Assembly: GCA_963715985.1 (NCBI GenBank)
Contig: CAVQSP010000014.1
Location: 576,001 to 640,000 of the forward strand
Length of the DNA stretch: 64,000 nucleotides
Source of the DNA: an uncultured Thermoleophilia bacterium
GTDB lineage: Bacteria; Actinomycetota; Thermoleophilia; UBA2241
Direction: 5' to 3'
In this document: positions 1 through 64,000 of the stretch, piece by piece
How the letters are laid out: each line of letters starts with the position of its first letter
How positions within the stretch are numbered: the stretch's first letter is position 1
Notes under the pieces: model-generated
Seen by the model: the letters and a program-made list of their open reading frames with translations, nothing else
The model's database searches: none
Told to the model about the DNA's origin: nothing
Translations under genes and position numbers: made by a program

Positions 1-1489
1 TCCCTGGACGTGCGCACGGGGCAGATCGTCGCCCTCATCGGGCCGAACGGCGCCGGCAAAACGACACTGTTCAATGTGATCAGCAGGCTGCAGCGTGCCT
101 CCGGCGGGCAGGTCTGGCTCGGCGGCGAGGAGATCACCCACATGTCGCCGGCGGCGAGCGCCCGCCTGGGGATGGCTCGTACCTTCCAGAACCTGCGCAT
201 CTTCGAGAACATGGACGTCCTCGAGAACGTCCTCGTCGGGTGTCACCGGCACGAGAGGGCGGGGCTGATCGCGGGCGGGCTCGGCCTGCCGAAGCAGCGC
301 CGCGAGGAGGAGGGCCTCCAGGGCCCGCGCCTTGGATGCTCTGCGACTGGTCGGCCTCGATGCCAACGCGCACCAGCCGGCAGCGAGTCTGCCCTACGGG
401 CAGCAGCGCTTGGTGGAGATCGCCCGGGCGCTGGCGTCGGAGCCGCGCCTGCTCCTGCTGGACGAGCCGGCCGCCGGCATGAACGCGGCCGAGCGCGAGT
501 ACCTGGTCGACCGCATCCGCCGCATCCGCGAAGCGGGCGTCACGGTGCTGCTCGTAGAGCACGACATCGAACTCGTGATGGGTCTGTGCGACTGGGTCAC
601 CGTGCTCGACTACGGCCGGCTGATCGCCGACGGCGTGCCGGACGACGTGAAGAAGGATCCGGCCGTCATCGAGGCGTACCTCGGCGTGGGCCACGAGGGC
701 GTGGGCGACGAGTGCGGCGACCTCAGCGCCGCGCAGGTCGCGATCGCCGCGAAGCTTCCGACACGCCGGCTGCCGAGGGCCTCCTGGAGGTCCGCGGCGC
801 TCTCGACCCGCTACGGCGCCATCCACGCCCTTCAAGATGTGTCGCTCGACGTGTCCAAGGGCGAGATCGTCGCCGTCCTCGGAGCCAACGGCGCCGGCAA
901 GACCACGCTGCTTCACACCATCTCGGGCGTGTTGCGCCCGAGCGCCGGATCCATCACCTACGCGGGCGCGAACATCACCAGGCTCGCCCCCTCGAAGATC
1001 GTCGGCCGCGGCGTCTGCCAGGTGCCCGAGGGACGCCGGCTCTTCCCGTCGCTCTCGGTCGAGGACAATCTGCTCCTGGGCGCCTCGGGGCGCCGCTCGC
1101 GAGACAGCGTGCCCGACGACCTCGCCTACGTCTACGACCTGTTCCCGGTGCTTGCGGATCGTCGCGCCCAGCACGCTGGGACGTTGTCCGGCGGCGAGCA
1201 GCAGATGGTCGCCATCGGCAGGGCGTTGATGGGCAAGCCCGACCTGCTGTTGTTGGACGAGCCGTCCATGGGGCTCGCTCCGCTGGCAGTGGAGCGGATC
1301 TTCGAAGCGCTCAAGGCGCTCAACGACCAAGGCCTCACCATGCTGATGGTGGAGCAGAACGCGGAGATGGCGTTTTCAGTGGCCGATCGTGCCGTCGTGC
1401 TGCAGACCGGATCGGTGGCCCTCACGGGTCTCACGACCGACTTGCGACGGGACGAGCGCGTGAGGGAGTGCTACCTGGGTCAGGCCTGA
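1..1489 (+). CDS. Branched-chain amino acid-type ABC ATPase, apparent LivG-LivF fusion; 5' truncated by the window edge, with indel frameshifts
   Basis: Walker A GPNGAGKTT in the 10..1509 frame. After a shift near 320, the 332..1489 frame has LPYGQQR, LLLLDEPAAG and IEAYLG (LivG end), then a second GANGAGKTT, LSGGEQQM, LLLLDEPSMG and ECYLG (LivF). Confidence 0.85.
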
Positions 1490-1535
1490 CCCGCAGCTCT
1501 TGTCAGTGAACAGGGAATCAACACAAGGGGGAGCG

Positions 1536-2788
1536 ATGAAGCAAACGCAAGTGGATGGTGGTGCGCTCGTGGCGCTGCTCGTGCATCGCCGGCCGGCCCT
1601 CGTCCTCGGCGGCTGCGGCAGTTCCGAGGGAGTCGGGTGACGGCTCGAGCGCGTCGGCGTCGCCGGCCGCCGCCGCGCACGCATGAAGGTCGGCTTCGTC
1701 AACTCCGCGACCGGCGTGAGCGCGGCGCCCAACCAGTCGATCGTCGGGCTCGACGAGGGTCGCGGTCGACCAGATCAACGGCAGCCGGCGGCATCGACGG
1801 CAAGATGGACGATCGAGCTCCTCAGCAAGGACGACGGCTCGGACGTCGCCAAGGCGTCCGCCGCGGTCACCCAGCTGATCCAGCAGGACAAGGTGGACTT
1901 CATCCTCCAGCCGTGGGTCGACTTCATCGCCCCCGTCGCGCGCGGCATCGAAGAGAAGGCCGGCATGCCCGGCGTGCTCTCCTACGCTCCTCAGAAGGGC
2001 AAGGAGACCGAGGCGTTCAAGTGGACGTTCAGCAACGCGCAGGGCGCCAAGGACAACGCCGACGCGCTGGTCAAGGTCTTCGCCGACAAGGGCTGGAAGA
2101 ACGGTGGTCGGGGCCGCCGACGTGCTCACCATCCAGCAGGAGACGCTCGACTACGTCGCGGAGATGGCCCCCGCCGCAGGCATCACGTTCACCAGGCTCA
2201 AGCGACCAGTGGCCGCTCGACCAGACGGACTTCAGCGGCGTCGCGTCCAAGGTCGTCGCTGCCTGTGACAAGGCCAAAGCGGACGCGCTCTGCCTGATGG
2301 TGACGGCGCCGCAGGCCGACGCCTTCATGAAGGCCCTCAAGGGCGCCGGGCTGGACATCCCGGTCATCAGTGGTCCTACGCTCGCGTCGGCCATCCCGCT
2401 CTTCGCCCAGGGCACGGAGAACGTCGACGGCATGAACTTCATCGCCACCGCCGTCACGGCCGGGCCTCAGCTTCCGGACAGCTACCCCGGCAAGCCGATG
2501 ATCGCCGGCATGTACGAGGCCGTCATGGCCGAGACCAACGCCCCGCCGGACACCTTCGCCGGGTGGGCCGCCGACGCCGTCAACCTGATGGCTGAGGCCG
2601 TCACGAAGGCCGGCAGCACCGACAAGGCCGCCGTCCGTGACGCCTTCGAGTCCATCACCGACTTCCAGGGCCTGTCCGGCGTCTATAGCTACTCCGCCAC
2701 CGATCACGTGGGCATCCACGGCCAGATGTGGCTGTTCCAGATCAAGAACGGCGAGTACGTCCTCCAGGGCGACGCACCCGTCAACTGA
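1536..2788 (+). CDS. ABC substrate-binding lipoprotein, LivK/Peripla_BP_6 family (frameshifted)
   Basis: GGGGAG RBS then ATG at 1536. Lipobox-like LVLGGCGSS, then MKVGFVNSATG, KDDGSDVAKASAAVTQLIQQDKVD, TDFSGVASKV and FQGLSGVYSYSATDH are spread across frames. Confidence 0.8.
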
Positions 2789-2797
2789 GTACCTGCC

Positions 2798-2832
2798 GGC
2801 TCCGGGAGGGCGCGATGCGCCCTCCCGGAGCC
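2798..2832 (+). terminator. GC-rich hairpin after the SBP gene (terminator or mRNA stabiliser)
   Basis: Perfect 16-bp stem GGCTCCGGGAGGGCGC-gat-GCGCCCTCCCGGAGCC; no U-tract. Confidence 0.6.
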
Positions 2833-2904
2833 CCCATCGTGCCGCCGATCGACGCGCGGCACGAGGCCTGGCCGCAGGCATGACTGTCACCCAAAGGGAG
2901 CAAC

Positions 2905-3835
2905 GTGCGCGCGCTGACTATCGGGGAGCTTGAGCAGGAGTCCGGGGTCCCGAGGCACACGATCTACTACTACGTCCGCACGGGGCTGCTCCCGCCGGCG
3001 CAGAAGGCCAGCCCCAGCCGCGCCCTGTACACGGACGACCATCTGGAACTGCTGCGGGACATCGAAGCGCTCAGACGGCAGGGCCTGCGGCGGTCGGCCA
3101 TCAGATCGAGGCTCGAGCCCAGGCTGCGCGCCGCCGGCGAGAACGGCGTCGACCTTGTGGCCAGACGTGAGGAAGAGACCCGTCAGGCCATCCTGGCCGC
3201 CGCTGCACGCCGATTCGCCACCAAAGGGTACAGAGGCACGAGGATGCAGGACCTCGTAGCTGAGCTCGGCATCACACCGCAGGTCCTGTACGGGCAGTTC
3301 GCGACCAAGAGGGAGCTCTTCGTCGCCTGCTACAAGGTGGCCGTGTCCTATATGAACACGTTGCTGCGACCGCAGTTCGAGAGCGCGCAGGACCAGGCCG
3401 AGGTCCAGGTGTGGGGCATGTACGCCGACTCCGGCATCAAGGCGTTCGCGCCGAACCTCATGATGCTCGCCCTGGAGGCCGCGCAGCACGACGATGAGGC
3501 GCGGCGCGACCTGCGGGAGGCGTACGACACCATCCTGGCCAGTACGGTCGCGGACTTCCGAAGCATGCGCAGCTCGGAGACCGAACCTCCGTTCGCCGAC
3601 GAGCTCGTGACCCACGCCATCCTCGGCGCGTTCGAGCAGATGCTCGCCCGTGCCTCTCTCGACGACGAGTACACGTGGCGCGACTGCGTTCACAACGCTT
3701 TGGGCCTGTTTCTCGCGGTCAGGGCGGTCTACCAGGGCGAGATCGACCTCAGCTCGCTCACTGACACGCTATGGCGAGCTCCTCGACGAGGTAGCAGCAC
3801 TGCCTCCGCCGGTCCCGCAGGAGCTCAAGCCGTAG
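2905..3835 (+). CDS. MerR-HTH/TetR fusion transcriptional regulator, copy 1 (frameshift near 3765)
   Basis: N-terminal LTIGELEQESGVPRHTIYYYVRTGLLPP (MerR HTH), then TRQAILAAAARRFATKGYRGTRMQDLVAELGITPQVLYGQFATKRELF (TetR HTH). The C-terminus YGELLDEVAALPPPVPQELKP in the next frame matches copy 2. Confidence 0.85.
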
Positions 3836-3974
3836 AGGCGATGCGCCGGGCGGCTGCGGTCGCCTGCGGCCGCGGCAGCCGACCCACGGACCCACACTTC
3901 ACGCAGACGCACGGTGCCCCCGCGCACGCGAGGGACGCCATGAGACACAGCACCGACGACGGCAGGGAGGCCGC

Positions 3975-4627
3975 ATGTCCACCAGCTCACCGACGCCATC
4001 CTCGCCATGGATGAGCAGGGCGCGCTGAGGATCGTGAAGGAGCGTCTTGACGGGGGAGAGGCCCCCGAGGCGGTCCTCGACGACGCCCGCGCCGCGATGA
4101 CCACCCTCGGCGAGAAGTTCGCCTGCGAAGAGGCCTTCATCCCCGAGCTCATCATGGGCGGCGAGATCATGAAGGGCATCGCCGCCGAGCTCAAGCCGCG
4201 CATCACGACGCAGGACACGGCGGAGAAGCGCGGCACCGTCGTCATCGGCACGGTGCATGGCGACATCCACGACATCGGCAAGGACGTCGTCGTGATGATG
4301 CTCGAGGTCTCCGGCTACGACGTGCACGACCTCGGCGTCGACGTCCCCGTCGAGACGTTCGTCGCCGCGATCCGCGAGCACGCGGCGCAGGTCGTCGCGC
4401 TCTCCGGTCTGCTCACGCTCGCCTTCGACTCGATGAAGCACACGATCGACGGCATCGCCTCTGCCGGCCTGCGCGGCCAGGTCAAGATCATGATCGGCGG
4501 CTCGCCGGTGGACGCGCAGGTGTGCACCTACACCGGCGCCGACGGCTGGGGCCGCGACGCGGCCGCCGCCCTCGCGATGGCTGCCGAGTGGACCGCCGTC
4601 GCGGCGGGCCGTGGGGAGGAGTCGTGA
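3975..4627 (+). CDS. Corrinoid (B12-binding) methyl-carrier protein, MtbC/MttC-like
   Basis: Cap motif FIPELIMGG, B12-binding GTVHGDIHDIGK (DxHxxG), DLGVDVP, ALSGLLT, IMIGG. GGAGG RBS before ATG 3975 with a probable indel before 4007. Confidence 0.92.
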
Positions 4628-5883
4628 CCACGAACCTCGAGGGCACAGAGCTCGCCGCACGGCGTCTGAAGCTGTTCGAAGACGCGGTCGCCCTGCGCAA
4701 GCCGGACCGCGTCCCCCTGATGCCCCTGGCGCTCCAGTACTTCCACACCAGGGTGGCCGGCGTGTCGGACAAGGACGCCGGCTATGACGCGCAGCTGAAC
4801 TTCGCGTGCCTGCGCGACGCCACGGTCCGCTTCGGCTGGGACTGGGCACCTGGCATGGCGGTCCCGCCGTCCGGTTCGCTGCAGGCGCTCGGCTCCAGGC
4901 AGATCCGCTGGCCCGGCGGCGACCTGCCGGACGACGTGCAGTTCCAGTGGGTGGAGGGGGAGTACCTCAAAGCCGACGAGTACGACGCATTCCTCTCGGA
5001 CCCGACGCGCTTCACCCTGCACACGTTGTGGCCGCGCATCGCCGGCGCCTTCGGCGTGCTCGGCGAGCTGCCGCTGCCGCCCATCTGGTGGCTGAACACC
5101 ATGTACCTCCCGCTGGCCTGGGGGGCGCTGCTGGGAGCGCCCCCGATGACGGCGATGTTCGAGGCGCTGGCGGAGATGAGCCGGGACGCGGGCGCCTTCA
5201 TGGCGGCGTTCGGCCGCTTCATGGGGGAGATGGCGGCGATGGGCTATCCGGTGGCCTTCATCGCCGTCACCAAGGTGCCCTTCGACACCGTCTCCGACGA
5301 CTACCGCGGCCTGCGCGGCAGCACCACGGACCTGTACCGGCAGCCGGAGAAGCTGCAGGCTCTGATGGACATGCTGACGCCCATGGTCATCGGCCAGGCG
5401 ATCGGCGGCGCCAAAGGCAGCGGGAACCCACGGGTGTTCATCCCGCTGCACCGGGGCGCCGCCGGCTTCCTCAGTGACGAGCAGTTCGCCAAGTACTACT
5501 GGCCGGGGCTCAAGGCCGTCATCATGGCGCTGCTCGACGCCGGCCTGACGCCCTGCCCCTTCTTCGAGGGCGACTACACGCCGCGCCTCAAGTACCTCGC
5601 GGAGCTGCCCCCGGGCGTGGTGGCGGCGCACTTCGACCGCACCGACCGCAAGAAGTTCAAGGAGATCTGCGGTGACGTGCTGTGCTTCTGGGGCGACGTG
5701 CCCGGGTCGCTCATGGTCACCGGGAAGCCCGAGGAGGTCAAGGAGTACGTCAAAGGGCTGATCGACGACTTCGGCGACACCGGCGGGCTCATCATCGACG
5801 GCGCCAACTCGATCACCGAGGAGGCCAGGCCGGAGAACGTGATGGCGCTGCGCGAGGCGGTGGACGAGTACGGGATCCTCTGA
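4624..5883 (+). CDS. Uroporphyrinogen decarboxylase/MtaA-CmuA superfamily protein (probable corrinoid methyltransferase), copy 1
   Basis: KPDRVP, PFDTVSDDYRG, DLYRQPEK, FLSDEQFAKYYWP, CFWGDVP, GKPEEVKEYVKGLID, ARPENV; start overlaps the corrinoid gene stop. Confidence 0.85.
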   Translation: MTTNLEGTELAARRLKLFEDAVALRKPDRVPLMPLALQYFHTRVAGVSDKDAGYDAQLNFACLRDATVRFGWDWAPGMAVPPSGSLQALGSRQIRWPGGDLPDDVQFQWVEGEYLKADEYDAFLSDPTRFTLHTLWPRIAGAFGVLGELPLPPIWWLNTMYLPLAWGALLGAPPMTAMFEALAEMSRDAGAFMAAFGRFMGEMAAMGYPVAFIAVTKVPFDTVSDDYRGLRGSTTDLYRQPEKLQALMDMLTPMVIGQAIGGAKGSGNPRVFIPLHRGAAGFLSDEQFAKYYWPGLKAVIMALLDAGLTPCPFFEGDYTPRLKYLAELPPGVVAAHFDRTDRKKFKEICGDVLCFWGDVPGSLMVTGKPEEVKEYVKGLIDDFGDTGGLIIDGANSITEEARPENVMALREAVDEYGIL

Positions 5884-5930
5884 GGAGCCGGCCCGGCGGT
5901 CCGGCCGCATCGCGCCGGTCCAACGACGAC

Positions 5931-5965
5931 AACGGGAGGGGCGCCGAGAAGGCGCCCCTCCCGTT
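5931..5965. terminator. Probable bidirectional terminator between convergent genes
   Basis: Perfect 15-bp stem AACGGGAGGGGCGCC-gagaa-GGCGCCCCTCCCGTT. Confidence 0.7.
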
Positions 5966-5994
5966 CTGCGGTCTGGACTCGGAAAGGTGCTGAG

Positions 5995-7119
5995 CTACTT
6001 TCCCTGTACCGAGTCCACCATCGCCTTGACGTTCTCGAACTTGGCGTTGGGCGGCAGCGCGCAGCCCATGGCCATGATGAAGCCGTCCGGTCCGACCTCC
6101 GTGAGCAAGCGGTCGCAGTAGGCCTTGACCTGGTCGACCGAGCCGAGCGTCAGGAGCGCGGGCGGCACATCGCCCATCAGGCACATGTGCCCGCGCAGGA
6201 TCTCCTTGGCGCGGAAGATGTCGGTAGCCCCGTCGGTCGCGAGGACGCAGGTGCGCGCGGGCAGCTCAAGCAGGCGCTCGATCTCGCGGTCCCAGCAGGC
6301 GTCGTAGTGCAGCATCGGGATGCCGCCCTCCTCCGCCACGATCTCCACGAGCTCCTTCATATACGGCCACACGAAGCGGTCCCAGAGCTTGGGGGAGAGG
6401 AACTGCGGCGCGGTGCGCCAGCTGCCGACCCAGTAGCCGAAGGGCCCGATGGCGCGGATCATCTGGCGGGTCTGCTCGCGCTTCTCGGCCATGATGGCCT
6501 GCATCGCCGCCTCGACCTTGTCGGGCCTGGTGAACAGGTCCACGGTGAATTCCTTGATGCTCCGCCCGCCGCAGAGGTGTTCGTAGGGGTGGTCGACGGT
6601 CATGGCGCTGAACACCACGTAGCCGCGTCCCATGAACTCGCCGACCCAGCGCGGCGCCTTCTCCTGCATCGCCGCGCCGGCCGCTGCCGCATCGCCCAGG
6701 TACTGGCCGAGGTACTGGCCGAACCAGGGCCCCCAGCCCATCTCGACGATCCGGTCGTAGTCCTCCGGCTGGATGCGCACCTGCTCGTCCAGCTGCCACA
6801 GGGCGTCATCGGGGAGGTCGCGACCGGGGAGCTTCATCGGCGCGAGCCAGAGCATGCCGAGGATGGCCGGGGCGTAGGAGGCCCACTGCACGGAGTCGAC
6901 GTCGCCGAGCTTCTCCGTGGCGGCGAGCATCGTCTGGCCGGCGACGTCCAGGTCGGCGACGAACTCCGAGTACTTCACGCCCATGGTGTTGCAGGCGAAC
7001 GTGTCGAGCACCAGCGAGAGCGGCACGCGGTCGGGAGTGCCGCAGTGGATCGCTGTCTGGATGCGGCCCATCCGCTCGAGGAAGAGCGGGTTCGGAGGCG
7101 GTCCTTGCATCTCGGCCAT
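5995..7119 (-). CDS. Uroporphyrinogen decarboxylase/MtaA-CmuA superfamily protein, copy 2
   Basis: TPDRVP, DLFTRPDKV, FLSPKLWDRFVWPY, LHYD, MCLMGDVP, GFIMAMGC, AKFENV. Confidence 0.85.
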   Translation of the reverse strand: MAEMQGPPPNPLFLERMGRIQTAIHCGTPDRVPLSLVLDTFACNTMGVKYSEFVADLDVAGQTMLAATEKLGDVDSVQWASYAPAILGMLWLAPMKLPGRDLPDDALWQLDEQVRIQPEDYDRIVEMGWGPWFGQYLGQYLGDAAAAGAAMQEKAPRWVGEFMGRGYVVFSAMTVDHPYEHLCGGRSIKEFTVDLFTRPDKVEAAMQAIMAEKREQTRQMIRAIGPFGYWVGSWRTAPQFLSPKLWDRFVWPYMKELVEIVAEEGGIPMLHYDACWDREIERLLELPARTCVLATDGATDIFRAKEILRGHMCLMGDVPPALLTLGSVDQVKAYCDRLLTEVGPDGFIMAMGCALPPNAKFENVKAMVDSVQGK

Positions 7120-7120
7120 G

Positions 7121-7754
7121 TCAGCTCACTCCCAGCACGTTCTTGGCGACGACGACGCCGTCCTGAGCGGTCCCGCAGTAGTGGTCTGCGCCGACGTACT
7201 CGGGCGGCCTCTTCGGTCATGGGGCCGCCGCCGACGAGGATCGTCACCTTGTCGCGAAGACCGGCGCGCTCGATCGTCGCGATCGACTCCCTCATCGAGT
7301 CGAAGACGGTGGTGAGGAGCGCGGACATGCCGACCAGCGTGGCGCCGCTCTCGTTGATGGCGTCGACCCACGCTTGAGGGTCGACGTCCACGCCGAGATC
7401 GACGACGCGGATGCCGTTGGACGACAGCACCGTGCCGGCGATGTTCTTGCCGAACTCGTGGATGTCGTTCTTGACCGTGCCGAGCACGATGGTGCCGACG
7501 GCGTTCTGCGAGGCGCTCGCGAGCGCTTCCTGCAGCGGGGCGCCGGCCTGCTTGAAGATCTCGCCGGCGAAGATGAGCTCCGAGAGGTAGTACTCGCCGG
7601 CCTCGAAGCGGTCGCCGACGGCGCCCATCCCGGCCTGGAGCTCGTCCAGGACGGCCAGCGGTGCTTCGCCGGCGGCCAGCTTCTCCTTGACCAGGTCGGC
7701 GGCCTCACCCGCCTGCAGGTCGCTCACCGCCTGGGCGAGAGCTGAGAGTGTCAT
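7121..7754 (-). CDS. Corrinoid (B12-binding) protein, copy 2 (3' indels)
   Basis: YYLSELIFAG, GTVKNDIHEFGK, DLGVDV, GMSALLT, LVGGGP. GGAGG RBS before ATG 7754; ends VVVAKNVLGVS just upstream of the UroD-family start. Confidence 0.9.
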
Positions 7755-7775
7755 GGAACCTCCTTGATCGGTCAC

Positions 7776-7938
7776 CCGGCTCTTGGTGGTAGTAGATGAA
7801 ATGTGAAATAGAATGCTACCATGTACACCGCTACCAGCTTGAAGGTCAACACGTGTTGTCGCGAGGAAGACGCGGCGGAGAATGGCCTCGTGACATCGTC
7901 ACGAGCGGTCTCGACGGTGACGGAGCCGGGGGAGAGGC
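7776..7938. promoter_or_regulatory. AT-rich divergent promoter/operator region
   Basis: Perfect palindrome CAACACGTGTTG (7847-7858) overlapping a minus-strand TTGACC; GCTACCA at 7815 and 7830; TGGTAG at 7787. Confidence 0.5.
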
Positions 7939-8912
7939 GTGCGCGTCCTGACGATCGGTGAACTGGAGCGAGAGAGCGGGGTGCGCCGGCGGACGATCTA
8001 CTACTACGTCCGCCACGGCTGCTGCCGGAAGCGCAGAAGTCGAGCCCGAGCCGCGCGCTGTACACGGAGGACTACCTCGCGCTGCTGCGGGACATCGAGG
8101 CCATGCGCGGACAGGGTTTGAGGCCGGCGGAGGTGCGGTCGAGGCTCGCGGGGCGCGTGAGGGCGGCGGGCGACCACGAAGTGGACCTCGTCGCCCGCCG
8201 TGACAGGGAGACGCGGGACGCGATCCTGCGCGACTGCTACGCGCAGTTTCGCGCGCAAAGGGTACAAGGGCACGCGCATGGCCGACCTCGTGGCGGAGCT
8301 CGCCATCACTCCGCAGGTGCTGTACTCAGCACTTCGCCACGAAGCGGGACCTCTTCGTCGCCTGCTACAAAGTGGCCGTGAGGTACATGGCGGACTACTT
8401 GGCGCCACACTACGAGGACCTCGACGACCCCGGCGAGCGGCTGGTCTGGTACATGTACGCAGACTACGGCATCAAGGCGTTCGCGCCCGACATGTTCGCG
8501 CTGGCGCTGGAGTGCCGCCCAGCACGACGAGGAGGCTCGACGCGACCTGCGGGAGGCGTACGAGACGATCTTCCGCGAGCCGATCGCGGATCTGGAGCGG
8601 CTCCGCACGGTCCGACCGACGAACCCCCGATCTCCGACGAACTCATGAGCCACGGGCTCATGGGGGCGTTCGAGCAGATGCTCGCCCGCGCCACCCTCGA
8701 CGACAGGTACTCGTGGCGTGAGGTCGATGCGGACGGCGCTCGGCTTCTTCCTTGCGATGGCGGCGGCCTACCGGGGGGACGTTGGCCTGAGGGCGCTTCT
8801 CGCGCCGTACGACCAGCTTCTGGACGAGATCGCCGAGCTGCCGCCGCCAGTGCCGCCGGAACTCAGCAAGGAGCTTGACCAGTCGACCACTGCACACGCG
8901 AGGGAAGCCTGA
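7939..8912 (+). CDS. MerR-HTH/TetR fusion regulator, copy 2 (several frameshifts)
   Basis: LTIGELERESGVRRRTIYYYVRHG, FARKGYKGTRMADLVAELAITPQVLY, YADYGIKAFAPDM, GAFEQMLARATLDD, LLDEIAELPPPVP; colinear with copy 1. Confidence 0.82.
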
Positions 8913-8951
8913 TGCCCGTACCGCTCACCGACAGAGCGAGGGGAAGCCACG

Positions 8952-8975
8952 AAAAAGCCCCGCCGGGGCGGGGCT
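8952..8975 (-). terminator. Rho-independent terminator of rpmB
   Basis: Minus strand AGCCCCGCCCCGGCGGGGCT followed by a T run. Confidence 0.75.
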
Positions 8976-9021
8976 CACGTCACACGGGGACGAACCGGCG
9001 CAAGGCGCCGGCAACAGGCGA

Positions 9022-9213
9022 TCAGATGGCTTTGGTGACCTTGCCCGACTTGAGGCAGCGGGTGCAGACGTAGGCGTTCTGCGGGCGGCCGTCCTTGACG
9101 ATGCGGACGCGCTGCAGGTTGGGGTCGAAGCGGCGCTTGGTGTGGCGATGCGAGTGGCTCACGTTGTTGCCCATCGCGGGCCCCTTGCCGCAGGTCGAGC
9201 AGACTTTGGACAT
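9022..9213 (-). CDS. rpmB: 50S ribosomal protein L28 (Zn-binding C+ form)
   Basis: [34 protein letters not shown]...[11 protein letters not shown]. Confidence 0.97.
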
Positions 9214-9328
9214 GGTGATTCCTCAGCTTGATTGGTCGACAGCTGCGCTAGTATGCTGCAGGCCGTCGGGCAACGCAAACGCGGGCCCACCTCACCGTCC
9301 GCACGAAGACCCGAACACGCGAGGCCGC

Positions 9329-9535
9329 ATGCCGACGTTCAACAAAGACATGTCGATCTTCGAGGCCCTCGCTTCCGACCCCCGCGCGCGGGCCGTCTTC
9401 GAGGGTCACGGCATGGCCTGCTGTCTCTGCCTCGGGGCCCAGTCCGAGAGCATCGAGGCGGGGGCCATTCTCCATCAGGTCGATCCCGAGGTCGTCGTGG
9501 GTGAACTCAACCGTCTCGGCAGCCAGGAAGCCTGA
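9329..9535 (+). CDS. DUF1858-type small Cys-rich protein
   Basis: MPTFNKDMSIFEAL...VFEGHGMACCLCLGAQSESIEAGAILHQVD; GAGG RBS. Confidence 0.8.
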   Translation: MPTFNKDMSIFEALASDPRARAVFEGHGMACCLCLGAQSESIEAGAILHQVDPEVVVGELNRLGSQEA

Positions 9536-9550
9536 CCGGGAGCGGCGGCG

Positions 9551-9916
9551 ATGTCCACCACAGATCTCAAGATCCCGTTCCGCTCACCCGACCTGGCCGG
9601 CGGCATCACCGTCGCCCATCAGGTCATCGCCAAGCTCGCGGGCAAGGCGGCACGCGCCACCTACGGCGTCGTCGCTATGCAGGAGCGGCCCATGCGCAAG
9701 CTCGCGCACCTGTTCCGCGGATCATTCACCGATGGCGTGGAAGTAGCCATCGAGGAGGGGAGGGCCAACATCGGCCTCCACGTGGTGATGGAGCGTGGCG
9801 TGAACCTCGCCCAGGTCACCTCGAACCTGCAGGAGCAGGTCCGCTACCAGGTCGGCCAGGTCTGCGGCGTGCCGCTCGGCGAGATCAGCGTGCGCGTCGA
9901 GGACCTCCAGGATTGA
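9551..9916 (+). CDS. Asp23/Gls24 family protein (YloU-like)
   Basis: VIAKLAGKAARATYGVVAM, IGLHVVMERGVNL, LQEQVRYQV; lies between rpmB and the DAK2 gene. Confidence 0.85.
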   Translation: MSTTDLKIPFRSPDLAGGITVAHQVIAKLAGKAARATYGVVAMQERPMRKLAHLFRGSFTDGVEVAIEEGRANIGLHVVMERGVNLAQVTSNLQEQVRYQVGQVCGVPLGEISVRVEDLQD

Positions 9917-11544
9917 ACGTCCGGCTCACGACCATCTCCATCATCGACGCCTCGCTGGCCGCCATCGAGGCTGAGCGGGGCGTCATCAACGACCTCAACG
10001 TGTACCCCGTCCCGGACGGCGACACGGGCACCAACCTGGCCCTCACGGTCCGCGCGGTGCTCGACGAGCTGCAGCAGAGCGACGCCGAGACCGTGGCCGA
10101 CGTGGCCGCCGCTGTGACCAAAGGGTCCCTCATGGGTGCCCGCGGCAACTCGGGGGTCATCCTCTCGCAGATCGTGCGCGGCCTGTGCGACGTGTGGGGC
10201 CGCTCGCACAACCTCACCACGGCCGGCTTCAAGGCGGCTCTTGCGGAGAGCGCCTCCAGTGCCTACCGCGCCGTCAAGGAGCCCGTGGAGGGCACCATGC
10301 TCACGGTCATCCGCGAGATGGCCACAACGGCGCAGAGCGTGCCCGACACGTTCGGCTTGGACAAGCTGCTGGTAGCGGTGGAGGAGTCCGGCAGGGTGGC
10401 GGTGGAGAACACCACCGAGCAGCTGCCGGCGCTCAAGAAGGCGGGCGTGGTGGACGCCGGCGGCTACGGGCTGCTGGTGCTGTTCCGCGGCCTCTGCGCC
10501 GGCATCGTCGCGCTCATGCAGTCCGGCGCGAGGCTGCCGACGGCGCGCGTCGCCCTGCGCAGCGGGGAGGCGCGCGTGGCTCCGGCACCCGCGCCCGTGC
10601 AGCTCTCCGAACTGTCCGAGTACCGGTATTGCACGAGCCTGCTGATCAAAGGCGAGGGCCTGGACAAGGCCGCCTTCGAGGCGTTCCTGCTGCCCATCGG
10701 CGACAGCGCCCTGGTGGTGGGCGACGAGCGCATGATCAAGGTGCACGTGCACACCAACGACCCGGGCCTGGTGCTGTCCGAGGCCGTGAAGCTGGGGTCG
10801 GTCGGCGAGATCGAGATCAACGACATGCACGAGCAGACGCGGGCCCGGGACGAGCGCCTCGCGGAGCGGGGCGTGTTTCCAGCCGCGACCGGCACCGTGG
10901 TGGTCGCCGTGGTCGCCGGAGAGGGCAACAAGGAGCTCTTCCGCGAGCTCGGCTGTGCCGCCATCGTCGACGGAGGGCAGTCCATGAACCCCAGCGCCGC
11001 GCAGCTGCTGGAGGCGGTGGAGACTCTGGGTGCGGAAGAGGTCGTGCTGCTGCCCAACAACGGCAACGTCATCCTCACCGCGGAGCAGGCGGCGGGCATG
11101 AGCTCGCGCCACATCGCGGTGGTGCCCTCCACGTCCATCCCCGTCGGCATGGCCGCGATGGTCGCGTTCGACGTCGCCAGCGACGCGGTCGGCAACGCGC
11201 GCCTGATGCAGGACGCCATCGCCGAGGTCCACTCGGCGGAGGTCACGCGCGCCGTGCGCGACTCGGAGCTCGACGGTGTGGCCGTGCGCAAGGACCAGGC
11301 GATGGCCATCGTCGACGGCCGCCTGGTCACGGCCGCAGCTGAGATCGAGGACGCATTCGCCGGCGTGCTCACGGCCTTCGCCGGCGCCGGCGCGGAGTAC
11401 ATCACCGTGCTCACAGCCCTCAACGGCTCCGGCGTCACGCGCGAGCAGCTGGAGAAGCTCGCCACGGACCTTGCGCCCGAGGCCGAAGTGGTCTTCCATG
11501 AGGGGGGTCAGCCCCTGTACCCGATCCTTGCGAGCGCCGAATGA
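9913..11544 (+). CDS. fakA: DAK2-domain fatty acid kinase subunit A (FakA/YloV)
   Basis: INDLNVYPVPDGDTGTN, GARGNSGVILSQ, VVDAGG, KVHVHTNDPG, GGQSMNPS, GGQPLYP. Confidence 0.92.
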   Translation: MNVRLTTISIIDASLAAIEAERGVINDLNVYPVPDGDTGTNLALTVRAVLDELQQSDAETVADVAAAVTKGSLMGARGNSGVILSQIVRGLCDVWGRSHNLTTAGFKAALAESASSAYRAVKEPVEGTMLTVIREMATTAQSVPDTFGLDKLLVAVEESGRVAVENTTEQLPALKKAGVVDAGGYGLLVLFRGLCAGIVALMQSGARLPTARVALRSGEARVAPAPAPVQLSELSEYRYCTSLLIKGEGLDKAAFEAFLLPIGDSALVVGDERMIKVHVHTNDPGLVLSEAVKLGSVGEIEINDMHEQTRARDERLAERGVFPAATGTVVVAVVAGEGNKELFRELGCAAIVDGGQSMNPSAAQLLEAVETLGAEEVVLLPNNGNVILTAEQAAGMSSRHIAVVPSTSIPVGMAAMVAFDVASDAVGNARLMQDAIAEVHSAEVTRAVRDSELDGVAVRKDQAMAIVDGRLVTAAAEIEDAFAGVLTAFAGAGAEYITVLTALNGSGVTREQLEKLATDLAPEAEVVFHEGGQPLYPILASAE

Positions 11545-12401
11545 GCACGCAGCTGAGCCTTGACAACACCGCGTTCGTTCTCGACTCCACGTCGGACCCG
11601 TCGGACGGCTTCTTCGACCGGCCGGGGCTCTACATGGTCCCGCTCAAGGTCCACTTCGGCGACGAGACGTTCCGCGACGGCGTGGACATGACCTACCAGG
11701 AGTTCTTCGCGAAGCTCGAGGCCTCGGACGTGCTGCCCACCACGTCGCAGCCTACGGTCGGCGAGTTCACCGCCGCCTATGAGGAGGCGCTGAGGAGCTA
11801 CGAGCACGTGTTCTCGCTGCACATCTCCGGCGAGATGAGCGGTACAGTGCGCGCCGCCCGCCAGGCGGCGGAGGCGTTCGACAACGTGTACGTCTACGAC
11901 CTCCGCACCGTGACCTCGGCGCTGTCCCTGGGCGGCGAGCGCCTGCGCGCGCACGTGGAGCAGGGCTGCACTCTGGATGAGGCCAAGGCCTACGTGGAGC
12001 ACTTCATCGGCAACTCGAACCTGCTCGTCCACGCCGCCACCCTCGAGTACCTGCGGCGCGGCGGCCGCATCGGGCGCGCCGCCTCGTTCGTGGGCGGCGT
12101 GTTCGACATCAAGCCGCTCATCATCGCCGAGGAGGGCACGCTCACGGGCTACGCCAAGGTGCGCGGCACCAAGAAGGCCCTGGCAGGCATGCAGCGGTTT
12201 GTGGAAGAGCGCAGCAAGCCGGACGACGAGCTGTACTTCTGTACCATCGACGCCATCAACTTCGAGGAGCCGCAGCTCATCCGCGAGATGATCGAGCGCA
12301 TCCGGCCCAACTCGCACTTCGTGCTGCACGGCCACGTGGCCGCCGTGGTCGGCACCCACATCGGCCCCGGGACCTCCGCCTTTGCCATGATCGCGGAGTG
12401 A
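11541..12401 (+). CDS. DegV family fatty-acid-binding protein (FakB)
   Basis: DSTSD, PTTSQP, HISGEMSGT, TLEYLRRGGRIG, IKP, VVGTHIGPG. Confidence 0.93.
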   Translation: MSTQLSLDNTAFVLDSTSDPSDGFFDRPGLYMVPLKVHFGDETFRDGVDMTYQEFFAKLEASDVLPTTSQPTVGEFTAAYEEALRSYEHVFSLHISGEMSGTVRAARQAAEAFDNVYVYDLRTVTSALSLGGERLRAHVEQGCTLDEAKAYVEHFIGNSNLLVHAATLEYLRRGGRIGRAASFVGGVFDIKPLIIAEEGTLTGYAKVRGTKKALAGMQRFVEERSKPDDELYFCTIDAINFEEPQLIREMIERIRPNSHFVLHGHVAAVVGTHIGPGTSAFAMIAE

Positions 12402-14560
12402 CCGAGCCCGGACTCCCGCTCCGCTTCGGCGGCGGCCGGTACGACGAACGGCCGCCCACCCCGCGGCTCTTCTTCCGCCCTTCTTCGCTGACCAGACCAC
12501 TGGTCGAGCTCGAGCACGTCACGCCGTCGGTCGCGCGGCGTCTCGCGGCCTTCGGCCTGGAGACCGTGGGCGACCTCATCGACCACTTCCCGCGCCGCTA
12601 CGAGGACTTCCGCGATCGCAAGCTCATCCGTGATCTGAGGGTGGGGGAGGAGGCCACGGTACGCGGGGTGGTGAACCGGGTCAGCGCGGAGCGCACTGCG
12701 CGGCGGCGCGTGGACGTGGTGCGCGTGCTCGTGAGCGACGAGACCGGCGCCGTGGACGCCGTCTGGTTCAACCAGAAGTACCTCACCAGAGTGCTTGTGG
12801 AAGGCATGCGCGTCAGCCTGCGCGGCACGTACAGGCCGCAGGGCGGGCGCGCCTCGTTCGTGGTGCGCAGCCACGAGATCCTCGAGGGGGAGGACGGCGA
12901 CTCGCTGCACACCGAGGGCGTGGTGCCGGTGTACCCGGCCAGCGAGCAGGTCTCGGCACGCCTGTTGCGTGGGCTGCTACGCGCTGTGCGCCCGGAGATG
13001 CGCCGGCTCCCGGACCCGCTCCCGGCCTGGGTGCGGGCCCGCGAGCGCCTGCCCGGGCGCGCGGCAGCCACGCTGGCGGTGCACGCGCCGCGCGACGTGC
13101 GCGAGGCGCGGGCTGCACGTGCCCGGCTGGTCCTGGAGGAGCTCCTGCTGATGCAAACGGGCCTCCTGATGCACAAGGGGGAGCAGCGGCGGCGCGTGCA
13201 CGCGCCGGCGTTCGCTGCTCCCGCCGACCTGGCCACGGCGTTCCTGGACGGGCTGCCGTTCGAGCTCACGGTCCACCAGCTGGAGGCTCTCGACGAGCTC
13301 GAGGCCGACCTCCAGAGCACGGCTCCCATGCGGCGGCTGCTGCAGGGCGACGTGGGCTCGGGCAAGACGGTCGTCGCCCTCTACTGTCTGGTGCGCGCCG
13401 CGGAGACGGGCCTGCAGGGCGCGCTCATGGCTCCTACCGAGACGCTGGCCGCGCAGCACGCCGAGACCGCCGCGCGTCTGGTCGGCCCGCTCGTGCCCAC
13501 AGAGCTGCTCACGGCCTCGCTCACGGCCCGGGAGCGCCGCGAGGCGCTGGAGCGCATCGCGAGCGGGGCTGCCGGGCTCGCCATCGGCACGCACGCCCTG
13601 TTGCAGGAGGACGTCACATTCGCCCGGCTCGGGCTGCTGGTGGTGGACGAGCAGCACCGCTTCGGCGTGGAGCAGCGTGACGCCCTGGTGCGGCGCGCAG
13701 AGACGGAGGGGCGCGCGCCGCACGTACTCCACATGACGGCGACGCCGATCCCGCGCACGCTCGCTCTCACCGTGTACGGCGACCTGGATGTGACCACCGT
13801 CGCCGGGTCACCGGCCGGCCGCCAGCCCGTCGTCACGCGCCTCGTCGATGAGACGCAGCGCGCGCAGGGCTACGAGTTCGTGCGCGGGCAGATAGCCAAA
13901 GGCCTGCAGGTGTACGTGGTGTGCCCTGCCATCGACGAGTCCGACTCCATCTCCGCGGCGACGGCGCTCGCTGAGGCGGAGCGCCTGCAGGCCGGGCCGT
14001 TCCGCGACGTGCGCGTCGCGGTGGTCCACGGCCAGCTCAGGGCCGCGGACCGCGACGAAGTCATGCGCGCCTTCAAGGCCGGTGAGGTGCAGGTGCTCGT
14101 CGCCACGAGCCTCATCGAGGTGGGCATCGACGTGCCCAACGCCACCGTGATGATCGTGGAGGGCGCCGAGCGCTTCGGCCTCGCCCAGCTCCACCAGCTG
14201 CGCGGGCGCGTGGGGAGGGGCACGGCCAAGTCGTTCTGCCTGCTCTTCTCGAACGCAGAGACCGGCGCCTCCCAGGCCCGTCTGGAGGCGCTGCTGGAGA
14301 CCAACGACGGCTTCGTGCTCGCCGACCGCGACCTCGAGATCCGCGGCGAGGGGCAGGTGATGGGGGCGCGGCAGGCGGGCGTGCCCGACCTCAAGCTCGC
14401 CCGCCTGGCCCGCGACCGCGCGGCGCTGCTGCGTGCGCGCGAACTGGCTGCGGAGATCCTCGCCGCCGACCCGGAGCTATCGGCGCCGGTCAACGGGCCG
14501 CTCGCCGACGCCATGCGCGCGGCGTTCGGCCACGAGCTCGCCTGGCTGCTCAAGGCGTGA
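12398..14560 (+). CDS. recG: ATP-dependent DNA helicase RecG
   Basis: RLLQGDVGSGKT, DEQHRFGV, MTATPIPRTL, GLAQLHQLRGRVGRG, DLEIRGEG. Confidence 0.96.
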   Translation: MTEPGLPLRFGGGRYDERPPTPRLFFRPSSLTRPLVELEHVTPSVARRLAAFGLETVGDLIDHFPRRYEDFRDRKLIRDLRVGEEATVRGVVNRVSAERTARRRVDVVRVLVSDETGAVDAVWFNQKYLTRVLVEGMRVSLRGTYRPQGGRASFVVRSHEILEGEDGDSLHTEGVVPVYPASEQVSARLLRGLLRAVRPEMRRLPDPLPAWVRARERLPGRAAATLAVHAPRDVREARAARARLVLEELLLMQTGLLMHKGEQRRRVHAPAFAAPADLATAFLDGLPFELTVHQLEALDELEADLQSTAPMRRLLQGDVGSGKTVVALYCLVRAAETGLQGALMAPTETLAAQHAETAARLVGPLVPTELLTASLTARERREALERIASGAAGLAIGTHALLQEDVTFARLGLLVVDEQHRFGVEQRDALVRRAETEGRAPHVLHMTATPIPRTLALTVYGDLDVTTVAGSPAGRQPVVTRLVDETQRAQGYEFVRGQIAKGLQVYVVCPAIDESDSISAATALAEAERLQAGPFRDVRVAVVHGQLRAADRDEVMRAFKAGEVQVLVATSLIEVGIDVPNATVMIVEGAERFGLAQLHQLRGRVGRGTAKSFCLLFSNAETGASQARLEALLETNDGFVLADRDLEIRGEGQVMGARQAGVPDLKLARLARDRAALLRARELAAEILAADPELSAPVNGPLADAMRAAFGHELAWLLKA

Positions 14561-14607
14561 AGGCCCCGCAGGCGACCCCGCCGAAGGGGCGTGCCGCGGA
14601 CCTCCCG

Positions 14608-14622
14608 TATACTCCACACATG
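14608..14622 (+). promoter_or_regulatory. -10 box 6 nt before the start codon (probable leaderless transcript)
   Basis: TATACT-CCACAC-ATG with no Shine-Dalgarno. Confidence 0.55.
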
Positions 14623-17227
14623 CGCACGCCCGAGCTCATCGCCACGCACACCAACACCGACTTCGACGCCTTCGCCGCCATGCTGGCGGCGCGCAAGCTG
14701 TACCCCGAGGCGTCGATGTGCCTGGGCGGAGCCGTGAACCGCAACGTGCGCGAGTTCCAGGCTCTGCACGCCGACCTGATCCCCGTGGTCGACCCCGTCG
14801 ACGTGGAGCACGAGAGCGTGCGCCGGCTCATCCTCGTGGACACCGTGCACGCCAACCGGCTCGGAGAGCTCGGCGATCTGTGCACGCGCGACGGCGTGCA
14901 GGTGGTGGCCTTCGACCACCACACGCATCTCGACGACCTGCCGCCGTTCATCAGCGAGGACAACCTCGTCACTTCCGCTGACGGCTCGCTCGTCTCGCTG
15001 CTCGTCCGCATCATCACGCAGCGCGGTCTCGCCATCACGCCGTTCGAGGCCACCGTGTTCGCGCTCGGCATCCACGAGGACACCGGCTCGCTCACGTTCG
15101 CCACTACCACGCCGGCCGACGCGGAGGCGCTGGCCCTGTGCATGCAGTGCGGCGCCGACACCGCGCTTCTGGAGAAGTGGCTGGCCAACGCCCTCACGCC
15201 GGCCCAGCGTCACACCCTTGCAGCCGCTCTTGACACCGCCGAGGAGCTGCCGATCGCCGAGGCCACCGTGCTGATGTCCGCCCTCCATCAAGACCTGTAC
15301 GTGGAGGGCGTCAGCGTGGTCGCGCACCGCGTGATGGACCTCACCGGCTGCGACGGCTTCTTCCTGCTCGTGGAGATGGAGAACCGCGTCTTCGTCACCG
15401 CCCGCAGCCGTGGAGGCCGCCTCGACGTAGCCCGCGCCCTGGCGGTTGATCGGCGGGGGCGGCCACCCGGCCGCCGCCTCGGCCGTGGTCAAGGACCGGC
15501 CGCTCGCCGACGTCGCCGCGCAGCTTGCCGCGGCGGTGCCCGCCTCGGTGATCCCTGTGCGCACCGTCGCGGAGGTCATGGGGCCGGCGCCGGCGTCGGT
15601 CGCGCCGACGACCAGTGTGGACGACGCCGCGCTCGCGTGCCGCCGCGGCGGACTCGCAGGGACGCTCGTGAGCGACGGCGGCATGGTGCTCGGCAAGGTC
15701 GCCCTCGCCGACCTCGAGCGCGCCGCCGGCCACGGTCTCGGCCACGCGCCGGTGAAGGCCGTGATGACCACTCGCGTCACCGTGCTGCCGGCCACCACGC
15801 CGGTGGAGCGCGCCGCCCTGAGCGTGGCGCAGGACCCCATCGGCTGGGTACCCGTCGCCACTGCCGGGGAGGACGGCCAGGTGGCCGCCGCCGCCATCCT
15901 CGGCGCCGTCACGCGGCGCTCGCTCTCCGGTGGCCCCGCGCCGGTCCCGGCCGCGCCCGTGCTGGCCAACCTCGCCGGCGAGCTGGGCCAGCTTGGCCTG
16001 GACGCGCTGCTGCGCCAGATCCAGGCAGTGGCCTCCGGCGTCCGCGGCGTCTACCTGGTGGGCGGAGCCGTGCGCGACGTGCTGCTCCGCCAGCCCGGCT
16101 TCGACGTGGACATCGCCGTGGAGGGCGACGGCATCGCCTTCGCCGAGGATCTGGCCGCGCGCCTCAAGGGACATGTGCGCCCTCACGAGAAGTTCGGCAC
16201 CGCCGTCGTGGTGGCGCACGGCGCCGACGGCACCCGCCAGCGCGTGGACGTCGCCTCCACACGTTCGGAGTCCTACGAGCACCCCGGGGCCTTGCCCAAG
16301 GTGGAGCACGCGAGCATCCGCAGCGACCTCGCGCGCCGCGACTTCAGCATCAACGCCATGGCGGTGTCGCTCAAGCCCGAGACCTACGGCGACCTGCTCG
16401 ACTACTACGGCGGCCTGGCCGACCTCGACGCCGGCCGCATCGTCGTCCTGCACAACCTGAGCTTCATCGAGGATCCCACGCGCGTGTTGCGCGCCATCCG
16501 CTACGAGAACCGCTACGGCCTGCGCATGGACGAGCACACCTTCAACCTGGCGCGTGCCTGCTGCGCCATGGATCTCGTGGGCGACCTCTCCTCGGCGCGC
16601 CTGCGCGACGAGCTGGTCGCCCTGCTGGAGGAGGAGAAGGCGGACTTCTCGCTGCGCCGTATGGACGAGCTGGGGCTCACGCCGTCCATCCACGGACGCC
16701 TGCGCGCCGGCCAGAAGACCCGCGAGCTCGTGAAGCGCGGCGACGGCCTGAGCGCGGCCCACCGTCTCGGGGCCGAGATGCCGCGCTGGCGTCTGCGTCT
16801 CATCTGGATGCTGCGCGACCTGGAGCCTGAGGAGATCGCCATCTGGACCGAGCGGATGCGCATCCGCCGCCTGGATGCCGATGTGCTGGAGCGCGGCTTC
16901 GTGCTCGGCCAACGGCTTGCCGGCCGTGTGCGGCGGGGCCCGAGCGAGGCCGACCTCTACGAGTTCGCGCGTGGCGAGCCGCTCGAGGCCGTCGTCGCCG
17001 CAATGACGCTGGACGAGAGCGGCATCGCCGCCGCCCGCCTGGGCGCCTTCCTCGACGTCTCGCGCCACGTGCGCCTGGACATCACCGGCGAGGACCTGCT
17101 GGCCATGGGCTACCCGTCCTCGCCGCAGATGGGCGAGGTGCTGAGCAGCGTGCTGCACCTCAAGCTGAACGGTGTGCTGCACGGCCGCAAGGAGGAGCTG
17201 CAGGCGGCCGCGAGGATGCGCCGGTGA
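14620..17227 (+). CDS. DHH-CBS-tRNA nucleotidyltransferase (A-adding/CCA type); frameshift near 15447
   Basis: THTNTDFDA, FDHH, EDTG, GGGHPAAASA; then VGGAVRD, DVDI, DLARRDFSINAMA, SFIEDPTRVLRAIRY. Confidence 0.9.
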
Positions 17228-17865
17228 CGGGCAACGAGCTCTTCCTGCGCTTCATCGTCACGATGCCGCTGCTGCTGTTCAGCCTCATGCTGCACGAGCT
17301 CGCCCACGGCTGGGTGGCCGACAAGCTCGGCGACCCCACACCCAGGCAGCACGGGCGCCTGACCCTGAACCCCGTATCGCACCTCGATCTATGGGGCACG
17401 GTCATCCTCGTGCTCTCGTTCGTGGGCTCGGGCGGGCAGTTCTTCTTCGGCTGGGCCAAGCCGGTCCCCATCAGCCCGTGGCGCTTCAAGGACCCGCAGC
17501 GCGGGATGATGCTCGTGGGGGCGGCCGGGCCCGCCGCCAACTACTCGCTGGCCCTCATCTCTCTCGGCGCCATCTGGCTCACGTACACCTGGAGCCTCTT
17601 CCTCGCGCAGGCGCTGCTGCTGTCGTTCATGCTCAACATCGTCCTCGGGACGCTGAACCTGGTGCCCATCCCGCCCCTGGACGGCTCCCGCGTGCTGGGC
17701 GGCTTCTTGCCGCGCAAGGTGTACCCGCGCTGGCTGGCGCTGGACAGGTACGGCAACTGGGTCTTCCTCGGCATCGTCGCGATCATGGTGGCGTTCCCCG
17801 CGGTCTTCGACGCCACCATAGGCGCCGTGCTGCGGTGGACGTACAACTTCCTCCCGGGCGGCTGA
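17224..17865 (+). CDS. Site-2 protease (M50) family membrane peptidase
   Basis: HELAH, GDPTP, GRLTLNP, AGPAAN, NLVPIPPLDG. Confidence 0.93.
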   Translation: MTGNELFLRFIVTMPLLLFSLMLHELAHGWVADKLGDPTPRQHGRLTLNPVSHLDLWGTVILVLSFVGSGGQFFFGWAKPVPISPWRFKDPQRGMMLVGAAGPAANYSLALISLGAIWLTYTWSLFLAQALLLSFMLNIVLGTLNLVPIPPLDGSRVLGGFLPRKVYPRWLALDRYGNWVFLGIVAIMVAFPAVFDATIGAVLRWTYNFLPGG

Positions 17866-17866
17866 G

Positions 17867-18655
17867 GTGAGCGACGCCTTCGATCTGATCTGGCGTGAGC
17901 GTGACGGCTTGAGATGGCTGGCGTGGGAGGGCGGCGGAGTCACCGCCGCGTTCCCGACACGGGAGGGCGGCGTCTCACCGGAGCCCTACGACTCGCTCAA
18001 CCTCAGCCTCTCCGTCGCCGACAAGCCGGCGAACGTGCTCGAGAACCGGCGGCGCTACTCAGCGGCGCTCGGGCTGGATACGGGGCAGCTGGTGATCCCC
18101 GGCCAGGTCCACGGCACGACCCTCGCCTGGGTGGACGGGGCGGACGCCGGTCGCGGGGCCGTGTCACGCGAGACTGTGATCCACGACCACGACGGGCTGC
18201 TCACGGCAACCGCCGGTCTCGGCCTCGTGGTGAGCTACGCCGACTGCGTGCCGGTGGTGATCGTGGCGAGCGGCCCGCAGGGCCCCGCGCTCGCCACCGT
18301 CCACGCCGGCTGGCGCGGCATGATCGCCGGTATCGTCGGCAAGGCGGCCACGGAGCTGGCGGAGCGTGGCCGCCTCGTCGGCGCCGTGGTCGGCCCCAGC
18401 ATCGGGCCCTGCTGCTTCGCCGTCGACGACGCGCTCCGCGCCCGCTTCCAGTCGCGCTTCCCGGGCTCCGCCGGCGACGGGACCGTGGACCTGTGGACGT
18501 GCGCTCGCGAGGAGCTCGAGGCGGCCGGCGTGCCGCCCGCCGCCGTCACGGTGAGCGGGCTCTGCACGTCCTGCGACCGGCGCTTCTTCTCCCATCGCCG
18601 CGACCGCGGGTTGACAGGACGTCATCTGGCGATAGCTTGGCGGCACAGGCGGTGA
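17867..18655 (+). CDS. pgeF: PgeF/YfiH (YlmD) family protein
   Basis: TREGGVS, SLNL, QVHG, ADCVP, HAGWRG, GPSIGPCCF, LCT, FFSHRR. Confidence 0.9.
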   Translation: MSDAFDLIWRERDGLRWLAWEGGGVTAAFPTREGGVSPEPYDSLNLSLSVADKPANVLENRRRYSAALGLDTGQLVIPGQVHGTTLAWVDGADAGRGAVSRETVIHDHDGLLTATAGLGLVVSYADCVPVVIVASGPQGPALATVHAGWRGMIAGIVGKAATELAERGRLVGAVVGPSIGPCCFAVDDALRARFQSRFPGSAGDGTVDLWTCAREELEAAGVPPAAVTVSGLCTSCDRRFFSHRRDRGLTGRHLAIAWRHRR

Positions 18656-18692
18656 GCGCCCGTGCGGCCGGGGCACGGGGAGGAGGAGAGGC

Positions 18693-19384
18693 GTGGTACG
18701 TCAGTTCGTCCCTCAGGTAGATGTGGTACGCGAGCGTCTCGCGGAGGTGCGCGGCAGGGTCGCCGCGGCCGCCAGGCGGCCGGTCGCGACCCGGCCGAGG
18801 TCCGCGTGCTCGTGGCCACCAAGTACGTGGCGGCCGAGCACCTGGGCGTGCTCCGGGAGGCCGGCGTCGACCTGATCGGTGAGAACCGCGCCCAGGACCT
18901 CGCGGCCAAGCACGAGCTCTACCCGGACGCCTTCGAGTACCACTTCATCGGCCACCTGCAGAGCCGCAAGACGAAGCTCGTCCTGCCGCTCGTCAGCCTC
19001 ATCCACTCGGTGAGCAGCTTGAGCGTCGTGCAGGAGATAGAGGCGCGCGCCGCGAACGCAACAGACGTGCTGCTCGAGGTCAACATCGCCGGCGAAGATT
19101 CGAAGAGCGGCCTTGCCCCGGGGGACGTGGACACGTTCCTGGACGAGGCCGCGGGCTTCCCCAAGGTCCGCTTCTGCGGACTGATGTGCATGCCGCCGCT
19201 GACCGCCGCCGCCGAAGACGCGCGTCCGCACTTCGCGCGCACGAGGGAACTGGCGCAACGGCTTTCGACATCGTGGCAGGGCACATATACTTTCCGGCAG
19301 CTTTCTATGGGCACAAGTGCCGACTACGAAGTGGCTGCGCAAGAGGGCGCGACCATCGTGCGGGTCGGCAGCGTGCTCTTCTGA
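18693..19384 (+). CDS. yggS: YggS/PipY PLP homeostasis protein (frameshift near 18778)
   Basis: VATKY, GENRAQD, HFIGHLQSRK, LLEVN, SKSG, GLMCMPP, LSMGTSADY, GATIVRVGS. Confidence 0.92.
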
Positions 19385-19402
19385 TCCGGTAGGGAGGAAT
19401 CC

Positions 19403-19942
19403 ATGGGCCTGGGCGATACGTGGCACAAGGTAGCGGTGTACTTCGGTATCGCCGACGACGAGGACGACTACGACGAGGACGAGACACTCGCGCCGCAGGA
19501 GGAGCTCGAGCGCTCCTATCAGGAGCGCCCCAACGTGCGCAAACTGGACACCGGTCGCGGGCGCAATGACTACGACGATATCTTCGCCGACGAGCCGCGC
19601 CGCCGTACGAGCGCGCCTTCGTCGTCGCAGGTGGTGCGCGCCATCGAACCGGCCCGGCCGGCACGCGTCGAAGTCCACCTGGTCATCCCCAAGAACTTCA
19701 ACGACGCCCAGCAGATCGCCGACAAGTTCAAGGTCGACGTCCCCGTCATCATCAATCTGCAGGGCTCGGAGACGGACCTCGCCAAGCGCCTCATCGACTT
19801 CTGCAGCGGCCTCACCTACGCCCTCGACGGGGGCATGCAGCGCGTGGGCGACAAGATCTTCCTGCTCACCCCGCGCAACGTCGAAGTCTCGGCCGAAGAG
19901 CGCGCGCGCCTCATCGAGAAAGGCTTCTTCAATCAGTTCTGA
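19403..19942 (+). CDS. sepF: Cell division protein SepF
   Basis: PKNFNDAQQIAD, VIINL, KRLIDFCSGLTYALDG, FLLTP, GFFNQ. Confidence 0.95.
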   Translation: MGLGDTWHKVAVYFGIADDEDDYDEDETLAPQEELERSYQERPNVRKLDTGRGRNDYDDIFADEPRRRTSAPSSSQVVRAIEPARPARVEVHLVIPKNFNDAQQIADKFKVDVPVIINLQGSETDLAKRLIDFCSGLTYALDGGMQRVGDKIFLLTPRNVEVSAEERARLIEKGFFNQF

Positions 19943-19957
19943 CCGGGCGCGTCTGGG

Positions 19958-20743
19958 ATGATCGCCGGCTTCATCGGCGCCGGGCACATCGCCCACGCTC
20001 TCGCGGAGGGCTGGAGCCGGCCCGGCCTCACGGGTGCACCGCAGCTTCTGTTCTACGACGTGGACGCCGCGCGCGCGGCCGAGCTCGCCGCCGCCAGCGG
20101 CGGCGCTGCGGCCGCCGACCTCGGCGGCCTGGTCGCCGCCGCCGGCCTCGTGCTCGTCGCCGTACGGCCGCAGCACGTCGCAGCCGTGCTCGCCGACGTC
20201 GCGCCGATCCTCGGTGAGAAGCCGCTCATCTCCGTGGCGGCCGGTGTCACGCTCGAGCGCCTGCGCGCCGGGCTTGCGCCCGGCGCCCGCGTGGCGCGCG
20301 TGATGCCCAACATCGCCGCCGCGCTGGGGCTGGGCACGTTCCTGCTCGTGCCGGGTAGCCTGGGGCCGCACGTCGCCGAGGCGGAGCGGCTCTTCGGTCT
20401 GGCGGGCGAGGTCGTGGAGGTGGACGAGGGCCTGTTCGACGCCGCCACGGCCGTCGCCGGCTGCATGCCGGGCATGCTCGCCCGCCTCGTGGACGCGTTC
20501 GCCGACGCCGGTCGCGAGCACGGCATCGCCGAGGACGTGGCCCTGCGCCTGGCCGTGTCCGGCGTGCACGGCGCGGCGGCCATCATCGCCCGCGCCGGCG
20601 ATCCCGCCGCGGTCGTCACCGCGACGGCGACGCCGGGGGGCATGACGGCCGCAGCCGTCGACGCTCTCGACGAGCGCGAGCTCCACCTCGTGGTGCGCGC
20701 CGCGGTGGCCGCGGCCACGGCGCGCGCCAAGGAACTCGCCTGA
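19958..20743 (+). CDS. proC: Pyrroline-5-carboxylate reductase
   Basis: GFIGAGHI, VAVRPQ, ISVAAGV, RVMPN, ATPGGMT. Confidence 0.9.
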   Translation: MIAGFIGAGHIAHALAEGWSRPGLTGAPQLLFYDVDAARAAELAAASGGAAAADLGGLVAAAGLVLVAVRPQHVAAVLADVAPILGEKPLISVAAGVTLERLRAGLAPGARVARVMPNIAAALGLGTFLLVPGSLGPHVAEAERLFGLAGEVVEVDEGLFDAATAVAGCMPGMLARLVDAFADAGREHGIAEDVALRLAVSGVHGAAAIIARAGDPAAVVTATATPGGMTAAAVDALDERELHLVVRAAVAAATARAKELA

Positions 20744-20824
20744 CGACGGCGCACTAGAAGCGAGAAGGTAAACAGGGCACACGACGACCCGCGAGCGGCA
20801 GCGCGCGGCCGAGGGGGGTTCCGC

Positions 20825-21679
20825 ATGAAGCTCACACCGCTGGACATCCGCCACAAGGAGTTCAAGCGCGCCATGCGCGGCTACGCCGACGTCGAGGTGG
20901 ACGAGTTCCTGGACGAGGTGGCCGACGAGTTCGAGCGCGTCTTCAAGGAGAACATCGACCTGCGGGAGCGTGTGGAGGGCCTCGAAGAGCAGGTCGCCAA
21001 CTACCGGCGCATGGAGGAGGCTCTCCAGAAGACCCTGATCTCCGCGCAGGCCAGCGCCGACGAGCTCAAGCAGAGCAGCGCCAAGGAGGCCCAGCTCATC
21101 GTGCACGAAGGAGAGTTGCAGGCTCGCCAGCTCGTCAACGAAGCGTACACGGAACGGCAGGGCGTGGAGCAGGCCACGGCGAGACTGCGCAGCGCAGAGC
21201 AGGACTTCCGCTTCAAGTTCAAGCAGCTGCTCCAGGGCTATCTCAATCACATCGAGCACGACTCCGAGCGCATCGTGCCGGAGGCGGCCGAGGAGCCGGA
21301 CAAGGCCGATTTCGCTCGCCAGGCGGAAGCCGTCAAGCAGGCTATCGAGCGTGAGGGTGCGCCGGCGACGCCGGAGGACGCTGAACTTGCGGCGGAGCCG
21401 GCGGCCGCCGAACCCCCGGTGGATGATCTTGCGGCCGAGGCTGCCCTCGCGCCGGATGCGAAGGCGCCGGACACCGAGGAGCGGGAGCCCCTCCTGCCCA
21501 GCCCTGACGAGGTGACGGCCGGGCACATCGCCGAGTATGTGCCTCCGGCCGACCCGCCGGCGGCGCCGGGCCCGGGCGCCAGCGCCCAGGCCGAGCGGGA
21601 GCGCACCCCGTTCGGGGAGGATGACGACCTGCTCGCCGACGTCGACAGCGGGGTGAACGAGAACGAGTTCAAGTGGTGA
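20825..21679 (+). CDS. divIVA: DivIVA-domain protein with an acidic low-complexity tail
   Basis: MKLTPLDIRHKEFKRAMRGYADVEVDEFLD, coiled coil, Ala/Pro/Glu-rich C-terminus. Confidence 0.9.
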   Translation: MKLTPLDIRHKEFKRAMRGYADVEVDEFLDEVADEFERVFKENIDLRERVEGLEEQVANYRRMEEALQKTLISAQASADELKQSSAKEAQLIVHEGELQARQLVNEAYTERQGVEQATARLRSAEQDFRFKFKQLLQGYLNHIEHDSERIVPEAAEEPDKADFARQAEAVKQAIEREGAPATPEDAELAAEPAAAEPPVDDLAAEAALAPDAKAPDTEEREPLLPSPDEVTAGHIAEYVPPADPPAAPGPGASAQAERERTPFGEDDDLLADVDSGVNENEFKW

Positions 21680-21968
21680 AGACGGGCCGCTGAGGGGCTC
21701 GGCCGCCGGCGTCGACATCGCCGTGTGGGCCTCGCCCGGGGCCAGGCGCAGCGAGCTGGCGGGCGTCGCCGAGGGCCGCCTGCGCCTGCGCCTGGCGGCC
21801 CCCGCGCACGAGGGCAGGGCGAATGCCGAGCTCGTGCGCTTCCTCGCGGGGCTGCTGGACGTGCCCAAGAGCGCCGTCACCGTGGCGGCGGGCGCGAGCA
21901 GCCGCCGCAAGCTGGTCCGCGTGGGCGGGCTTACAGTGGACGAAGCGAGGCGGAGACTCCGCCTCTGA
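21676..21968 (+). CDS. DUF167/YggU family protein (start uncertain, probable indel)
   Basis: VWASPGARRSE, LRLRLAAPAHEGRANAELVRFLA, GASSRRK. Confidence 0.85.
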
Positions 21969-21983
21969 CAGAGGGAGATCCTC

Positions 21984-22148
21984 ATGGCAAGACTCGCGTA
22001 CTGCAAGAAGTGCAGGGCGACGTACCCGCTCAACATCGTCTCCGGCGACGGCGGACGTTCGGGCAAGACCAGGGAGCCGGCGTGCCCGATGGGGCACACC
22101 GACATCGAGGAGCTGGACGCCCCGCGCAAGCCACGTGGCAAGAAGTAG
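21984..22148 (+). CDS. 54-aa zinc-ribbon-like small protein (absent from the ORF track)
   Basis: GAGGGAG RBS; MARLAYCKKCRATYPLNIVSGDGGRSGKTREPACPMGHTDIEELDAPRKPRGKK; fills the yggU-lspA gap and overlaps the lspA start. Confidence 0.7.
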   Translation: MARLAYCKKCRATYPLNIVSGDGGRSGKTREPACPMGHTDIEELDAPRKPRGKK

Positions 22149-22584
22149 TAGCAGGCTCGGCGCGGCTCTGGCGGTCGCGGCGGGCGTGCTCGTCGCCGAC
22201 CAGATCGTCAAGTGGGTCGTGCGCGCAAACGCCGACCGTCTGCCGTACCGCATCCTCTCGTGGGTGCGAGTCGAGCTCGCCTACAACTCCGGGATCTCGT
22301 TCAGCCGCTTCGCCGGCGCCGGGTGGCTCGTCATCGCGCTCGTGGGCGCCGTTGCGGCCGGAGTCACGGTGGCGCTCTTCCTGGCGGCGCCGCGCTACCG
22401 CATCGCCCTGGGCGTGATCCTGGGAGGAGCGGTAGGCAACCTCGTCGACCGCTTCCGCTTCAGCGGCGCCGTGGCCGACTACCTGGCCGTGTGGAAGTGG
22501 CCGCCGTTCAACGTGGCCGACGCGGCCATCCTGATCGGCACCGTGCTGCTGGTCATCCAGGTGCTGCGTGCCACCCGGGAGTAG
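22135..22584 (+). CDS. lspA: Lipoprotein signal peptidase II
   Basis: ADQIVK, YNSGISFS, GGAVGNLVDR, GAVADY, FNVAD. Confidence 0.93.
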   Translation: MARSSSRLGAALAVAAGVLVADQIVKWVVRANADRLPYRILSWVRVELAYNSGISFSRFAGAGWLVIALVGAVAAGVTVALFLAAPRYRIALGVILGGAVGNLVDRFRFSGAVADYLAVWKWPPFNVADAAILIGTVLLVIQVLRATRE

Positions 22585-23500
22585 AGAGCGCTCCGGCCGG
22601 TTCAGTGTGCGCGCCGAAGAGGCCGGCACGCGCCTGGACGTCGTCCTGGCGGCGCGCGTCGGCCTCTCGCGTTCCGCCGCTCAGAAGCTCATCGATGAAG
22701 GGCGTGTCGCACTCGGCGGCGGCGCCGTGCGCAAGCGCCACGAGGTGAGCGCCGGCGACGAGGTGACGTGGGAGCTCGGCCCGGAGCCCGTCCCCCTGGA
22801 GCCCGAGGCCGTTCCCTACGCCCTGGTCTACGAGGACGACTGGCTGCTCGTCGTGGACAAGCCGGCGGGTGTGGTGGTGCACCCGGCGCCGGGCCACGAG
22901 CACGGCACTCTGGCCCAAGGCCTGGTGGAGCGGGGGGCGCACGGCGGCCATGAGAAGCGTCCGGGCATCGTGCACCGCCTCGACAAGGACACGTCGGGGC
23001 TCCTCATCGTGGCAAAGCGCGAGGATGCCTACACCGCCCTGGTCGCGGCTATGGAGCGGCGAGACATCGCCCGCGTGTACGTCACGCTGCTCCGCGGCGA
23101 GCTTCCCCAAGACGAGGGTGTGATCGATGCGCCCATCGGCCGCCACGTCCGCGACCGCACGCGCATGTCTCTGCACACCACGGCCGGCAAGCGCGCCGTG
23201 ACGCACTTCCGCGTGCTGGCGCGGGTGCCCGGGTTCTCGCTGGTCCGCGTGCAGCTGGAGACCGGCCGTACGCACCAGATCCGCGTGCACTTCGCGGCGC
23301 TCGGCTACCCCGTGGCCGGCGACGTCCAGTACGGGCGGCGGGAGCGCCCGGAGGGGCTCGACCGCCAGTTCCTGCACGCCGCCCGTCTCGCCTTTCCACA
23401 TCCGGAGGACGGGCGGCAGCTGAGCTTCGTCAGCCCGCTGCCGCCCGAGCTCGCGGCGTTTCTCGAGAGCCTGGGGCTGCCCCTCAGCCCACTCGCCTGA
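22568..23500 (+). CDS. rluD: RluA/RluD family pseudouridine synthase
   Basis: S4 domain RLDVVLA; VDKPAGVVVHP, IVHRLDKDTSG, LETGRTHQIRVH, FLHA. Confidence 0.93.
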   Translation: MPPGSRERSGRFSVRAEEAGTRLDVVLAARVGLSRSAAQKLIDEGRVALGGGAVRKRHEVSAGDEVTWELGPEPVPLEPEAVPYALVYEDDWLLVVDKPAGVVVHPAPGHEHGTLAQGLVERGAHGGHEKRPGIVHRLDKDTSGLLIVAKREDAYTALVAAMERRDIARVYVTLLRGELPQDEGVIDAPIGRHVRDRTRMSLHTTAGKRAVTHFRVLARVPGFSLVRVQLETGRTHQIRVHFAALGYPVAGDVQYGRRERPEGLDRQFLHAARLAFPHPEDGRQLSFVSPLPPELAAFLESLGLPLSPLA

Positions 23501-23583
23501 GTGCGACGGGGCCCCCAACGGCCTCGCCGCTGCCCCGCGCAGCGGGGGCGCCGGCCGGCGGTCGCGCCGCTCTGGCCGGCTTC

Positions 23584-23644
23584 TTGACACGTTCCCAGAC
23601 GTCCGCATACCGTTCACATCCCAAGCGTATACATCGGCGTCTGC
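23584..23644 (+). promoter_or_regulatory. sigma70 promoter P1 of the island with phased operator heptamers
   Basis: TTGACA-N18-TACCGT; CGCATAC (23604), CACATCC (23615), CGTATAC (23626). Confidence 0.65.
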
Positions 23645-23703
23645 TGAAGGTCCTACCCGCTGCTGGAACTCCTGCGCGTGGAGAGAGGAGTGCCCCGGAT
23701 CCA

Positions 23704-25077
23704 ATGAAGAGCGACGCTACTCTTGAGCGCATGCTCGGCGCGCGGCGCGTCGCGGTGGTCGGGGCCTCTACCGACTCCACGAAGTTCGGCCACTTCCTCT
23801 TGCGGTCGCTCATCAGCGGTGGGTTCAGCGGCGAGATCTTCCCTGTGAATCCGCGAGCAGACGAGATCTGCGGCCTGAGGTGCTATGCGAGCCTCGCGGA
23901 CATCCCTGGAACGCTGGACCTTGTCGTCGTCATCGTCCCCTCGCACGCGGTGCTCGGCCTCGTCGAACAGGCGGCGGACAAAGGCGCGGCCGGCCTGTTC
24001 GTGATCAGTGGCGGCTTCAAGGAGTCCGGGCGGCCGGACCTGGAACGCGCCCTCGTCGACGCGGCTCGGGCGCGAGGCCTGCGCTTCTTCGGGCCCAACA
24101 CCCAGGGCATCGCCTATGCTGCCAACCGGCTCTCGGCCGTCTTCTGGCCGGTGCTCACCACGCCGGGACCGGTGGCCGTGGTCGGCCAGAGCGGCACGGT
24201 CGTCGCCGCGATCACCGACTGGGCTCAAGACGAGGGCCTGGGGGTGAGCGCTTCGGTGAGTCTGGGCAACCAGGCCGACGTCTGCGAGTCCGACGTGCTC
24301 CGCTTCCTCGACGACGACCCGGGCACGCGGTCCGTCGCCCTCTACCTCGAGGGCGTCGGTGACGGGCCGCGTTTCGTCGCGGCACTTCAGGACGTCGCCA
24401 CACGCTTGCCGATCGTGGTGCTGAAGTGCGGACGCTCACCGCGCGGTCGTGAGGCCGTGGCGTCTCACACCGGCTCACTGGCCGGTTCCGACGAGGTCTT
24501 CTCGGGGCTGTGCCGCCAGTTCGGCGTGGTTCGCGCCGCCGACACGGAGGCTTTGTACGACGACGCCAAGATCCTCGCGACCATGCCGCTGCCGGCCGGC
24601 AACCGGGTCCTGATGATGTCGTCTTCCGGCGGGAGCTGCGCGCTGGCTGCCGACGAGGCCGACGTCCGCGGCCTGGAGCTGCCGGCGCCGACGGCCGCCT
24701 TCGTCGCGGCCCTCAGGGACCTGGAGCTCCCCGAGTGGGGGTCCTTCGCCAACCCGCTCGATCTCGGCGGCGTGTCCCTCGAGGGCTTTCGCGCAGCGGT
24801 CGAGCTGGCCGACGCCAGCGGGCTCTACGACGTGATCCTGCTCGTGTTCGGCGACCCTATCCCCGGTGCCGACGAGCTCGCGCTGGAGCTTGCGGGCACG
24901 ACGAAGGCGAGGATCTGCGCGGCCATCTTCGGCGGCGCGGCCGTCGAGAGCGAGCAGCGCTGGACCATGCAGCGTGGCGGCGTGCCGGTGTTCCCCTCTC
25001 CGGAGCGGGCGATCAGAGCCATCGGCGCGAGCTGCTGGTATGCCGCACGCCGGCGCGAGCTGGAGGCCCGGTCGTGA
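23704..25077 (+). CDS. ADP-forming acyl/acetyl-CoA synthetase alpha subunit
   Basis: VAVVGAS, FPVNP, GPNTQG, QSG, SLGNQAD, LYLEG, phosphorylatable SHTGSLAG, SSGG, NPLDL. Confidence 0.9.
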   Translation: MKSDATLERMLGARRVAVVGASTDSTKFGHFLLRSLISGGFSGEIFPVNPRADEICGLRCYASLADIPGTLDLVVVIVPSHAVLGLVEQAADKGAAGLFVISGGFKESGRPDLERALVDAARARGLRFFGPNTQGIAYAANRLSAVFWPVLTTPGPVAVVGQSGTVVAAITDWAQDEGLGVSASVSLGNQADVCESDVLRFLDDDPGTRSVALYLEGVGDGPRFVAALQDVATRLPIVVLKCGRSPRGREAVASHTGSLAGSDEVFSGLCRQFGVVRAADTEALYDDAKILATMPLPAGNRVLMMSSSGGSCALAADEADVRGLELPAPTAAFVAALRDLELPEWGSFANPLDLGGVSLEGFRAAVELADASGLYDVILLVFGDPIPGADELALELAGTTKARICAAIFGGAAVESEQRWTMQRGGVPVFPSPERAIRAIGASCWYAARRRELEARS

Positions 25078-25821
25078 GTGTGGAACGCCCCCGGGGCTCG
25101 CACCTTCTCTCCGAACCGGAGGCGGCCGTCCTCCTCGGCGACTACGGCATCACGTACGTCAGCCCACGAGGTGGCGACCTCGGCGGAGGCAGCCGGTCGG
25201 GCGGCCGCGCGCGTCGGCTTCCCCGTCGTGCTCAAGATCCTGTCTCCGGACGTCGTCCACAAGAGCGACGTGGGGGGCGTGGTGATCGGACTGGCGAACG
25301 CGGAGGCTGTCCACGTCGCCTTCGACGCCCTCATGGCGGCCGTGCGGGCCAGCCTTCCTGAAGCCGACCTGCTGGGCGCGCTGGTGTGCCGCCAGGAGCG
25401 CGGCGGTGCCGAGATGATCGTCGGTGCCCTACGCGATCCCACGTTCGGCCCGACGGTGATGCTCGGCGCCGGCGGGGTGCTCACGGAAGTCCTCGGCGAC
25501 GTGGTCTTCCGCCTCGCACCGCTTCATCAGGGCGACGCCTTGGACATGCTCCGTGAGCTGCGTGCCTTCACGATGCTCACGGGCTTCCGCGGTTCGCCGC
25601 CGGCCGATCTGGACGCCCTGGCCGCGACCGCCGTGAGGCTCGGCGACCTGATGTGCGACCGTCCCGACATCGCCGAGGTCGACCTGAACCCGGTGCTGGC
25701 GTCGGCGGCAGGGTGCATCGCCCTGGATGCCAGGATCGTCCTCGCCGGAGCGCGCCCCGTGGATGAGGGGCCAGAGCGAGAGTCCGATGGGCCGACAGCG
25801 AATGGAGACGGAACGAGATGA
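25074..25821 (+). CDS. ADP-forming acyl-CoA synthetase beta (ATP-grasp) subunit (frameshift near 25160)
   Basis: LLSEPEAAVLLGDYGI; GFPVVLKILSPDVVHKSDVGGV, DPTFGP, EVDLNP, ALDARI. Confidence 0.9.
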
Positions 25822-26483
25822 CGGCTGCCAAATCACCGCGGATCGCCGAGCAGCGCGGTCGAACCAGCGATCGCGTGCTGATGGACCTGCGACGCATGAT
25901 CCTCACGCAGGAGCTGCCGCCCGGTTCGGTGGTCACGGAGGCGAGCCTCGTCGAGGTCCTGGACTGCTCGCGCACGCCGCTTCGTGAGGCGCTGCAACGC
26001 CTGAGCCACGATCATCTTGTGGTCGCAGTCCCCGGCCGTGGCGTCTCGATCTCCGACCTCGGCATCGTCCAGTTCGGCGTCGTGCTCGAGGCCGAGATCG
26101 CCGTGGAGAGCTCCCTCGTGCGACTGGCCGCTGAGCGCATCTCCGACGAGACCCTGGCGCATGTGGATGAGCTCCTGCAGCGGTCGCGGGCGGCCGCGGC
26201 GGTCGGCGACGTCCCCGAGGTCGTCGATTGCGACTACCTCTTCCACACCATGTGGGGGGCAGCGGCGGGCAATCACCTCCTGCTCGAGTTCCAGATGATG
26301 CTCTTGCGCTTGCTGGCGCGCTACGTGTACCTCGGGTTCAAACGCGCCGGCAATCCTGAGGGGGCGATCAGCGATCACACGCGGGTCTACGAGGCGCTGT
26401 GCCGTCGCGACGCCGACGCCGCCGAGGCGGCCATCCGCGCTCACATCGCCAACGGTCGCGAGCGCATGCGCAGCGCGCTTTGA
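25818..26483 (+). CDS. GntR family regulator (FCD domain)
   Basis: LRRMILTQELPPG, SRTPLREALQRL, DYLFH...AAGN, DH...AIRAHI. Confidence 0.92.
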   Translation: MTAAKSPRIAEQRGRTSDRVLMDLRRMILTQELPPGSVVTEASLVEVLDCSRTPLREALQRLSHDHLVVAVPGRGVSISDLGIVQFGVVLEAEIAVESSLVRLAAERISDETLAHVDELLQRSRAAAAVGDVPEVVDCDYLFHTMWGAAAGNHLLLEFQMMLLRLLARYVYLGFKRAGNPEGAISDHTRVYEALCRRDADAAEAAIRAHIANGRERMRSAL

Positions 26484-26532
26484 TGACATGTGTGAGGGGC
26501 GTGGATACACCTTCGACAGCCCTCCCGGCACC

Positions 26533-26574
26533 TTGAACCTTTCTTCGGGGGAGCCTACTGTGCCGCACACATAC
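26533..26574 (+). promoter_or_regulatory. sigma70 promoter P2 with a heptamer at the predicted start site
   Basis: TTGAAC-N17-TACTGT, then CACATAC 6 nt downstream. Confidence 0.6.
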
Positions 26575-26666
26575 CGCTCGCTGCACGCACGTGACTGCGG
26601 ACGGCGCGCGTTGGCTCGGCGAAGTCGCCGCCAGTTCCTGGCAGAGATCGGCAGACAGGGGGAGAG

Positions 26667-27893
26667 ATGAGAATCAACCGGTGGATGGTCTGGGCCGCGT
26701 GCATCGTTCTGGTGGCGGGTCTCAGCATGGCCTTGGCGAGTTGCGGATCCTCGGACACGAGCTCCGAGCCGACGGGCAGCAGCAGCGGCAGCACCGAGCC
26801 CATCGCCATCGGCGCCGCGATGGGGTTCACCAGCTTCATGGTGACGTGGGACGGTCCGGTGTTCGCGGCCGCGCAGCTCGCCGTCGAGGACACCAACGCG
26901 GCGGGCGGCGTCCTCGGCAGGCAGCTCGAGCTGGTCAAGGCGGACACCAAGTCTGACCCGGCGGTGGCGCCTCTCGCCGCGAGCCAGGTCCTGGACAGCG
27001 GAGCGCAGTCGCTCATCGTGTCGACTGACTTCGACGCCGGCAGTCCGGCCGCTCTCGTCGCCCAGAGCCAGGGCAAGATCTCCAGCTCCGGTGCGATCTC
27101 CCCGAAGTTCGGGGTGCAGGGAGTGGGCGACATGGCCTACTCCTTCAGCGACAGCTCTACCACCGAGGGTGCAGTCGGCGCGCAGTTCGCCTACAACAAG
27201 GGCTGGAAGAACGCGTACATCCTGACAGACGTCACGGTCGCCGCCGAGCGCGACTTCAGCAAGTACTTCACCGAGTCCTTCGTCAAGCTCGGCGGCAAGG
27301 TCATCGCCGAGGACTCCTTCAAGAACGACGACCAGTCGATCGCCGCCCAGATCACGCACTTCAAGTCCCTCTCGCCCCAGCCCGACATGATGGTGCTGGC
27401 GTCGTATGCCCCCGGAGGGCCCGCAGCGCTTCGACAGATCAGGGCCGCCGGGATCGACGTTCCCGTCGTCGGCGCCGACGACTGGGACGGTGTCTTCTGG
27501 CTCGACGCCGTGCCGGGCGTCAAGGACGTGTACGGGGTCGTTCCCGCGTCTCAGTTCGGCGACGATCCCAATCCGGCTGTCAATGAGTTCTTCGCCCGTC
27601 TGAGCAAGTCCCTGGGCAAGGACTTCGTCGACTCCTCTCTGGCCATCGGTGGATACTGCTGGATCCAGGTGTACGCGAATGCCGTCGAGAAGGCCGGAGG
27701 CGACGATCCGCAGGCGGTCAAGAAGGCCCTGGACGCCACGACGGACTTCCCGGCGCTGTCGGGCCCCTACACCTACACGCCCGAGGACCACATCCTCTAC
27801 GGTCGCCCCATGACGATCATCGGCTTCTGGGACGGCACCGGTCACTTCGTCGAGCGCGTGACGCCCACGTACGTGCCCGAGTACCAGTTCTGA
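26667..27893 (+). CDS. ABC substrate-binding lipoprotein, LivK family
   Basis: Signal peptide with LASC lipobox; AVEDTNAAGGVLGRQLELVKADTKSDP. Confidence 0.9.
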   Translation: MRINRWMVWAACIVLVAGLSMALASCGSSDTSSEPTGSSSGSTEPIAIGAAMGFTSFMVTWDGPVFAAAQLAVEDTNAAGGVLGRQLELVKADTKSDPAVAPLAASQVLDSGAQSLIVSTDFDAGSPAALVAQSQGKISSSGAISPKFGVQGVGDMAYSFSDSSTTEGAVGAQFAYNKGWKNAYILTDVTVAAERDFSKYFTESFVKLGGKVIAEDSFKNDDQSIAAQITHFKSLSPQPDMMVLASYAPGGPAALRQIRAAGIDVPVVGADDWDGVFWLDAVPGVKDVYGVVPASQFGDDPNPAVNEFFARLSKSLGKDFVDSSLAIGGYCWIQVYANAVEKAGGDDPQAVKKALDATTDFPALSGPYTYTPEDHILYGRPMTIIGFWDGTGHFVERVTPTYVPEYQF

Positions 27894-27902
27894 CGTGACA
27901 CT

Positions 27903-27940
27903 GTGCGGCCCGGCGCTGACCGCGCCGCGCCGGGCCGCAC
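27903..27940 (+). terminator. Hairpin after the SBP gene (mRNA stabiliser or partial terminator)
   Basis: Perfect 14-bp stem GTGCGGCCCGGCGC / GCGCCGGGCCGCAC with a 10-nt loop. Confidence 0.55.
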
Positions 27941-28010
27941 ATCGCTCCCCGGCAGGCGAGAGGGAGATGTGGCGGCGCGGCTGCTGTGATGCCTTTGCAG
28001 GAAGGATGAG

Positions 28011-28733
28011 GTGGCAGACGTCTCGGTAGAATGCGTAAGCGTGGTCTTCGAGGGACTTGTCGCGGTCCGTGATGTCGATCTGGTCCTGGAGAAAGGCGAG
28101 ATCGTCGGGCTCATCGGCCCCAACGGCGCCGGCAAGACAACGCTGGTCAACGTGATGAGCGGCTTCCAGCGGCCCACGAGTGGAAGCGTCCACGTGTCTG
28201 GTGAGCGCATCGCAGAGTGGGTCCCGGAACGCTTCGTCAAGATGGGGGTCGCACGTACGTTTCAGGGCGGCAGGCCGTTCAAGGGCCTCACGGTCAGAGA
28301 GAACGTGGAACTCGGTGCGGTCGGTGCCGGCGCCCGTGCCCGGGCTGCCCGCGCGCTCGCCCGCGAGCTCATGGAGGTGCTCGACCTCGCGGATCACGCC
28401 AACGAGCTCTCCGGAGCGCTGCCCTTCGGCGAGGACCGGCGGCTCGGCATCGCACGCGCCTTGGCGACCTCCCCGGAGTTCCTCCTGCTGGACGAGCCGG
28501 CCGCCGGCATGAACGACGGCGAGACCGACACCTTGGTCAAGACACTGCGCGGGCTCCAGGCGTCGCACGGGTGCGGGATGCTCGTGATCGAGCACGACAT
28601 GCGCCTCATCCGCGAACTGCCTGAGCGCATCTACGTGCTCGACCAGGGTGCGGTACTGGCCAAAGGCCCTGTAAGAGAGGTCATGGAGGACCCGGCGGTG
28701 GTGGCCGCATACCTCGGCGAAGAGAAGCTGTGA
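28011..28733 (+). CDS. ABC ATPase, LivG-like
   Basis: GPNGAGKTT, ARTFQ, LPFG, LLLDEPAAG, AYLG. Confidence 0.92.
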   Translation: MADVSVECVSVVFEGLVAVRDVDLVLEKGEIVGLIGPNGAGKTTLVNVMSGFQRPTSGSVHVSGERIAEWVPERFVKMGVARTFQGGRPFKGLTVRENVELGAVGAGARARAARALARELMEVLDLADHANELSGALPFGEDRRLGIARALATSPEFLLLDEPAAGMNDGETDTLVKTLRGLQASHGCGMLVIEHDMRLIRELPERIYVLDQGAVLAKGPVREVMEDPAVVAAYLGEEKL

Positions 28734-29463
28734 CCCCGCCCATGATCGAAGTCAGGAATCTCCGCGTCCTCTACGGGCGCACGCCCGCGCTGCAGGATGT
28801 CTCGATCAGCGTGCGCGCCGGCGAAGTGGTCGGCATCGTGGGCACCAACGGTGCCGGCAAGTCGACGCTCCTCCTCAGCATCCTCGGCGTCGTCAAGCCG
28901 GCTCACGGCGAGATCCTCCTCGACGGCACTGCCCTGACGAACGTCGCCCCCGAGGACATCGTCCGCAGGGGGGTGGCGCTGGTCCCGGAGCGCCGGCACA
29001 TCTTCCACGGGATGACGGTCGAGGAGAACCTGAGGCTGGGCGGCATCTTCAGAAAGGACAAGCAAGGGCAGCAAGCCTCGATGGCGTACGTCCTCGAGCT
29101 CTTCCCCAGACTCCGGCAGTACCTCCCGAACCGTGCCGGCGCGCTTTCTGGTGGAGAGCAGCAGATGCTGGCGCTGGGGCGTGCGCTGATGGCGGACCCG
29201 CGTCTCCTGCTGCTCGACGAACCCTCCCTCGGACTGGGCCCGCTCATCATCGACCGGCTCTTCGACGACCTGCTCCGCCTGCGCGACGGCGGACTGACGA
29301 TCCTCCTCGTGGAGCAGAGCGTGGACCGACTCCTGGCCGCCTCGGACCGCGCCTACGTGCTGCGCTCCGGCACGGTCGCCCTCAAGGTGACGCCGGCACC
29401 CTGTCCCGGGCGGATGTACAGGCCGCCTACTTCGGGCTCGAGGGAGCGGAGGCGGGATCATGA
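28730..29463 (+). CDS. ABC ATPase, LivF-like (3' frameshift)
   Basis: GTNGAGKST, LVPERRHIF, LSGGEQQM, LDEPSLGL; homology is lost after about 29390. Confidence 0.88.
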
Positions 29464-30344
29464 CGACAGTGCTTCAGTACCTCGTGGACGCCGTCACCCT
29501 GGGGTGCCTGTTTGCCCTCGCCGCCCTCGGCGTGGGAATCGTGTTCGGGGTCATGCGACTGGCCAACTTCGCCTCCGGCGAGCTCATCATGATCGGCTGC
29601 TACGCGATGTATGCCTTCACCTTCCTGCCCTGGCCGATCGCGTGGTCGCTCGCCATCGGCCTCGTCGCGGTCGTGGCGGTACTCACCGAACGCGTGGCCT
29701 TTCGACCTTTGCGCTGGGCCGATCCGTCGACGCTCCTCATCGCGTCCTTCGCCGTTGCCATCTTCCTGCAGAACGTGATCGTCCTCATCTATCACTCGAG
29801 GGCCCGAGCGGTGTCCCTTCCCCCGTTCGTCAACAGATCCCTCTCCTTGTTCGGTCTCCAAGTGCAGGTCGTCAGTGTCATGACCATCGTCATGACAGTC
29901 GTCGTCCTCCTGGCGCTCGTTGTCTTCTTCAAGAGAACGGACCTCGGTCTGCAGATGCGTGCGGCGGCGGAGGACTTCCGCATGGCGCAGCTTGTGGGGA
30001 CACGCGCCAACCGGGTGGTCGCCTCGGCGTTCGCGATCAGTGGGGTCTTGGCCTGCCTGGTCTCGATACTGCTCACCAGCCGCACCTCCACGATCACGCC
30101 GACCATGGGGCTGACCCCCATCCTCTATGCGTTCGTCGCCGTGACCATCGGCGGCCTCGGCAGTCTGATGGGTTCAGCCGTCGGCGGCTTTGTCGTCGGG
30201 TTCATCACCGTCGCCATGCAGGCGGTGCTGCCGCCGAGCATGTCGCCGTACAGAGACGCCTTCACGTTCGCGGCCGTCATCGCCATCCTGATCTTCCGGC
30301 CCCAGGGGTTGGTGTCCACCGTCAAGATCGAAGAGCGCGTGTAG
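29460..30344 (+). CDS. ABC permease, LivH-like
   Basis: FGVMRLANFASG, GLQMRAAAED, GGLGS, FRPQGL. Confidence 0.92.
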   Translation: MTTVLQYLVDAVTLGCLFALAALGVGIVFGVMRLANFASGELIMIGCYAMYAFTFLPWPIAWSLAIGLVAVVAVLTERVAFRPLRWADPSTLLIASFAVAIFLQNVIVLIYHSRARAVSLPPFVNRSLSLFGLQVQVVSVMTIVMTVVVLLALVVFFKRTDLGLQMRAAAEDFRMAQLVGTRANRVVASAFAISGVLACLVSILLTSRTSTITPTMGLTPILYAFVAVTIGGLGSLMGSAVGGFVVGFITVAMQAVLPPSMSPYRDAFTFAAVIAILIFRPQGLVSTVKIEERV

Positions 30345-31429
30345 TGCCAGGCCTGGCCGGCAGACTCAAGAGCGAGGAGTTCTGGAAGGCCGTGTCGCCG
30401 GTGGTCGGCCTGGTCGCGCCGCTCTGCGCGGTGGTCCTGCTGGCGACTGCGTTCGCGAGCCACGGTATCCAGCGCGTCATGATCATCACGATGCTGAACA
30501 TCATCCTCACCGTGGGCTTCTACGTCTTTGCGGGGAATTCCGGCATCCTGTCCTTCGGACACATCGGTTTCGCCGCCATCGGGGGGTACGTCGTCGGTCT
30601 GCTAACCGTGCCGGTCCTGATGAAGGCGGTGCTGCTGCCGAACCTTCCTCACACGATCGCCTCCATGGCCATGGCAACCATCCCTGCCATGATCATCGGC
30701 TTGCTCTGCGTGGCCGCGTTCGCGGCCGTCGTCGGCTACCCGATCGTTCGCCTGAAGGGCGTCGCGCCGAGCATCGCCCTCCTGGCCATGCTGGAAGTGA
30801 TCCATCAGGTCATCGCAAACTGGAAGTCGGTGACGGGGGGCGACAGTGCGTTCGTGGGCATGCCGATCGACAGCACGCTGTTCACGGTCCTCTGGTGGAC
30901 GGTGGCCGTGATCGTGGTTGCCTACCTGTATCAGGTCAGCCGCAGCGGTAGGCGGCTGCGCGCGGCGCGCGAGGACTACGAGGCCGCCCGGTCCGTAGGC
31001 GTGCACGTCACGCTTGAACGGTACAAAGCCCTCATCCTGAGCGCCGCCATCATGGCCGTCGGCGGCGGGCTCTACGGCCACTACCTCGGGAGCCTCAGCC
31101 CGAAGGTCCTGTACCTGGGCCTCGGCTTCCTGGGGATCGAGATGGCGATCGTGGGGGGGCTCCACAGCCTCTCCGGCGCCGTCACCGGGGCGACCGCGAT
31201 GTCCCTCGTCAGCGAGCTCCTCCGACGAGGCGGTGACGCTGCGTTTCCGGGCGGCCTTCCCGGACTGCAGGAGGTCATCCTGGCCGTCCTGCTGCTCATC
31301 GTCCTCGTGCGGCTTCCGGCAGGCATCACCGGCGGGCGAGAGGCGAATCTATGGGTGTTCACGCGGCTCTGGCGACGACGACGCCGGAGGTCGATGCCAG
31401 CCGGCCAAGCCGAAGAGGCCGATGCCTGA
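30344..31429 (+). CDS. ABC permease, LivM-like
   Basis: GNSGILSFGHIGF, RLKG, TGGDS, GRRLRAARED, VGGLHS, LPAGI. Confidence 0.9.
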   Translation: MPGLAGRLKSEEFWKAVSPVVGLVAPLCAVVLLATAFASHGIQRVMIITMLNIILTVGFYVFAGNSGILSFGHIGFAAIGGYVVGLLTVPVLMKAVLLPNLPHTIASMAMATIPAMIIGLLCVAAFAAVVGYPIVRLKGVAPSIALLAMLEVIHQVIANWKSVTGGDSAFVGMPIDSTLFTVLWWTVAVIVVAYLYQVSRSGRRLRAAREDYEAARSVGVHVTLERYKALILSAAIMAVGGGLYGHYLGSLSPKVLYLGLGFLGIEMAIVGGLHSLSGAVTGATAMSLVSELLRRGGDAAFPGGLPGLQEVILAVLLLIVLVRLPAGITGGREANLWVFTRLWRRRRRRSMPAGQAEEADA

Positions 31430-31590
31430 GGCGACGGCGTTCGGGTCGCCGAGGGTCGCCGCGCTCGCCGCGGGTACGTGACGGTGGTGTGGCGGTCCGA
31501 AGCCGGGGTTCTCGCCGGCGAGACGCCCGCATTCGCCGTCGCGAGACGCACGCCGCTGAGAAAGCCGGTGCAAGCCGAGGGATGGGAGTG

Positions 31591-33669
31591 ATGATGCGGT
31601 TCGCGATAGACACTGGAGGGACCTTCACCGATCTGGCGGTCGAGGACGAGACCGGCAGGCTGCATCAGTTCAAGTCGCCCACCACTCCAGACGATCCTGT
31701 CCGCGGGCTGCTCGACGTGCTCCAAACAGCAGCCGAGCACTTCGAAACGACCCGGGAGGAGCTACTGGGACGCGGCGAGATGCTCATCCACGGCACCACC
31801 CGCGCCATCAACGCGGTGGTCACCGGAACGGTGGCCCGGACGGCCTTCCTCACCACATGGGGACAGCCGGAGATCCTCGTTGACCGCGAGGGCGGCAAGA
31901 CCAAGCCGTTCGACGCGTTCCAGGAGTTCCCCGAGCCGTACGTGCCGCGCGCCCTCACTTTCGAGATCCCCGAACGGGTCGCCTACGACGGGCAGATCGT
32001 CCGTCCGCTGGACGAAGAGGCGACTGCGCAGGTCCTCCTTGGGTTGCGCGATCAGCAGGTCGAGGCGGTCGGTGTGTGTCTGCTCTTCTCGACGATCAAT
32101 CCCGCGCACGAGCTGCGCGTTGGCGAGCTTCTGGCCGAGCTCGTGCCGGAGATCCCCTTCACGCTCTCGCACAAGCTCAACCCGATCCTCAGAGAGTACC
32201 GTCGGGCGTCGTCGACGGTCATCGATGCCTCGCTGAAACCGGTGATGAGCCAGTATCTTCACGGCCTCGAGGCCAGACTCCGGGAGGTCGGCTTCCGCGG
32301 TCGACTCCTCGTCTCCACCTCCAACGGTGGCGTGCTCGACGCCGCGGAAGTGGCGGAGGCTCCCATCCATGCTCTCAATTCCGGTCCCGCCATGGCTCCC
32401 ATCGCCGGCCGCGCTATCGCCGCGTCGGAGACCGGTCACGCCACGGTCGTCGTCGCCGATACGGGCGGGACGACCTACGACGTGAGCGTCGTCCAGCGGG
32501 GCCGCATCCCGACGACCGTGGAGACCTGGGTCGGCCCGAGGTACGTCGGTCACATGACCGGCTTCCCTTCGGTCGACGTGCGGAGCGTCGGCGCCGGTGG
32601 CGGCAGCATCGCCTGGGTCGACACGCATGGCCTCCTGCACGTGGGCCCGCAGAGCGCAGGCGCCGACCCGGGCCCCATCTGCTACGGCCGCGGCGGTGAC
32701 AGACCCACGCTCACCGACGCTTGCCTGGTCCTGGGGTATCTCGACCCCGCCTACTTCCTCGGCGGCGCCATGAAGCTCGAGGTGGGCGCTGCCCGGGAGG
32801 CGCTGAAGGACCTGGGCGGCCAACTCGGCCTGAAGGCAGAGCCGGCCGCCCATGCGGTCGTACAGGTGGCCACCGAGAACATGGTGCAGGCGATAGAGTC
32901 GATCACGATCGAGCAGGGTATCGACCCCACAGTCGCCGTGCTCATCGGCGGCGGCGGCGCGGCCGGCTTGAACGCCTCCATCGTGGGCAGAAGGCTCGGC
33001 TGCGACACCGTGATCATCCCGCAGCTCGGCGGTGTGCTGAGCGCCGTGGGGATGCTGCTGTCCGACCTCGTGGCCGAGTATGCCGCCACGTTCGTGGCGA
33101 CCAGCGACGACTTCGACCTGGCCGGCGTCAACGAGATCCTCGCCGGGCTGGAGGCGCGCGCCCGCGCCTTCATCGAGAGGGCCGGCCAGGACTCGGTCTC
33201 ATCGTCGCTGACATTCTCGGCTGACGCGCGCTATCCGGAGCAGATCTGGGAACTGCCGGTGACCTTGAGCAAGGGCCGGTTCGCGGATCTGGACGACGTG
33301 GAAGCGCTCCGTCGGGGGTTCCATGAGATCCATCACGAAGTGTTCGCAGTTAGCGACCCCCTGTCCTCGATCGAGATCGTCGGCTGGCGTGTGCGCGCCG
33401 AGTGCCGACTGCGAGAGAGAGACCTCAGCGTCCCGCTCGAAGAGGGCTCGGGGCCAGGCCACGGGGCGCGAGAGGCCTGGTTCCCAGACGTGGGGACGCT
33501 GTCCACCCCGGTCGTGGAGTTCTCCAGCCTGACGGAGAACGAACCGAGACTGGGGCCGCTCCTGGTCGAGTCCCCGCTGACGACCGTGGTCGTGGAACCC
33601 GGAACGGTGGCGGTGCGCTCCGGGCTCGGGAACCTTCTCCTGAGCCGCAACGACCCTGGACTCACCTGA
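31591..33669 (+). CDS. Hydantoinase A / 5-oxoprolinase ATP-binding subunit
   Basis: IDTGGTFTD, HGTTRAINA, REYRR, SGPA, DTGGTTYD, GAGGGSIA, SAGADPGP, TLTDA. Confidence 0.93.
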   Translation: MMRFAIDTGGTFTDLAVEDETGRLHQFKSPTTPDDPVRGLLDVLQTAAEHFETTREELLGRGEMLIHGTTRAINAVVTGTVARTAFLTTWGQPEILVDREGGKTKPFDAFQEFPEPYVPRALTFEIPERVAYDGQIVRPLDEEATAQVLLGLRDQQVEAVGVCLLFSTINPAHELRVGELLAELVPEIPFTLSHKLNPILREYRRASSTVIDASLKPVMSQYLHGLEARLREVGFRGRLLVSTSNGGVLDAAEVAEAPIHALNSGPAMAPIAGRAIAASETGHATVVVADTGGTTYDVSVVQRGRIPTTVETWVGPRYVGHMTGFPSVDVRSVGAGGGSIAWVDTHGLLHVGPQSAGADPGPICYGRGGDRPTLTDACLVLGYLDPAYFLGGAMKLEVGAAREALKDLGGQLGLKAEPAAHAVVQVATENMVQAIESITIEQGIDPTVAVLIGGGGAAGLNASIVGRRLGCDTVIIPQLGGVLSAVGMLLSDLVAEYAATFVATSDDFDLAGVNEILAGLEARARAFIERAGQDSVSSSLTFSADARYPEQIWELPVTLSKGRFADLDDVEALRRGFHEIHHEVFAVSDPLSSIEIVGWRVRAECRLRERDLSVPLEEGSGPGHGAREAWFPDVGTLSTPVVEFSSLTENEPRLGPLLVESPLTTVVVEPGTVAVRSGLGNLLLSRNDPGLT

Positions 33670-33699
33670 CGTCATGGCACCCGACAGTGCGGAGGTCCA

Positions 33700-35491
33700 C
33701 ATGAAGGCCGAGGCGTCCAAGTCCTCATCGTCCACGATCGACGGCGTGAAGCTCGCCATCATGAGCAGCCGGATGGACGGGATCGTTACGCGCATGACGA
33801 ACACGCTGCTGCGCACGGCCCGTTCGGGCGTGCTGGCGGTCGCCAAGGACTTCTCCTGCTGCCTCCTCGCCGCGAACGGGGACCTTCTCGCGATGGCCGA
33901 AGCAGAGCCCATCCACGTCCTCAACAGCCACTTGCTCGGGCGCGCGCTGAACGAACTTCAGCCGGTACTCAAGCCGGGAGACGCCTTTCTCAACAACTCG
34001 CCCTATCACGGGAACACGCACGCCGCCGACTGGTCGGTGCTCGTCCCCATCTTCGATGACGACGGCAGGCACCGCTGCACGGCGGTGGTGAAGGGACATC
34101 AGGCGGACTGTGGGGATTCCATTCCGACGACGTATCACAGCGCCGCCAAGGACGTGTACGAGGAGGGGGCTCTCATCTTCCCGTGCGTGAAGGTCCAGAG
34201 CGACTACGAGGACAACGAGGACATCGTCCGCATGTGCAGGATGCGGATCCGCGTACCGGACCAGTGGTGGGGCGACTACCTCGCTCTCATCGGCGCCGCG
34301 CGCATCGGAGAGCGCGAGATGGTCGAGTTCGGGCGCGAAGTGGGGTGGGACGTCATCGACAGCTTCATCGCCCAGTGGTTCGACTACAGCGAGCGCACGA
34401 TGATCGAAGCGGTCAGAGGCCTCACCGCAGGGCGGACCACCGTGCGCGGGTGGCATGACCCCGTCGAGGGTCTCGATGCTCTGCCGGTCAACGTCAGCGT
34501 CGGGGTGGATCCCGAGAACGCCATGATCGAGGTCGATCTGCGCGACAACATGGATTGCCAGCCGTTCGGGCTGAACCTGAGCGAAGCCTGTTCGAGTGGC
34601 GCCGCTCTGGCAGGCGTCTTCTGCGGGATCTGCGCGGACATCCCGTTCAACGGCGGCAGTCTGCGACGAGTCCGGGTCCACCTTCGCGAGAACTGCATCG
34701 TGGGCATCCCTCGCCATCCCTTCAGCTGCTCGGCGAGCACCACCAACCTGGCGGACCGCGTGGCCAACACGGTGATGCGGGCCATGGCCGACCTCGGGGA
34801 CGGCATGGGGCGGGCGGAATACGGCCTCGTCTTGCCGCCCTCCATCGGCGTGATCTCGGGGAACGACCCCCGCAGTGGCGGCGCCCCGTTCGTGGACGAG
34901 GTCTTCCTGCACGGCCTTACGGGAGGTGCCGCGACTCCGCACGCGGACGGCTGGCTTACCGCGACCGACGCCGTCACGTTGGGCATGGGTCTTCTGGACA
35001 GCGCCGAGATCGACGAGATCGCCTTCCCCATCCGGGTACTTGAGCAGCGCCTGATCCCCGACAGCGAAGGGCCGGGCAGGTTCTGTGGCGCGCCTGGAGC
35101 CATGACCGTGATGGAAGCCGTGGATACCACCATCGAGATCTGGTACGGCAGTGACGGCACGGTGAATCCCGCGCTGGGCGCACGGGGCGGCGGACCCGGC
35201 AGTCGAGCGGAAGCCTGGAAGCGCCTAAGTACCGGCGAGATCGTGCAGGCGCCGGCGCACGGCCTGGTGAAGCTCGAGCCGGGCGAGGCGATGATCTCCA
35301 AGAGCTGCGGCGGCGGCGGCTACGGCTCGCCCCTCGAACGCGACCCGCAGCGGGTGCTGCACGACGTCCTCGAGGGCCGTGTCTCTGTGACGCGGGCGCG
35401 AGAGGTGTACGGGGTCGCTGTGCTCGATGGGCTCGTCGACCAGGCTGCCACGGAGGACCTGCGCTCAGGCATGCAGGGTGAGGCCACCTGA
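33700..35491 (+). CDS. Hydantoinase B / 5-oxoprolinase hydrolytic subunit
   Basis: DFSC, PIH, NSPYHGNTHAAD, HQADCG, EEG, DSEGPG, GGGGYGSPLERDP; GGAGG RBS before ATG 33700. Confidence 0.93.
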
Positions 35492-35599
35492 ACGTCTGCC
35501 GGCGTGTGTTGCGGTCGCCACCGCCCAGGGCAGGCGGAGGGAGCGCCTGCTCCGGTGTAGGAGTCCGTCGGGGCCGGGTCGCGCCCGCCCGACCGAACC

Positions 35600-35663
35600 T
35601 TGACCGAAGGTCAGACGGTCCGTAGTATCCAACGCATATACCGGGCGTATCGTCAGCGTATGT
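35600..35663 (+). promoter_or_regulatory. sigma70 promoter P3 with four phased heptamers
   Basis: TTGACC-N17-TAGTAT; AGTATCC (35624), CATATAC (35635), CGTATCG (35646), CGTATGT (35657). Confidence 0.7.
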
Positions 35664-35938
35664 GTGACGGTCGCTGCTCGCTCCTCTCGCGACGAGTGGC
35701 CGCGCTCGGCCCTGACCGGGGCAGAAGATCAGATCCTGCGAACGGCGGTGATCTTGAGAGCGACCTGGATCGTAGTGCGAACGCATTCACGGAGCGCCGC
35801 CATCCTGTCGCGTCGCGACAGCCTCGGGGGCGGCGGTCGTCTGGCCGCCGCCGCACATCCAAACGTTGTCTCCGGCTTCACTTCGAACCATCATCGCTAT
35901 GTACCGGCACGTGGGCATGACACGCAAGGGGGAAGCGC

Positions 35939-37585
35939 ATGAAGTCAGGGAGTGACAAAGAAGGCATCGGCAAGCGGAACCTGACACGGCGGGAGCTGCT
36001 GCAGGCCGGCGCGGTCGCGGGGCTCGGCGCCGGGCTGATCGGCACGGGTCTCGGGGCGGCGGGATGCGGGAGCAGCGACGACGGTGGCGCGAGCGCGTCG
36101 CCGTCGGCGTCGGGAGCGGCGGGCGCGCTCAAGCCCGGCGGCATCTTCACCCTCGCCACCGATCAGATGTTCCCTAAGGACAACCTCAACCCGCTGACCA
36201 ACACCACCGACGGCATCGATGCGCTCGAAGGGATGCTTCGTGAGGGGCTCGTGACCTACGACTTCACCTTCACGCCGCAGCCGCGACTGGCCGAGAGCTG
36301 GGAGTTGACCCCGGATTCCATGGAGTACACGTTCCATATCCGGCCCAACGTGACGTGGCACGACGGCACGCCGTTCACTGCGAGGGACGCCAAGTGGTCT
36401 CTCGACAGGGTCATGTCGCCAGACGGCGGGTCGGGCATGATGGACCGTCTCAGCACGAGCATCGAGAATGAGGGCGTCATCGTCGTCGACGACATGACGC
36501 TCAAGCTCAAGCTGAAGCGGCCGGACTCGCTGCTCTTGCTCGCACTCTCCAACCAGCAGTGTTACTTCACCAAGGAGAACAGCACGACGGCCGACTTCGA
36601 GAAGGGCATCGGGACCGGTCCCTTCATGCTGAAGTCATGGAACCCGGGCCAGAGCTACGAGGTCGATAAGTACCCCGGCTACTGGATGAGTGGGTACCCC
36701 GTCCTGGATGGAGTGCGCGGCGTCCAGATCCCCGAGGCCTCCACGAAGCTGCAGTCCGTGGCCTCCGGCTCGTCTAGCGTCACGCAGATCGCCTTCGACC
36801 AGCTCGCCGTGGTCAACGCCAACTCCAACCTGCAGATCACCCCGTACGAGAAGGGCATCACCTACAACGTGGTCTGCGATACCACCGTGAAACCGTTCAG
36901 CGACCCGAGCGTGCGCCGGGCCATCAAGCTCTCGCTTGACCGCAAGGTCGTGATGGACGTCGCCTACGCGGGCCAGGCCTTCGCCTCGCCGGACGCCTGG
37001 GTCGCCATGGGCGACCCCTTCATGGACGACGCCCTCACAACGGCCGCCACCACGATGGACCGGGCGAAGGCTGCGGAACTGATGACCGCCGCCGGCTACC
37101 CGGACGGCATCGACCTGACGCTCAAGGCGCCCGGCGATCCTCTGCACGGCAACTTCGCCCTGGCGATCGTCGCCGGTCTCAAGGGCTCGCCCTTCCGCGT
37201 CACGGCCAAGCAGATCCCGGCCGCGACCTACTGGGACACGGTGTGGATGAAGGACCCATTCTGCGTGGACGACTGGAACCGCCGTCACCCCGTCGAGTGC
37301 GCCGCCCTCAACATGTACCCGAACGCACCCTGGAACGAATCCAAGTGGAAGAACGAGGAGATGGCCGCGCTGCTCGACAAGGCCTACGCCTCGCAGGGCG
37401 ATGCTCTCACGCAGGCCACCACCGACGTGTGCAACTTCATGCGCGCCGGCGGTGAGGGCGAAGGCGGCAGCGGCGAGATCGTCCCCGCCTACCTGAACCG
37501 CCTGTGGACCGCCTTGAAGACGACCAAGGTGGTGCCCTGGACGTTCTCCATGCTCGACACGCGGTACTGCGGGTTCTACGCGTGA
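35939..37585 (+). CDS. ABC substrate-binding protein family 5 (Dpp/Opp), Tat-exported lipoprotein
   Basis: TRRELL twin-arginine motif plus AAGC lipobox; PRLAESWE, VTWHDGTPFTARD, GTGPF, VRRAI. Confidence 0.92.
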   Translation: MKSGSDKEGIGKRNLTRRELLQAGAVAGLGAGLIGTGLGAAGCGSSDDGGASASPSASGAAGALKPGGIFTLATDQMFPKDNLNPLTNTTDGIDALEGMLREGLVTYDFTFTPQPRLAESWELTPDSMEYTFHIRPNVTWHDGTPFTARDAKWSLDRVMSPDGGSGMMDRLSTSIENEGVIVVDDMTLKLKLKRPDSLLLLALSNQQCYFTKENSTTADFEKGIGTGPFMLKSWNPGQSYEVDKYPGYWMSGYPVLDGVRGVQIPEASTKLQSVASGSSSVTQIAFDQLAVVNANSNLQITPYEKGITYNVVCDTTVKPFSDPSVRRAIKLSLDRKVVMDVAYAGQAFASPDAWVAMGDPFMDDALTTAATTMDRAKAAELMTAAGYPDGIDLTLKAPGDPLHGNFALAIVAGLKGSPFRVTAKQIPAATYWDTVWMKDPFCVDDWNRRHPVECAALNMYPNAPWNESKWKNEEMAALLDKAYASQGDALTQATTDVCNFMRAGGEGEGGSGEIVPAYLNRLWTALKTTKVVPWTFSMLDTRYCGFYA

Positions 37586-38628
37586 CGGAAGTCCCCGACC
37601 CTTACTTCTCGGAGACTGCGCTAGCGCCCCAGGAGGACGCGACCGCCGCCCTCCCCCCCGACAAGGGGGGAGCGGCGGCGGTCATCTGGCTGTTCGTGCG
37701 TTCGCGGTTCCTGCCGGCGCTCATCACGCTCTGGCTGATCTCGATCATCGTCTTCGCCTCGACGCACGTGTTGGGCATCAACGTGGCCCGCCGCGTGCTC
37801 GGGCGCGAGGCCACCCCCGCTCAGCTGGAGGCGTTCAGCAAGGCGCACGGCCTGGACAAGCCCATCTTCGACCAGTACACGTCGTGGCTCTCGGACTTCG
37901 TCAAGGGCGATTGGGGCATGTCGGCGGCAAGCGTGCGGCCAGTGAGCGAGATCGTGGTGCCCCGCACGATCAACACGCTGATCCTCGCGCTGGCGGCCAT
38001 CATCATCGCGCTGCCGATCTCGATCATGTTCGGCATCTATCTGGCCAGACCGGGCTCGCGGGCACGTGAGCTGATCCTCTCGATAGGCAACGTCTCTCTG
38101 GCGGCCATCCCCGTCTTCGTCATCGGCATCCTTCTGATCTACGGGCTCTCGGTGAAGCTGGGATTGACGCCGGTGGACAGCATGGGCATGTCCTTCGGGA
38201 CGTGGAACGACAAGGTGGCGGCGTTCATCCTGCCCACCATCACCCTCGTCATCTCCCTGCTGCCGCACATCTCCCGCCTCACGCAGGTCTCGGTGCGTGA
38301 GACCATGACGACGCCGTACGCGCGGGCGGCAGTTCTCCGCGGACTCACGCGCCGCACGATCACCTACAGGCACCTGATGCCCAACGCCGCCGGGCCCATC
38401 ATCAACGTGGTCGCCCTCGACCTCATCTGGCTCATCGGCGGCGTCATCATCGTCGAGAACGTCTTCGGCTTTCCCGGCCTCGGGACCCTGCTCGTCGAGT
38501 CCATCGGGGCCGGCGACCTGCTCGTGGTCCAGGCGGTCGCCATGATCTGCGGCGTCCTGTTCATCGGCATCGGCATCGCCGCGGACATGCTCGTGACGCT
38601 GTTCAACCCCAGACTGAGGAATGGCTGA
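37582..38628 (+). CDS. ABC permease, DppB-like
   Basis: GLDKPIFDQY, GDWG, YARAAVLRGL, HLMPNA, IVENVFGFPGLG, NPRLR. Confidence 0.92.
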   Translation: MTEVPDPYFSETALAPQEDATAALPPDKGGAAAVIWLFVRSRFLPALITLWLISIIVFASTHVLGINVARRVLGREATPAQLEAFSKAHGLDKPIFDQYTSWLSDFVKGDWGMSAASVRPVSEIVVPRTINTLILALAAIIIALPISIMFGIYLARPGSRARELILSIGNVSLAAIPVFVIGILLIYGLSVKLGLTPVDSMGMSFGTWNDKVAAFILPTITLVISLLPHISRLTQVSVRETMTTPYARAAVLRGLTRRTITYRHLMPNAAGPIINVVALDLIWLIGGVIIVENVFGFPGLGTLLVESIGAGDLLVVQAVAMICGVLFIGIGIAADMLVTLFNPRLRNG

Positions 38629-39520
38629 GATGAGCACCGTGGAGCAGGTGGTCACGACCGTCCCGACGTACGTACCCGGGCGCCAGAGCCTCTGGCGCAG
38701 TGTGCTGCGCACCACGGAGGGCAAGATCGGCATCGGGCTGGGGGCGTTCATGATCGGCCTCATCGTGCTGGGTGCCATCTTCGGGCCCACGACGGACTAC
38801 AACGCCGCGATGCCCGGCGCCGGCTCCTCGGCCGCGCACTGGTTCGGCGCGGACACGCTGGGACGCGACGTGCTGAGTCGCTTCCTTGCCGGCGGCACGA
38901 CGGTGTTGCTCATCCCGCTCATCGCGGTGACGCTTTCACTGCTCATCGGCGGCAGCCTCGGGCTGTTCGGCGCCTACTGGGGTGGCTGGCCGGACGTCGT
39001 CATCGCCAAGGTCTTCGACGTCATCCTCACGTTGCCGCCGCTGCTGATCGTGCTGGTGATCATCGGCGGTCTCGGGGCCTCCAACACCGTCCTGATCATC
39101 ACTGTGGCGCTGGTGTACGCACCCGGCCTGGGGCGGGTGGTGCGAGGCTCGGCGCAGTCGGTGATCGTCAATCCCTACGTGCTCTCCGCGCAGGCGCGTG
39201 GGGAGCGCGATCTCACGATCATCTTCCGCGAGGTGCTCCCCAACGTCTCCGGGCCCACCCTGGCCGAGTTCGGCCTGCGGCTCACCTACGGCATCCTGTT
39301 CGTGGCGACGCTCAGCTTCCTCGGTCTGGGCGTGCAGCCGCCCAGCCCCGACTGGGGACTCATGGTCGCGGAGAACCGCGGCCTGATCACAGTGGCGCCC
39401 TGGGCCACCCTGCTCCCGGCGCTCGGCATCACCGCGCTGGCCGTGGCGCTGAACCTGACTGCCGACGCGCTCTCCAGAGTCCTGGCGGGCGACGACCTGA
39501 GCCGGCTGGCGGTGATATGA
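38621..39520 (+). CDS. ABC permease, DppC-like
   Basis: HWFGADTLGRDVLSR, YVLSAQARG, LPN, LSFLGLGVQPPSPDWG. Confidence 0.93.
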   Translation: MAEMSTVEQVVTTVPTYVPGRQSLWRSVLRTTEGKIGIGLGAFMIGLIVLGAIFGPTTDYNAAMPGAGSSAAHWFGADTLGRDVLSRFLAGGTTVLLIPLIAVTLSLLIGGSLGLFGAYWGGWPDVVIAKVFDVILTLPPLLIVLVIIGGLGASNTVLIITVALVYAPGLGRVVRGSAQSVIVNPYVLSAQARGERDLTIIFREVLPNVSGPTLAEFGLRLTYGILFVATLSFLGLGVQPPSPDWGLMVAENRGLITVAPWATLLPALGITALAVALNLTADALSRVLAGDDLSRLAVI

Positions 39521-41445
39521 GCGCCGCCGCCAGCGAGCACGCCGGCGTCCGCCCGGCCGGGTCGTGCGACACCACGCGCCTCAGTCCTGACGGAGCCGCG
39601 CTCGTCGTCGAAGACCTCAGCGTCGGCTACCATCAGAAGGACGGCGGCGTGCTGCGTGTGGTCGCCAACGTCGATCTCAAGCTGTTCCCCGGCCAGGTGC
39701 TGGGACTCGCCGGCGAGTCGGGCTGCGGCAAGAGCACGGCCGCCCTGGCAGCCGTCGGCTACCGGCATCCCGGCGGCGTCATCCTCAGCGGCCGGTCGCT
39801 CCTCGGCGACGTCGAGTTGCTGGAGATGAAGCCGGCCGCCCTGCGCCTGCTGTGGGGCGGCCAGGTCGCCTACATCTCGCAGAACGCCGGGATGTCGCTG
39901 AACCCGGCGCTGACGATCGCGCGGCACTTCGACGAGGTGCTGAGCCGGCACGCGGGCCTGCACGGGTCCGCGGCCGCCGCGCGCGAGCTGGAACTGCTCA
40001 CCTCCGTCCAGCTGCCGGATCCCAAAGGATCCCTCCTGAGGTATCCGCATCAGCTGAGCGGCGGTCAACAGCAGCGCGTCTCGCTGGCGCTGGCCTTCGC
40101 CTGCCGTCCGGCCGTCCTCATCCTCGACGAGCCCACCACCGGGCTCGACGTCACCACGCAGACCTACATCACGGCCCTGCTGCAGACGCTCATCGCCGAG
40201 ACTCAAGTGGCGGTCATGTACGTGAGCCACGACCTGGCCCTGCTCTCGACCGTGTCCAACGACGTGGCCGTCATGTATGCGGGCGAGATGGTCGAGCGCG
40301 GGCCGGTGGCCGAGATGGTCAGGGCGCCGCTGCACCCGTACACCAACGCCCTGTTGCGCGCGGTGCCCAGCGCCCGCGCCCGGCAGTCCATCGCCGGCAT
40401 CGCCGGCGAGCCCCCCGTGAGCGTCTGCGACGACTGCTGTTCCTTCGCGCCGCGCTGCCCCTACGTGGAGGAGCGCTGCCGGGCACAGCACCCTGACAGC
40501 AGGCAGATCGAGCCACTGCGCACGTCGCGCTGCTTCCGCACTGAAGAGGTGCGCGACGAGCTGCGCATCGTCGTCGACATCGACGAGCGTGTCTCTGCGG
40601 CCCAGGTACGGTCGGCGGAGGAGGGGCGCCCATCTGACCTCCTCACGGTGGAGGGCGTGTCCTGCTACTACGGGTCGGGACGCCGCCGTTTGGCAGCCGT
40701 CAAGGACGTCTCGCTGCACCTCTCCGACGCCGAGGTGCTCGGCATCGTCGGGCTGAGCGGCAGCGGCAAGTCCACGCTCCTGCGGGCGATCTCCGGGATC
40801 CTGGAGGACTACACGGGGACGATCTCCCTGCGCGGCGAGTCGCTCGCCCACCGTGCCGTCAAGCGCCCGCGACAGCTGCGCCGACAGGTGCAGATCGTCT
40901 TTCAGGACCCTGCCTCGTCGCTCAACCCGCGGCACACCGTCAACCAGATCATCGCGCGCGCCGTCCGGCTGTTCCGCGAGGACGTGCCCCACGACAAGAC
41001 GGCGGACACCGTGGCGGAGCTCCTGGAGAGCGTGAAGCTGTCGCGCTCGTTCCTGCCCCGGTATCCATCCGAGCTCAGCGGTGGGCAGCAGCAGCGCGTC
41101 GCCATCGCCCGCGCCTTCGCCGCGCGACCGAGCCTGCTGCTCTGCGACGAGGTCACCTCGGCCCTGGACGTCTCCGTCGCCGCCACGATCATCGAACTGT
41201 TGCGCGACCTCACGAGCCAGTCCGGGACGGCCGTGCTGTTCGTCAGTCACGACCTGGCGGTGGTGCGCACCCTGGCCGACAGGGCCATCGTGATGCGCGA
41301 CGGGCGGGTGTGTGAGGAGGGGTCGACGGAGAAGCTGTTCCGCGCGCCCGAGCACCCCTACACGATCGAGCTGCTCGAGTCGATCCCGGACATCGCGGAC
41401 GTGCGCGCAGGCAGACGGCTGTTGCCGAGCGACTCCCCGGTGTGA
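39517..41445 (+). CDS. Fused DppD/DppF ABC ATPase
   Basis: GESGCGKS, YPHQLSGGQQQR, HPYT, Cys-rich linker; second GLSGSGKS, YPSELSGGQQQR, HPYT. Confidence 0.93.
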   Translation: MSAAASEHAGVRPAGSCDTTRLSPDGAALVVEDLSVGYHQKDGGVLRVVANVDLKLFPGQVLGLAGESGCGKSTAALAAVGYRHPGGVILSGRSLLGDVELLEMKPAALRLLWGGQVAYISQNAGMSLNPALTIARHFDEVLSRHAGLHGSAAAARELELLTSVQLPDPKGSLLRYPHQLSGGQQQRVSLALAFACRPAVLILDEPTTGLDVTTQTYITALLQTLIAETQVAVMYVSHDLALLSTVSNDVAVMYAGEMVERGPVAEMVRAPLHPYTNALLRAVPSARARQSIAGIAGEPPVSVCDDCCSFAPRCPYVEERCRAQHPDSRQIEPLRTSRCFRTEEVRDELRIVVDIDERVSAAQVRSAEEGRPSDLLTVEGVSCYYGSGRRRLAAVKDVSLHLSDAEVLGIVGLSGSGKSTLLRAISGILEDYTGTISLRGESLAHRAVKRPRQLRRQVQIVFQDPASSLNPRHTVNQIIARAVRLFREDVPHDKTADTVAELLESVKLSRSFLPRYPSELSGGQQQRVAIARAFAARPSLLLCDEVTSALDVSVAATIIELLRDLTSQSGTAVLFVSHDLAVVRTLADRAIVMRDGRVCEEGSTEKLFRAPEHPYTIELLESIPDIADVRAGRRLLPSDSPV

Positions 41446-41487
41446 TGGGAGCCCGCGGCCGCGACCTCGGCGCGTGGCTCTTGGGGA

Positions 41488-42600
41488 GTGAGCGTGCCTA
41501 GCCGCACGATCGTGGTCGTGGGCGGCGACACCGCCAGCTTGCTCGTCGCCGCCTGGCTCGCCGCCGCCGGCCACCAGATCGTCCTCTGGGAACTGCGCGA
41601 CGGCGCGATGGGCCCGGCGGGCGCGAGCGCACCGGGCGAGCTCATGCTCAGCGTGGCAGGGCGCGATACGGCGGTCGTGTTCGCGGGGGTCACGACCGAC
41701 GCCTTCGAGGCGCTGGCCGCCGGCGACGTGGTGGTCACCTGCGCGCCGCCGCACGCCCAACAGGCCTTCGCCGACGCGGTGCTGCCCCTCGTGGAGCCGA
41801 GGCATCTGCTGGTCCTGCCGGCCGGCGGCCTCGGCAGCCTCGCGTGCGCGAAGTGGCTGCGCGACCGGGGGCGCTGGGAGCTGCCGACCTTCGCCGAGAG
41901 CGACACGATGCCGGTCCTCGGCGATCTCGAGGGCCCGGCACGCCTGCGTGTCGACGCGGTCGCGTCCCGCTTGGGGTTCGGCGTCTTCCCGGCCGAGCGC
42001 ACCGCTGCCGCCCGGGACCCCCTTGTCGATCTGTTCCCCGGGGCCAGGGCTCACGTGCACGTCCTCGCCGCGGCGCTGGCCGGGGTCGAGCGTTTCGTGC
42101 GCGCGCCGGCGCTGGTGATGAACGCCGGCGCTTCGGAACGTGGCGGGCCGCCGGCGTCGCTGCTGGCCGACGGGTTCACCCGGGAGGTCGCGCGAGTGGC
42201 CGAGGCGCTTGACGGCGAGCGCTGCGCGCTCGCCCGGGCCCTCGGCCTTGATCTGCCGCCGGCCGCCGAAGCACTCTGCGAACGTGGTCTCAGCCCCGGC
42301 GGTGATCTCTGGGCCGCCGTTCACGGCAGCTTCGCGCTGACGCGCCCGCCGGCCGCCGGCGTGGTGCCGGCAGATCTCCAGGCCGACGACGTGTCCTTCG
42401 GAGTGCGCCTCTGGGTCGAGCTTGGCGGCGCGCTCGACGTGCCGATGCCCGTCGCGGGCGCGCTACTGACGCTGCACGATGCCGCCCGCCCGTCGACTGG
42501 ATGGGCCGGCCGGACACTCGAGGACCTCGGTCTGGCCGGCCTGAGCGGCGATGCCCTGCAGCGCTTTCTGACCACCGGGACCGGCGAACCGGACGCCTGA
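41488..42600 (+). CDS. NAD/NADP opine dehydrogenase family protein, degenerate motifs
   Basis: PAGGLGSL, FAESDTMP, GVFPAERT, DGERCALARALG and DDVSFG fit the fold, but GxGxxG is absent. Confidence 0.7.
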   Translation: MSVPSRTIVVVGGDTASLLVAAWLAAAGHQIVLWELRDGAMGPAGASAPGELMLSVAGRDTAVVFAGVTTDAFEALAAGDVVVTCAPPHAQQAFADAVLPLVEPRHLLVLPAGGLGSLACAKWLRDRGRWELPTFAESDTMPVLGDLEGPARLRVDAVASRLGFGVFPAERTAAARDPLVDLFPGARAHVHVLAAALAGVERFVRAPALVMNAGASERGGPPASLLADGFTREVARVAEALDGERCALARALGLDLPPAAEALCERGLSPGGDLWAAVHGSFALTRPPAAGVVPADLQADDVSFGVRLWVELGGALDVPMPVAGALLTLHDAARPSTGWAGRTLEDLGLAGLSGDALQRFLTTGTGEPDA

Positions 42601-42637
42601 GGGCGCGGTCGGGGAACCTGGACGCGAGGAGGACAGC

Positions 42638-43645
42638 GTGATCGTGGATGCACACAACGACCTGCTGGTCGAAGTGGCCCACTTCCGCCACGAGGCGGCT
42701 CCGTTCCGCGCCCGCTGGCTGGAGCAACTGCGGCGCGGCGGCGTCGGCCTTCAGGTCTGCCCCGCGTCCGTGGACGTGAACGAGTTGCCGGAGTTCGGCC
42801 TGCGCCGCAGTCTCACCCAGATAGCGGAGTGTCACCGGGCGGCAGCCCAGGACCCGGACGAGGTCGTGCTCGTGCGCGATGCCGCCGGCCTGGACGAGGC
42901 CCTTGCCACCGGCCGGCTCGCCCTTCTCCTTTCCATGGAGGGCGCTGAGCCACTCGGCTACGACCCGGCCATGGCGGACGTGTTCTGGCTCCTCGGCGTG
43001 CGCATGTTCTCCCTCACGTGGAACCGCAGGAACCCGTTCGCGGACGGCCTCGGCGAGGCCAATGACGGTGGGCTCAGCGACCTGGGCCGGGAGCTCGTGG
43101 AACGCCTGTGCCGGCTGGGCATGGTCCTTGACCTCGCGCACGCCTCCCGGCGCACGTTCTTCGACGTGCTGGAGCGCGCGCCGGACGCGCCGGTCGTCGT
43201 CAGTCACGCCTGCTGCCGTGCCGTCTACGACATCCCGCGCAATCTGACCGACGACCAGCTGCGCGCGCTGGCCGATCACGGCGGCGTGCTGGCGGTCATG
43301 GGCATCCCGCTCGCCGTCGATCTGGAGGCGCCCTCCCTCGAGCGTGTGGCCGATCACATCGACCACGCCGTGGACGTGATGGGCGTGAGACATGTGGGGC
43401 TCGGCGCCGACTTCATGACGCAGATCGTGGAATCCGGCGCCGAGCCCGCGTTCCAGGCGACGAGCCTCATGCCTGAGGGGATGTCGTTCGCCGAGGCCGT
43501 GCCCGGGTTCAGCGGGCCGGCGGACTACCCGGCGCTGGCGGCGGTCCTCGGGGCACGGGGATACGCCGGGGAGGCGCTCGATGCCATCCTCGGCGGCAAT
43601 CTGCTGAGAGTCATCCGGGGAGCGCTGGCCGCCGGCGGCGACTGA
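42638..43645 (+). CDS. Membrane dipeptidase (peptidase M19) family amidohydrolase
   Basis: DAHND, SMEG, LTWN, DLAH, SHA, RNLTD, VGLGADF, ILGGN. Confidence 0.93.
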   Translation: MIVDAHNDLLVEVAHFRHEAAPFRARWLEQLRRGGVGLQVCPASVDVNELPEFGLRRSLTQIAECHRAAAQDPDEVVLVRDAAGLDEALATGRLALLLSMEGAEPLGYDPAMADVFWLLGVRMFSLTWNRRNPFADGLGEANDGGLSDLGRELVERLCRLGMVLDLAHASRRTFFDVLERAPDAPVVVSHACCRAVYDIPRNLTDDQLRALADHGGVLAVMGIPLAVDLEAPSLERVADHIDHAVDVMGVRHVGLGADFMTQIVESGAEPAFQATSLMPEGMSFAEAVPGFSGPADYPALAAVLGARGYAGEALDAILGGNLLRVIRGALAAGGD

Positions 43646-43689
43646 CGCGCGGACGCCGCGGCAGCGGCGGGGAAGGACGGCTGGACCAC

Positions 43690-44349
43690 GTGGACACGCA
43701 CCCGACCATCGCAGCCATCATCAGCGCCTTCACGGAGGCCGACTTCGACGCCGTCCCCGGCCTCGTGGAGAAGGGCCTTGGACAAGGTCTGACGGCGCAG
43801 GCTCTGCTGGATGACGGCCTTGTGGCCGGTATCCGCGACGTGGGGGAGATGTTCCGGCGCGGCGAAGTCTACCTGCCGGAGATGATGCTGGCGGCGGAAG
43901 CCTGGCAGTCCGGCATGGACGTGCTGGCGCCCCAGCTCGCCGAGCGCGCCGCCGCGGAGCCGAAGGGAACGGTGGTCATCGGCACCGTGAAGGGCGACAT
44001 CCATTCGCTCGGCAAGACCATCGTGTCCACCATGCTCAGGACCGCCGGGTTCGAGGTCGTCGATCTCGGCACCGACGTGCCGGCGTCTCGCTTCATCACG
44101 GCAGCCACCGACGCGCGTGCCACGGTGATCGCCGCGTGCGCCTTGATGACGACGACGATGCCGCAGCAGCGCGAGGTGGTGGAGCACGCCGTGGCCGCCG
44201 GGAGGCGTGACGAGCTGTTCATCATGATCGGGGGAGCCTCCACCAGCCCGGCGTGGGCCGTGGAGATCGGCGCGGACGGCCACGGGGAGACGGCTGCCGA
44301 CGCAGTGGCTCTCGCCGAGGACTTCGTCGGCCGGGTCGTGAGGAGCTGA
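43690..44349 (+). CDS. Corrinoid protein (MtmC/MtbC-like), copy 3
   Basis: YLPEMMLAA, GTVKGDIHSLGK, DLGTDVP, ALMTTT, IMIGGA, EIGAD. Confidence 0.93.
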   Translation: MDTHPTIAAIISAFTEADFDAVPGLVEKGLGQGLTAQALLDDGLVAGIRDVGEMFRRGEVYLPEMMLAAEAWQSGMDVLAPQLAERAAAEPKGTVVIGTVKGDIHSLGKTIVSTMLRTAGFEVVDLGTDVPASRFITAATDARATVIAACALMTTTMPQQREVVEHAVAAGRRDELFIMIGGASTSPAWAVEIGADGHGETAADAVALAEDFVGRVVRS

Positions 44350-44351
44350 CG

Positions 44352-45780
44352 ATGCTGGGCAACCTGGAGATCTATCGCCGCGCGACGACCGGCGAGATCT
44401 GCTCGGAGAAGGACTTCGACCTGCGTCGCTTCATCCCGGCCCTGCGGAGGCTGGTGAAGGCTCACGGGATCGTCTGCGACCGCAGTACGCCGGTGCCGGC
44501 GGACGACGACCTCGCCGACCGCGTCTGGCAGGCCGGCCGCGAACTGTTCCTGGAAGTGGGGGTGTTCTGCCCCGACACCGAACGGGTCATCCGGTTCGAC
44601 GCGGCGGAGCTCGACCAGGCCCTGGCACACGCGCCGCGCCCGGTGGTGGTCGGCAGCGGACAGTTCGCGCGGACGATCCCGGTGCGGCGTCCGGAGAGCG
44701 CGACGCTCCCGTTCTTCTCGCTGGGGGCCTGCGGCGCCGGCGTGACCAGCGACGAGGTGTTCATGAGCCTCACGCAGGCGTATTGCGAGCTGCCGTACAT
44801 CGACGCCATCGCCATGCCGGCGCTCACCCGAGATCGACGGCATGACCATCGTGGCGGGCAGCCCGCTCGAGGTCGAGGGATGCGTGCGTACGGTGACGAT
44901 GGCGCGCGAGGCGACACGGCGCGCGAACAAGGCGGGAATGGGGATCGCCAACACCGTGCCGACCGGCGTGCGCTCGCAAGGGCACATCGCCGGCAATGCA
45001 GCCGCGGCCGACCAGTGGGACATGATGGAGATAGGCGGTCACGCGGAGTTCAAGGTCGACTTCGACAGCCTGAGCAAGATCGCGTACATGCAGGGCCGGG
45101 GCCGGACGATCCTCGGAGAGACGGGGCCTCTGCTCGGCGGCTATGCCGGCGGTCCCGAAGGCTGCGCCGTCGCCCTTGCCGCCTACCACTTCTTCGCCCT
45201 GCTGGTGCTCCGTGCAGCCGTGCAGCACCCGTTCACGTCGCACTTCCAGACGCAGTCCTGTACCTCGCGGGAGGCCATCTGGCTGCGCTCGGTCGCTCTG
45301 CAGGCCATCACGCGGCACAGCGACGTGCCGTGTCTGGAGTCGGGCACCTACGCGGCCGGGCCGGGCACCGAGATGAGCCTTTTCGAGGCCGCCGCGATGG
45401 CGGCTCCCAGTGTGGTGTCGGGCGGCAGCGTCGAGTCGGGGCCGACAGCGCGGGCGACGCACCTCGATCACCTCTCGCCGATGGCGAACCTCTTCGCCGC
45501 CGAAGTGGGACGCTCAGTGGCCGGCATGTCCCGCACCGACGTCAACGACCTCGTGGTGCGTCTGCTGGACAAGTACGAGGATCACCTCACCGACCCGCCC
45601 TTCGGGCGGCGCTACCAGGAGTGTTACGACATGGCCAGCCGGCAGCCGGACGCCGAGGCGAGGGCGGTGTATCGGACGGCCCGAGCGGCGGTGGCAGCCA
45701 TGGGCCTGGAGTTCCGCGACCCGCGCGTTCTACGACTGAGGACGGGCGTGAAGCGCTGCGCCGACCTACTGGAGGTGTGA
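44352..45780 (+). CDS. Monomethylamine methyltransferase MtmB-family protein, pyrrolysine-free (frameshift near 44828)
   Basis: RATTG...EKDFD, VPADDDLADRVWQAG, GVFCPDTERVIRF, RRPE, GSPLE, AGMGIAN, EFKVD, LGGYAGGPEG, AGPGTEM, LLDKYE, GRRYQECYD; directly follows the corrinoid gene. Confidence 0.88.
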
Positions 45781-45782
45781 AG

Positions 45783-47453
45783 ATGAAGCTGACGGGAGCG
45801 CAGTACCTCGCCCGCACGCTTGAGGGCTACGGCGTGACGCACTTCTTCCACGTGCCGGCCATCATCCCGTGGACGCTTGCGCAGATGGAGGAGACAGGGC
45901 GCATCACCCGAGTGGTCACGCACGACGAACGTGCGGCCGGGTACATGGCCGACGGGTACGCGCGCGCCTCCGGGCGCCCGGGCGTGTGCGGCTGCCAGAT
46001 GATCGGGACGAACAACCTGGCGGCCGGACTGCGGGACGCCTTCATGGCGCGTTCCCCGGTGCTGGCGTTCAGCGGCGGCTCCTACGTGAGATCCCGCCAC
46101 CGCCACCAGTATCAGGAGATCGACGGCTTGCCCGTGTTCGCCCCGGTCACCAAGTTCAACGTGCAGGTCGATGACGTGACCCGGTTGCCGGACCTGCTGC
46201 GTCAGGGCTTCCGCGCCGCCACGAGTGGCAAGCCGGGGCCGGTCCACCTGGCGCTCGAGGGGCACTTCGGCGAGGAGACGGAGCTCCAGGAGGCGGAGCT
46301 CGACGATCTCGTCGAAGAGCGGTTCGCCGGCGTACCGCCGTTCCGGCCTCTGCCTCAGGCGGATCAGGTGACCGCTGCCGTCCGGCTGCTGGTGGAGGCG
46401 GAGCGCCCCGTGCTCGTCGCGGGCGGCGGCGTGCGCCAGTCCGGCGCCGGCTCCGAGCTGCTCGCGCTCGCGGAGCTTCTGTCTGTCCCGGTGGCCACCT
46501 CGCTCAACGCGAAGGACGTCATACCGGGCGACCACCCGCTGGCCCTGGGCGTCCCCGGGCTGTACCAGCGTGAGAGCGCCAACCGGGCACTCCTGGAGGC
46601 GGATCTCGTCTGCTACGTCGGCAGCCAGACCGGCAGCCAGGTGACCAGGAACTGGACGATCCCTCTTCCGGGCACGAGGGTCGTGCAGATAGACGTAGAC
46701 CCTGAGGAGCTGGGCCGGCACTACCCGAACGCCGTGTCGGTCCTCGGCGATGCCAAGCTCACGCTCGGCCAAATGGCTGAGGCCGTCGAGGCACCCGTAC
46801 GGCGGCCGGCCTGGACGGCGCGCGCCGCGGAGCTCGTGGCCGCGTGGCGCGCCTCGGTGGACGAACACGTGACCAGCGACGCGGCGCCGATGCGGCCGGA
46901 GCGCCTGCTGGGCGAGCTCGGCCGCGTCCTGCCCTCGGACAGCATCGTCGTCGCCGACACCGGCCACGCCGGCTTCTGGACGGGGACCTACCTCGACCTC
47001 ACACGACCCGGCCAGGGCTTCCTGCGGGCCGCGGGCTCGCTGGGCTGGGGTTTCCCGGCCGCGCTGGGTGCCAAGATGGCCGTCGGTGACGAGCGGTCCG
47101 TGGTCCTGTTCACGGGGGACGGCGGCCTCTGGTACCACCTCGCGGAGATCGAGACGGCGCTGCGCTGGGGCGTCAAGGTCGTCGTCGTGGTCAACGACAA
47201 CCATTCCATGAACGAGCAGATCCCCTTCTACGAGCCGATGTACGGCGGCCGGCTGCACGGGCGGCACGAGGACCTCTGGGTCTTCCGCGAGGTCGACTTC
47301 GCGGCGGTGGCGACATCGCTCGGAGCCATCGGCCGCCGCGTCGAACGGCCTCGGGACTTCGCTCCTGCCCTCGAGCAGGCCCTCGAGGCCGATCGGCTCA
47401 CTGTGCTCGATGTGCTCACCGACATCGAGGCGGAATGTCCCTGGGGCGCTTGA
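45783..47453 (+). CDS. Thiamine diphosphate-dependent enzyme (acetolactate synthase-like)
   Basis: HDERAAGYMADGYARASGRPG, YQEID, GPVHL, GSLGWGFPAALG, GDGG...NDN. Confidence 0.92.
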   Translation: MKLTGAQYLARTLEGYGVTHFFHVPAIIPWTLAQMEETGRITRVVTHDERAAGYMADGYARASGRPGVCGCQMIGTNNLAAGLRDAFMARSPVLAFSGGSYVRSRHRHQYQEIDGLPVFAPVTKFNVQVDDVTRLPDLLRQGFRAATSGKPGPVHLALEGHFGEETELQEAELDDLVEERFAGVPPFRPLPQADQVTAAVRLLVEAERPVLVAGGGVRQSGAGSELLALAELLSVPVATSLNAKDVIPGDHPLALGVPGLYQRESANRALLEADLVCYVGSQTGSQVTRNWTIPLPGTRVVQIDVDPEELGRHYPNAVSVLGDAKLTLGQMAEAVEAPVRRPAWTARAAELVAAWRASVDEHVTSDAAPMRPERLLGELGRVLPSDSIVVADTGHAGFWTGTYLDLTRPGQGFLRAAGSLGWGFPAALGAKMAVGDERSVVLFTGDGGLWYHLAEIETALRWGVKVVVVVNDNHSMNEQIPFYEPMYGGRLHGRHEDLWVFREVDFAAVATSLGAIGRRVERPRDFAPALEQALEADRLTVLDVLTDIEAECPWGA

Positions 47454-47489
47454 CTCTGTGAAGCGCACGAACGTAAGGAGCCGGATGCC

Positions 47490-48521
47490 GTGAACACACC
47501 GACGTACGCGCCGCCTGACGGCGCCGAGGTGATCCGAACGATCGACGTCCACGCCGCCGGAGAGCCTGTGCGGGTCATCGTGGAGGGCCTCGCTGCCATT
47601 CCCGGAGCCGACATGCTGGCGAAGCGCCGCTATGCCCAGGAGCACCTCGACGCTCTCCGCCGTCGGCTCATGTGGGAGCCCCGCGGACACGCCGACATGT
47701 ACGGCGCGATCCCCACGGAGCCAGTCACCGACGACGGCGACTGCGGGGTGCTGTTCCTGCACAACGAGGGCTTCAGCACCATGTGCGGGCACGGCATCAT
47801 CGGCCTCACGAAGATCCTGCTCGAGACGGGGATGGTGACGCCCGGGGAGGGCACGTCGACCGTCCGCATCGACACGCCCGCGGGCCGCGTCGTAGCCCGC
47901 GCGACTGCGGATCGCGGGACCGTCCGGGAGGTCGTGTTCGACAACGTGCCGTCGTTCGTGTACCGGCGAGGAATCGAGGTCGGCCTCGCCGGCATCGGCA
48001 AGACCATCTGCGACATCGCCTTCGGCGGCGCGTACTACGCGTTCTGCAACGCCGCCGACCTGGGCCTGACTTTGGAGCCCGCGCAGCACGACCGCCTGAT
48101 CGAGGTCGGCAGACTCGTCAAGAAGGCGGTGCTGGCGCAGACGGCCATCGAGGACCCGGTCGCTCCCGACCTCGGGTTCCTCTACGGCGTCATCTTCACC
48201 GGTCCGCCGGCCGCGGCGGGCCACCACAGCCGCCACGTCTGCGTCTTCGCCGAGGGCGAAGTGGACCGCTCGCCCACGGGCACCGGAGTCAGCGCGCGTG
48301 CCGCCCTGCTGAGCGAGGCGGGGCAGTTGCCTGACGGTGAGCCCATCATGATCGAAAGCATCCTCGGCACATGCTTCGGCGTGGCGGTGGTGGGCCACTC
48401 CAGGGTCGGTCCGTTCCCCGCAGTGATCCCGGCCGTCTCCGGGGAGGCGTACGCGACGGGGATGAGCACCTTCTTCGTGGAGCGCGGTGACCCGCTCGGT
48501 GACGGCTTCATCTTCAGATGA
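47490..48521 (+). CDS. Proline racemase superfamily, Cys/Thr type (trans-3-hydroxyproline dehydratase-like)
   Basis: HAAGEP, EPRGHADMYG, TMCGH and DRSPTGTG. Confidence 0.88.
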   Translation: MNTPTYAPPDGAEVIRTIDVHAAGEPVRVIVEGLAAIPGADMLAKRRYAQEHLDALRRRLMWEPRGHADMYGAIPTEPVTDDGDCGVLFLHNEGFSTMCGHGIIGLTKILLETGMVTPGEGTSTVRIDTPAGRVVARATADRGTVREVVFDNVPSFVYRRGIEVGLAGIGKTICDIAFGGAYYAFCNAADLGLTLEPAQHDRLIEVGRLVKKAVLAQTAIEDPVAPDLGFLYGVIFTGPPAAAGHHSRHVCVFAEGEVDRSPTGTGVSARAALLSEAGQLPDGEPIMIESILGTCFGVAVVGHSRVGPFPAVIPAVSGEAYATGMSTFFVERGDPLGDGFIFR

Positions 48522-48603
48522 CCGGCGCGCGATCCATCCGCGTGCTGCCCCTCCGTCCGTTGGCGGCCCTCGCTGCCGCCGGTGGGTCGAGCAAGGACGG
48601 GAC

Positions 48604-49578
48604 GTGAGGTACGCCGGCCTCTGTACTTCCGTGCTTGAGGCGATCGGCCAGACACCGCTCGTCGAGCTCGGCAGGATCGGCGTGCCGTACGGCGGCCGGA
48701 TCCTCGCCAAGCTCGAGTACCTGAACCCCGGGCACTCGAAGAAAGACCGCATCGCCCTGGCGATGATCGAGGAGGCCGAGCGCTCGGGTGCGCTAGCTCC
48801 CGGGCAGACAGTGGTCGAGCTCACGAGCGGCAACTGCGGTACGGGCCTCGCCATCGTGTGCGCCGTGACGGGTCACCCTTTCGTCGCGGTCATGTCGCGC
48901 GGAAACACCATCGAGCGCGCCCGCATGATGGCTGCGCTGGGCGCCGAGGTCGTGCTCGTCGACCAGCTGCCAGGCTCGACTCCAGGCCAGGTCTCGGGCG
49001 GGGACCTCGACCTCGTCGAGCGGGAGACTCTGCGGGTGGTGCGCGAGCGGGGCGCCTTCCGCGCCAACCAGTTCGAGCTGGCCGCCTGCGTCGATGCGCA
49101 CTACGCCCATACTGCTCGCGAGCTCCTCGAGCAGTCTGGGGGAAACGTGACCGCCTTCTGCGATTTCGTCGGCAGCGGCTCCACGTTCACGGGGTGCGCG
49201 ACCGCTCTCAAGGAGTACGACCCCTTGATCTGCTGCTACGTGGTCGAGCCGCGCGGGGCCGCCGTGCTCTCGGGACGGGAGCTCCAGAACCCCAGCCATC
49301 GCATCCAGGGCGGCGGATACGCACGCGCGCACCTTCAGCTCATGCGCACCGACCTGGTCGATGGCTATCTGCAGATCAGCGACGAACAGGCGATCGCCAC
49401 CGCCCGCGATCTTGCGCGGCGGGAGGGCCTGTTCGCCGGGTTCAGCTCCGGAGCGAACGTGGCCGCCGCTCTCCAGCTGCTCAAAGGACCGCACCGCGGC
49501 GGCACCGTGGCCGTGCTCCTCTGCGACAGCGGGATGAAGTACTTGAGCACCGATCTGTGGCCCTCGGCGATCGATTGA
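48604..49578 (+). CDS. PLP-dependent cysteine synthase family protein, atypical
   Basis: IGQTPL, KLEYLNPGHSKKDR, TSGNCG, NQF, HRIQG, EGLFAGFSSGAN, DSGMKYLST. Confidence 0.88.
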   Translation: MRYAGLCTSVLEAIGQTPLVELGRIGVPYGGRILAKLEYLNPGHSKKDRIALAMIEEAERSGALAPGQTVVELTSGNCGTGLAIVCAVTGHPFVAVMSRGNTIERARMMAALGAEVVLVDQLPGSTPGQVSGGDLDLVERETLRVVRERGAFRANQFELAACVDAHYAHTARELLEQSGGNVTAFCDFVGSGSTFTGCATALKEYDPLICCYVVEPRGAAVLSGRELQNPSHRIQGGGYARAHLQLMRTDLVDGYLQISDEQAIATARDLARREGLFAGFSSGANVAAALQLLKGPHRGGTVAVLLCDSGMKYLSTDLWPSAID

Positions 49579-49627
49579 CGGGTGAGCGCATGACTCTTAG
49601 TATCTCGCTCGTATACACGCTGCATCC
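49575..49627 (+). promoter_or_regulatory. sigma70 promoter P4 with phased heptamers
   Basis: TTGACG-N17-TAGTAT; AGTATCT (49599), CGTATAC (49610), TGCATCC (49621). Confidence 0.7.
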
Positions 49628-49731
49628 GGAGATATCGCGCAGCAGGCGCGACCAGCCGGGGCAATCGACTGCGGATCCTCGGAGGAGTCTCTCCTCTTCG
49701 ACCGACAGCACGCGGACGGGGGGTTGATCTG

Positions 49732-50688
49732 ATGAACCAGTACATGTGGGCCTACGCCGACCCGTATCAGTGGATGGAGCGCACGGCGAAGTTCCCGCCG
49801 ATGATCGTCACCTGCGCGGTGGACGGCGGCATCCAGGGCAAGGAGAGTCATCCGGCGCTTCCCGAGCTGCCCGACGAGATCGCCCTGGAGTGCCAGGCGG
49901 CCTACGAGGCCGGCGCATCGATCGTGCACATCCACGGTCGGGACCCCGACAACTTCACCAACTGCACCGATGACCCCGAGGTGTACCGGGACATCCTTGG
50001 ACGCGTGCGCGAGAAGTGCCCCGAGCTGATCATCAACATCACCACAGGCGGCGGTCCCACGACCACCGACGAGGGCCGAGTGGCCATCCTCGACGCCGGG
50101 CCAGAGATGGCGACCCTGAACCTCGGTCCGGACATGGAGCGCTTCGAGCTCGCGGAACGTAAGCCGCCGCTGCCGCACCCCCGCGAGGCGATGGTCGTCG
50201 ACATGGTCATGCCGTTCACCTACGGCTTCATCGACCGGCTCGCCGGCGTGATGCTGGAGAAGGGCATCAAGCCGGAGCTCGAGATCTACCAGCCCGGCCA
50301 GTACTGGGTGAGTCGCGGGCTGGCGGAGCGGGGCCTCATCAAGCCTCCGTACTCGCACCAGTTCGTCATGGGCGTGCAGACGGCCATCTACCCGACACCC
50401 TGGAACGTGCTGGCGATGCTGAGCGAACTCCCCGACGACTCGGTGTTCACGGTCGCCGCCATCGGCAAGTTCCAGTGGCCCCTCATCACCATGGGCATCA
50501 TCCTCGGCGGCAACGTGCGCGTGGGCCTCGAGGACAACCTGTACGAGCGACGCGGCCGCAAGCTGACGGGGAACGGCGAGGCGGTACAGAAGGCCGTGCG
50601 CCTCGCCCGGGAGTTCGGCCGCGAGATCGCCACGCCGGCCCAGGCGCGCGAGATGCTGGGGCTGTCGGCCACACCAAGCAGCTACTGA
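49732..50688 (+). CDS. Beta-keto acid cleavage enzyme (BKACE/DUF849, Kce-like)
   Basis: IVTCAVDG, PALP, AGASIVHIHGRD, NITTGG, PEMATLN, IKPELE, GGNVRVGLEDN. Confidence 0.93.
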   Translation: MNQYMWAYADPYQWMERTAKFPPMIVTCAVDGGIQGKESHPALPELPDEIALECQAAYEAGASIVHIHGRDPDNFTNCTDDPEVYRDILGRVREKCPELIINITTGGGPTTTDEGRVAILDAGPEMATLNLGPDMERFELAERKPPLPHPREAMVVDMVMPFTYGFIDRLAGVMLEKGIKPELEIYQPGQYWVSRGLAERGLIKPPYSHQFVMGVQTAIYPTPWNVLAMLSELPDDSVFTVAAIGKFQWPLITMGIILGGNVRVGLEDNLYERRGRKLTGNGEAVQKAVRLAREFGREIATPAQAREMLGLSATPSSY

Positions 50689-50703
50689 GCGGGGGAGTCA
50701 GTC

Positions 50704-51943
50704 ATGGAGGACGAAGAAGTCACGCGAGCTCTTCGAGCGTCTCGCGAAGGTCATGCCCGGTGCGAGCACCCGTACCGTCACTCACTACGACCCCTTCCCG
50801 ATCGCGCTCGAGCGCGGACAGGGCTGCCGTCTCTGGGACGTCGACGGCAACGAGTACATCGACCTGCTCAACAACTACACCGCCCTCGTGCACGGTCACA
50901 ACCACCCGGCCATCGTTGAGGCCCTCGCTCGCACGGCGACGGGGGCGCTTATCCGCGGCCGTGCCGGCGCCCATCGAGCTGCAGGGCGAGTTGGCGTAGC
51001 GCGCTGTGCGCGCGCACGCCCTCCATCGACCGCGTGCGCTTCACCAACTCGGCCTCGGAGGCCGTGATGATGGCTGTCCGCGTAGCCCGCGCCTACACCG
51101 GGAAGGACGACTTCATCATGCCGGCCAACGGCTATGGCGGGGGCTGGGACCAGGTGATGCTGGCCGGCACAGACGAGGAGCATCCAGAGGGCTCCCAGGG
51201 CAACGTACCGGCAGGCATCCCGAAGATCCTGACCGAGGTCGTCCACTTCGTGCGCTTCAACGACCTCGGGCACTTGGAGCAGGTGCTGGACGACGCACGG
51301 CCCCACCACCGCGGCCGTCCTGCTCGAGCCGATCCTTGGACACACCGTCGTGCCCGGCGACCCCGACTTCGTCCGTGCCGCCCTACGCCTGGCGCACGAG
51401 CACGGAGCACTCCTGATCCTGGACGAGACCATCACCTCGCGCCTGTACGTGGGCGGCTGGCAAGCCGAACACGGCATTGAGGCCGACCTGACCACTCTCG
51501 GCAAGACGATCGGCGGCGGCACACCGGTCGGTGCGTTCGGCGGCAAGGAGCACGTGATGCGCATCCTCGACCCGCGCGCGGACGACGCCCTCGCCGCGCA
51601 TGGGACCATGAACGGCAGCCCGCTGTGCATGGCCGCCGGCTGCGCCAGCCTCGACCTGCTGACGCAGGAGGCCATCGACCGCATCAACGGCATGGGCGAC
51701 TTCCTCACCTCTGAGCTCGACGTCATCGGCCGCGAGGCCGGCGTGCGCGTGCACAACTACGGTTCTCTGCTCCAGGTCATGGCCCCCGACATCCTCGCGT
51801 TCCACCGAGCCTGCCTCGAGGAAGGGCTGTACATCGCCCCGCGCGGCAGCATGAACCTGTCCACCGTGATGGACGACGAAGTCCTCGGGGAGATCGCTGC
51901 GGCCTGGGCACGCGCCGTGGAGCGGACCAGCACCGCGCACTGA
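50704..51943 (+). CDS. Class III aminotransferase (GSA aminomutase-like), several frameshifts
   Basis: MPGASTR, LWDVDGNEYID, HGHNHP, RFTNSASEA, ARAYTG, LILDE, LTTLGKTIGGG, HGTMNG. Confidence 0.85.
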
Positions 51944-52001
51944 AGGTCCGGCCCACGAGCAGTCCGTCCAGTCCAGAACTGACGAAGGAGAGCGCGTCAC
52001 G

Positions 52002-53447
52002 ATGGCGACCAAGACCGTGTCCTTGCTGAGCGAGGAGGCGCTGGACCGCATCCACGCCGAGTCCCTGAGGATCCTCGAGAACATCGGTGTGCGCGTGGAG
52101 AACGCCGGGTGTCGCGACGTGCTCATCAAGGCGGGCGCCGTGGCCGTTGGGCAGACGGACGTCCTGCGGCTGCCGGCGACCATGGTCGGGGAGGCCATGG
52201 CGCAGATCACCAAGACGTACGACCTCGTACACCCCGGGGGTGCGCGCATCAGGACGCCGGACGGCAGGCAGCACGCCGGCGTGCGCGTCAAGATGCCCAA
52301 GGTGCTCGACTACGGCGCCGACCACTTCCGGCCGCCGCGCCGCCAGGACGTGATCGACCTGTGCCGCATCACCAACGCCCTTCCCGGCGCCGAGTTCACG
52401 GTGGCCATCCAGTACCCGAGCAGCGACGTCCCGGTCGAGATCGACGTCGCCGACAGCCTCGGGCTGGTGCTGGCCATCACCGGCAAGCTCAGCCTGCTGG
52501 CCCCCGGCACCGTGGACGACGCCCGCACCTCGCTGGATCTGACGATGGCGGCGGCCGGCACCGACGATCTGGACCGCGACCCTGCCACCTGGGTGGAGAT
52601 CAACACCACGACGCCCCTCGTGCTCGGGCGCCGTGAGGGCGACATCATCCTGCACGTCGTCGGGCGCTGCTGCCCGGTGGACGTGGGGCCGATGCCGATC
52701 GCCGGCGTCGCGACGCCGGCGACGCTGGCCGCCAACCTCGCGCTCGGCAACGCCGAGGCGCTCTTCCTGTGCACCCTCGCCAACGCCATCTGGCCCGGCG
52801 CCAAGATCCTCCACGCCACGACCGGCTCGCTGATGAACATGCGCACCGGGTATCTCTCGATGGGCTCGGCCGAGACCTGTCTCCTGAGCAGCGGAGAGAT
52901 GGCGCTCGCCAAGTACTACGGGCTGCCGAGCACGCGCATGGGCGGCTACAGCGACTCCCAGTGGCCAGACGTGCAGGCTGGGATCGAGAAGGCCATGGCG
53001 CTGCTCATCCTCGCGCAGAGCGAGGCCGACTTCGTCACCATGGGCGGCCCCCTCGACAACGCGGCGCACCACAGCTACGAGCAGGTGGTCATCGACCACG
53101 ACATCTGGGAGATGGCGCAGCGGCTCACCACCGAGATCGTGGTCGACGACGCCACGCTGGCCTACGACGTCATCGAGAAGGTCGGCCCGGGCGGCTCGTT
53201 CCTCGGCGAGAGGCACACCAGGCGCGCCGTACAGGCGGGCGAGCACTACTACGGCGGCTCGTTCAACCACATGGGGCGCACGGGTCAGGAGTACACGATG
53301 CTGGCGCGGGCGCACCAGAGGGTGCAGGACATCCTGGCGCAGCCGTTCGAGTTCGGCGCGCCGCCGGACGCGGTGCTGCGCGTCAAAGACTACGTGCGCG
53401 CGCACGCCCTGGAGAAGGGCGTCGCGCCGCCGGCGTGGACGGAGTGA
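52002..53447 (+). CDS. Trimethylamine methyltransferase MttB superfamily protein, pyrrolysine-free
   Basis: RIHAESLRILENIG, AGVATPATLA, NAEAL, MNMRTG, GSAE, YYGLP, SDSQWPDVQAGIEK, SYEQVVID, VGPGGSFLGERHT. Confidence 0.92.
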   Translation: MATKTVSLLSEEALDRIHAESLRILENIGVRVENAGCRDVLIKAGAVAVGQTDVLRLPATMVGEAMAQITKTYDLVHPGGARIRTPDGRQHAGVRVKMPKVLDYGADHFRPPRRQDVIDLCRITNALPGAEFTVAIQYPSSDVPVEIDVADSLGLVLAITGKLSLLAPGTVDDARTSLDLTMAAAGTDDLDRDPATWVEINTTTPLVLGRREGDIILHVVGRCCPVDVGPMPIAGVATPATLAANLALGNAEALFLCTLANAIWPGAKILHATTGSLMNMRTGYLSMGSAETCLLSSGEMALAKYYGLPSTRMGGYSDSQWPDVQAGIEKAMALLILAQSEADFVTMGGPLDNAAHHSYEQVVIDHDIWEMAQRLTTEIVVDDATLAYDVIEKVGPGGSFLGERHTRRAVQAGEHYYGGSFNHMGRTGQEYTMLARAHQRVQDILAQPFEFGAPPDAVLRVKDYVRAHALEKGVAPPAWTE

Positions 53448-53520
53448 CGCCGGCGCGGGCCTGGGCCGAGGGCCAGGACTGAGCGCCGGCGCCGGAGCAA
53501 GATCTTCGAGGAGGCGGAAC

Positions 53521-54372
53521 GTGGCGAAGAAGAGCGTCTTCGACCTGCACGAGATGAAGCGCGCCGGCGAGCAGATCGCCTGGCTCACCGCCTACGACTA
53601 CCCGACGGCGCAGTTCGAGGAGGCGGCCGGCGTCGACATGATCCTCGTCGGCGACTCGCTGGGCATGTGCGTCTACGGCTACCCCGGCACCGTCCCGGTG
53701 ACGATGGACCAGTGCCTCGTGCACAGTGAAGCGGTGCGCCGCGGCGCCCCGGACACCTTCGTCCTCGGCGACATGCCGCTGGGCAGCTACCAGGCCTGCG
53801 ACGCAGACGCCGTGCGCAACGCCATCCGCTTCCTGAAAGAGGCGAACGTCGACGCCGTCAAGCTCGAGGGCGGCGTGCGCACGCTCTCCCGCGTCACGGC
53901 GATCCTCGCGGCCGGCGTCGCCGTCTGCGGCCACATCGGGCTCACGCCGCAGTCCTCGGGGCAGCTCGGCGGGCACAAGGCGCAGGGCCGCACCCTCGCC
54001 TCGGCCCAGCTCGTCGTCGAGGACGCCCGCGCCCTCTACGAGGCCGGCGTCCAGCTCCTCCTCGTCGAGGCCGTGCCCCCCGAGGTCGCCGCCTTCATCG
54101 CCCGCGAGCTGCCCATCCCCGTGCTCGGCATCGGGGCGGGGGCGGACGTTGACGGGCAAGTGTTGATCGTCAGCGACGTTCTCGGCACCTTTCAGGCGTT
54201 CACGCCGAAGTTCGTCAAACGGTACGCCGACCTCGCCGAGGTCGCGACGTCGGCCTTGCGGGAGTACGTCTCCGACGTGAGGAGCGGAGCCTTTCCGGAG
54301 GAGACTCACTGCTACCGCATGCTGGACGGCGAGCACGAGCGGTTCGCCGCCTGGGCGCGGGAGTCCCGATGA
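53521..54372 (+). CDS. panB: 3-methyl-2-oxobutanoate hydroxymethyltransferase
   Basis: LTAYD, ILVGDSLG, DMP, KLEGG, GHIGLTPQ, GIGAG, DGQVL, PKFVKRY. Confidence 0.93.
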   Translation: MAKKSVFDLHEMKRAGEQIAWLTAYDYPTAQFEEAAGVDMILVGDSLGMCVYGYPGTVPVTMDQCLVHSEAVRRGAPDTFVLGDMPLGSYQACDADAVRNAIRFLKEANVDAVKLEGGVRTLSRVTAILAAGVAVCGHIGLTPQSSGQLGGHKAQGRTLASAQLVVEDARALYEAGVQLLLVEAVPPEVAAFIARELPIPVLGIGAGADVDGQVLIVSDVLGTFQAFTPKFVKRYADLAEVATSALREYVSDVRSGAFPEETHCYRMLDGEHERFAAWARESR

Positions 54373-55595
54373 TCTCGCGCACGGTCGCACCGGGGTTCCT
54401 TGCGGCGCAGCGCGTCGACCGCCTCGGTACGGAGCTGGTCTTCGAGGTGGCGGAGGAGGCGAAGGCGCTGGCCGCACGTGGCCGCGCCGTGTATCCCTTC
54501 CACATGGGTGAGCTGGACTTCGCGACCGCCGACCACATCGTCGAGGCCTGCGCCCGGGCGCTCAGGGACGGCAAGACCAAGTACACGCCCAACGGCGGCC
54601 TGCCCGCGCTGAGAGAGGCGCTGGCGGAGGACGTCGCCGCAGAGCGCGGAGTCGTCTACGGCCCGGACAACGTCGCCATCCAGCCCGCCGGCAAGCCCGT
54701 GATCGGCAAGTTCCTGCTGACGCTCATGGACCCCGGAGACGAGGTGCTCTACCCGAACCCCGGGTTCCCCATCTACAGCTCGCTCATCGACTTCTTCGGC
54801 GGCGTCGCCGTGCCGTATCCGTACCTCGAACGCGCGGACGGCTTCCACATCGACCTCGACAGGCTTGAGAGCAGCATCACCCCGCGCACGCGCCTCCTCA
54901 TCCTCAACGACCAGCACAACCCCACAGGCGGCGAGTGCACGCCCCCCGAGCAGGCACGCCTCGCGGAGCTCGTGCTCCGCCACAACCTGTTCGTGCTCTC
55001 CGACGAGGCCTACTTCGCGATCCGCTACGAGGGTGAGAGCCGGTCCATCGTGTCGCTGCCCGGCATGGCCGAGCGGACCGTCATCCTCTACACCTTCGGC
55101 AAGAAGTACGCGATGACGGGGTTCCGCCTGGGCGCTGCCATCGGACCCCGCCCGGTGATCGATGTGATCGTCCGGCTGAACGTCAACTGGGAGGCCTGCT
55201 GCAACGAGTTCGCACAGTACGGCGCGGTGGCGGCGCTGACCGGTGACCAGGCGTCCCGTCTGCGCATGCTCGACGTGCTGCGCGAGCGGCGGGACGCGGG
55301 CGCTGCGATCCTGGACGACACGCCGGGCATCGTTTGCCGGCGACCCGACACCACGTTCTACCTGTACCCCAACGTCACCGGCGCAGTGCGCCTGTGCGGT
55401 TGTGACGACCACGAGACGTTCCGGCGCCTGGTGCTCGAGAAGACGGGCGTGTCGTTCTGTACGCGGCCGCAGTTCGGCACGCCGCTGCCCGGGGAGCGCG
55501 ACTACTTCCTGCGCATCTCCTACTCCGGCCTCACGACTGCACTCATTGAGGAGGGCCTGGGCGAGCTGCGGTCGTTCTTGCGCACCTTGTCCTGA
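54369..55595 (+). CDS. Class I/II (aspartate-type) aminotransferase
   Basis: GELDF, KYTPNGG, PGDEV, NPTG, SDEAY, TFGKKYAMTGFRLG, FYLYP. Confidence 0.92.
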   Translation: MISRTVAPGFLAAQRVDRLGTELVFEVAEEAKALAARGRAVYPFHMGELDFATADHIVEACARALRDGKTKYTPNGGLPALREALAEDVAAERGVVYGPDNVAIQPAGKPVIGKFLLTLMDPGDEVLYPNPGFPIYSSLIDFFGGVAVPYPYLERADGFHIDLDRLESSITPRTRLLILNDQHNPTGGECTPPEQARLAELVLRHNLFVLSDEAYFAIRYEGESRSIVSLPGMAERTVILYTFGKKYAMTGFRLGAAIGPRPVIDVIVRLNVNWEACCNEFAQYGAVAALTGDQASRLRMLDVLRERRDAGAAILDDTPGIVCRRPDTTFYLYPNVTGAVRLCGCDDHETFRRLVLEKTGVSFCTRPQFGTPLPGERDYFLRISYSGLTTALIEEGLGELRSFLRTLS

Positions 55596-55802
55596 CCACC
55601 ATCCCGAATCCGGCACCTCGCGACCTCGAAGCACCGCCGGTCAGGGCCGGCTGCGATCCGGCGGCGACCACAGGACACACCAGGTCGAACCTATGGTTAG
55701 CCTCTGTTGCATCGGACTCCCTGGGGAGCGACGCTGTGAGGCGTCAAGTGGAGCCACTGCCCCGGGCAGCTCGTGCGGGGCCGAGCGCAGAGGAGACGGT
55801 CG

Positions 55803-58800
55803 ATGAGCACCCTCAGCCCGCGACGTCACAGCGATCCCGGGACGCGGACCGCAGGCCGCGACGACGTCGAGGCCGCCATCCGCGCCAAAGCGCACGAGCT
55901 CTTCACGCTCGTCGGACGGCATCGGTCCTCGCCGTTGACGGGTGAGCGCTGGCAGAGCGAGATGATGGCCTGGGCCACGGCGGACGAGCGGCTCAAGATC
56001 GAGCTCTTCCGCTTCATCGACGTGTTCCCGACGTTGCGCACCGGGGCCGACATCCAGCGTCATCTGCGCGAGTACCTCGACCAGCCTGGTCTGGCGACGC
56101 CACGGCTCCTGCGCGCCGGCCTCGCGGCCTCGCGGGAGCGCCACGTGGCACCGCTGGCCGCGGCCCTGATCCGGCGGCAGATGCTGAGCTTCGCGCGGCG
56201 CTTCATCGTCGGCCGCGATGCCGAGGACGCCCTTCCGGCACTCCGTGCGCTGCGCCGCCGCGGCATGGGATTCACGCTCGACGTGCTCGGCGAGGCCTCC
56301 GTGGGAGAACTGGAGGTGGCGGCCTACCAGGAGCGCTACCTCCAACTGCTCGAGGGACTCCGTCACGAGGCCGAGAGCTGGCCCTTCGATCCCATCCTGG
56401 ACCGCGCGGCGTGGGGGCCGGTGCCACGCGTCAACGTCTCGATCAAGATCACGTCTCTCTATTCGCAGATAGACCCGCTGGCCTTCCGCCGCTCGGTGGA
56501 CGCGGTGAAGGACAGGCTGCGTCCGGTCCTTCGCAGGGCGGCAGCGACCGGCGCCTTCGTGAACCTCGACCTCGAGCAGTTCCGCTATCGCGATCTCACG
56601 TTCGCCGTGTTCAAGGAACTGCTGGACGAGGACGAGTTCGCGCACTACGACGAGGCCGGAGTGGTCGTGCAGGCGTACCTGCGTGACGCCGAGGCCGACA
56701 TCCGTGCACTCATCGAATGGGCACGCGAGCGCGGGCGCGTGGTCACGGTGCGCCTCGTGAAGGGCGCGTACTGGGACTACGAGACGGTGCAGGCGGCGCA
56801 GGAGGGGTGGCCGGCCCCGGTGTTCACGCACAAGCCTGATTCGGACGTGACGTACGAGCGCATCACGCGCCTCATGCTGGAGCATCCGGCGCAGATCCGC
56901 CCCGCCTTCGCCAGTCACAACGTGCGTTCGCTCGCCTGCGCCATCGCCACGGCGGAGTCGCTGGGGTTGGCGAGCGACGCGTTCGAGCTCCAGCTTCTGC
57001 ACGGCATGGGTGAGCCAATCAAGGCGGCGCTCAGAGCCATGGGCCTGCGCGTCAGGGAGTACGCGCCGGTCGGGGAGCTCATCCCCGGCATGGCGTACTT
57101 CGTCCGCCGCCTGCTCGAGAACACGGCCAACGAGTCGTTTCTGCGGCTCACCTTCGCCGAGGGCGAGGACCGGGAGCGCCTGGAGCGTGCGCCGCGGCCG
57201 TCGCCCGACGTGGACCGGCCGCCGCAGCGGCTGCCCGCCGGCGCGCCCACCCACGTCGCCTATCCCGGCGCGTTCACCAATCAGCCGCACGCCGACTTCT
57301 CGCGGGAGGAGAACCGGACGGCCTTCGCCGAAGCCCTTGCGCGCGTGAGCGCCGGCACGGCTGCAGCGGGGGTCGGCCACCACTGGCCGCTCTGGATCGA
57401 CGGGGAGGCCGTGGAGACCGTCGACACCCTGACGTCTGTCGAGCCTGCCCGGCCGCAACGGGTGGTCGGGACGGCGGCGTACGCGGGCCCCCTCGAGGCG
57501 GAGGGCGCGGTGGCCGCGGCGCGCGCTGCCTTCACGTCGTGGAGCGTCACGCCGCCGGCGGGGCGCGCGGAGGTCCTCTTCCGCGCCGCCGAGCTGATGC
57601 GCCGCGAGCTCTTCGAGCTCGCGGCCCTCGAGGTGTTCGAGGCGGGCAAGACGTGGCGGGAGGCCGATGCCGACGTCGGCGAGGCCGTCGACTTCCTCGA
57701 GTACTACGGGCGTGAGATCCTGCGGCTCGAGGCCGAAGGCCGACTGGCCGCCGGGGACGACCGCGGCGACGGCCTCCTGCGGCCCCTGGGCGTCGCCCTC
57801 GTCGTCGCCCCGTGGAACTTCCCCCTCGCCATCCTCACCGGGATGGCCAGCGCCGCCCTGGTCACCGGCAACACCGTCATCGTCAAACCGGCGGGGCCGA
57901 CACCGGTGATCGGCGCGCAGCTGGCGCGCATCCTGCACGCCGCCGGCGCGCCGCCCGGGACCTTCAACTACCTACCTTCGCCCGGCGCCACCGTGGGTGA
58001 CCTCCTCGTGCGGCACCCGGGCGTGGACATCATCGTGTTCACCGGCTCCAAGGACGTGGGTCTGCACATCATCGAGGAGGCGGCCTGCCACCCCACCTCT
58101 CGCGGCCTGAAGCGGGTGATCGCCGAGATGGGCGGCAAGAACGCGCTCATCGTCGACGCCGACGCCGACCTCGACGTGGCCGTGCAGGAGTCCGTCGTCA
58201 GCGCCTTCCACTTCCAGGGCCAGAAGTGCTCGGCGGCCTCCCGCATCATCGTCCTGGAGTCCGCCTACGACGAGTTCCTCGCGCGTTTCGTGGACGCCGC
58301 GCGATCAGTAACGGTCGGCCCGCCCGACGATCCCTCCAGCCGCATGGGCCCAATCATCTCGGATGAAGCGCGGAAGACCATCGAGGCCTACATCGAGCAG
58401 GGCCTGCGGGAGGGCCGGCCGGCCCTCGTGACGAGGCCGCCGGCCGGCGGCTGGCCCGATGGCGGCTTCTATGTCGGTCCGCACGTGTTCGCCGACGTCG
58501 CGCCGACGGCGGTCATCGCCCAGGAGGAGATCTTCGGACCCGTGGTGGCCGTGATCAAGGTCCGCGACATCGATGAGGCGCTCGCCGTCGCCAACGGCAC
58601 GGAGTACGCGCTCACCGGCGGGTTGATCTCACGAAGCCCGGCGACGATCGCCCGTGTGCGCCGCGAGTTCAAGGTCGGCAACCTCTACATCAACCGGGGC
58701 ACGACGGGAGCCCTCGTGGAGCGCCAGGCGTTCGGCGGCTTCAAGATGAGCGGCATCGGCAGCAAGGCCGGCGGTCCGGACTACCTCGTGCAGTTCCTGA

Positions 58801-59699
58801 GCGAGGCCGGGCCGGCCCGGCTCGACGCCGTCACACAGGCCGCGGTCGCGGCGCCGCTGCGGCAGTCTGCGTCGCCACCAGCGACGCCGACCGGGGGCAT
58901 GGAGGAGATGGGGCGGGAGGCCGCCGCCCTGGTTGTCGGCCGGGTCGCAGGCTCGGCCGGCGCGCTGGGACGCATGACGGCGGAGCAGCGCGCCGCCGCC
59001 GTCCGGCGCGCCGCACGGCTGGTGCGATCGAACGGCCGGGAGCTGCAGTCCGCGATGCTAGCCGAGGGGTCCTGCGCGGGCCCCGACGAGCTGCAGGACG
59101 CCGCTCGAGAGGTGGCCGAGGCGGCGGACGACCTCGACCTCATCGCGAAACTCAGCGGCGAGGTCGACCGCGTCCGCCGGATGGGCCACCAGCCGGGGGA
59201 GCTCAATCACTACTTCTATGAGCCGAGAGGACTGGTGCTGGCGCTGACCTCGTCTCGGCGCCCGCTCACGAGCGCCTGCGTTGCCGCCGGAGCGGCGCTG
59301 GCCGCCGGCGACCCCGTCGTGCTCAAGCCGGGGAGCCGCGCACGTTCCAGCACCCTCCTGATCGCTCGCCACCTTGTTGCCGCGGGCTTCCCTGCCGACG
59401 CCGTGGGGTTCGTCGCCGCGAGCGGCGACGCGCTAGGGGAGGAGCTGATCGCTCATCCCGACGTGAGTGTGGTGGCCTTCAGCGGTACGCGTCCGGTGGC
59501 GCTGCGAGTGGCGGCCGCAGTCGGGCGCCGGGGGGTGGGGGAGCGGGTCAAACGGCTCGTCGCCGATCTCGACCCCTCGCAGCCACGTCGCCCCTCGGCC
59601 GCCTACCTCGTGGAGTTCCTCGAGCCCCGCGTGGTCACGGAGAACACGTTGCGGCGCGGCTTCGCGCCGTCAGAAGACCTGGTCGAAGTGGCCCGGTGA
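55803..59699 (+). CDS. putA: Bifunctional proline dehydrogenase/GSA dehydrogenase PutA with an extra C-terminal ALDH-like domain
   Basis: LFRFIDVFP, DVLGE, VQAYL, RLVKGAYWD, FASHN, YFVRRLLEN; ALDH PWNFP, FTGS, EMGGKN, QGQKCSA, EEIFGP; ends VVTENTLRRGFAP. Confidence 0.93.
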   Translation: MSTLSPRRHSDPGTRTAGRDDVEAAIRAKAHELFTLVGRHRSSPLTGERWQSEMMAWATADERLKIELFRFIDVFPTLRTGADIQRHLREYLDQPGLATPRLLRAGLAASRERHVAPLAAALIRRQMLSFARRFIVGRDAEDALPALRALRRRGMGFTLDVLGEASVGELEVAAYQERYLQLLEGLRHEAESWPFDPILDRAAWGPVPRVNVSIKITSLYSQIDPLAFRRSVDAVKDRLRPVLRRAAATGAFVNLDLEQFRYRDLTFAVFKELLDEDEFAHYDEAGVVVQAYLRDAEADIRALIEWARERGRVVTVRLVKGAYWDYETVQAAQEGWPAPVFTHKPDSDVTYERITRLMLEHPAQIRPAFASHNVRSLACAIATAESLGLASDAFELQLLHGMGEPIKAALRAMGLRVREYAPVGELIPGMAYFVRRLLENTANESFLRLTFAEGEDRERLERAPRPSPDVDRPPQRLPAGAPTHVAYPGAFTNQPHADFSREENRTAFAEALARVSAGTAAAGVGHHWPLWIDGEAVETVDTLTSVEPARPQRVVGTAAYAGPLEAEGAVAAARAAFTSWSVTPPAGRAEVLFRAAELMRRELFELAALEVFEAGKTWREADADVGEAVDFLEYYGREILRLEAEGRLAAGDDRGDGLLRPLGVALVVAPWNFPLAILTGMASAALVTGNTVIVKPAGPTPVIGAQLARILHAAGAPPGTFNYLPSPGATVGDLLVRHPGVDIIVFTGSKDVGLHIIEEAACHPTSRGLKRVIAEMGGKNALIVDADADLDVAVQESVVSAFHFQGQKCSAASRIIVLESAYDEFLARFVDAARSVTVGPPDDPSSRMGPIISDEARKTIEAYIEQGLREGRPALVTRPPAGGWPDGGFYVGPHVFADVAPTAVIAQEEIFGPVVAVIKVRDIDEALAVANGTEYALTGGLISRSPATIARVRREFKVGNLYINRGTTGALVERQAFGGFKMSGIGSKAGGPDYLVQFLSEAGPARLDAVTQAAVAAPLRQSASPPATPTGGMEEMGREAAALVVGRVAGSAGALGRMTAEQRAAAVRRAARLVRSNGRELQSAMLAEGSCAGPDELQDAAREVAEAADDLDLIAKLSGEVDRVRRMGHQPGELNHYFYEPRGLVLALTSSRRPLTSACVAAGAALAAGDPVVLKPGSRARSSTLLIARHLVAAGFPADAVGFVAASGDALGEELIAHPDVSVVAFSGTRPVALRVAAAVGRRGVGERVKRLVADLDPSQPRRPSAAYLVEFLEPRVVTENTLRRGFAPSEDLVEVAR

Positions 59700-59797
59700 C
59701 TCGTCGTCCACACCCGGGCCGCGCTCCCGTCACGGCTTCGGGGCTGAGGCGTTGTCCGTGGGTCACGATGCTGGAAGACTGAGCGTTCGCGAGCCCC

Positions 59798-61124
59798 ATG
59801 GACGACACTGACCTCACATCATCGTCCGACCTCACCGGCGACCTCCTGGCCGCACGGCCCCTTCGCGAGCTCGCCGCGGGGGACGTGCGCTTTCGCGCGA
59901 TCGTCGGCGTGTCCTTCGACGCCTACTACGATTGGGACGTCGGCAGCGGCGACAACTACTTCTCGGAGCACCTCGACGACATGCTCGGTCAGCCCTCGGG
60001 GTCGGCGCGTCGCTGGTTCTATGCCTGGGTCGACCTCGTGCATCCGGACGACAGGGCCCGCGTCCTGCGCTCTCTCGCGGACGCGTTCCGGCACTCGCCG
60101 ACGTGGAAGGAGGACTACCGGCTGCGCCGCGCCGACGGCACCTACGTCCGCGTCCGGGATACCGGTGTCGTGGTACGTGACCGCGAGGGCCGTCCCGCAC
60201 GCATGCTGGGCACCATCCGCGACGTCACGGCCGAGTCCGCCGCCGCACAGGCGCTCGAGCAGGCGGCGGAGTTGCACCGCACCCTGTTCCGCGGCGCGGC
60301 CAATCCCGCGGTCCGCGTCGATCGCGAGGGCCGCTACCTTGACGCCAACGAGGCGGCCCTCGCCTTCTGGGAGCCGCAGCGCCGACGACATGCGGGCGCA
60401 CCTCTTCTGGAACGACTTCCCGCCCGAGCTCCAGGAGCTCGTCGCACGCGCCTTCTCGTCGGAGGCCCGCGTCGAAGCGGAGGTCGTGCTGGACGTGTAC
60501 GGCTCGCGGCGCACCCTGATCGTCACGGTGGTCCCCTGCCGCATCGGCGGGCAGGACTCCTTCTTCTGCCTGTGCACCGACATCACGTCCCACAAGCTCC
60601 TGGAAGATGAGCTGCACGACACGAACACGGCTCTTCGCGTCGTGCTGAGACAGGCCGGCGAGGACACGCTCGAGCTCGAACGCCGCGTCGTGGCGAATCT
60701 GGAGCTCCTCGTGCTGCCCACCCTGGACCGGCTGGAGCGGCAGCTGCGCGCCACGCCGGAGGCCGAGTTCGTGGACGTGCTTCGGCAGAACCTGGCGGAG
60801 ATCCTGCGCCCGTTCGCGACGCGCCTCGCAGCGCCGGAGGACGGCGCCTCGGCGCTCACCCGCCGTGAGCTCGAGGTGGCCGGCTACGTGCGCACCGGCA
60901 AGACCACCGACCAGATCGCCGCGATCATGCGCCTCTCACGCTCGGCCGTGGAGTTCCACCGCGGCAACATCCGCCGCAAGCTGGGGCTCAAGCGCGGCGA
61001 TCCGCACCTCGGCGCCGCGCTCTCCACGCTGCTCACGGGTGACGGGACGACCGTGTCGCAGCCACCCCGGACCCGATCGGACGAAGGCGAGAAGAGCTCG
61101 ACGATCGGCTCGCGCCCCTCCTGA
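59798..61124 (+). CDS. PAS-PAS-LuxR transcriptional regulator (frameshift near 60371)
   Basis: PAS_3 WVDLVHPDDR...YRLRRADG...GTIRDVT; second PAS ending TDIT; LuxR LTRRELEV...GKTTDQIA...VEFHRGNIRRKLG. Confidence 0.88.
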
Positions 61125-61141
61125 GAGGGGCACACTGCTCC

Positions 61142-61255
61142 TTGCCCGCGCAGGGCGCCGCCTGCTACCATGAGTCGGTCCTTTAACCACGTCCTGAGAG
61201 ACGGAAAGGGGGTGCAGCGCTGCCGTACACCAACAGGGCCGGTGGCGCCTTTTTC
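61142..61255 (+). promoter_or_regulatory. pyr promoter, PyrR-binding RNA element and attenuator
   Basis: TTGCCC-N18-TACCAT with TG extension; CCTTTAA...GTCCTGAGAGAC..AAAGG resembles the PyrR binding loop; GCGCTGCCG/CGGTGGCGC stem plus TTTTT just before the pyrR ATG. Confidence 0.8.
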
Positions 61256-61840
61256 ATGCCTGAACCCAGACCATCCACCGAGGTCGTCGTCCTGACGGCC
61301 GAGCAGATGTCGCGCACCATCACGCGCATCGCTCACGAGATCTTCGAGAAGAACCCCGGGGAGGGCAACCTCGCCGTCGTGGGCATCCACACACGCGGTG
61401 CCTTTCTCGGCGCCCGTATCCACAGGCTCCTCTGCGAGGTGGGCGGCAAGCCGTACGCCGCCGGCAATCTCGACATCTCCTTCTACCGCGACGACGTGGC
61501 CGCGCGCGGCGCCGTGGGGGTCGTGCCCTCCACGCCGCAGCCGGTGGTCAAGGACACGGACCTGCCGTTCGCCATCGACGGGGCGCGCATCGTGCTCGTG
61601 GACGACGTCCTCTATACGGGCCGCACCATCCGTGCCGCCATCGACGCGCTGTTCGACTACGGGCGCCCTTCGTCGGTGCAGCTCGCCGTCCTCGTGGACC
61701 GCGGCCACCGCGAGCTGCCGATCCGGCCTGACTACGTCGGCAAGAACCTGCCCACGGCGCCGCGCGAGCGCATCAGCGTGCGTGTGGCCGAGTGCGACGG
61801 CGTCGACGAGGTCGTGCTCGTCCGCGCCAAGGAGGCGTGA
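61256..61840 (+). CDS. pyrR: PyrR attenuation protein / uracil phosphoribosyltransferase
   Basis: RIAHEI, GIHTRG, LDISFYRDD, VLVDDVLYTGRT, DRGHRELPIRPDYVGKN. Confidence 0.96.
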   Translation: MPEPRPSTEVVVLTAEQMSRTITRIAHEIFEKNPGEGNLAVVGIHTRGAFLGARIHRLLCEVGGKPYAAGNLDISFYRDDVAARGAVGVVPSTPQPVVKDTDLPFAIDGARIVLVDDVLYTGRTIRAAIDALFDYGRPSSVQLAVLVDRGHRELPIRPDYVGKNLPTAPRERISVRVAECDGVDEVVLVRAKEA

Positions 61841-61842
61841 CC

Positions 61843-62784
61843 ATGCCCAAGCGGGACCTCATCAGCATCGAGGATCTCACGCGCGCCGACGTCGAACTGC
61901 TGCTCGACACGGCCGAGAGCTTCCTGCCGGTGCTGGAGCGGGACATCAAGAAGGTACCGACCCTGCGCGGGCGCACCATCATCAATCTCTTCTGGGAGGC
62001 CTCGACGCGCACCTCGTCGAGCTTCGACCTGGCGGCCAAGCGTCTGTCCGCCGACACCCTGGCTCTCAAGGCCAGCGGCTCGGCCGTGGAGAAGGGCGAG
62101 ACGCTCAAGGACACGGCGATCACGCTGAGCGCCTACTCGCCCGACATCATCGTCATGCGGCACCCCTCGGCCGGCGCCTGCCAGACGCTCTCGGCCAACA
62201 CCGAGGCCAGCGTCATCAACGCCGGCGACGGCAAGCACCAGCACCCTACGCAGTGCCTGCTGGACCTGTTCAGCATGCGCCAGAACCTCGGCCGCGACCT
62301 CGAGGGCCTCAAGGTCTTCATCATCGGCGACATCCTGCACAGCCGCGTGGCCCGCAGCGACATCATGGGCTTCCAGATGCTGGGGATGGACGTGACCCTG
62401 GTGGCGCCGCCCACGCTCATGCCGCGGGGCATCGAGGAGATGGGCGTCACCGTGGAGTACGACCTGGCCAACCTCAAGGACGCGGACGTCATCTACCTGC
62501 TGCGCATCCAGCGCGAGCGCATCAAGGCGGGCGCCAACTACCTGCCCTCGCTGCGCGAGTACAGCCGCCTGTGGGGCATCTCGCAGGCGCGCCTGCGGCC
62601 GGGGCAGAGGGTCATGCACCCCGGCCCCATCAACCGCGGCGTGGAGATCGCCAGCGACATCGCCGACGACGACGAGAACCTCATCGCCCATCAGGTGTTC
62701 AGCGGCCTCGCCGTGCGCATGGCCATCCTCTACCGCACCATCGTCGGCTACAGCGACGGGGCGGCGAGCGGGGAGGTGCTCTGA
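61843..62784 (+). CDS. pyrB: Aspartate carbamoyltransferase catalytic subunit
   Basis: EASTRT, KGETL, MRH, INAGDG, HPTQ, HSRVARS, LRIQRER, MHPGP. Confidence 0.96.
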   Translation: MPKRDLISIEDLTRADVELLLDTAESFLPVLERDIKKVPTLRGRTIINLFWEASTRTSSSFDLAAKRLSADTLALKASGSAVEKGETLKDTAITLSAYSPDIIVMRHPSAGACQTLSANTEASVINAGDGKHQHPTQCLLDLFSMRQNLGRDLEGLKVFIIGDILHSRVARSDIMGFQMLGMDVTLVAPPTLMPRGIEEMGVTVEYDLANLKDADVIYLLRIQRERIKAGANYLPSLREYSRLWGISQARLRPGQRVMHPGPINRGVEIASDIADDDENLIAHQVFSGLAVRMAILYRTIVGYSDGAASGEVL

Positions 62785-64000
62785 TGGAGCGCACCTGGTG
62801 TAAGCCGCTGCCCGCGGCGGAGCTGCTCATCAAGGGCGGCCGCGTCGTGGACCCCGCGTCCGCAGTGGACGGGGTCCAGGACGTCCTCGTCGCCAAGGGC
62901 AAGGTGACCGGCGTCGGCAAAGGCCTCGAGCCGGGCAAGAACACGCGGGTCGTGGACGCCGCCGGCATGCTGGTGCTGCCCGGCTTCGTGGATCTGCACA
63001 CGCACTTCCGCACGCCGGGGCGCGAGGACGAAGAAGACCTGGCAACCGGGTCGGCCGCCGCGGCCGCCGGCGGCTACGTGGCCGCCTTCGGCATGGCCAA
63101 CACGGACCCGGTGACCGATTCGGCGCCGCTGCTGCGCGGCCTCGCCGAGCGGGCCCGCGCCGACGCAGTCGTCCCGCTCGGCTTCTTCGCCGCCGTCACT
63201 CGTGAGCTCGCCGGCGAACAGCTCACCGAGATGGGCGAGCTGGGCGCGACCGGAGCCGTCGGCTTCAGCGACGACGGGCGCCCGCTGGGCACGGCGGCAC
63301 TCACGCGCCGCGCCCTGCAGTACGTCAAGGTCAGCGGCCGCTTCGTGGCCATCCACGCCCAGGACGACTCGCTCTTCAAGGGCGGGCAGATGCACGAGGG
63401 TCCGGCCTCAGCCCGCCTCGGCCTCACCGGCATCCCGTCCCTCTGCGAGAGCCTCGACGTGTCGCGCTCGCTCGACATCGCAGCCTACGAGGATGCGCGC
63501 CTGCACGTGTGTCACGTGAGCACTGCCGCCTCGCTGGAGGCGCTGGCACGCGCCAAGGAGGCCGGGGTGCAGGTCACGGCCGAGGTCACCCCACACCACC
63601 TCGCTCTCACGGACGAGGCCGTGGCCGCGCTCGACCCCAACCTCAAGATGAACCCCCCGCTGCGTGCCGAGAGCGACCGACAGGCGCTCGTCGAGGCGCT
63701 CAGGAGCGGCCTCGTCGACTGCGTGGCCACCGACCACGCGCCGCACGCGTCCGAAGAGAAGGACGTGCCGTTCGAGGAGGCGCCCTTCGGGTGCATCGGC
63801 CTGGAGACGGCCTTCAGCGTGCTCTACGCGCAACTGGTGGAGGCCGGGGAGCTGGATCTGGCCACGCTGGTGACGCGCATGAGCACGGCGCCCGCGGTCA
63901 TCGCCGGGCTGGCGCCGCCCGCCATCGCGGCCGGTGCGGTGGCGGACCTCTGCGTCATCGACCCCGCGGCCGTGTGGACGGTCACGGCAGAGGCGCTGCA
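62784..64000 (+). CDS. pyrC: Dihydroorotase (3' end outside the window)
   Basis: PGFVDLHTHFRTPG, MANT, FSDDG, CHVS, EVTPHH, KMNPPLR, ATDHAPH. Confidence 0.94.
   Translation, partial: MERTWCKPLPAAELLIKGGRVVDPASAVDGVQDVLVAKGKVTGVGKGLEPGKNTRVVDAAGMLVLPGFVDLHTHFRTPGREDEEDLATGSAAAAAGGYVAAFGMANTDPVTDSAPLLRGLAERARADAVVPLGFFAAVTRELAGEQLTEMGELGATGAVGFSDDGRPLGTAALTRRALQYVKVSGRFVAIHAQDDSLFKGGQMHEGPASARLGLTGIPSLCESLDVSRSLDIAAYEDARLHVCHVSTAASLEALARAKEAGVQVTAEVTPHHLALTDEAVAALDPNLKMNPPLRAESDRQALVEALRSGLVDCVATDHAPHASEEKDVPFEEAPFGCIGLETAFSVLYAQLVEAGELDLATLVTRMSTAPAVIAGLAPPAIAAGAVADLCVIDPAAVWTVTAEAL

Follow-up and report, generated by a model that had tools for sequence, protein, structure and literature searches.

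Several members of the MttB superfamily that do not use pyrrolysine (non-Pyl) have been described, including MtgB (glycine betaine), MtpB (proline betaine), and MtcB (carnitine), as well as MtyB (gamma-butyrobetaine) and MthB (phosphocholine) (PMC13080624). Non-Pyl homologs of MtmB are widespread, but a function has been demonstrated for just one of them, published in 2026. This protein, MtqB of Methanococcoides methylutens Q3c, is described as demethylating tetramethylammonium and choline with its corrinoid partner MtqC and is presented as the only characterized non-Pyl MtmB, acting on quaternary amines (PMC13044021). In the proline racemase fold, the Cys-Thr type is assigned to trans-3-hydroxy-L-proline (T3LHyp) dehydratase (PMC4141209), and structures 6R76/6R77 represent the enzyme of T. 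litoralis (TlLhpH) (PMC9309405). Kat is a known example of a HemL-like aminotransferase whose gene adjoins kce (PMC3149608). According to the NetSyn preprint, the genomic contexts of BKACE include two known carnitine pathways; the preprint mentions no corrinoid, racemase, or aminotransferase context.

Here, we analyzed a stretch of 64,000 nucleotides (the window) from a Thermoleophilia-type wetland actinobacterium, in which a conserved yet modular cluster combines two non-Pyl B12 methyltransferases with enzymes for the degradation of an amino-acid-like skeleton. We assign a probability of about 0.6 to the reading that this is a real, conserved, and modular catabolic cluster of one Thermoleophilia-type Actinomycetota family, serving an imported N-methylated amine that bears a carboxylate.

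Organization of the Cluster

All window genes described below lie on the forward (+) strand. Related MAGs of the Thermoleophilia type show a recurrent gene order: GntR, ADP-forming acyl-CoA synthetase, Dpp-type importer, opine-dehydrogenase-like gene (OctDH-like), an optional set of M19 dipeptidase, corrinoid protein (CoP), and MtmB, an optional TPP enzyme, a Cys/Thr 3-hydroxyproline-dehydratase-like gene of the Pro_racemase family (ProRac), BKACE, a HemL-like class-III aminotransferase (AT3), and MttB. The true start of the cluster in the window (23725–26453) is formed by the genes of the ADP-forming acyl-CoA synthetase (23725..25743; CoA_binding, Succ_CoA_lig, and ATP-grasp_5 in Pfam, in two coding segments) and the GntR-FCD regulator (25875..26453; Pfam). 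Orthologs of the synthetase adjoined the cluster in L029, L032, L099, L031, and L188. A copy of the regulator, 70% identical, was located immediately 5' of SBP5 in L029, and further copies were present in L032, L099, and L188.

Two accessory blocks follow. The first encodes a Liv-type ABC importer with a binding protein, two ATPases, and two permeases (26664..31309; Pfam), which was missing between GntR and SBP5 in L029. The second is a HyuA/HyuB pair of the ATP-dependent hydantoinase/lactamase family (31351..35491; Pfam), whose top NCBIfam match, caprolactamase CapA/CapB, was under the cut-off. HyuAB genes were found near BKACE homologs in L191 and L192, the latter with a Liv-3HCDH-HyuAB-BKACE arrangement. 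The Dpp/Opp-type ABC importer (35939..41445; Pfam) consists of an SBP_bac_5 binding protein, two permeases, and a fused double ATPase, and was kept in L029, L030, L032, L035, and L188; the closest solved relative of its binding protein was AgaA (6HLX, E 7e-35). After the importer and the OctDH-like gene comes the M19 (renal-type) dipeptidase (42638..43645; Pfam and PDB), which belongs to an M19-CoP-MtmB add-on module. M19 was present in L029 and L030, and an M20 peptidase was located 3' of MttB instead in L032, L035, and L188. Thus, the two importers, lactamase, and dipeptidase that the first-pass annotation had placed upstream were recovered as the Liv-type and Dpp-type systems, HyuA/HyuB, and M19. 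At the other end, a frameshift-split PAS-LuxR regulator (59786..61061; Pfam) had no match in the related loci examined and is not conserved there. In the single RNA run listed, the share of words was 0.05.

Corrinoid Protein and Methyltransferases

The sole corrinoid protein inside the cluster (43690..44349; B12-binding_2 and B12-binding in Pfam) had an MtbC/MtgC-like NCBIfam match, under the cut-off. The gene after it encodes the MtmB homolog (44352..45780, with the true stop probably at 45737–45739), which matched PF05369 along its full length, profile positions 5–156 in one frame and 163–450 in the next. Its read-through protein P0001 aligned via P0002 to 1L2Q over residues 6–454 (E 1.2e-60). 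The protein resembles the Pyl-dependent monomethylamine methyltransferase MtmB1 of Methanosarcina barkeri (1L2Q/1NTH) in its full-length alignment and PF05369 domain, but has Ala199, with a sense codon and not an in-frame UAG, at the position of Pyl202 of the latter. No in-frame stop was found inside either of the two frame pieces. The same genome carries TAG-containing MtmB/MttB genes elsewhere, as well as PylS. Relatives of the MtmB locus were obtained by alignment-based contig scans; a single-protein scan with the C-part of MtmB gave none.

As in the published description of MtqB/MtqC (PMC13044021), a Pyl-free protein of the MtmB family is encoded right after its corrinoid protein. By comparison with that description, however, the present pair is bacterial, its cluster is catabolic and not methanogenic, and the methyl acceptor is presumably tetrahydrofolate and not coenzyme M.

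The second methyltransferase belongs to the MttB superfamily (52002..53447; PF06253, profile 30–493 of 500) and was encoded at full length in a single open frame without in-frame UAG. Comparison with the superfamily was based on MtgB and 7XCL, and the Pyl of MttB (7XCL) corresponded to Tyr316, which places the protein in the non-Pyl branch. The residues at the two Pyl columns confirm the non-Pyl status that had been claimed for both methyltransferases. Ortholog matches of 73–86% were obtained in L029, L030, L032, L035, L099, and L188. The similarity to MtgB was only about 144 bits. The reported MtgB motif consists of Y97, R312, H348, and F356, of which R312 is a conserved arginine paired with the substrate's acidic group (PMC13080624). 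In a gapless alignment, the R312 column was occupied by Thr311, the next residue being Arg312. H348 has no counterpart, as the query is one residue shorter at this point, F356 corresponded to Ala, and Y97 to Met in a poorly aligned stretch (the MtgB chain numbering is offset by 2, as derived by hand). A glycine-betaine assignment of the MtgB type was rejected on this motif.

The genome contains about 55–60 MttB-family genes, including many fragmented paralogs, and for this reason the pairing of an MttB gene with an MtmB gene is less remarkable than it had seemed. Trans-acting partners are encoded elsewhere in the genome, namely two RamA-type genes and four Pterin_bind genes, one of which adjoins RamA.

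Conservation and Modularity

Synteny was analyzed by tblastn over MAG loci. L029 had the order GntR-SBP5-perm-perm-ATPase-OctDH-M19-CoP-MtmB-ProRac-BKACE-AT3-MttB-PutA-PanB, L030 the order perm-perm-ATPase-OctDH-M19-CoP-MtmB-BKACE-AT3-MttB, and L032, L035, L097, L099, and L100 were variants of these. The grouping of the genes exceeds chance, as the same order was observed in independent MAG loci. The conservation is mostly within one family, whose members are kin and not independent, and the synteny signal is therefore inflated by shared ancestry. In the phyletic set (300 genomes of the class plus G000), an MtmB ortholog (E ≤ 1e-85) was found in 5/301 genomes, all from f1, the family of the window. 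All five contained a BKACE ortholog (78–100%), and four of them a ProRac ortholog. In 24 genomes of the same genus, neither an MtmB (>42%) nor a BKACE (>45%) ortholog was found. A co-occurrence check across genomes had been suggested with the first-pass annotation, and the genes do co-occur; the lack of co-occurrence that was to speak against its proposal was thus not observed.

At the same time, the methyltransferase modules are separable. Genome G198 (L188, AT12-Dpp-OctDH-TPP-ProRac-BKACE-AT3-MttB-M20-ACS-GntR) has the cluster with an 85% MttB ortholog and without M19, the corrinoid protein, and MtmB, and the Chloroflexota locus L031 contains CoP-MtmB-BKACE without MttB. Therefore, one linear pathway is not required, and the earlier reservation that several pathways may be present in the island proved justified. 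In contrast, the idea of a first demethylation by MttB and a last one by MtmB, through one shared corrinoid protein, was pure conjecture and is weakened by G198 and L031.

In the extreme case, no common pathway would exist, and independent modules (Liv-HyuAB; Dpp-OctDH-TPP-dehydratase-BKACE-AT3; M19-CoP-MtmB; MttB-PanB-AT12; PutA) would be joined by descent and shared regulation, with unrelated substrates of the methyltransferases. Each module does occur apart elsewhere, e.g., PanB-AT12-MttB-CoP at C9/C3 of the same genome and BKACE-Liv-3HCDH-HyuAB in L192; CoP-MtmB stands alone in most distant loci and is absent from the L188 cluster, and a PALP gene is present or absent between strains. However, the order CoP-MtmB-(TPP)-dehydratase-BKACE-AT3-MttB, on one strand and with short gaps, is kept in several species, and the orthologs of MtmB and BKACE are jointly present or jointly absent and recur as a pair across phyla (L031). 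We regard this explanation as possible, though unlikely.

Frame Breaks

The MtmB homolog is split over two frames near 44829–44833, and another surplus base, at about 45724, lengthens its 3' end. AT3 is divided into three frame pieces (50702–50971, 50935–51288, and 51293–51922). If these breaks and that of PAS-LuxR were real, the pathway would be non-functional in the strain of the window. Three or more frame breaks in a span of 17 kb would fit such decay, given that rpoB and rpoC are intact, and so would the fragmentation of many MttB paralogs and the contig of run X1, which spans 44833 without the deletion at a depth of only 2.7. The single open frames of rpoB and rpoC also mean that indel errors are not uniform over the assembly.

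Decay is nevertheless very unlikely in view of the comparison with relatives. MtmB was intact, with 461 aa in one frame, in 53/57 best database relatives (56–98% identity), and the protein P0002, at 97–98% identity, reads through both indel sites unbroken. In near-identical wetland contigs, which are likewise intact, one base was absent at 44833 in X2 and X3, at 45723/4 in 4/4 runs, and, for PAS-LuxR, at 60374 in X3 and X4. Every listed difference is a single extra base in the window. These contigs leave 50860–51847, which includes the AT3 breaks, and most of 48919–49509 uncovered; AT3 is single-frame in L029, L030, and L188. In addition, the long-read MAG loci L029, L032, and L035 show similar breaks in other cluster genes. 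The frame breaks in the assembly are thus probably consensus errors.

Enzymes of Skeleton Degradation and Candidate Substrates

ProRac (47490..48521; Pfam) contains the Cys-Thr pair of the proline racemase fold; the motifs, STMCGH and DRSPTGTG, are shared by the window, L029, and L035. It matched 6R76/6R77 at E 8e-112 and scored 345 bits in the equivalog family NF045511, below the cut-off of 540. PutA (55773..59699; Pfam) has all three domains (PutA_N, proline dehydrogenase Pro_dh, and P5C dehydrogenase Aldedh) and exceeded the TIGR01237 cut-off (707 bits versus 660). Beside the cluster, it was observed in the window and L029 alone; the L029 copy, a 69% ortholog, follows MttB. The OctDH-like NAD(P) dehydrogenase (41488..42600; Octopine_DH in Pfam, E 3.7e-16) matched 1BG6 in the PDB (E 7e-26) and has 41–50% identical copies in L029, L030, L035, and L188; judged from its sequence, it is a candidate imine reductase or beta-hydroxy-acid dehydrogenase. 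The described LhpH/LhpI pathway of trans-3-hydroxy-L-proline (T. litoralis, Azospirillum, mammals) shares the Cys-Thr enzyme with the present cluster and, in T. litoralis, the location of the PutA proline dehydrogenase in the same cluster (PMC4141209). Unlike in that pathway, the dehydratase-like gene is set here among B12 methyltransferases, and the OctDH-like gene is the sole candidate for a Pyr2C reductase; the Pfam-scanned genes of the window include none of the OCD/mu-crystallin or LDH2 family.

These enzymes might point to stachydrine, 3-hydroxystachydrine, or a similar substrate of the proline-betaine or N-methyl(hydroxy)proline type. MttB would take the quaternary methyl and MtmB the remaining N-methyl with the same corrinoid protein, and 3-hydroxyproline would lose water to give pyrroline-2-carboxylate, which the OctDH-like enzyme would reduce to proline, with PutA then oxidizing proline to glutamate. 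The two methyltransferases match the two methyls of dimethylprolinium, the cluster contains a single corrinoid gene, the dehydratase-type enzyme is very near TlLhpH, PutA follows in the window and L029, and the OctDH-like protein has a relative in 1BG6, an opine (imine-reducing) dehydrogenase. Moreover, HemL-like aminotransferases adjoin non-Pyl MtmB genes in several distant clades, which hints at non-quaternary products of MtmB. However, G198 has the dehydratase and MttB without MtmB or CoP, G147/L030 has kept both methyltransferases without the dehydratase-like gene, and the importer is of the peptide/opine and not of the betaine type; that PutA was observed beside the cluster in two loci only weakens the model as well. 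Moreover, 3-hydroxystachydrine is a rare plant product. The precedent of MtqB, with its quaternary amines, also speaks against MtmB acting on the remaining N-methyl (PMC13044021). Thus, the (hydroxy)proline-betaine reading of the first-pass annotation suits the dehydratase and PutA, but leaves the conserved BKACE, aminotransferase, TPP enzyme, and acyl-CoA synthetase unused, and we consider it rather improbable.

BKACE (49732..50688; PF05853, 287 bits, positions 1–274 of 274) is the best-conserved gene of the cluster, with orthologs of 77–91%. Its top NCBIfam match was Kce (NF052387), with 243 bits against a cut-off of 382. It is followed by AT3 (50702..51943; Pfam). A BKACE next to a HemL-like class-III aminotransferase is also found in the Kce-Kat pair of the variant lysine fermentation (PMC3149608), from which the present locus differs in having neither lysine aminomutases nor 3,5-diaminohexanoate dehydrogenase.

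On this basis, a beta-hydroxy acid betaine or beta-amino acid betaine, i.e., a compound like carnitine or a beta-amino acid with N-methyl groups, might be demethylated and then converted by a dehydrogenase or the HemL-like transaminase to a beta-keto acid. BKACE with acetyl-CoA would then yield acetoacetate and an acyl-CoA, and the ADP-forming synthetase the free acid and ATP. The conservation of BKACE and of the acyl-CoA synthetase, the presence of BKACE together with the MtmB ortholog in all five genomes and in L031, and the Kce-Kat and carnitine precedents are consistent with this scheme, as are the 3-hydroxyacyl-CoA/carnitine-dehydrogenase-family gene that L035 and L192 contain and the 3-hydroxyisobutyrate-dehydrogenase-type gene of L032. 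It does not explain the 3-hydroxyproline-dehydratase-type enzyme, the TPP enzyme, or PutA, and the score of BKACE is under the Kce cut-off. A route centered on BKACE is thus also tentative and hardly probable.

The TPP enzyme of the acetolactate-synthase/2-oxo-acid decarboxylase family (45783..47453; Pfam, NCBIfam under the cut-off) has an 83% ortholog at the same position in L188 and a 49% partial copy after MtmB in L100; its interpretation as a window-only insert was rejected because of these copies. The CysK/CBS-like PLP enzyme (PALP, 48487..49578; Pfam, NCBIfam) is a strain-specific insert, in place of which contigs of 3/4 runs have 148 other letters. PanB (53521–54372) and a class-I/II aminotransferase (AT12, 54369–55595) overlap by four bases (53521..55595) and form a side module, which is repeated elsewhere in the genome beside MttB genes. 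PanB exceeded the equivalog cut-off of TIGR00222 (305.5 versus 207.55 bits). Its role as a plain housekeeping gene was rejected, as the genome has four paralogous loci, 2–3 of which adjoin MttB genes. Overall, the corrinoid protein, MtmB, MttB, Cys/Thr enzyme, BKACE, aminotransferases, PanB, and PutA listed in the first-pass annotation were all detected with Pfam, and the Cys/Thr motifs were seen. The list had omitted the TPP enzyme, the OctDH-like gene, and PALP, and MtmB and AT3 are frame-broken. In NCBIfam, the majority of the matches scored lower than the curated cut-offs.

No single known substrate employs all the conserved enzymes. Further candidates were creatinine/N-methylhydantoin (in view of HyuAB), pantothenate (PanB, the peptidase, and beta-alanine), N-methyltaurine (the aminotransferase with an Xsc-like TPP enzyme), lipids of trimethylornithine, and opines resembling agropinic acid (the AgaA-like binding protein, the lactamase, and OctDH); each would account for only some of the conserved genes. 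In the literature on corrinoid/MttB enzymes, the word N-methylproline was absent among the matches listed, and nothing apparently related was found for Thermoleophilia and pyrrolysine, as judged by title and abstract.

Proposed Pathway and Significance

For the conserved, modular catabolic cluster that we favor, the substrate is most likely a betaine or an N-methyl amino-acid derivative, possibly imported as a peptide-like or opine-like conjugate; the substrate and each of the following steps are predicted from gene identities. The Dpp-type ABC system would import the compound, and the M19 (or M20) peptidase may release it. Non-Pyl MttB and, where present, non-Pyl MtmB would each pass an N-methyl to Co(I) of the corrinoid protein, from which it would reach tetrahydrofolate via a pterin-binding methyltransferase encoded elsewhere in the genome, as is the RamA that would re-activate the corrinoid. 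The demethylated skeleton might then be processed by the 3-hydroxyproline-dehydratase-type enzyme, the opine-dehydrogenase-like reductase/dehydrogenase, and the TPP enzyme, as well as by BKACE with the HemL-like (Kat-like) aminotransferase, PutA, and the ADP-forming acyl-CoA synthetase, with a yield of ATP.

A more far-reaching version is an oxygen-independent route by which a proline-type betaine, or some other N-methyl amino acid, would lose every N-methyl. Non-Pyl MtmB would then demethylate a tertiary or secondary N-methyl amine, and coupled to this, a 3-hydroxyproline-dehydratase-type enzyme would be put to a new catabolic use together with an energy-conserving branch of BKACE, the Kat-like aminotransferase, and the ADP-forming synthetase. 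We consider this route doubtful. If non-Pyl MtmB did act on a non-quaternary amine, this would give the protein family its first bacterial function and add a Pyl-free example to a chemistry hitherto tied to Pyl.

The conserved actinobacterial cluster gives non-Pyl MtmB defined partner enzymes and thereby a short, testable list of substrates. It offers a way of asking whether B12-dependent demethylation of non-quaternary N-methyl amines is feasible in the absence of pyrrolysine. In addition, the cluster suggests that Thermoleophilia of soils and wetlands consume methylated nitrogen compounds, from which methane and trimethylamine are formed, a role that has gone unrecognized.

Gene content and organization of the cluster

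The gene order of the window was obtained from Pfam and NCBIfam scans guided by a third-position G+C map; the G+C content is about 70%, and the + strand carries nearly all genes. An ADP-forming acyl-CoA synthetase (ACS, 23725-25743) and a GntR-FCD regulator (25875-26453) are followed by a Liv-type ABC importer (26664-31309), HyuA/HyuB (31351-35491), a Dpp-type ABC importer (Dpp, 35939-41445), an opine-dehydrogenase-like gene (OctDH, 41488-42600), an M19 dipeptidase (42638-43645), a corrinoid protein (CoP, 43690-44349), an MtmB homologue (44352-45780), and a TPP enzyme of the acetolactate-synthase family (TPP, 45783-47453). The order continues with a proline-racemase-family enzyme (ProRac, 47490-48521), a CysK-like PLP enzyme of the cysteine-synthase type (48487-49578), BKACE (49732-50688), a class-III aminotransferase (AT3, 50702-51943), an MttB homologue (52002-53447), PanB (53521-54372), a class-I/II aminotransferase (AT12, 54369-55595), PutA (55773-59699), and a PAS-LuxR regulator (59786-61061), after which come pyrR, pyrB, and pyrC. 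The gene list of the first-pass annotation was therefore mostly correct, although it left out the OctDH-like gene, the TPP enzyme, and the PLP enzyme.

Two further corrinoid proteins were observed at 3977-4579 (+) and 7209-7739 (-), each adjoining a URO-D-family (MtaA/MtbA-like) methyltransferase (4621-5880 (+) and 5995-7092 (-)); a MerR/TetR-type regulator region precedes these genes.

Integrity of the coding sequences

Three genes are interrupted in the window: the MtmB homologue is split over two frames (Pfam positions 5-156, then 163-450; switch near 44829-44833), AT3 lies in three frame pieces, and in the regulator the PAS part is out of frame with the LuxR part. Logan contigs from four wetland metagenome runs (X1-X4) were compared with 43600-61300, with 50860-51847 in the aminotransferase uncovered; the contig pieces listed differed from the window at roughly 1-6 letters per 100 (e.g., 32 in 1,958). 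At 44833, one full-depth contig each from X2 and X3 had one base fewer, X4 gave no cover, and an X1 contig of depth 2.7 kept the base. One base fewer was also found at 45723/45724 in all four runs and at 60374 in X3 and X4. In X1, X3, and X4, a stretch of 148 other letters took the place of the CysK-like gene region (joint 48521->49658).

The window MtmB homologue, bridged across the break by a four-letter step, was used as a search query (P0001). The 57 best matches spanned 56-98% identity, and 53 of them were 461 aa long in a single frame; the relative P0002 (97-98% identical) reads ALTRVDGMTIV through the break and ends in DPAFYD. Because of these single-frame matches and this read-through, the MtmB gene is taken to be intact in close relatives, and the true stop of the window gene is probably at 45737-45739. 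The aminotransferase orthologues in the related loci L029, L030, and L188 are single-frame, and rpoB and rpoC of the genome (G000) contain no frame breaks. Many MttB paralogues of G000 are fragmented, and related long-read MAG loci have breaks of a similar kind. The frame breaks are very probably consensus errors; the alternative, decay in this particular strain, is correspondingly improbable. The Peripla_BP_6 binding-protein gene at 1812-2785 is divided between a coding segment that matches profile positions 43-134 and a second that matches 171-342, probably because of another assembly frame break.

Conservation of the cluster

The window proteins were compared by tblastn with loci around MtmB relatives and around BKACE relatives. 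Locus L029 (80%) contains GntR, Dpp, OctDH, M19, CoP, MtmB, ProRac, BKACE, AT3, MttB, PutA, and PanB, and L030 keeps this order without ProRac up to a contig end after MttB. In L032, CoP, MtmB, ProRac, AT3, and MttB are flanked by BKACE and GntR upstream and by an M20 peptidase and an acyl-CoA synthetase downstream, and in L035, DHDPS-family, 3HCDH, and ILVD genes are inserted between MtmB and ProRac. Other arrangements are CoP-MtmB-ProRac (L097), CoP-MtmB with ACS, MttB, AT3, and BKACE nearby (L099), and CoP-MtmB-TPP (L100). L188 (genome G198) contains AT12, Dpp, OctDH, TPP (83%), ProRac, BKACE, AT3, MttB (85%), M20, ACS, and GntR; M19, CoP, and MtmB were absent from this locus by tblastn. 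The Anaerolineales locus L031 (MtmB 69%) holds ACS, a proline-racemase-family gene of the Cys/Cys type, BKACE, CoP, and MtmB; MttB was absent from the 10 kb upstream and the 8 kb downstream. Where MtmB is more distantly related (35-50% identity), the corrinoid protein is usually the sole partner, tandem copies are frequent, and a class-III aminotransferase adjoins MtmB several times.

Across G000 and 300 further genomes of the class (threshold for MtmB and BKACE, E <= 1e-85), an MtmB orthologue was present in five, all in the family of the window. BKACE occurred in 10 of the 301 genomes, including all five MtmB carriers, and ProRac in six, including four of the carriers. The top matches in 24 same-genus genomes reached 42% for MtmB and 45% for BKACE. 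Because of these counts and the weak same-genus matches, the cluster is regarded as an accessory island whose genes are present or absent together; since the carriers are kin, the pattern provides no independent statistical test.

The Liv-type ABC and HyuAB block (26664-35491) is missing between GntR and SBP5 in L029. BKACE homologues (61-64% identity) lie near HyuAB in L192, from another family (BKACE-Liv-3HCDH-HyuAB; HyuAB 65-66% identical), and in L191, from a third genome (HyuAB-BKACE); a functional link between HyuAB and BKACE is therefore possible.

G000 holds PanB at four paralogous loci, 87-93% identical. The PanB-AT12-MttB-CoP arrangement recurs on contigs C9 (166310-170594) and C3 (5233-8833). 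These copies lie in ~9.7-kb stretches, C9:161072-170748 at the end of C9 and C3:1-9674 at the start of C3, that are 96.9% identical; they may be strain duplicates within the bin, whose contamination is 7.29, or the product of a recent duplication. The PanB copy at C4:47206-48050 is accompanied by an SBP_bac_5 gene and another BKACE, and an AT12 paralogue on C10 (48018-49191) shares a single open frame with GcvT and SHMT. These arrangements suggest that PanB-AT12 is a side module that is linked to methylene-THF and accompanies MttB genes.

Methyltransferase complement of the genome

G000 is a 4.35-Mb, Thermoleophilia-like MAG of high G+C content (completeness 88.8, contamination 7.29). The MtmB family gave eight match pieces at seven loci, two with an in-frame TAG, and the MTTB family 89 pieces, 11 with one in-frame TAG; a PylS C-terminal domain scored above the curated cut-off. 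These TAG-bearing genes and the PylS domain imply a putative pyrrolysine-decoding actinobacterium with ~55-60 MttB-family genes. Judged by its title and abstract, the one paper returned by a literature search on Thermoleophilia and pyrrolysine is apparently unrelated. The TAG-MtmB and PylS observations are located at C14:682146-683495, C14:690446-691795 (past the window end), and C13:559328-560053; both MtmB genes at these places carry a single in-frame TAG and match at E ~1e-199. The genome also encodes two RamA-type activases and four pterin-binding genes, one adjoining a RamA gene.

Given this richness, an MttB beside an MtmB is less exceptional than the first-pass annotation assumed. Its assignment of both proteins as non-pyrrolysine forms holds: Ala199 of MtmB aligns with Pyl202 of 1L2Q and Tyr316 of MttB with the pyrrolysine of 7XCL. 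Among named records, those closest to the MtmB homologue come from MAGs that bear the labels Thermoleophilia, Actinomycetes, and Anaerolineales.

Predicted function of the cluster

The cluster belongs to the known class of corrinoid methyltransferase systems; the papers found treat single families, and no description of this cluster was found among them. Compared with MtgB, as described in PMC13080624, the window MttB homologue lacks the glycine-betaine motif and keeps an Arg beside the conserved column. The top solved relative of the Dpp binding protein is AgaA. ProRac carries the Cys/Thr pair, a type assigned to dehydratases in PMC4141209, and its NCBIfam score (345) is below the cut-off of 540. 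No Pyr2C reductase of the OCD or LDH2 type was found in the window, and the OctDH-like protein is the only candidate (1BG6 match, E 7e-26). AT3 falls among the GSA aminomutases and beta-transaminases. For BKACE the nearest family is Kce, with a score under the cut-off, and a HemL-like acyl-CoA beta-transaminase adjoining kce has a precedent in PMC3149608.

A proline-betaine substrate, as first proposed, accounts for five or six genes but leaves four conserved genes idle. A carnitine-like or beta-amino-acid substrate, modelled instead, would account for BKACE, the aminotransferase, and the synthetase, whereas the dehydratase and PutA would be unexplained. The proposal that MtmB removes the last methyl group found no direct support and runs contrary to the quaternary-amine activity of MtqB, the one characterised non-pyrrolysine MtmB according to PMC13044021, with tetramethylammonium and choline as substrates. 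The recurrent aminotransferase neighbours of non-pyrrolysine MtmB genes hint weakly in favour of last-methyl removal.

In the predicted pathway, an N-methylated acidic amine would be imported, and MttB and, where encoded, MtmB would methylate a corrinoid protein, from which trans-encoded partners would pass the methyl group to THF. The skeleton would be broken down by the dehydratase-type enzyme, the OctDH-like protein, TPP, BKACE, an aminotransferase, the acyl-CoA synthetase, and PutA. In conclusion, the gene identities, conservation, and modularity observed are best explained by a modular catabolic cluster that would serve the use of an imported N-methylated, acidic amine.

Follow-up and report, generated by a model that had tools for sequence, protein, structure and literature searches.

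What does a methyltransferase of the MtmB family do in a bacterium when the position held by pyrrolysine (Pyl) in Methanosarcina barkeri MtmB is taken by a standard amino acid, and which substrate does it serve? The question is raised by a 64,000-nt stretch of Thermoleophilia DNA, which was analysed as a whole and is called the window here. The window was compared with three related loci, obtained from 76 candidate stretches in one genome scan: L001 (80%) and L002 (55% in its best segment), both from Thermoleophilia MAGs, and L003, a bacterial locus (50%). The gene in question, its Pyl-site codon and the preceding gene are as follows.

44352..45739, + strand: pyrrolysine-free MtmB-family methyltransferase gene (PF05369 in two frames; 1L2Q alignment; P0002 98% identical)
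44947..44949, + strand: GCC codon of Ala199 at the Pyl202 position (1L2Q alignment; relatives' alignment)
43690..44349, + strand: very probably cognate corrinoid (B12-binding) protein, MtxC type, 219 aa (PF02607 and PF02310; 97% identical 219-aa relative P0390)

The pyrrolysine site and the reading frame

Alignment with M. barkeri MtmB (phmmer against 1L2Q, E 2.5e-60, residues 6-454) placed Ala199, encoded by GCC at 44947, opposite Pyl202 without a gap; the numbering of Pyl202 agrees with that given in PMC9842639. The motif GRPGMGV-X-GP of 1L2Q corresponds to NKAGMGI-A-NT in the window, with Ala199 at X and one residue (Val or Ile) between the GMG motif and the Pyl site. The preliminary description of this locus had named this codon as the Pyl-site equivalent, and the Methanosarcina alignment agrees with it. 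It was also right that the gene has no in-frame TAG: the single TAG in 44352-45780 sits in the third, non-coding frame. Among 121 aligned sequences, the Pyl column holds Ala in 49, Val in 38, Met in 18, Ser in 11, Pro in 3 and Gly and Ile in 1 each, and Pyl, X or Lys in 0 of 121, a count to be read with the under-representation in homolog searches of genes split at TAG. No tRNA gene was found in the window and no pyl genes among the scanned ORFs of the window and the related loci, and 1 of 32 annotated genes ends in TAG. As a PF05369 protein whose Pyl site carries a standard residue, the window protein belongs to a broad non-Pyl MtmB group.

The mtmB start codon, ATG at 44352, follows the corrinoid gene after 2 nt, as had been described (stop TGA 44347-44349, then CG). 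The same description took mtmB to be one uninterrupted ORF ending at 45780, and neither part of this held. PF05369 was detected in two pieces above the Pfam cut-off (86 and 169 bits, cut-off 25), with positions 4-151 in the frame of 44352 and positions 158-450 (of 450) in the next frame, and the GC3 phase switches near 44800. Aligned to the intact L001 gene, mtmB carries single extra bases at ~44833 and ~45724, and it was because the second insertion shifts the frame that the end had been placed at 45780; the true stop is TGA 45737-45739, which matches the 461-aa relatives. The database protein P0002 (9 member sequences) is intact at 461 aa and 98% identical to the mtmB product, from which it differs at 8 of the first 457 residues, two of these at the break. 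Since this protein and the syntenic L001 gene are both intact at 461 aa, sequence comparison indicates that the two frameshifts are most likely sequence errors. The window copy is not expressible as printed, and P0002 was used as a stand-in for the window protein in structure prediction.

We regard it as highly unlikely that mtmB is a true pseudogene here, in a cluster that would be decaying in this genome even if its relatives work. The two +1 insertions would fit such decay, as would the further breaks in the neighbouring class-III transaminase gene, which is broken twice relative to the intact L001 copy. Against decay, unrelated genes of the window are frame-split as well (a DHH-CBS-nucleotidyltransferase gene at 14557-17227 and a PAS-LuxR regulator gene at 59798-61124), most cluster genes are also split in L002, and P0002 is intact with so few differences. 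Split genes across a cluster are a pattern typical of uncorrected long-read assembly. Programmed frameshifting or recoding was rejected, since L001 and P0002 have neither insertion and further genes are split as well.

Fold, pocket and position in the family

The model of P0002 (pLDDT 96.6, pTM 0.94, from a 101-row alignment) superposed on 1L2Q with a TM-score of 0.95 and an rmsd of 1.4 A at 29% identity, indicating the MtmB TIM-barrel fold. The identification as MtmB was thus upheld, as an MtmB fold without pyrrolysine. In the 1L2Q alignment, E229 and E259 of M. barkeri correspond to E226 and E256 here, and E205, Q333 and Y335 are replaced by Pro, Ser and Thr, respectively. E229 and E259 of the M. 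barkeri enzyme presumably serve pyrrolysine chemistry; a literature search on the roles of MtmB active-site residues gave no paper. Pyl itself is described as sitting in an anionic cleft (PMC2933860).

Pocket residues were surveyed in an alignment of 346 family proteins, those of 388 that have at least 400 aa. The glutamate pair is intact in 44 of 57 proteins at 55% identity or more and in 40 of 58 at 40-55%, together 84 of 115 near relatives (at least 40%). Among the 231 distant ones below 40% it was seen in 1, a figure to be taken as a floor because columns are assigned less reliably there. Of the 57 close relatives, 13 have Gly or Ala in place of E256. N200 is kept in all 115 proteins at 40% identity or more, H292 in all 57 at 55% or more, and an acid stands at position 329 in 42 of these 57. 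At the strand ends, the subfamily has mostly Glu, His and Asn and a single Phe/Tyr, and no obvious aromatic cage was seen.

The preliminary description implied that such proteins are rare and held that non-Pyl MtmBs have no established function. Neither view could be maintained. P0002 matches 924 clusters (50% identity) at E<=0.001, 532 at 1e-10 and 180 at 1e-30. A 2010 review already notes amber-free bacterial MtmB homologs in which the Pyl site holds a small or hydrophobic residue, and doubts that they share the chemistry (PMC2933860), and bacterial non-Pyl MtmB is discussed in a 2022 article that draws the same different-substrate inference (PMC9768040). MtqB of Methanococcoides methylutens Q3c was reported in March 2026 as a non-Pyl MtmB that demethylates tetramethylammonium and choline; partially purified, it methylated cob(I)alamin at 37 nmol/min/mg with tetramethylammonium, 42 with choline and 11 with methylamine (PMC13044021). 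The same report presents a tree of 1,061 MtmBs in which the remaining non-Pyl proteins are called function unknown. Our phrase search, which left subscription journals mostly uncovered, found these three articles on non-Pyl MtmB, and nothing usable on methylotrophy in Thermoleophilia stood among the articles listed. Taken by itself, the occurrence of a Pyl-free MtmB in a bacterium is unremarkable; the window protein comes from an uncharacterised branch of a non-Pyl MtmB group that is known and widespread.

The position of this branch was examined with a FastTree phylogeny of C-terminal halves, comprising 157 representatives and 5 fragments similar to the part of Pyl MtmB that follows the TAG, these halves being recognised by motif only and MtqB being left out. 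In this tree, P0002 ranks 158th of 161 by distance from one presumed Pyl C-terminal half; in a separate tree of 104 rows, the close group forms a clade of 15 with support 1.0. As judged from the tree of halves, the subfamily is no recently reverted Pyl enzyme. Nor is it, probably, an MtqB, since P0002 lies far from the Pyl halves and MtqB, itself absent from the tree, is reported to branch near the Pyl enzymes. No NCBIfam model matched P0001 or P0002. MtmB gave 0 matches in 72,556 plasmid records; among the plasmid matches listed for two neighbouring gene products, the BKACE and MttB proteins introduced below, the best were distant (41% and 28%).

The probable corrinoid partner and the gene cluster

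The corrinoid protein carries a DxHxxG-type B12-binding motif at residues 103-108, and its best NCBIfam models (MtbC, TIGR02370 and MtgC) all scored below cut-off. Among the 61 best MtmB matches, 18 share a longest-contig size with one of 120 corrinoid matches, compared with 0 of the next 59 MtmB matches and with 1 of 119 matches drawn from a distant clade. Over 19 pairs, the distances among MtmB proteins correlate with those among corrinoid proteins (rho 0.77, reached by 0 of 2000 permutations; one source-discordant pair dropped, the window pair with P0002 as stand-in and the L001 pair added), a correlation that can also come from shared ancestry alone. In complex modelling, P0002 and P0390 reached a score of 0.70, the highest among 3 controls being 0.01; the mark applied to this score was reached by 116 of 157 solved pairs and by 2 of 215 mismatched pairs. 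Model runs agree in at least 95% of contacts with a partner pLDDT of 86, and the B12-binding loop (102-108) lies inside the modelled interface. The pass may reflect likeness to solved methyltransferase-corrinoid complexes (MttB-MttC, 7XCN); it is a sign of such likeness rather than of binding, and is no test of MtmB-versus-MttB specificity. Taken together, linkage, distance correlation and the complex model suggest that the adjacent corrinoid protein is very probably the partner of the MtmB homolog, as the word cognate had implied. The scanned cluster genes include neither a second methyltransferase nor a reductive activator; ~37 kb upstream there are two URO-D/MtaA-like genes, alongside two other corrinoid genes.

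The neighbouring genes of the window are listed below.

25818..26483, + strand: GntR regulator (Pfam; directly upstream of the transporter in L001)
35939..41445, + strand: peptide/opine-type ABC transporter with family-5 binding protein, two permeases and ATPase (Pfam; syntenic in L001 and L002)
41488..42600, + strand: opine-dehydrogenase-like protein with an altered nucleotide-binding motif (PF02317; Atlas matches 0.97; in L001 and L002)
42638..43645, + strand: M19 dipeptidase (PF01244; in L001, no match in L002)
45783..47453, + strand: thiamine-diphosphate enzyme, acetolactate-synthase-like (Pfam, NCBIfam; no match in L001-L003)
47490..48521, + strand: 3-hydroxyproline-dehydratase-type enzyme of the proline-racemase family (Cys99/Thr263; best PDB match 6R76)
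48487..49578, + strand: cysteine-synthase-like PLP enzyme (Pfam, NCBIfam; no match in L001-L003)
49732..50688, + strand: beta-keto acid cleavage enzyme, BKACE/DUF849 (PF05853; 89% identical in L001, 81% in L002)
50714..51943, + strand: class-III aminotransferase, beta/gamma-amino-acid transaminase type (Pfam; three pieces here, intact in L001)
52002..53447, + strand: pyrrolysine-free MttB-family methyltransferase (PF06253; 78-86% identical in L001, 82% in L002)
55773..59699, + strand: PutA, proline dehydrogenase / glutamate-semialdehyde dehydrogenase (Pfam, NCBIfam; 68% identical in L001)

Long DNA blocks of the window recur in L001 (74-81% identical), which by itself points to a Thermoleophilia genome as the probable source. 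Common to the window, L001 and L002 are, in order, the family-5 ABC transporter, the opine-dehydrogenase-like gene, the corrinoid gene and mtmB, followed by the Cys-Thr dehydratase, BKACE, class-III transaminase and non-Pyl MttB genes. GntR, M19 dipeptidase, PutA and PanB genes are found in the window and L001 only, and the thiamine-diphosphate enzyme and cysteine-synthase-like genes in the window only when L001-L003 are compared. PutA is absent from the L002 flank, which has just an aldehyde dehydrogenase at 33%; L002 additionally contains DHDPS-family, 3-hydroxyacyl-CoA-dehydrogenase-family, IlvD-family, M20 and aldehyde dehydrogenase genes. L003 combines four mtmB paralogs with two corrinoid genes, two class-III transaminase genes, an MttB gene and glycine cleavage genes.

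Individual assignments varied in strength. The dehydratase-type enzyme has the Cys99/Thr263 pair, identical in L001 and L002, and its type was assigned by the Cys/Thr rule of PMC3958920; its best PDB match is 6R76 (E 8e-112), the T. litoralis dehydratase (PMC9309405), and it scores under the NCBIfam cut-off (345 of 540 bits). No cyclodeaminase-type pyrroline-2-carboxylate reductase was found among the cluster genes scanned. The transaminase and BKACE are the better-conserved neighbours. The L001 transaminase best matches 6K8H (E 3e-87) and keeps the equivalent of Arg36; 6K8H is reported to be active on beta- and gamma-amino acids, with the Arg proposed to bind the carboxylate (PMC10589169). 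BKACE enzymes are described as promiscuous, cleaving beta-keto acids with acetyl-CoA (PMC4922564). The L001 copy of the opine-dehydrogenase-like protein matches 1BG6, and the best solved relative of the ABC transporter is AgaA 6HLX, a weak match (E 9e-35). The closest solved relative of the cluster MttB is MtgB, but on alignment the cluster protein lacks the aromatic pair and the His of MtgB; a role as a glycine betaine enzyme is not supported, since Y97, F356 and H348 of MtgB are unmatched and R312 is one position off (residue set as described in PMC13080624).

Hydantoinase A/B genes lie at 31351-35491 in the window. They would make sarcosine and N-methyl-GABA, both on the earlier list of candidate substrates, arguable via N-methylhydantoin and N-methylpyrrolidone, respectively. 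These routes were down-weighted, since none of the three loci gave a match to the hydantoinase A/B genes and the transporter of L001 is immediately preceded by GntR.

Proposed function and comparison with known systems

It is highly probable that the intact relatives pass a methyl group from a bound N-methyl compound to the Co(I) of the partner protein. In the mechanism that we propose, the MtmB homolog would act as MT1, the first and substrate-specific methyltransferase in a corrinoid system of three components: an N-methylated substrate would bind in the mouth of the TIM barrel, and the corrinoid protein, whose gene ends 2 nt upstream, would accept its methyl group on Co(I). As Ala replaces Pyl, no covalent Pyl-methylamine adduct would form, so that the substrate itself could occupy the freed space, and its protonated secondary or tertiary amino group would be held by E226 and E256. 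A betaine may first be demethylated by the cluster's non-Pyl MttB, after which the MtmB homolog would remove the later methyl group or groups and the neighbouring enzymes would degrade the freed amino acid.

The earlier view that the substrate is other than methylamine is likely to be right. We tentatively propose a B12-dependent N-demethylase that acts after MttB on N-methyl amino acids with a secondary or tertiary amine, the nature of the substrate being inferred. A non-quaternary amine is favoured because the pocket is acidic with few aromatics, because a betaine-type MttB is co-conserved, and because the MtyB and aerobic-route precedents point the same way. In E. limosum with MtyB, demethylation is reported to stop after one methyl group, the fate of the products being stated as unknown, and MtyB activity on a secondary amine is given as <1% (PMC8604678); in aerobic proline betaine catabolism, two demethylases are followed by PutA (PMC3950512). 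N-methyl-proline or N-methyl-trans-3-hydroxyproline, which would fit the dehydratase and PutA, is the first candidate, itself doubtful; an N-methylated beta- or gamma-amino acid, which would fit the transaminase and BKACE, is the second, and somewhat more doubtful still. The cluster points two ways, to hydroxyproline and to beta-amino acids, and may serve several substrates. Of the earlier candidates, N-methylproline fits the conserved cluster best; that list omitted quaternary amines, the sole class demonstrated for non-Pyl MtmBs. On the other side of the account, the context comes from three loci, PutA is missing from the L002 flank, E205, Q333 and Y335 are lost, and the sole characterised non-Pyl MtmB uses quaternary amines.

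This last point leads to the alternative of a quaternary-amine demethylase like MtqB, acting on choline, tetramethylammonium or a betaine such as hydroxyproline betaine or carnitine in parallel to MttB and not after it, which we consider unlikely. The rates of MtqB with tetramethylammonium and choline are the sole demonstrated activity of a non-Pyl MtmB (PMC13044021), and acidic pockets are able to bind fixed cations too. In L002, a 3-hydroxyacyl-CoA-dehydrogenase-family gene lies near BKACE, a pairing known from carnitine breakdown. Against this, MtqB is reported near the Pyl enzymes while P0002 ranks 158th of 161 by distance from a presumed Pyl C-terminal half (MtqB being absent from our alignments), and the Glu-, His- and Asn-rich strand ends with a single Phe/Tyr show no obvious aromatic cage. 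An O- or S-methyl donor, or catalysis in the methylating direction, is very unlikely. In favour of it, many donors are used by proteins of this fold, the family is highly diverse and dichloromethane is reported to induce a bacterial non-Pyl MtmB more than any other protein (PMC9768040); against it, the conserved neighbours act on amino acids or amines and the pocket is acidic. Slow Pyl-free demethylation of mono- or dimethylamine, for instance in nitrogen scavenging, is most improbable: the acidic pair of the methylamine enzyme is kept and MtqB has residual methylamine activity (PMC13044021), but three other pocket residues (E205, Q333 and Y335) have been replaced, the transporter belongs to the peptide/opine type, and Pyl is called crucial for rapid transfer, with Pyl-free homologs unlikely to share the chemistry (PMC2933860).

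Returning to an N-demethylase acting after MttB, its most specific form, possible but rather unlikely, is that the subfamily is the missing anaerobic B12-dependent demethylase, which together with the non-Pyl MttB would strip a betaine such as (3-hydroxy)proline betaine completely; the pyrrolidine ring of the substrate would then replace the pyrrolysine ring between the two conserved glutamates. If true, Thermoleophilia and Chloroflexota could use both the methyl groups and the carbon skeleton of betaines, and the subfamily would be a natural test of the contribution of pyrrolysine. An enzyme for the later methyl groups would close the gap of the E. limosum type and show the MtmB pocket working without pyrrolysine. 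Most of the ~1,000 MtmB-family sequences in the 2026 survey have no Pyl and no function, one being characterised according to that report (PMC13044021), and this locus offers an intact gene pair in relatives together with a short substrate list.

Among known systems, M. barkeri MtmB (PF05369; 1L2Q/1NTH) is like the window protein in full-length family and fold (29% identity, TM 0.95), in the conserved E229/E259 pair and in having a separate corrinoid protein; the window protein differs in Ala for Pyl202, the lack of TAG, the loss of E205, Q333 and Y335, its bacterial host and its distant branch. MtqB/MtqC shares with it a non-Pyl MtmB homolog of ~460 aa directly downstream of a corrinoid gene (PMC13044021), an arrangement common to many methyltransferases and so non-specific. 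MtqB, however, is described there as archaeal, branching near Pyl MtmBs, adjoining a pyl operon, having conserved Met, Cys and several aromatic residues around the ligand, and using tetramethylammonium and choline, whereas the window protein apparently lies on a far branch and in an amino-acid catabolic cluster; the two are set apart by the description of MtqB, not by its sequence. The non-Pyl MttB superfamily (MtgB, MtpB, MtcB, MtyB, MthB) is a parallel in having lost Pyl, taken a larger N-methyl substrate and passed the methyl group to a corrinoid protein, and one such gene stands in the window cluster; it is a different family (PF06253, 10-11% identity by structure), whose known members act on quaternary amines. 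The aerobic proline betaine pathway (HpbB/C, HpbA, PutA) likewise uses two demethylases of different families and then PutA, but these are Rieske and flavin oxidative demethylases that release formaldehyde, with no B12 methyl transfer in the pathway as described (PMC3950512).

Lysine at the pyrrolysine column and the L003 paralogs

Among the 346 aligned MtmB-family members of at least 400 aa, seven (P0287-P0291, P0228 and P0258) have Lys at the column of Pyl202 of M. barkeri MtmB. Five of these are close to the Pyl clade, and one carries the name Methanomassiliicoccaceae. The seven may be natural Pyl-to-Lys variants, or the annotation may have rendered TAG as Lys. Four non-Pyl mtmB paralogs that differ in their pocket residues were found in tandem at 530-20634 of L003, a related bacterial locus. 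The same stretch holds two corrinoid genes whose match statistics are identical, MttB, two transaminases of class III, genes for glycine cleavage and a frame in which GcvT and SHMT are fused.

Second methyl-transfer module and split genes

Another methyl-transfer module, with a convergent gene arrangement, was observed at 4007-7745 of the window, and a second methyltransferase could come from it.

Genes of the second methyl-transfer module
4007-4627, +, corrinoid gene
4522-5883, +, URO-D/MtaA-like gene
5995-7119, -, URO-D-like gene facing the 4522-5883 gene
about 7215-7745, -, third corrinoid gene

Genes were apparently split across frames at five further window sites (1637-2788, 8200-8878, 14557-17227, 50714-51943 and 59798-61124), a pattern that suggests frequent indel errors in this assembly.

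Genes flanking the GntR regulator

A branched-chain-type ABC transporter and hydantoinase/oxoprolinase A/B, whose top NCBIfam match was caprolactamase, below cut-off, are placed between GntR and the peptide transporter (26667-35491); this block is absent from the corresponding place in L001, a related Thermoleophilia MAG locus. GntR is adjoined by a two-subunit ADP-forming acyl-CoA ligase (23584-25821), which could convert a BKACE-derived acyl-CoA to the acid plus ATP, and its beta subunit was also found in L001 (3-650).

Opine-dehydrogenase-like protein and BKACE

Opine-dehydrogenase-like genes
window 41488-42600
L001 6948-8129

The glycine-rich motif is altered in both copies, with Asp at its third position, and the two are unlike each other at conserved positions near the active site. 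The protein may be inactive or use a different cofactor. Conservation among the cluster genes was highest for BKACE (49732-50688; 89% to L001), in which an unusual Asp-Gly-Gly-Ile (Asn in L002, another Thermoleophilia MAG locus) was found at the place of the Thr-Gly-Ala/Ser-Ile of solved relatives.
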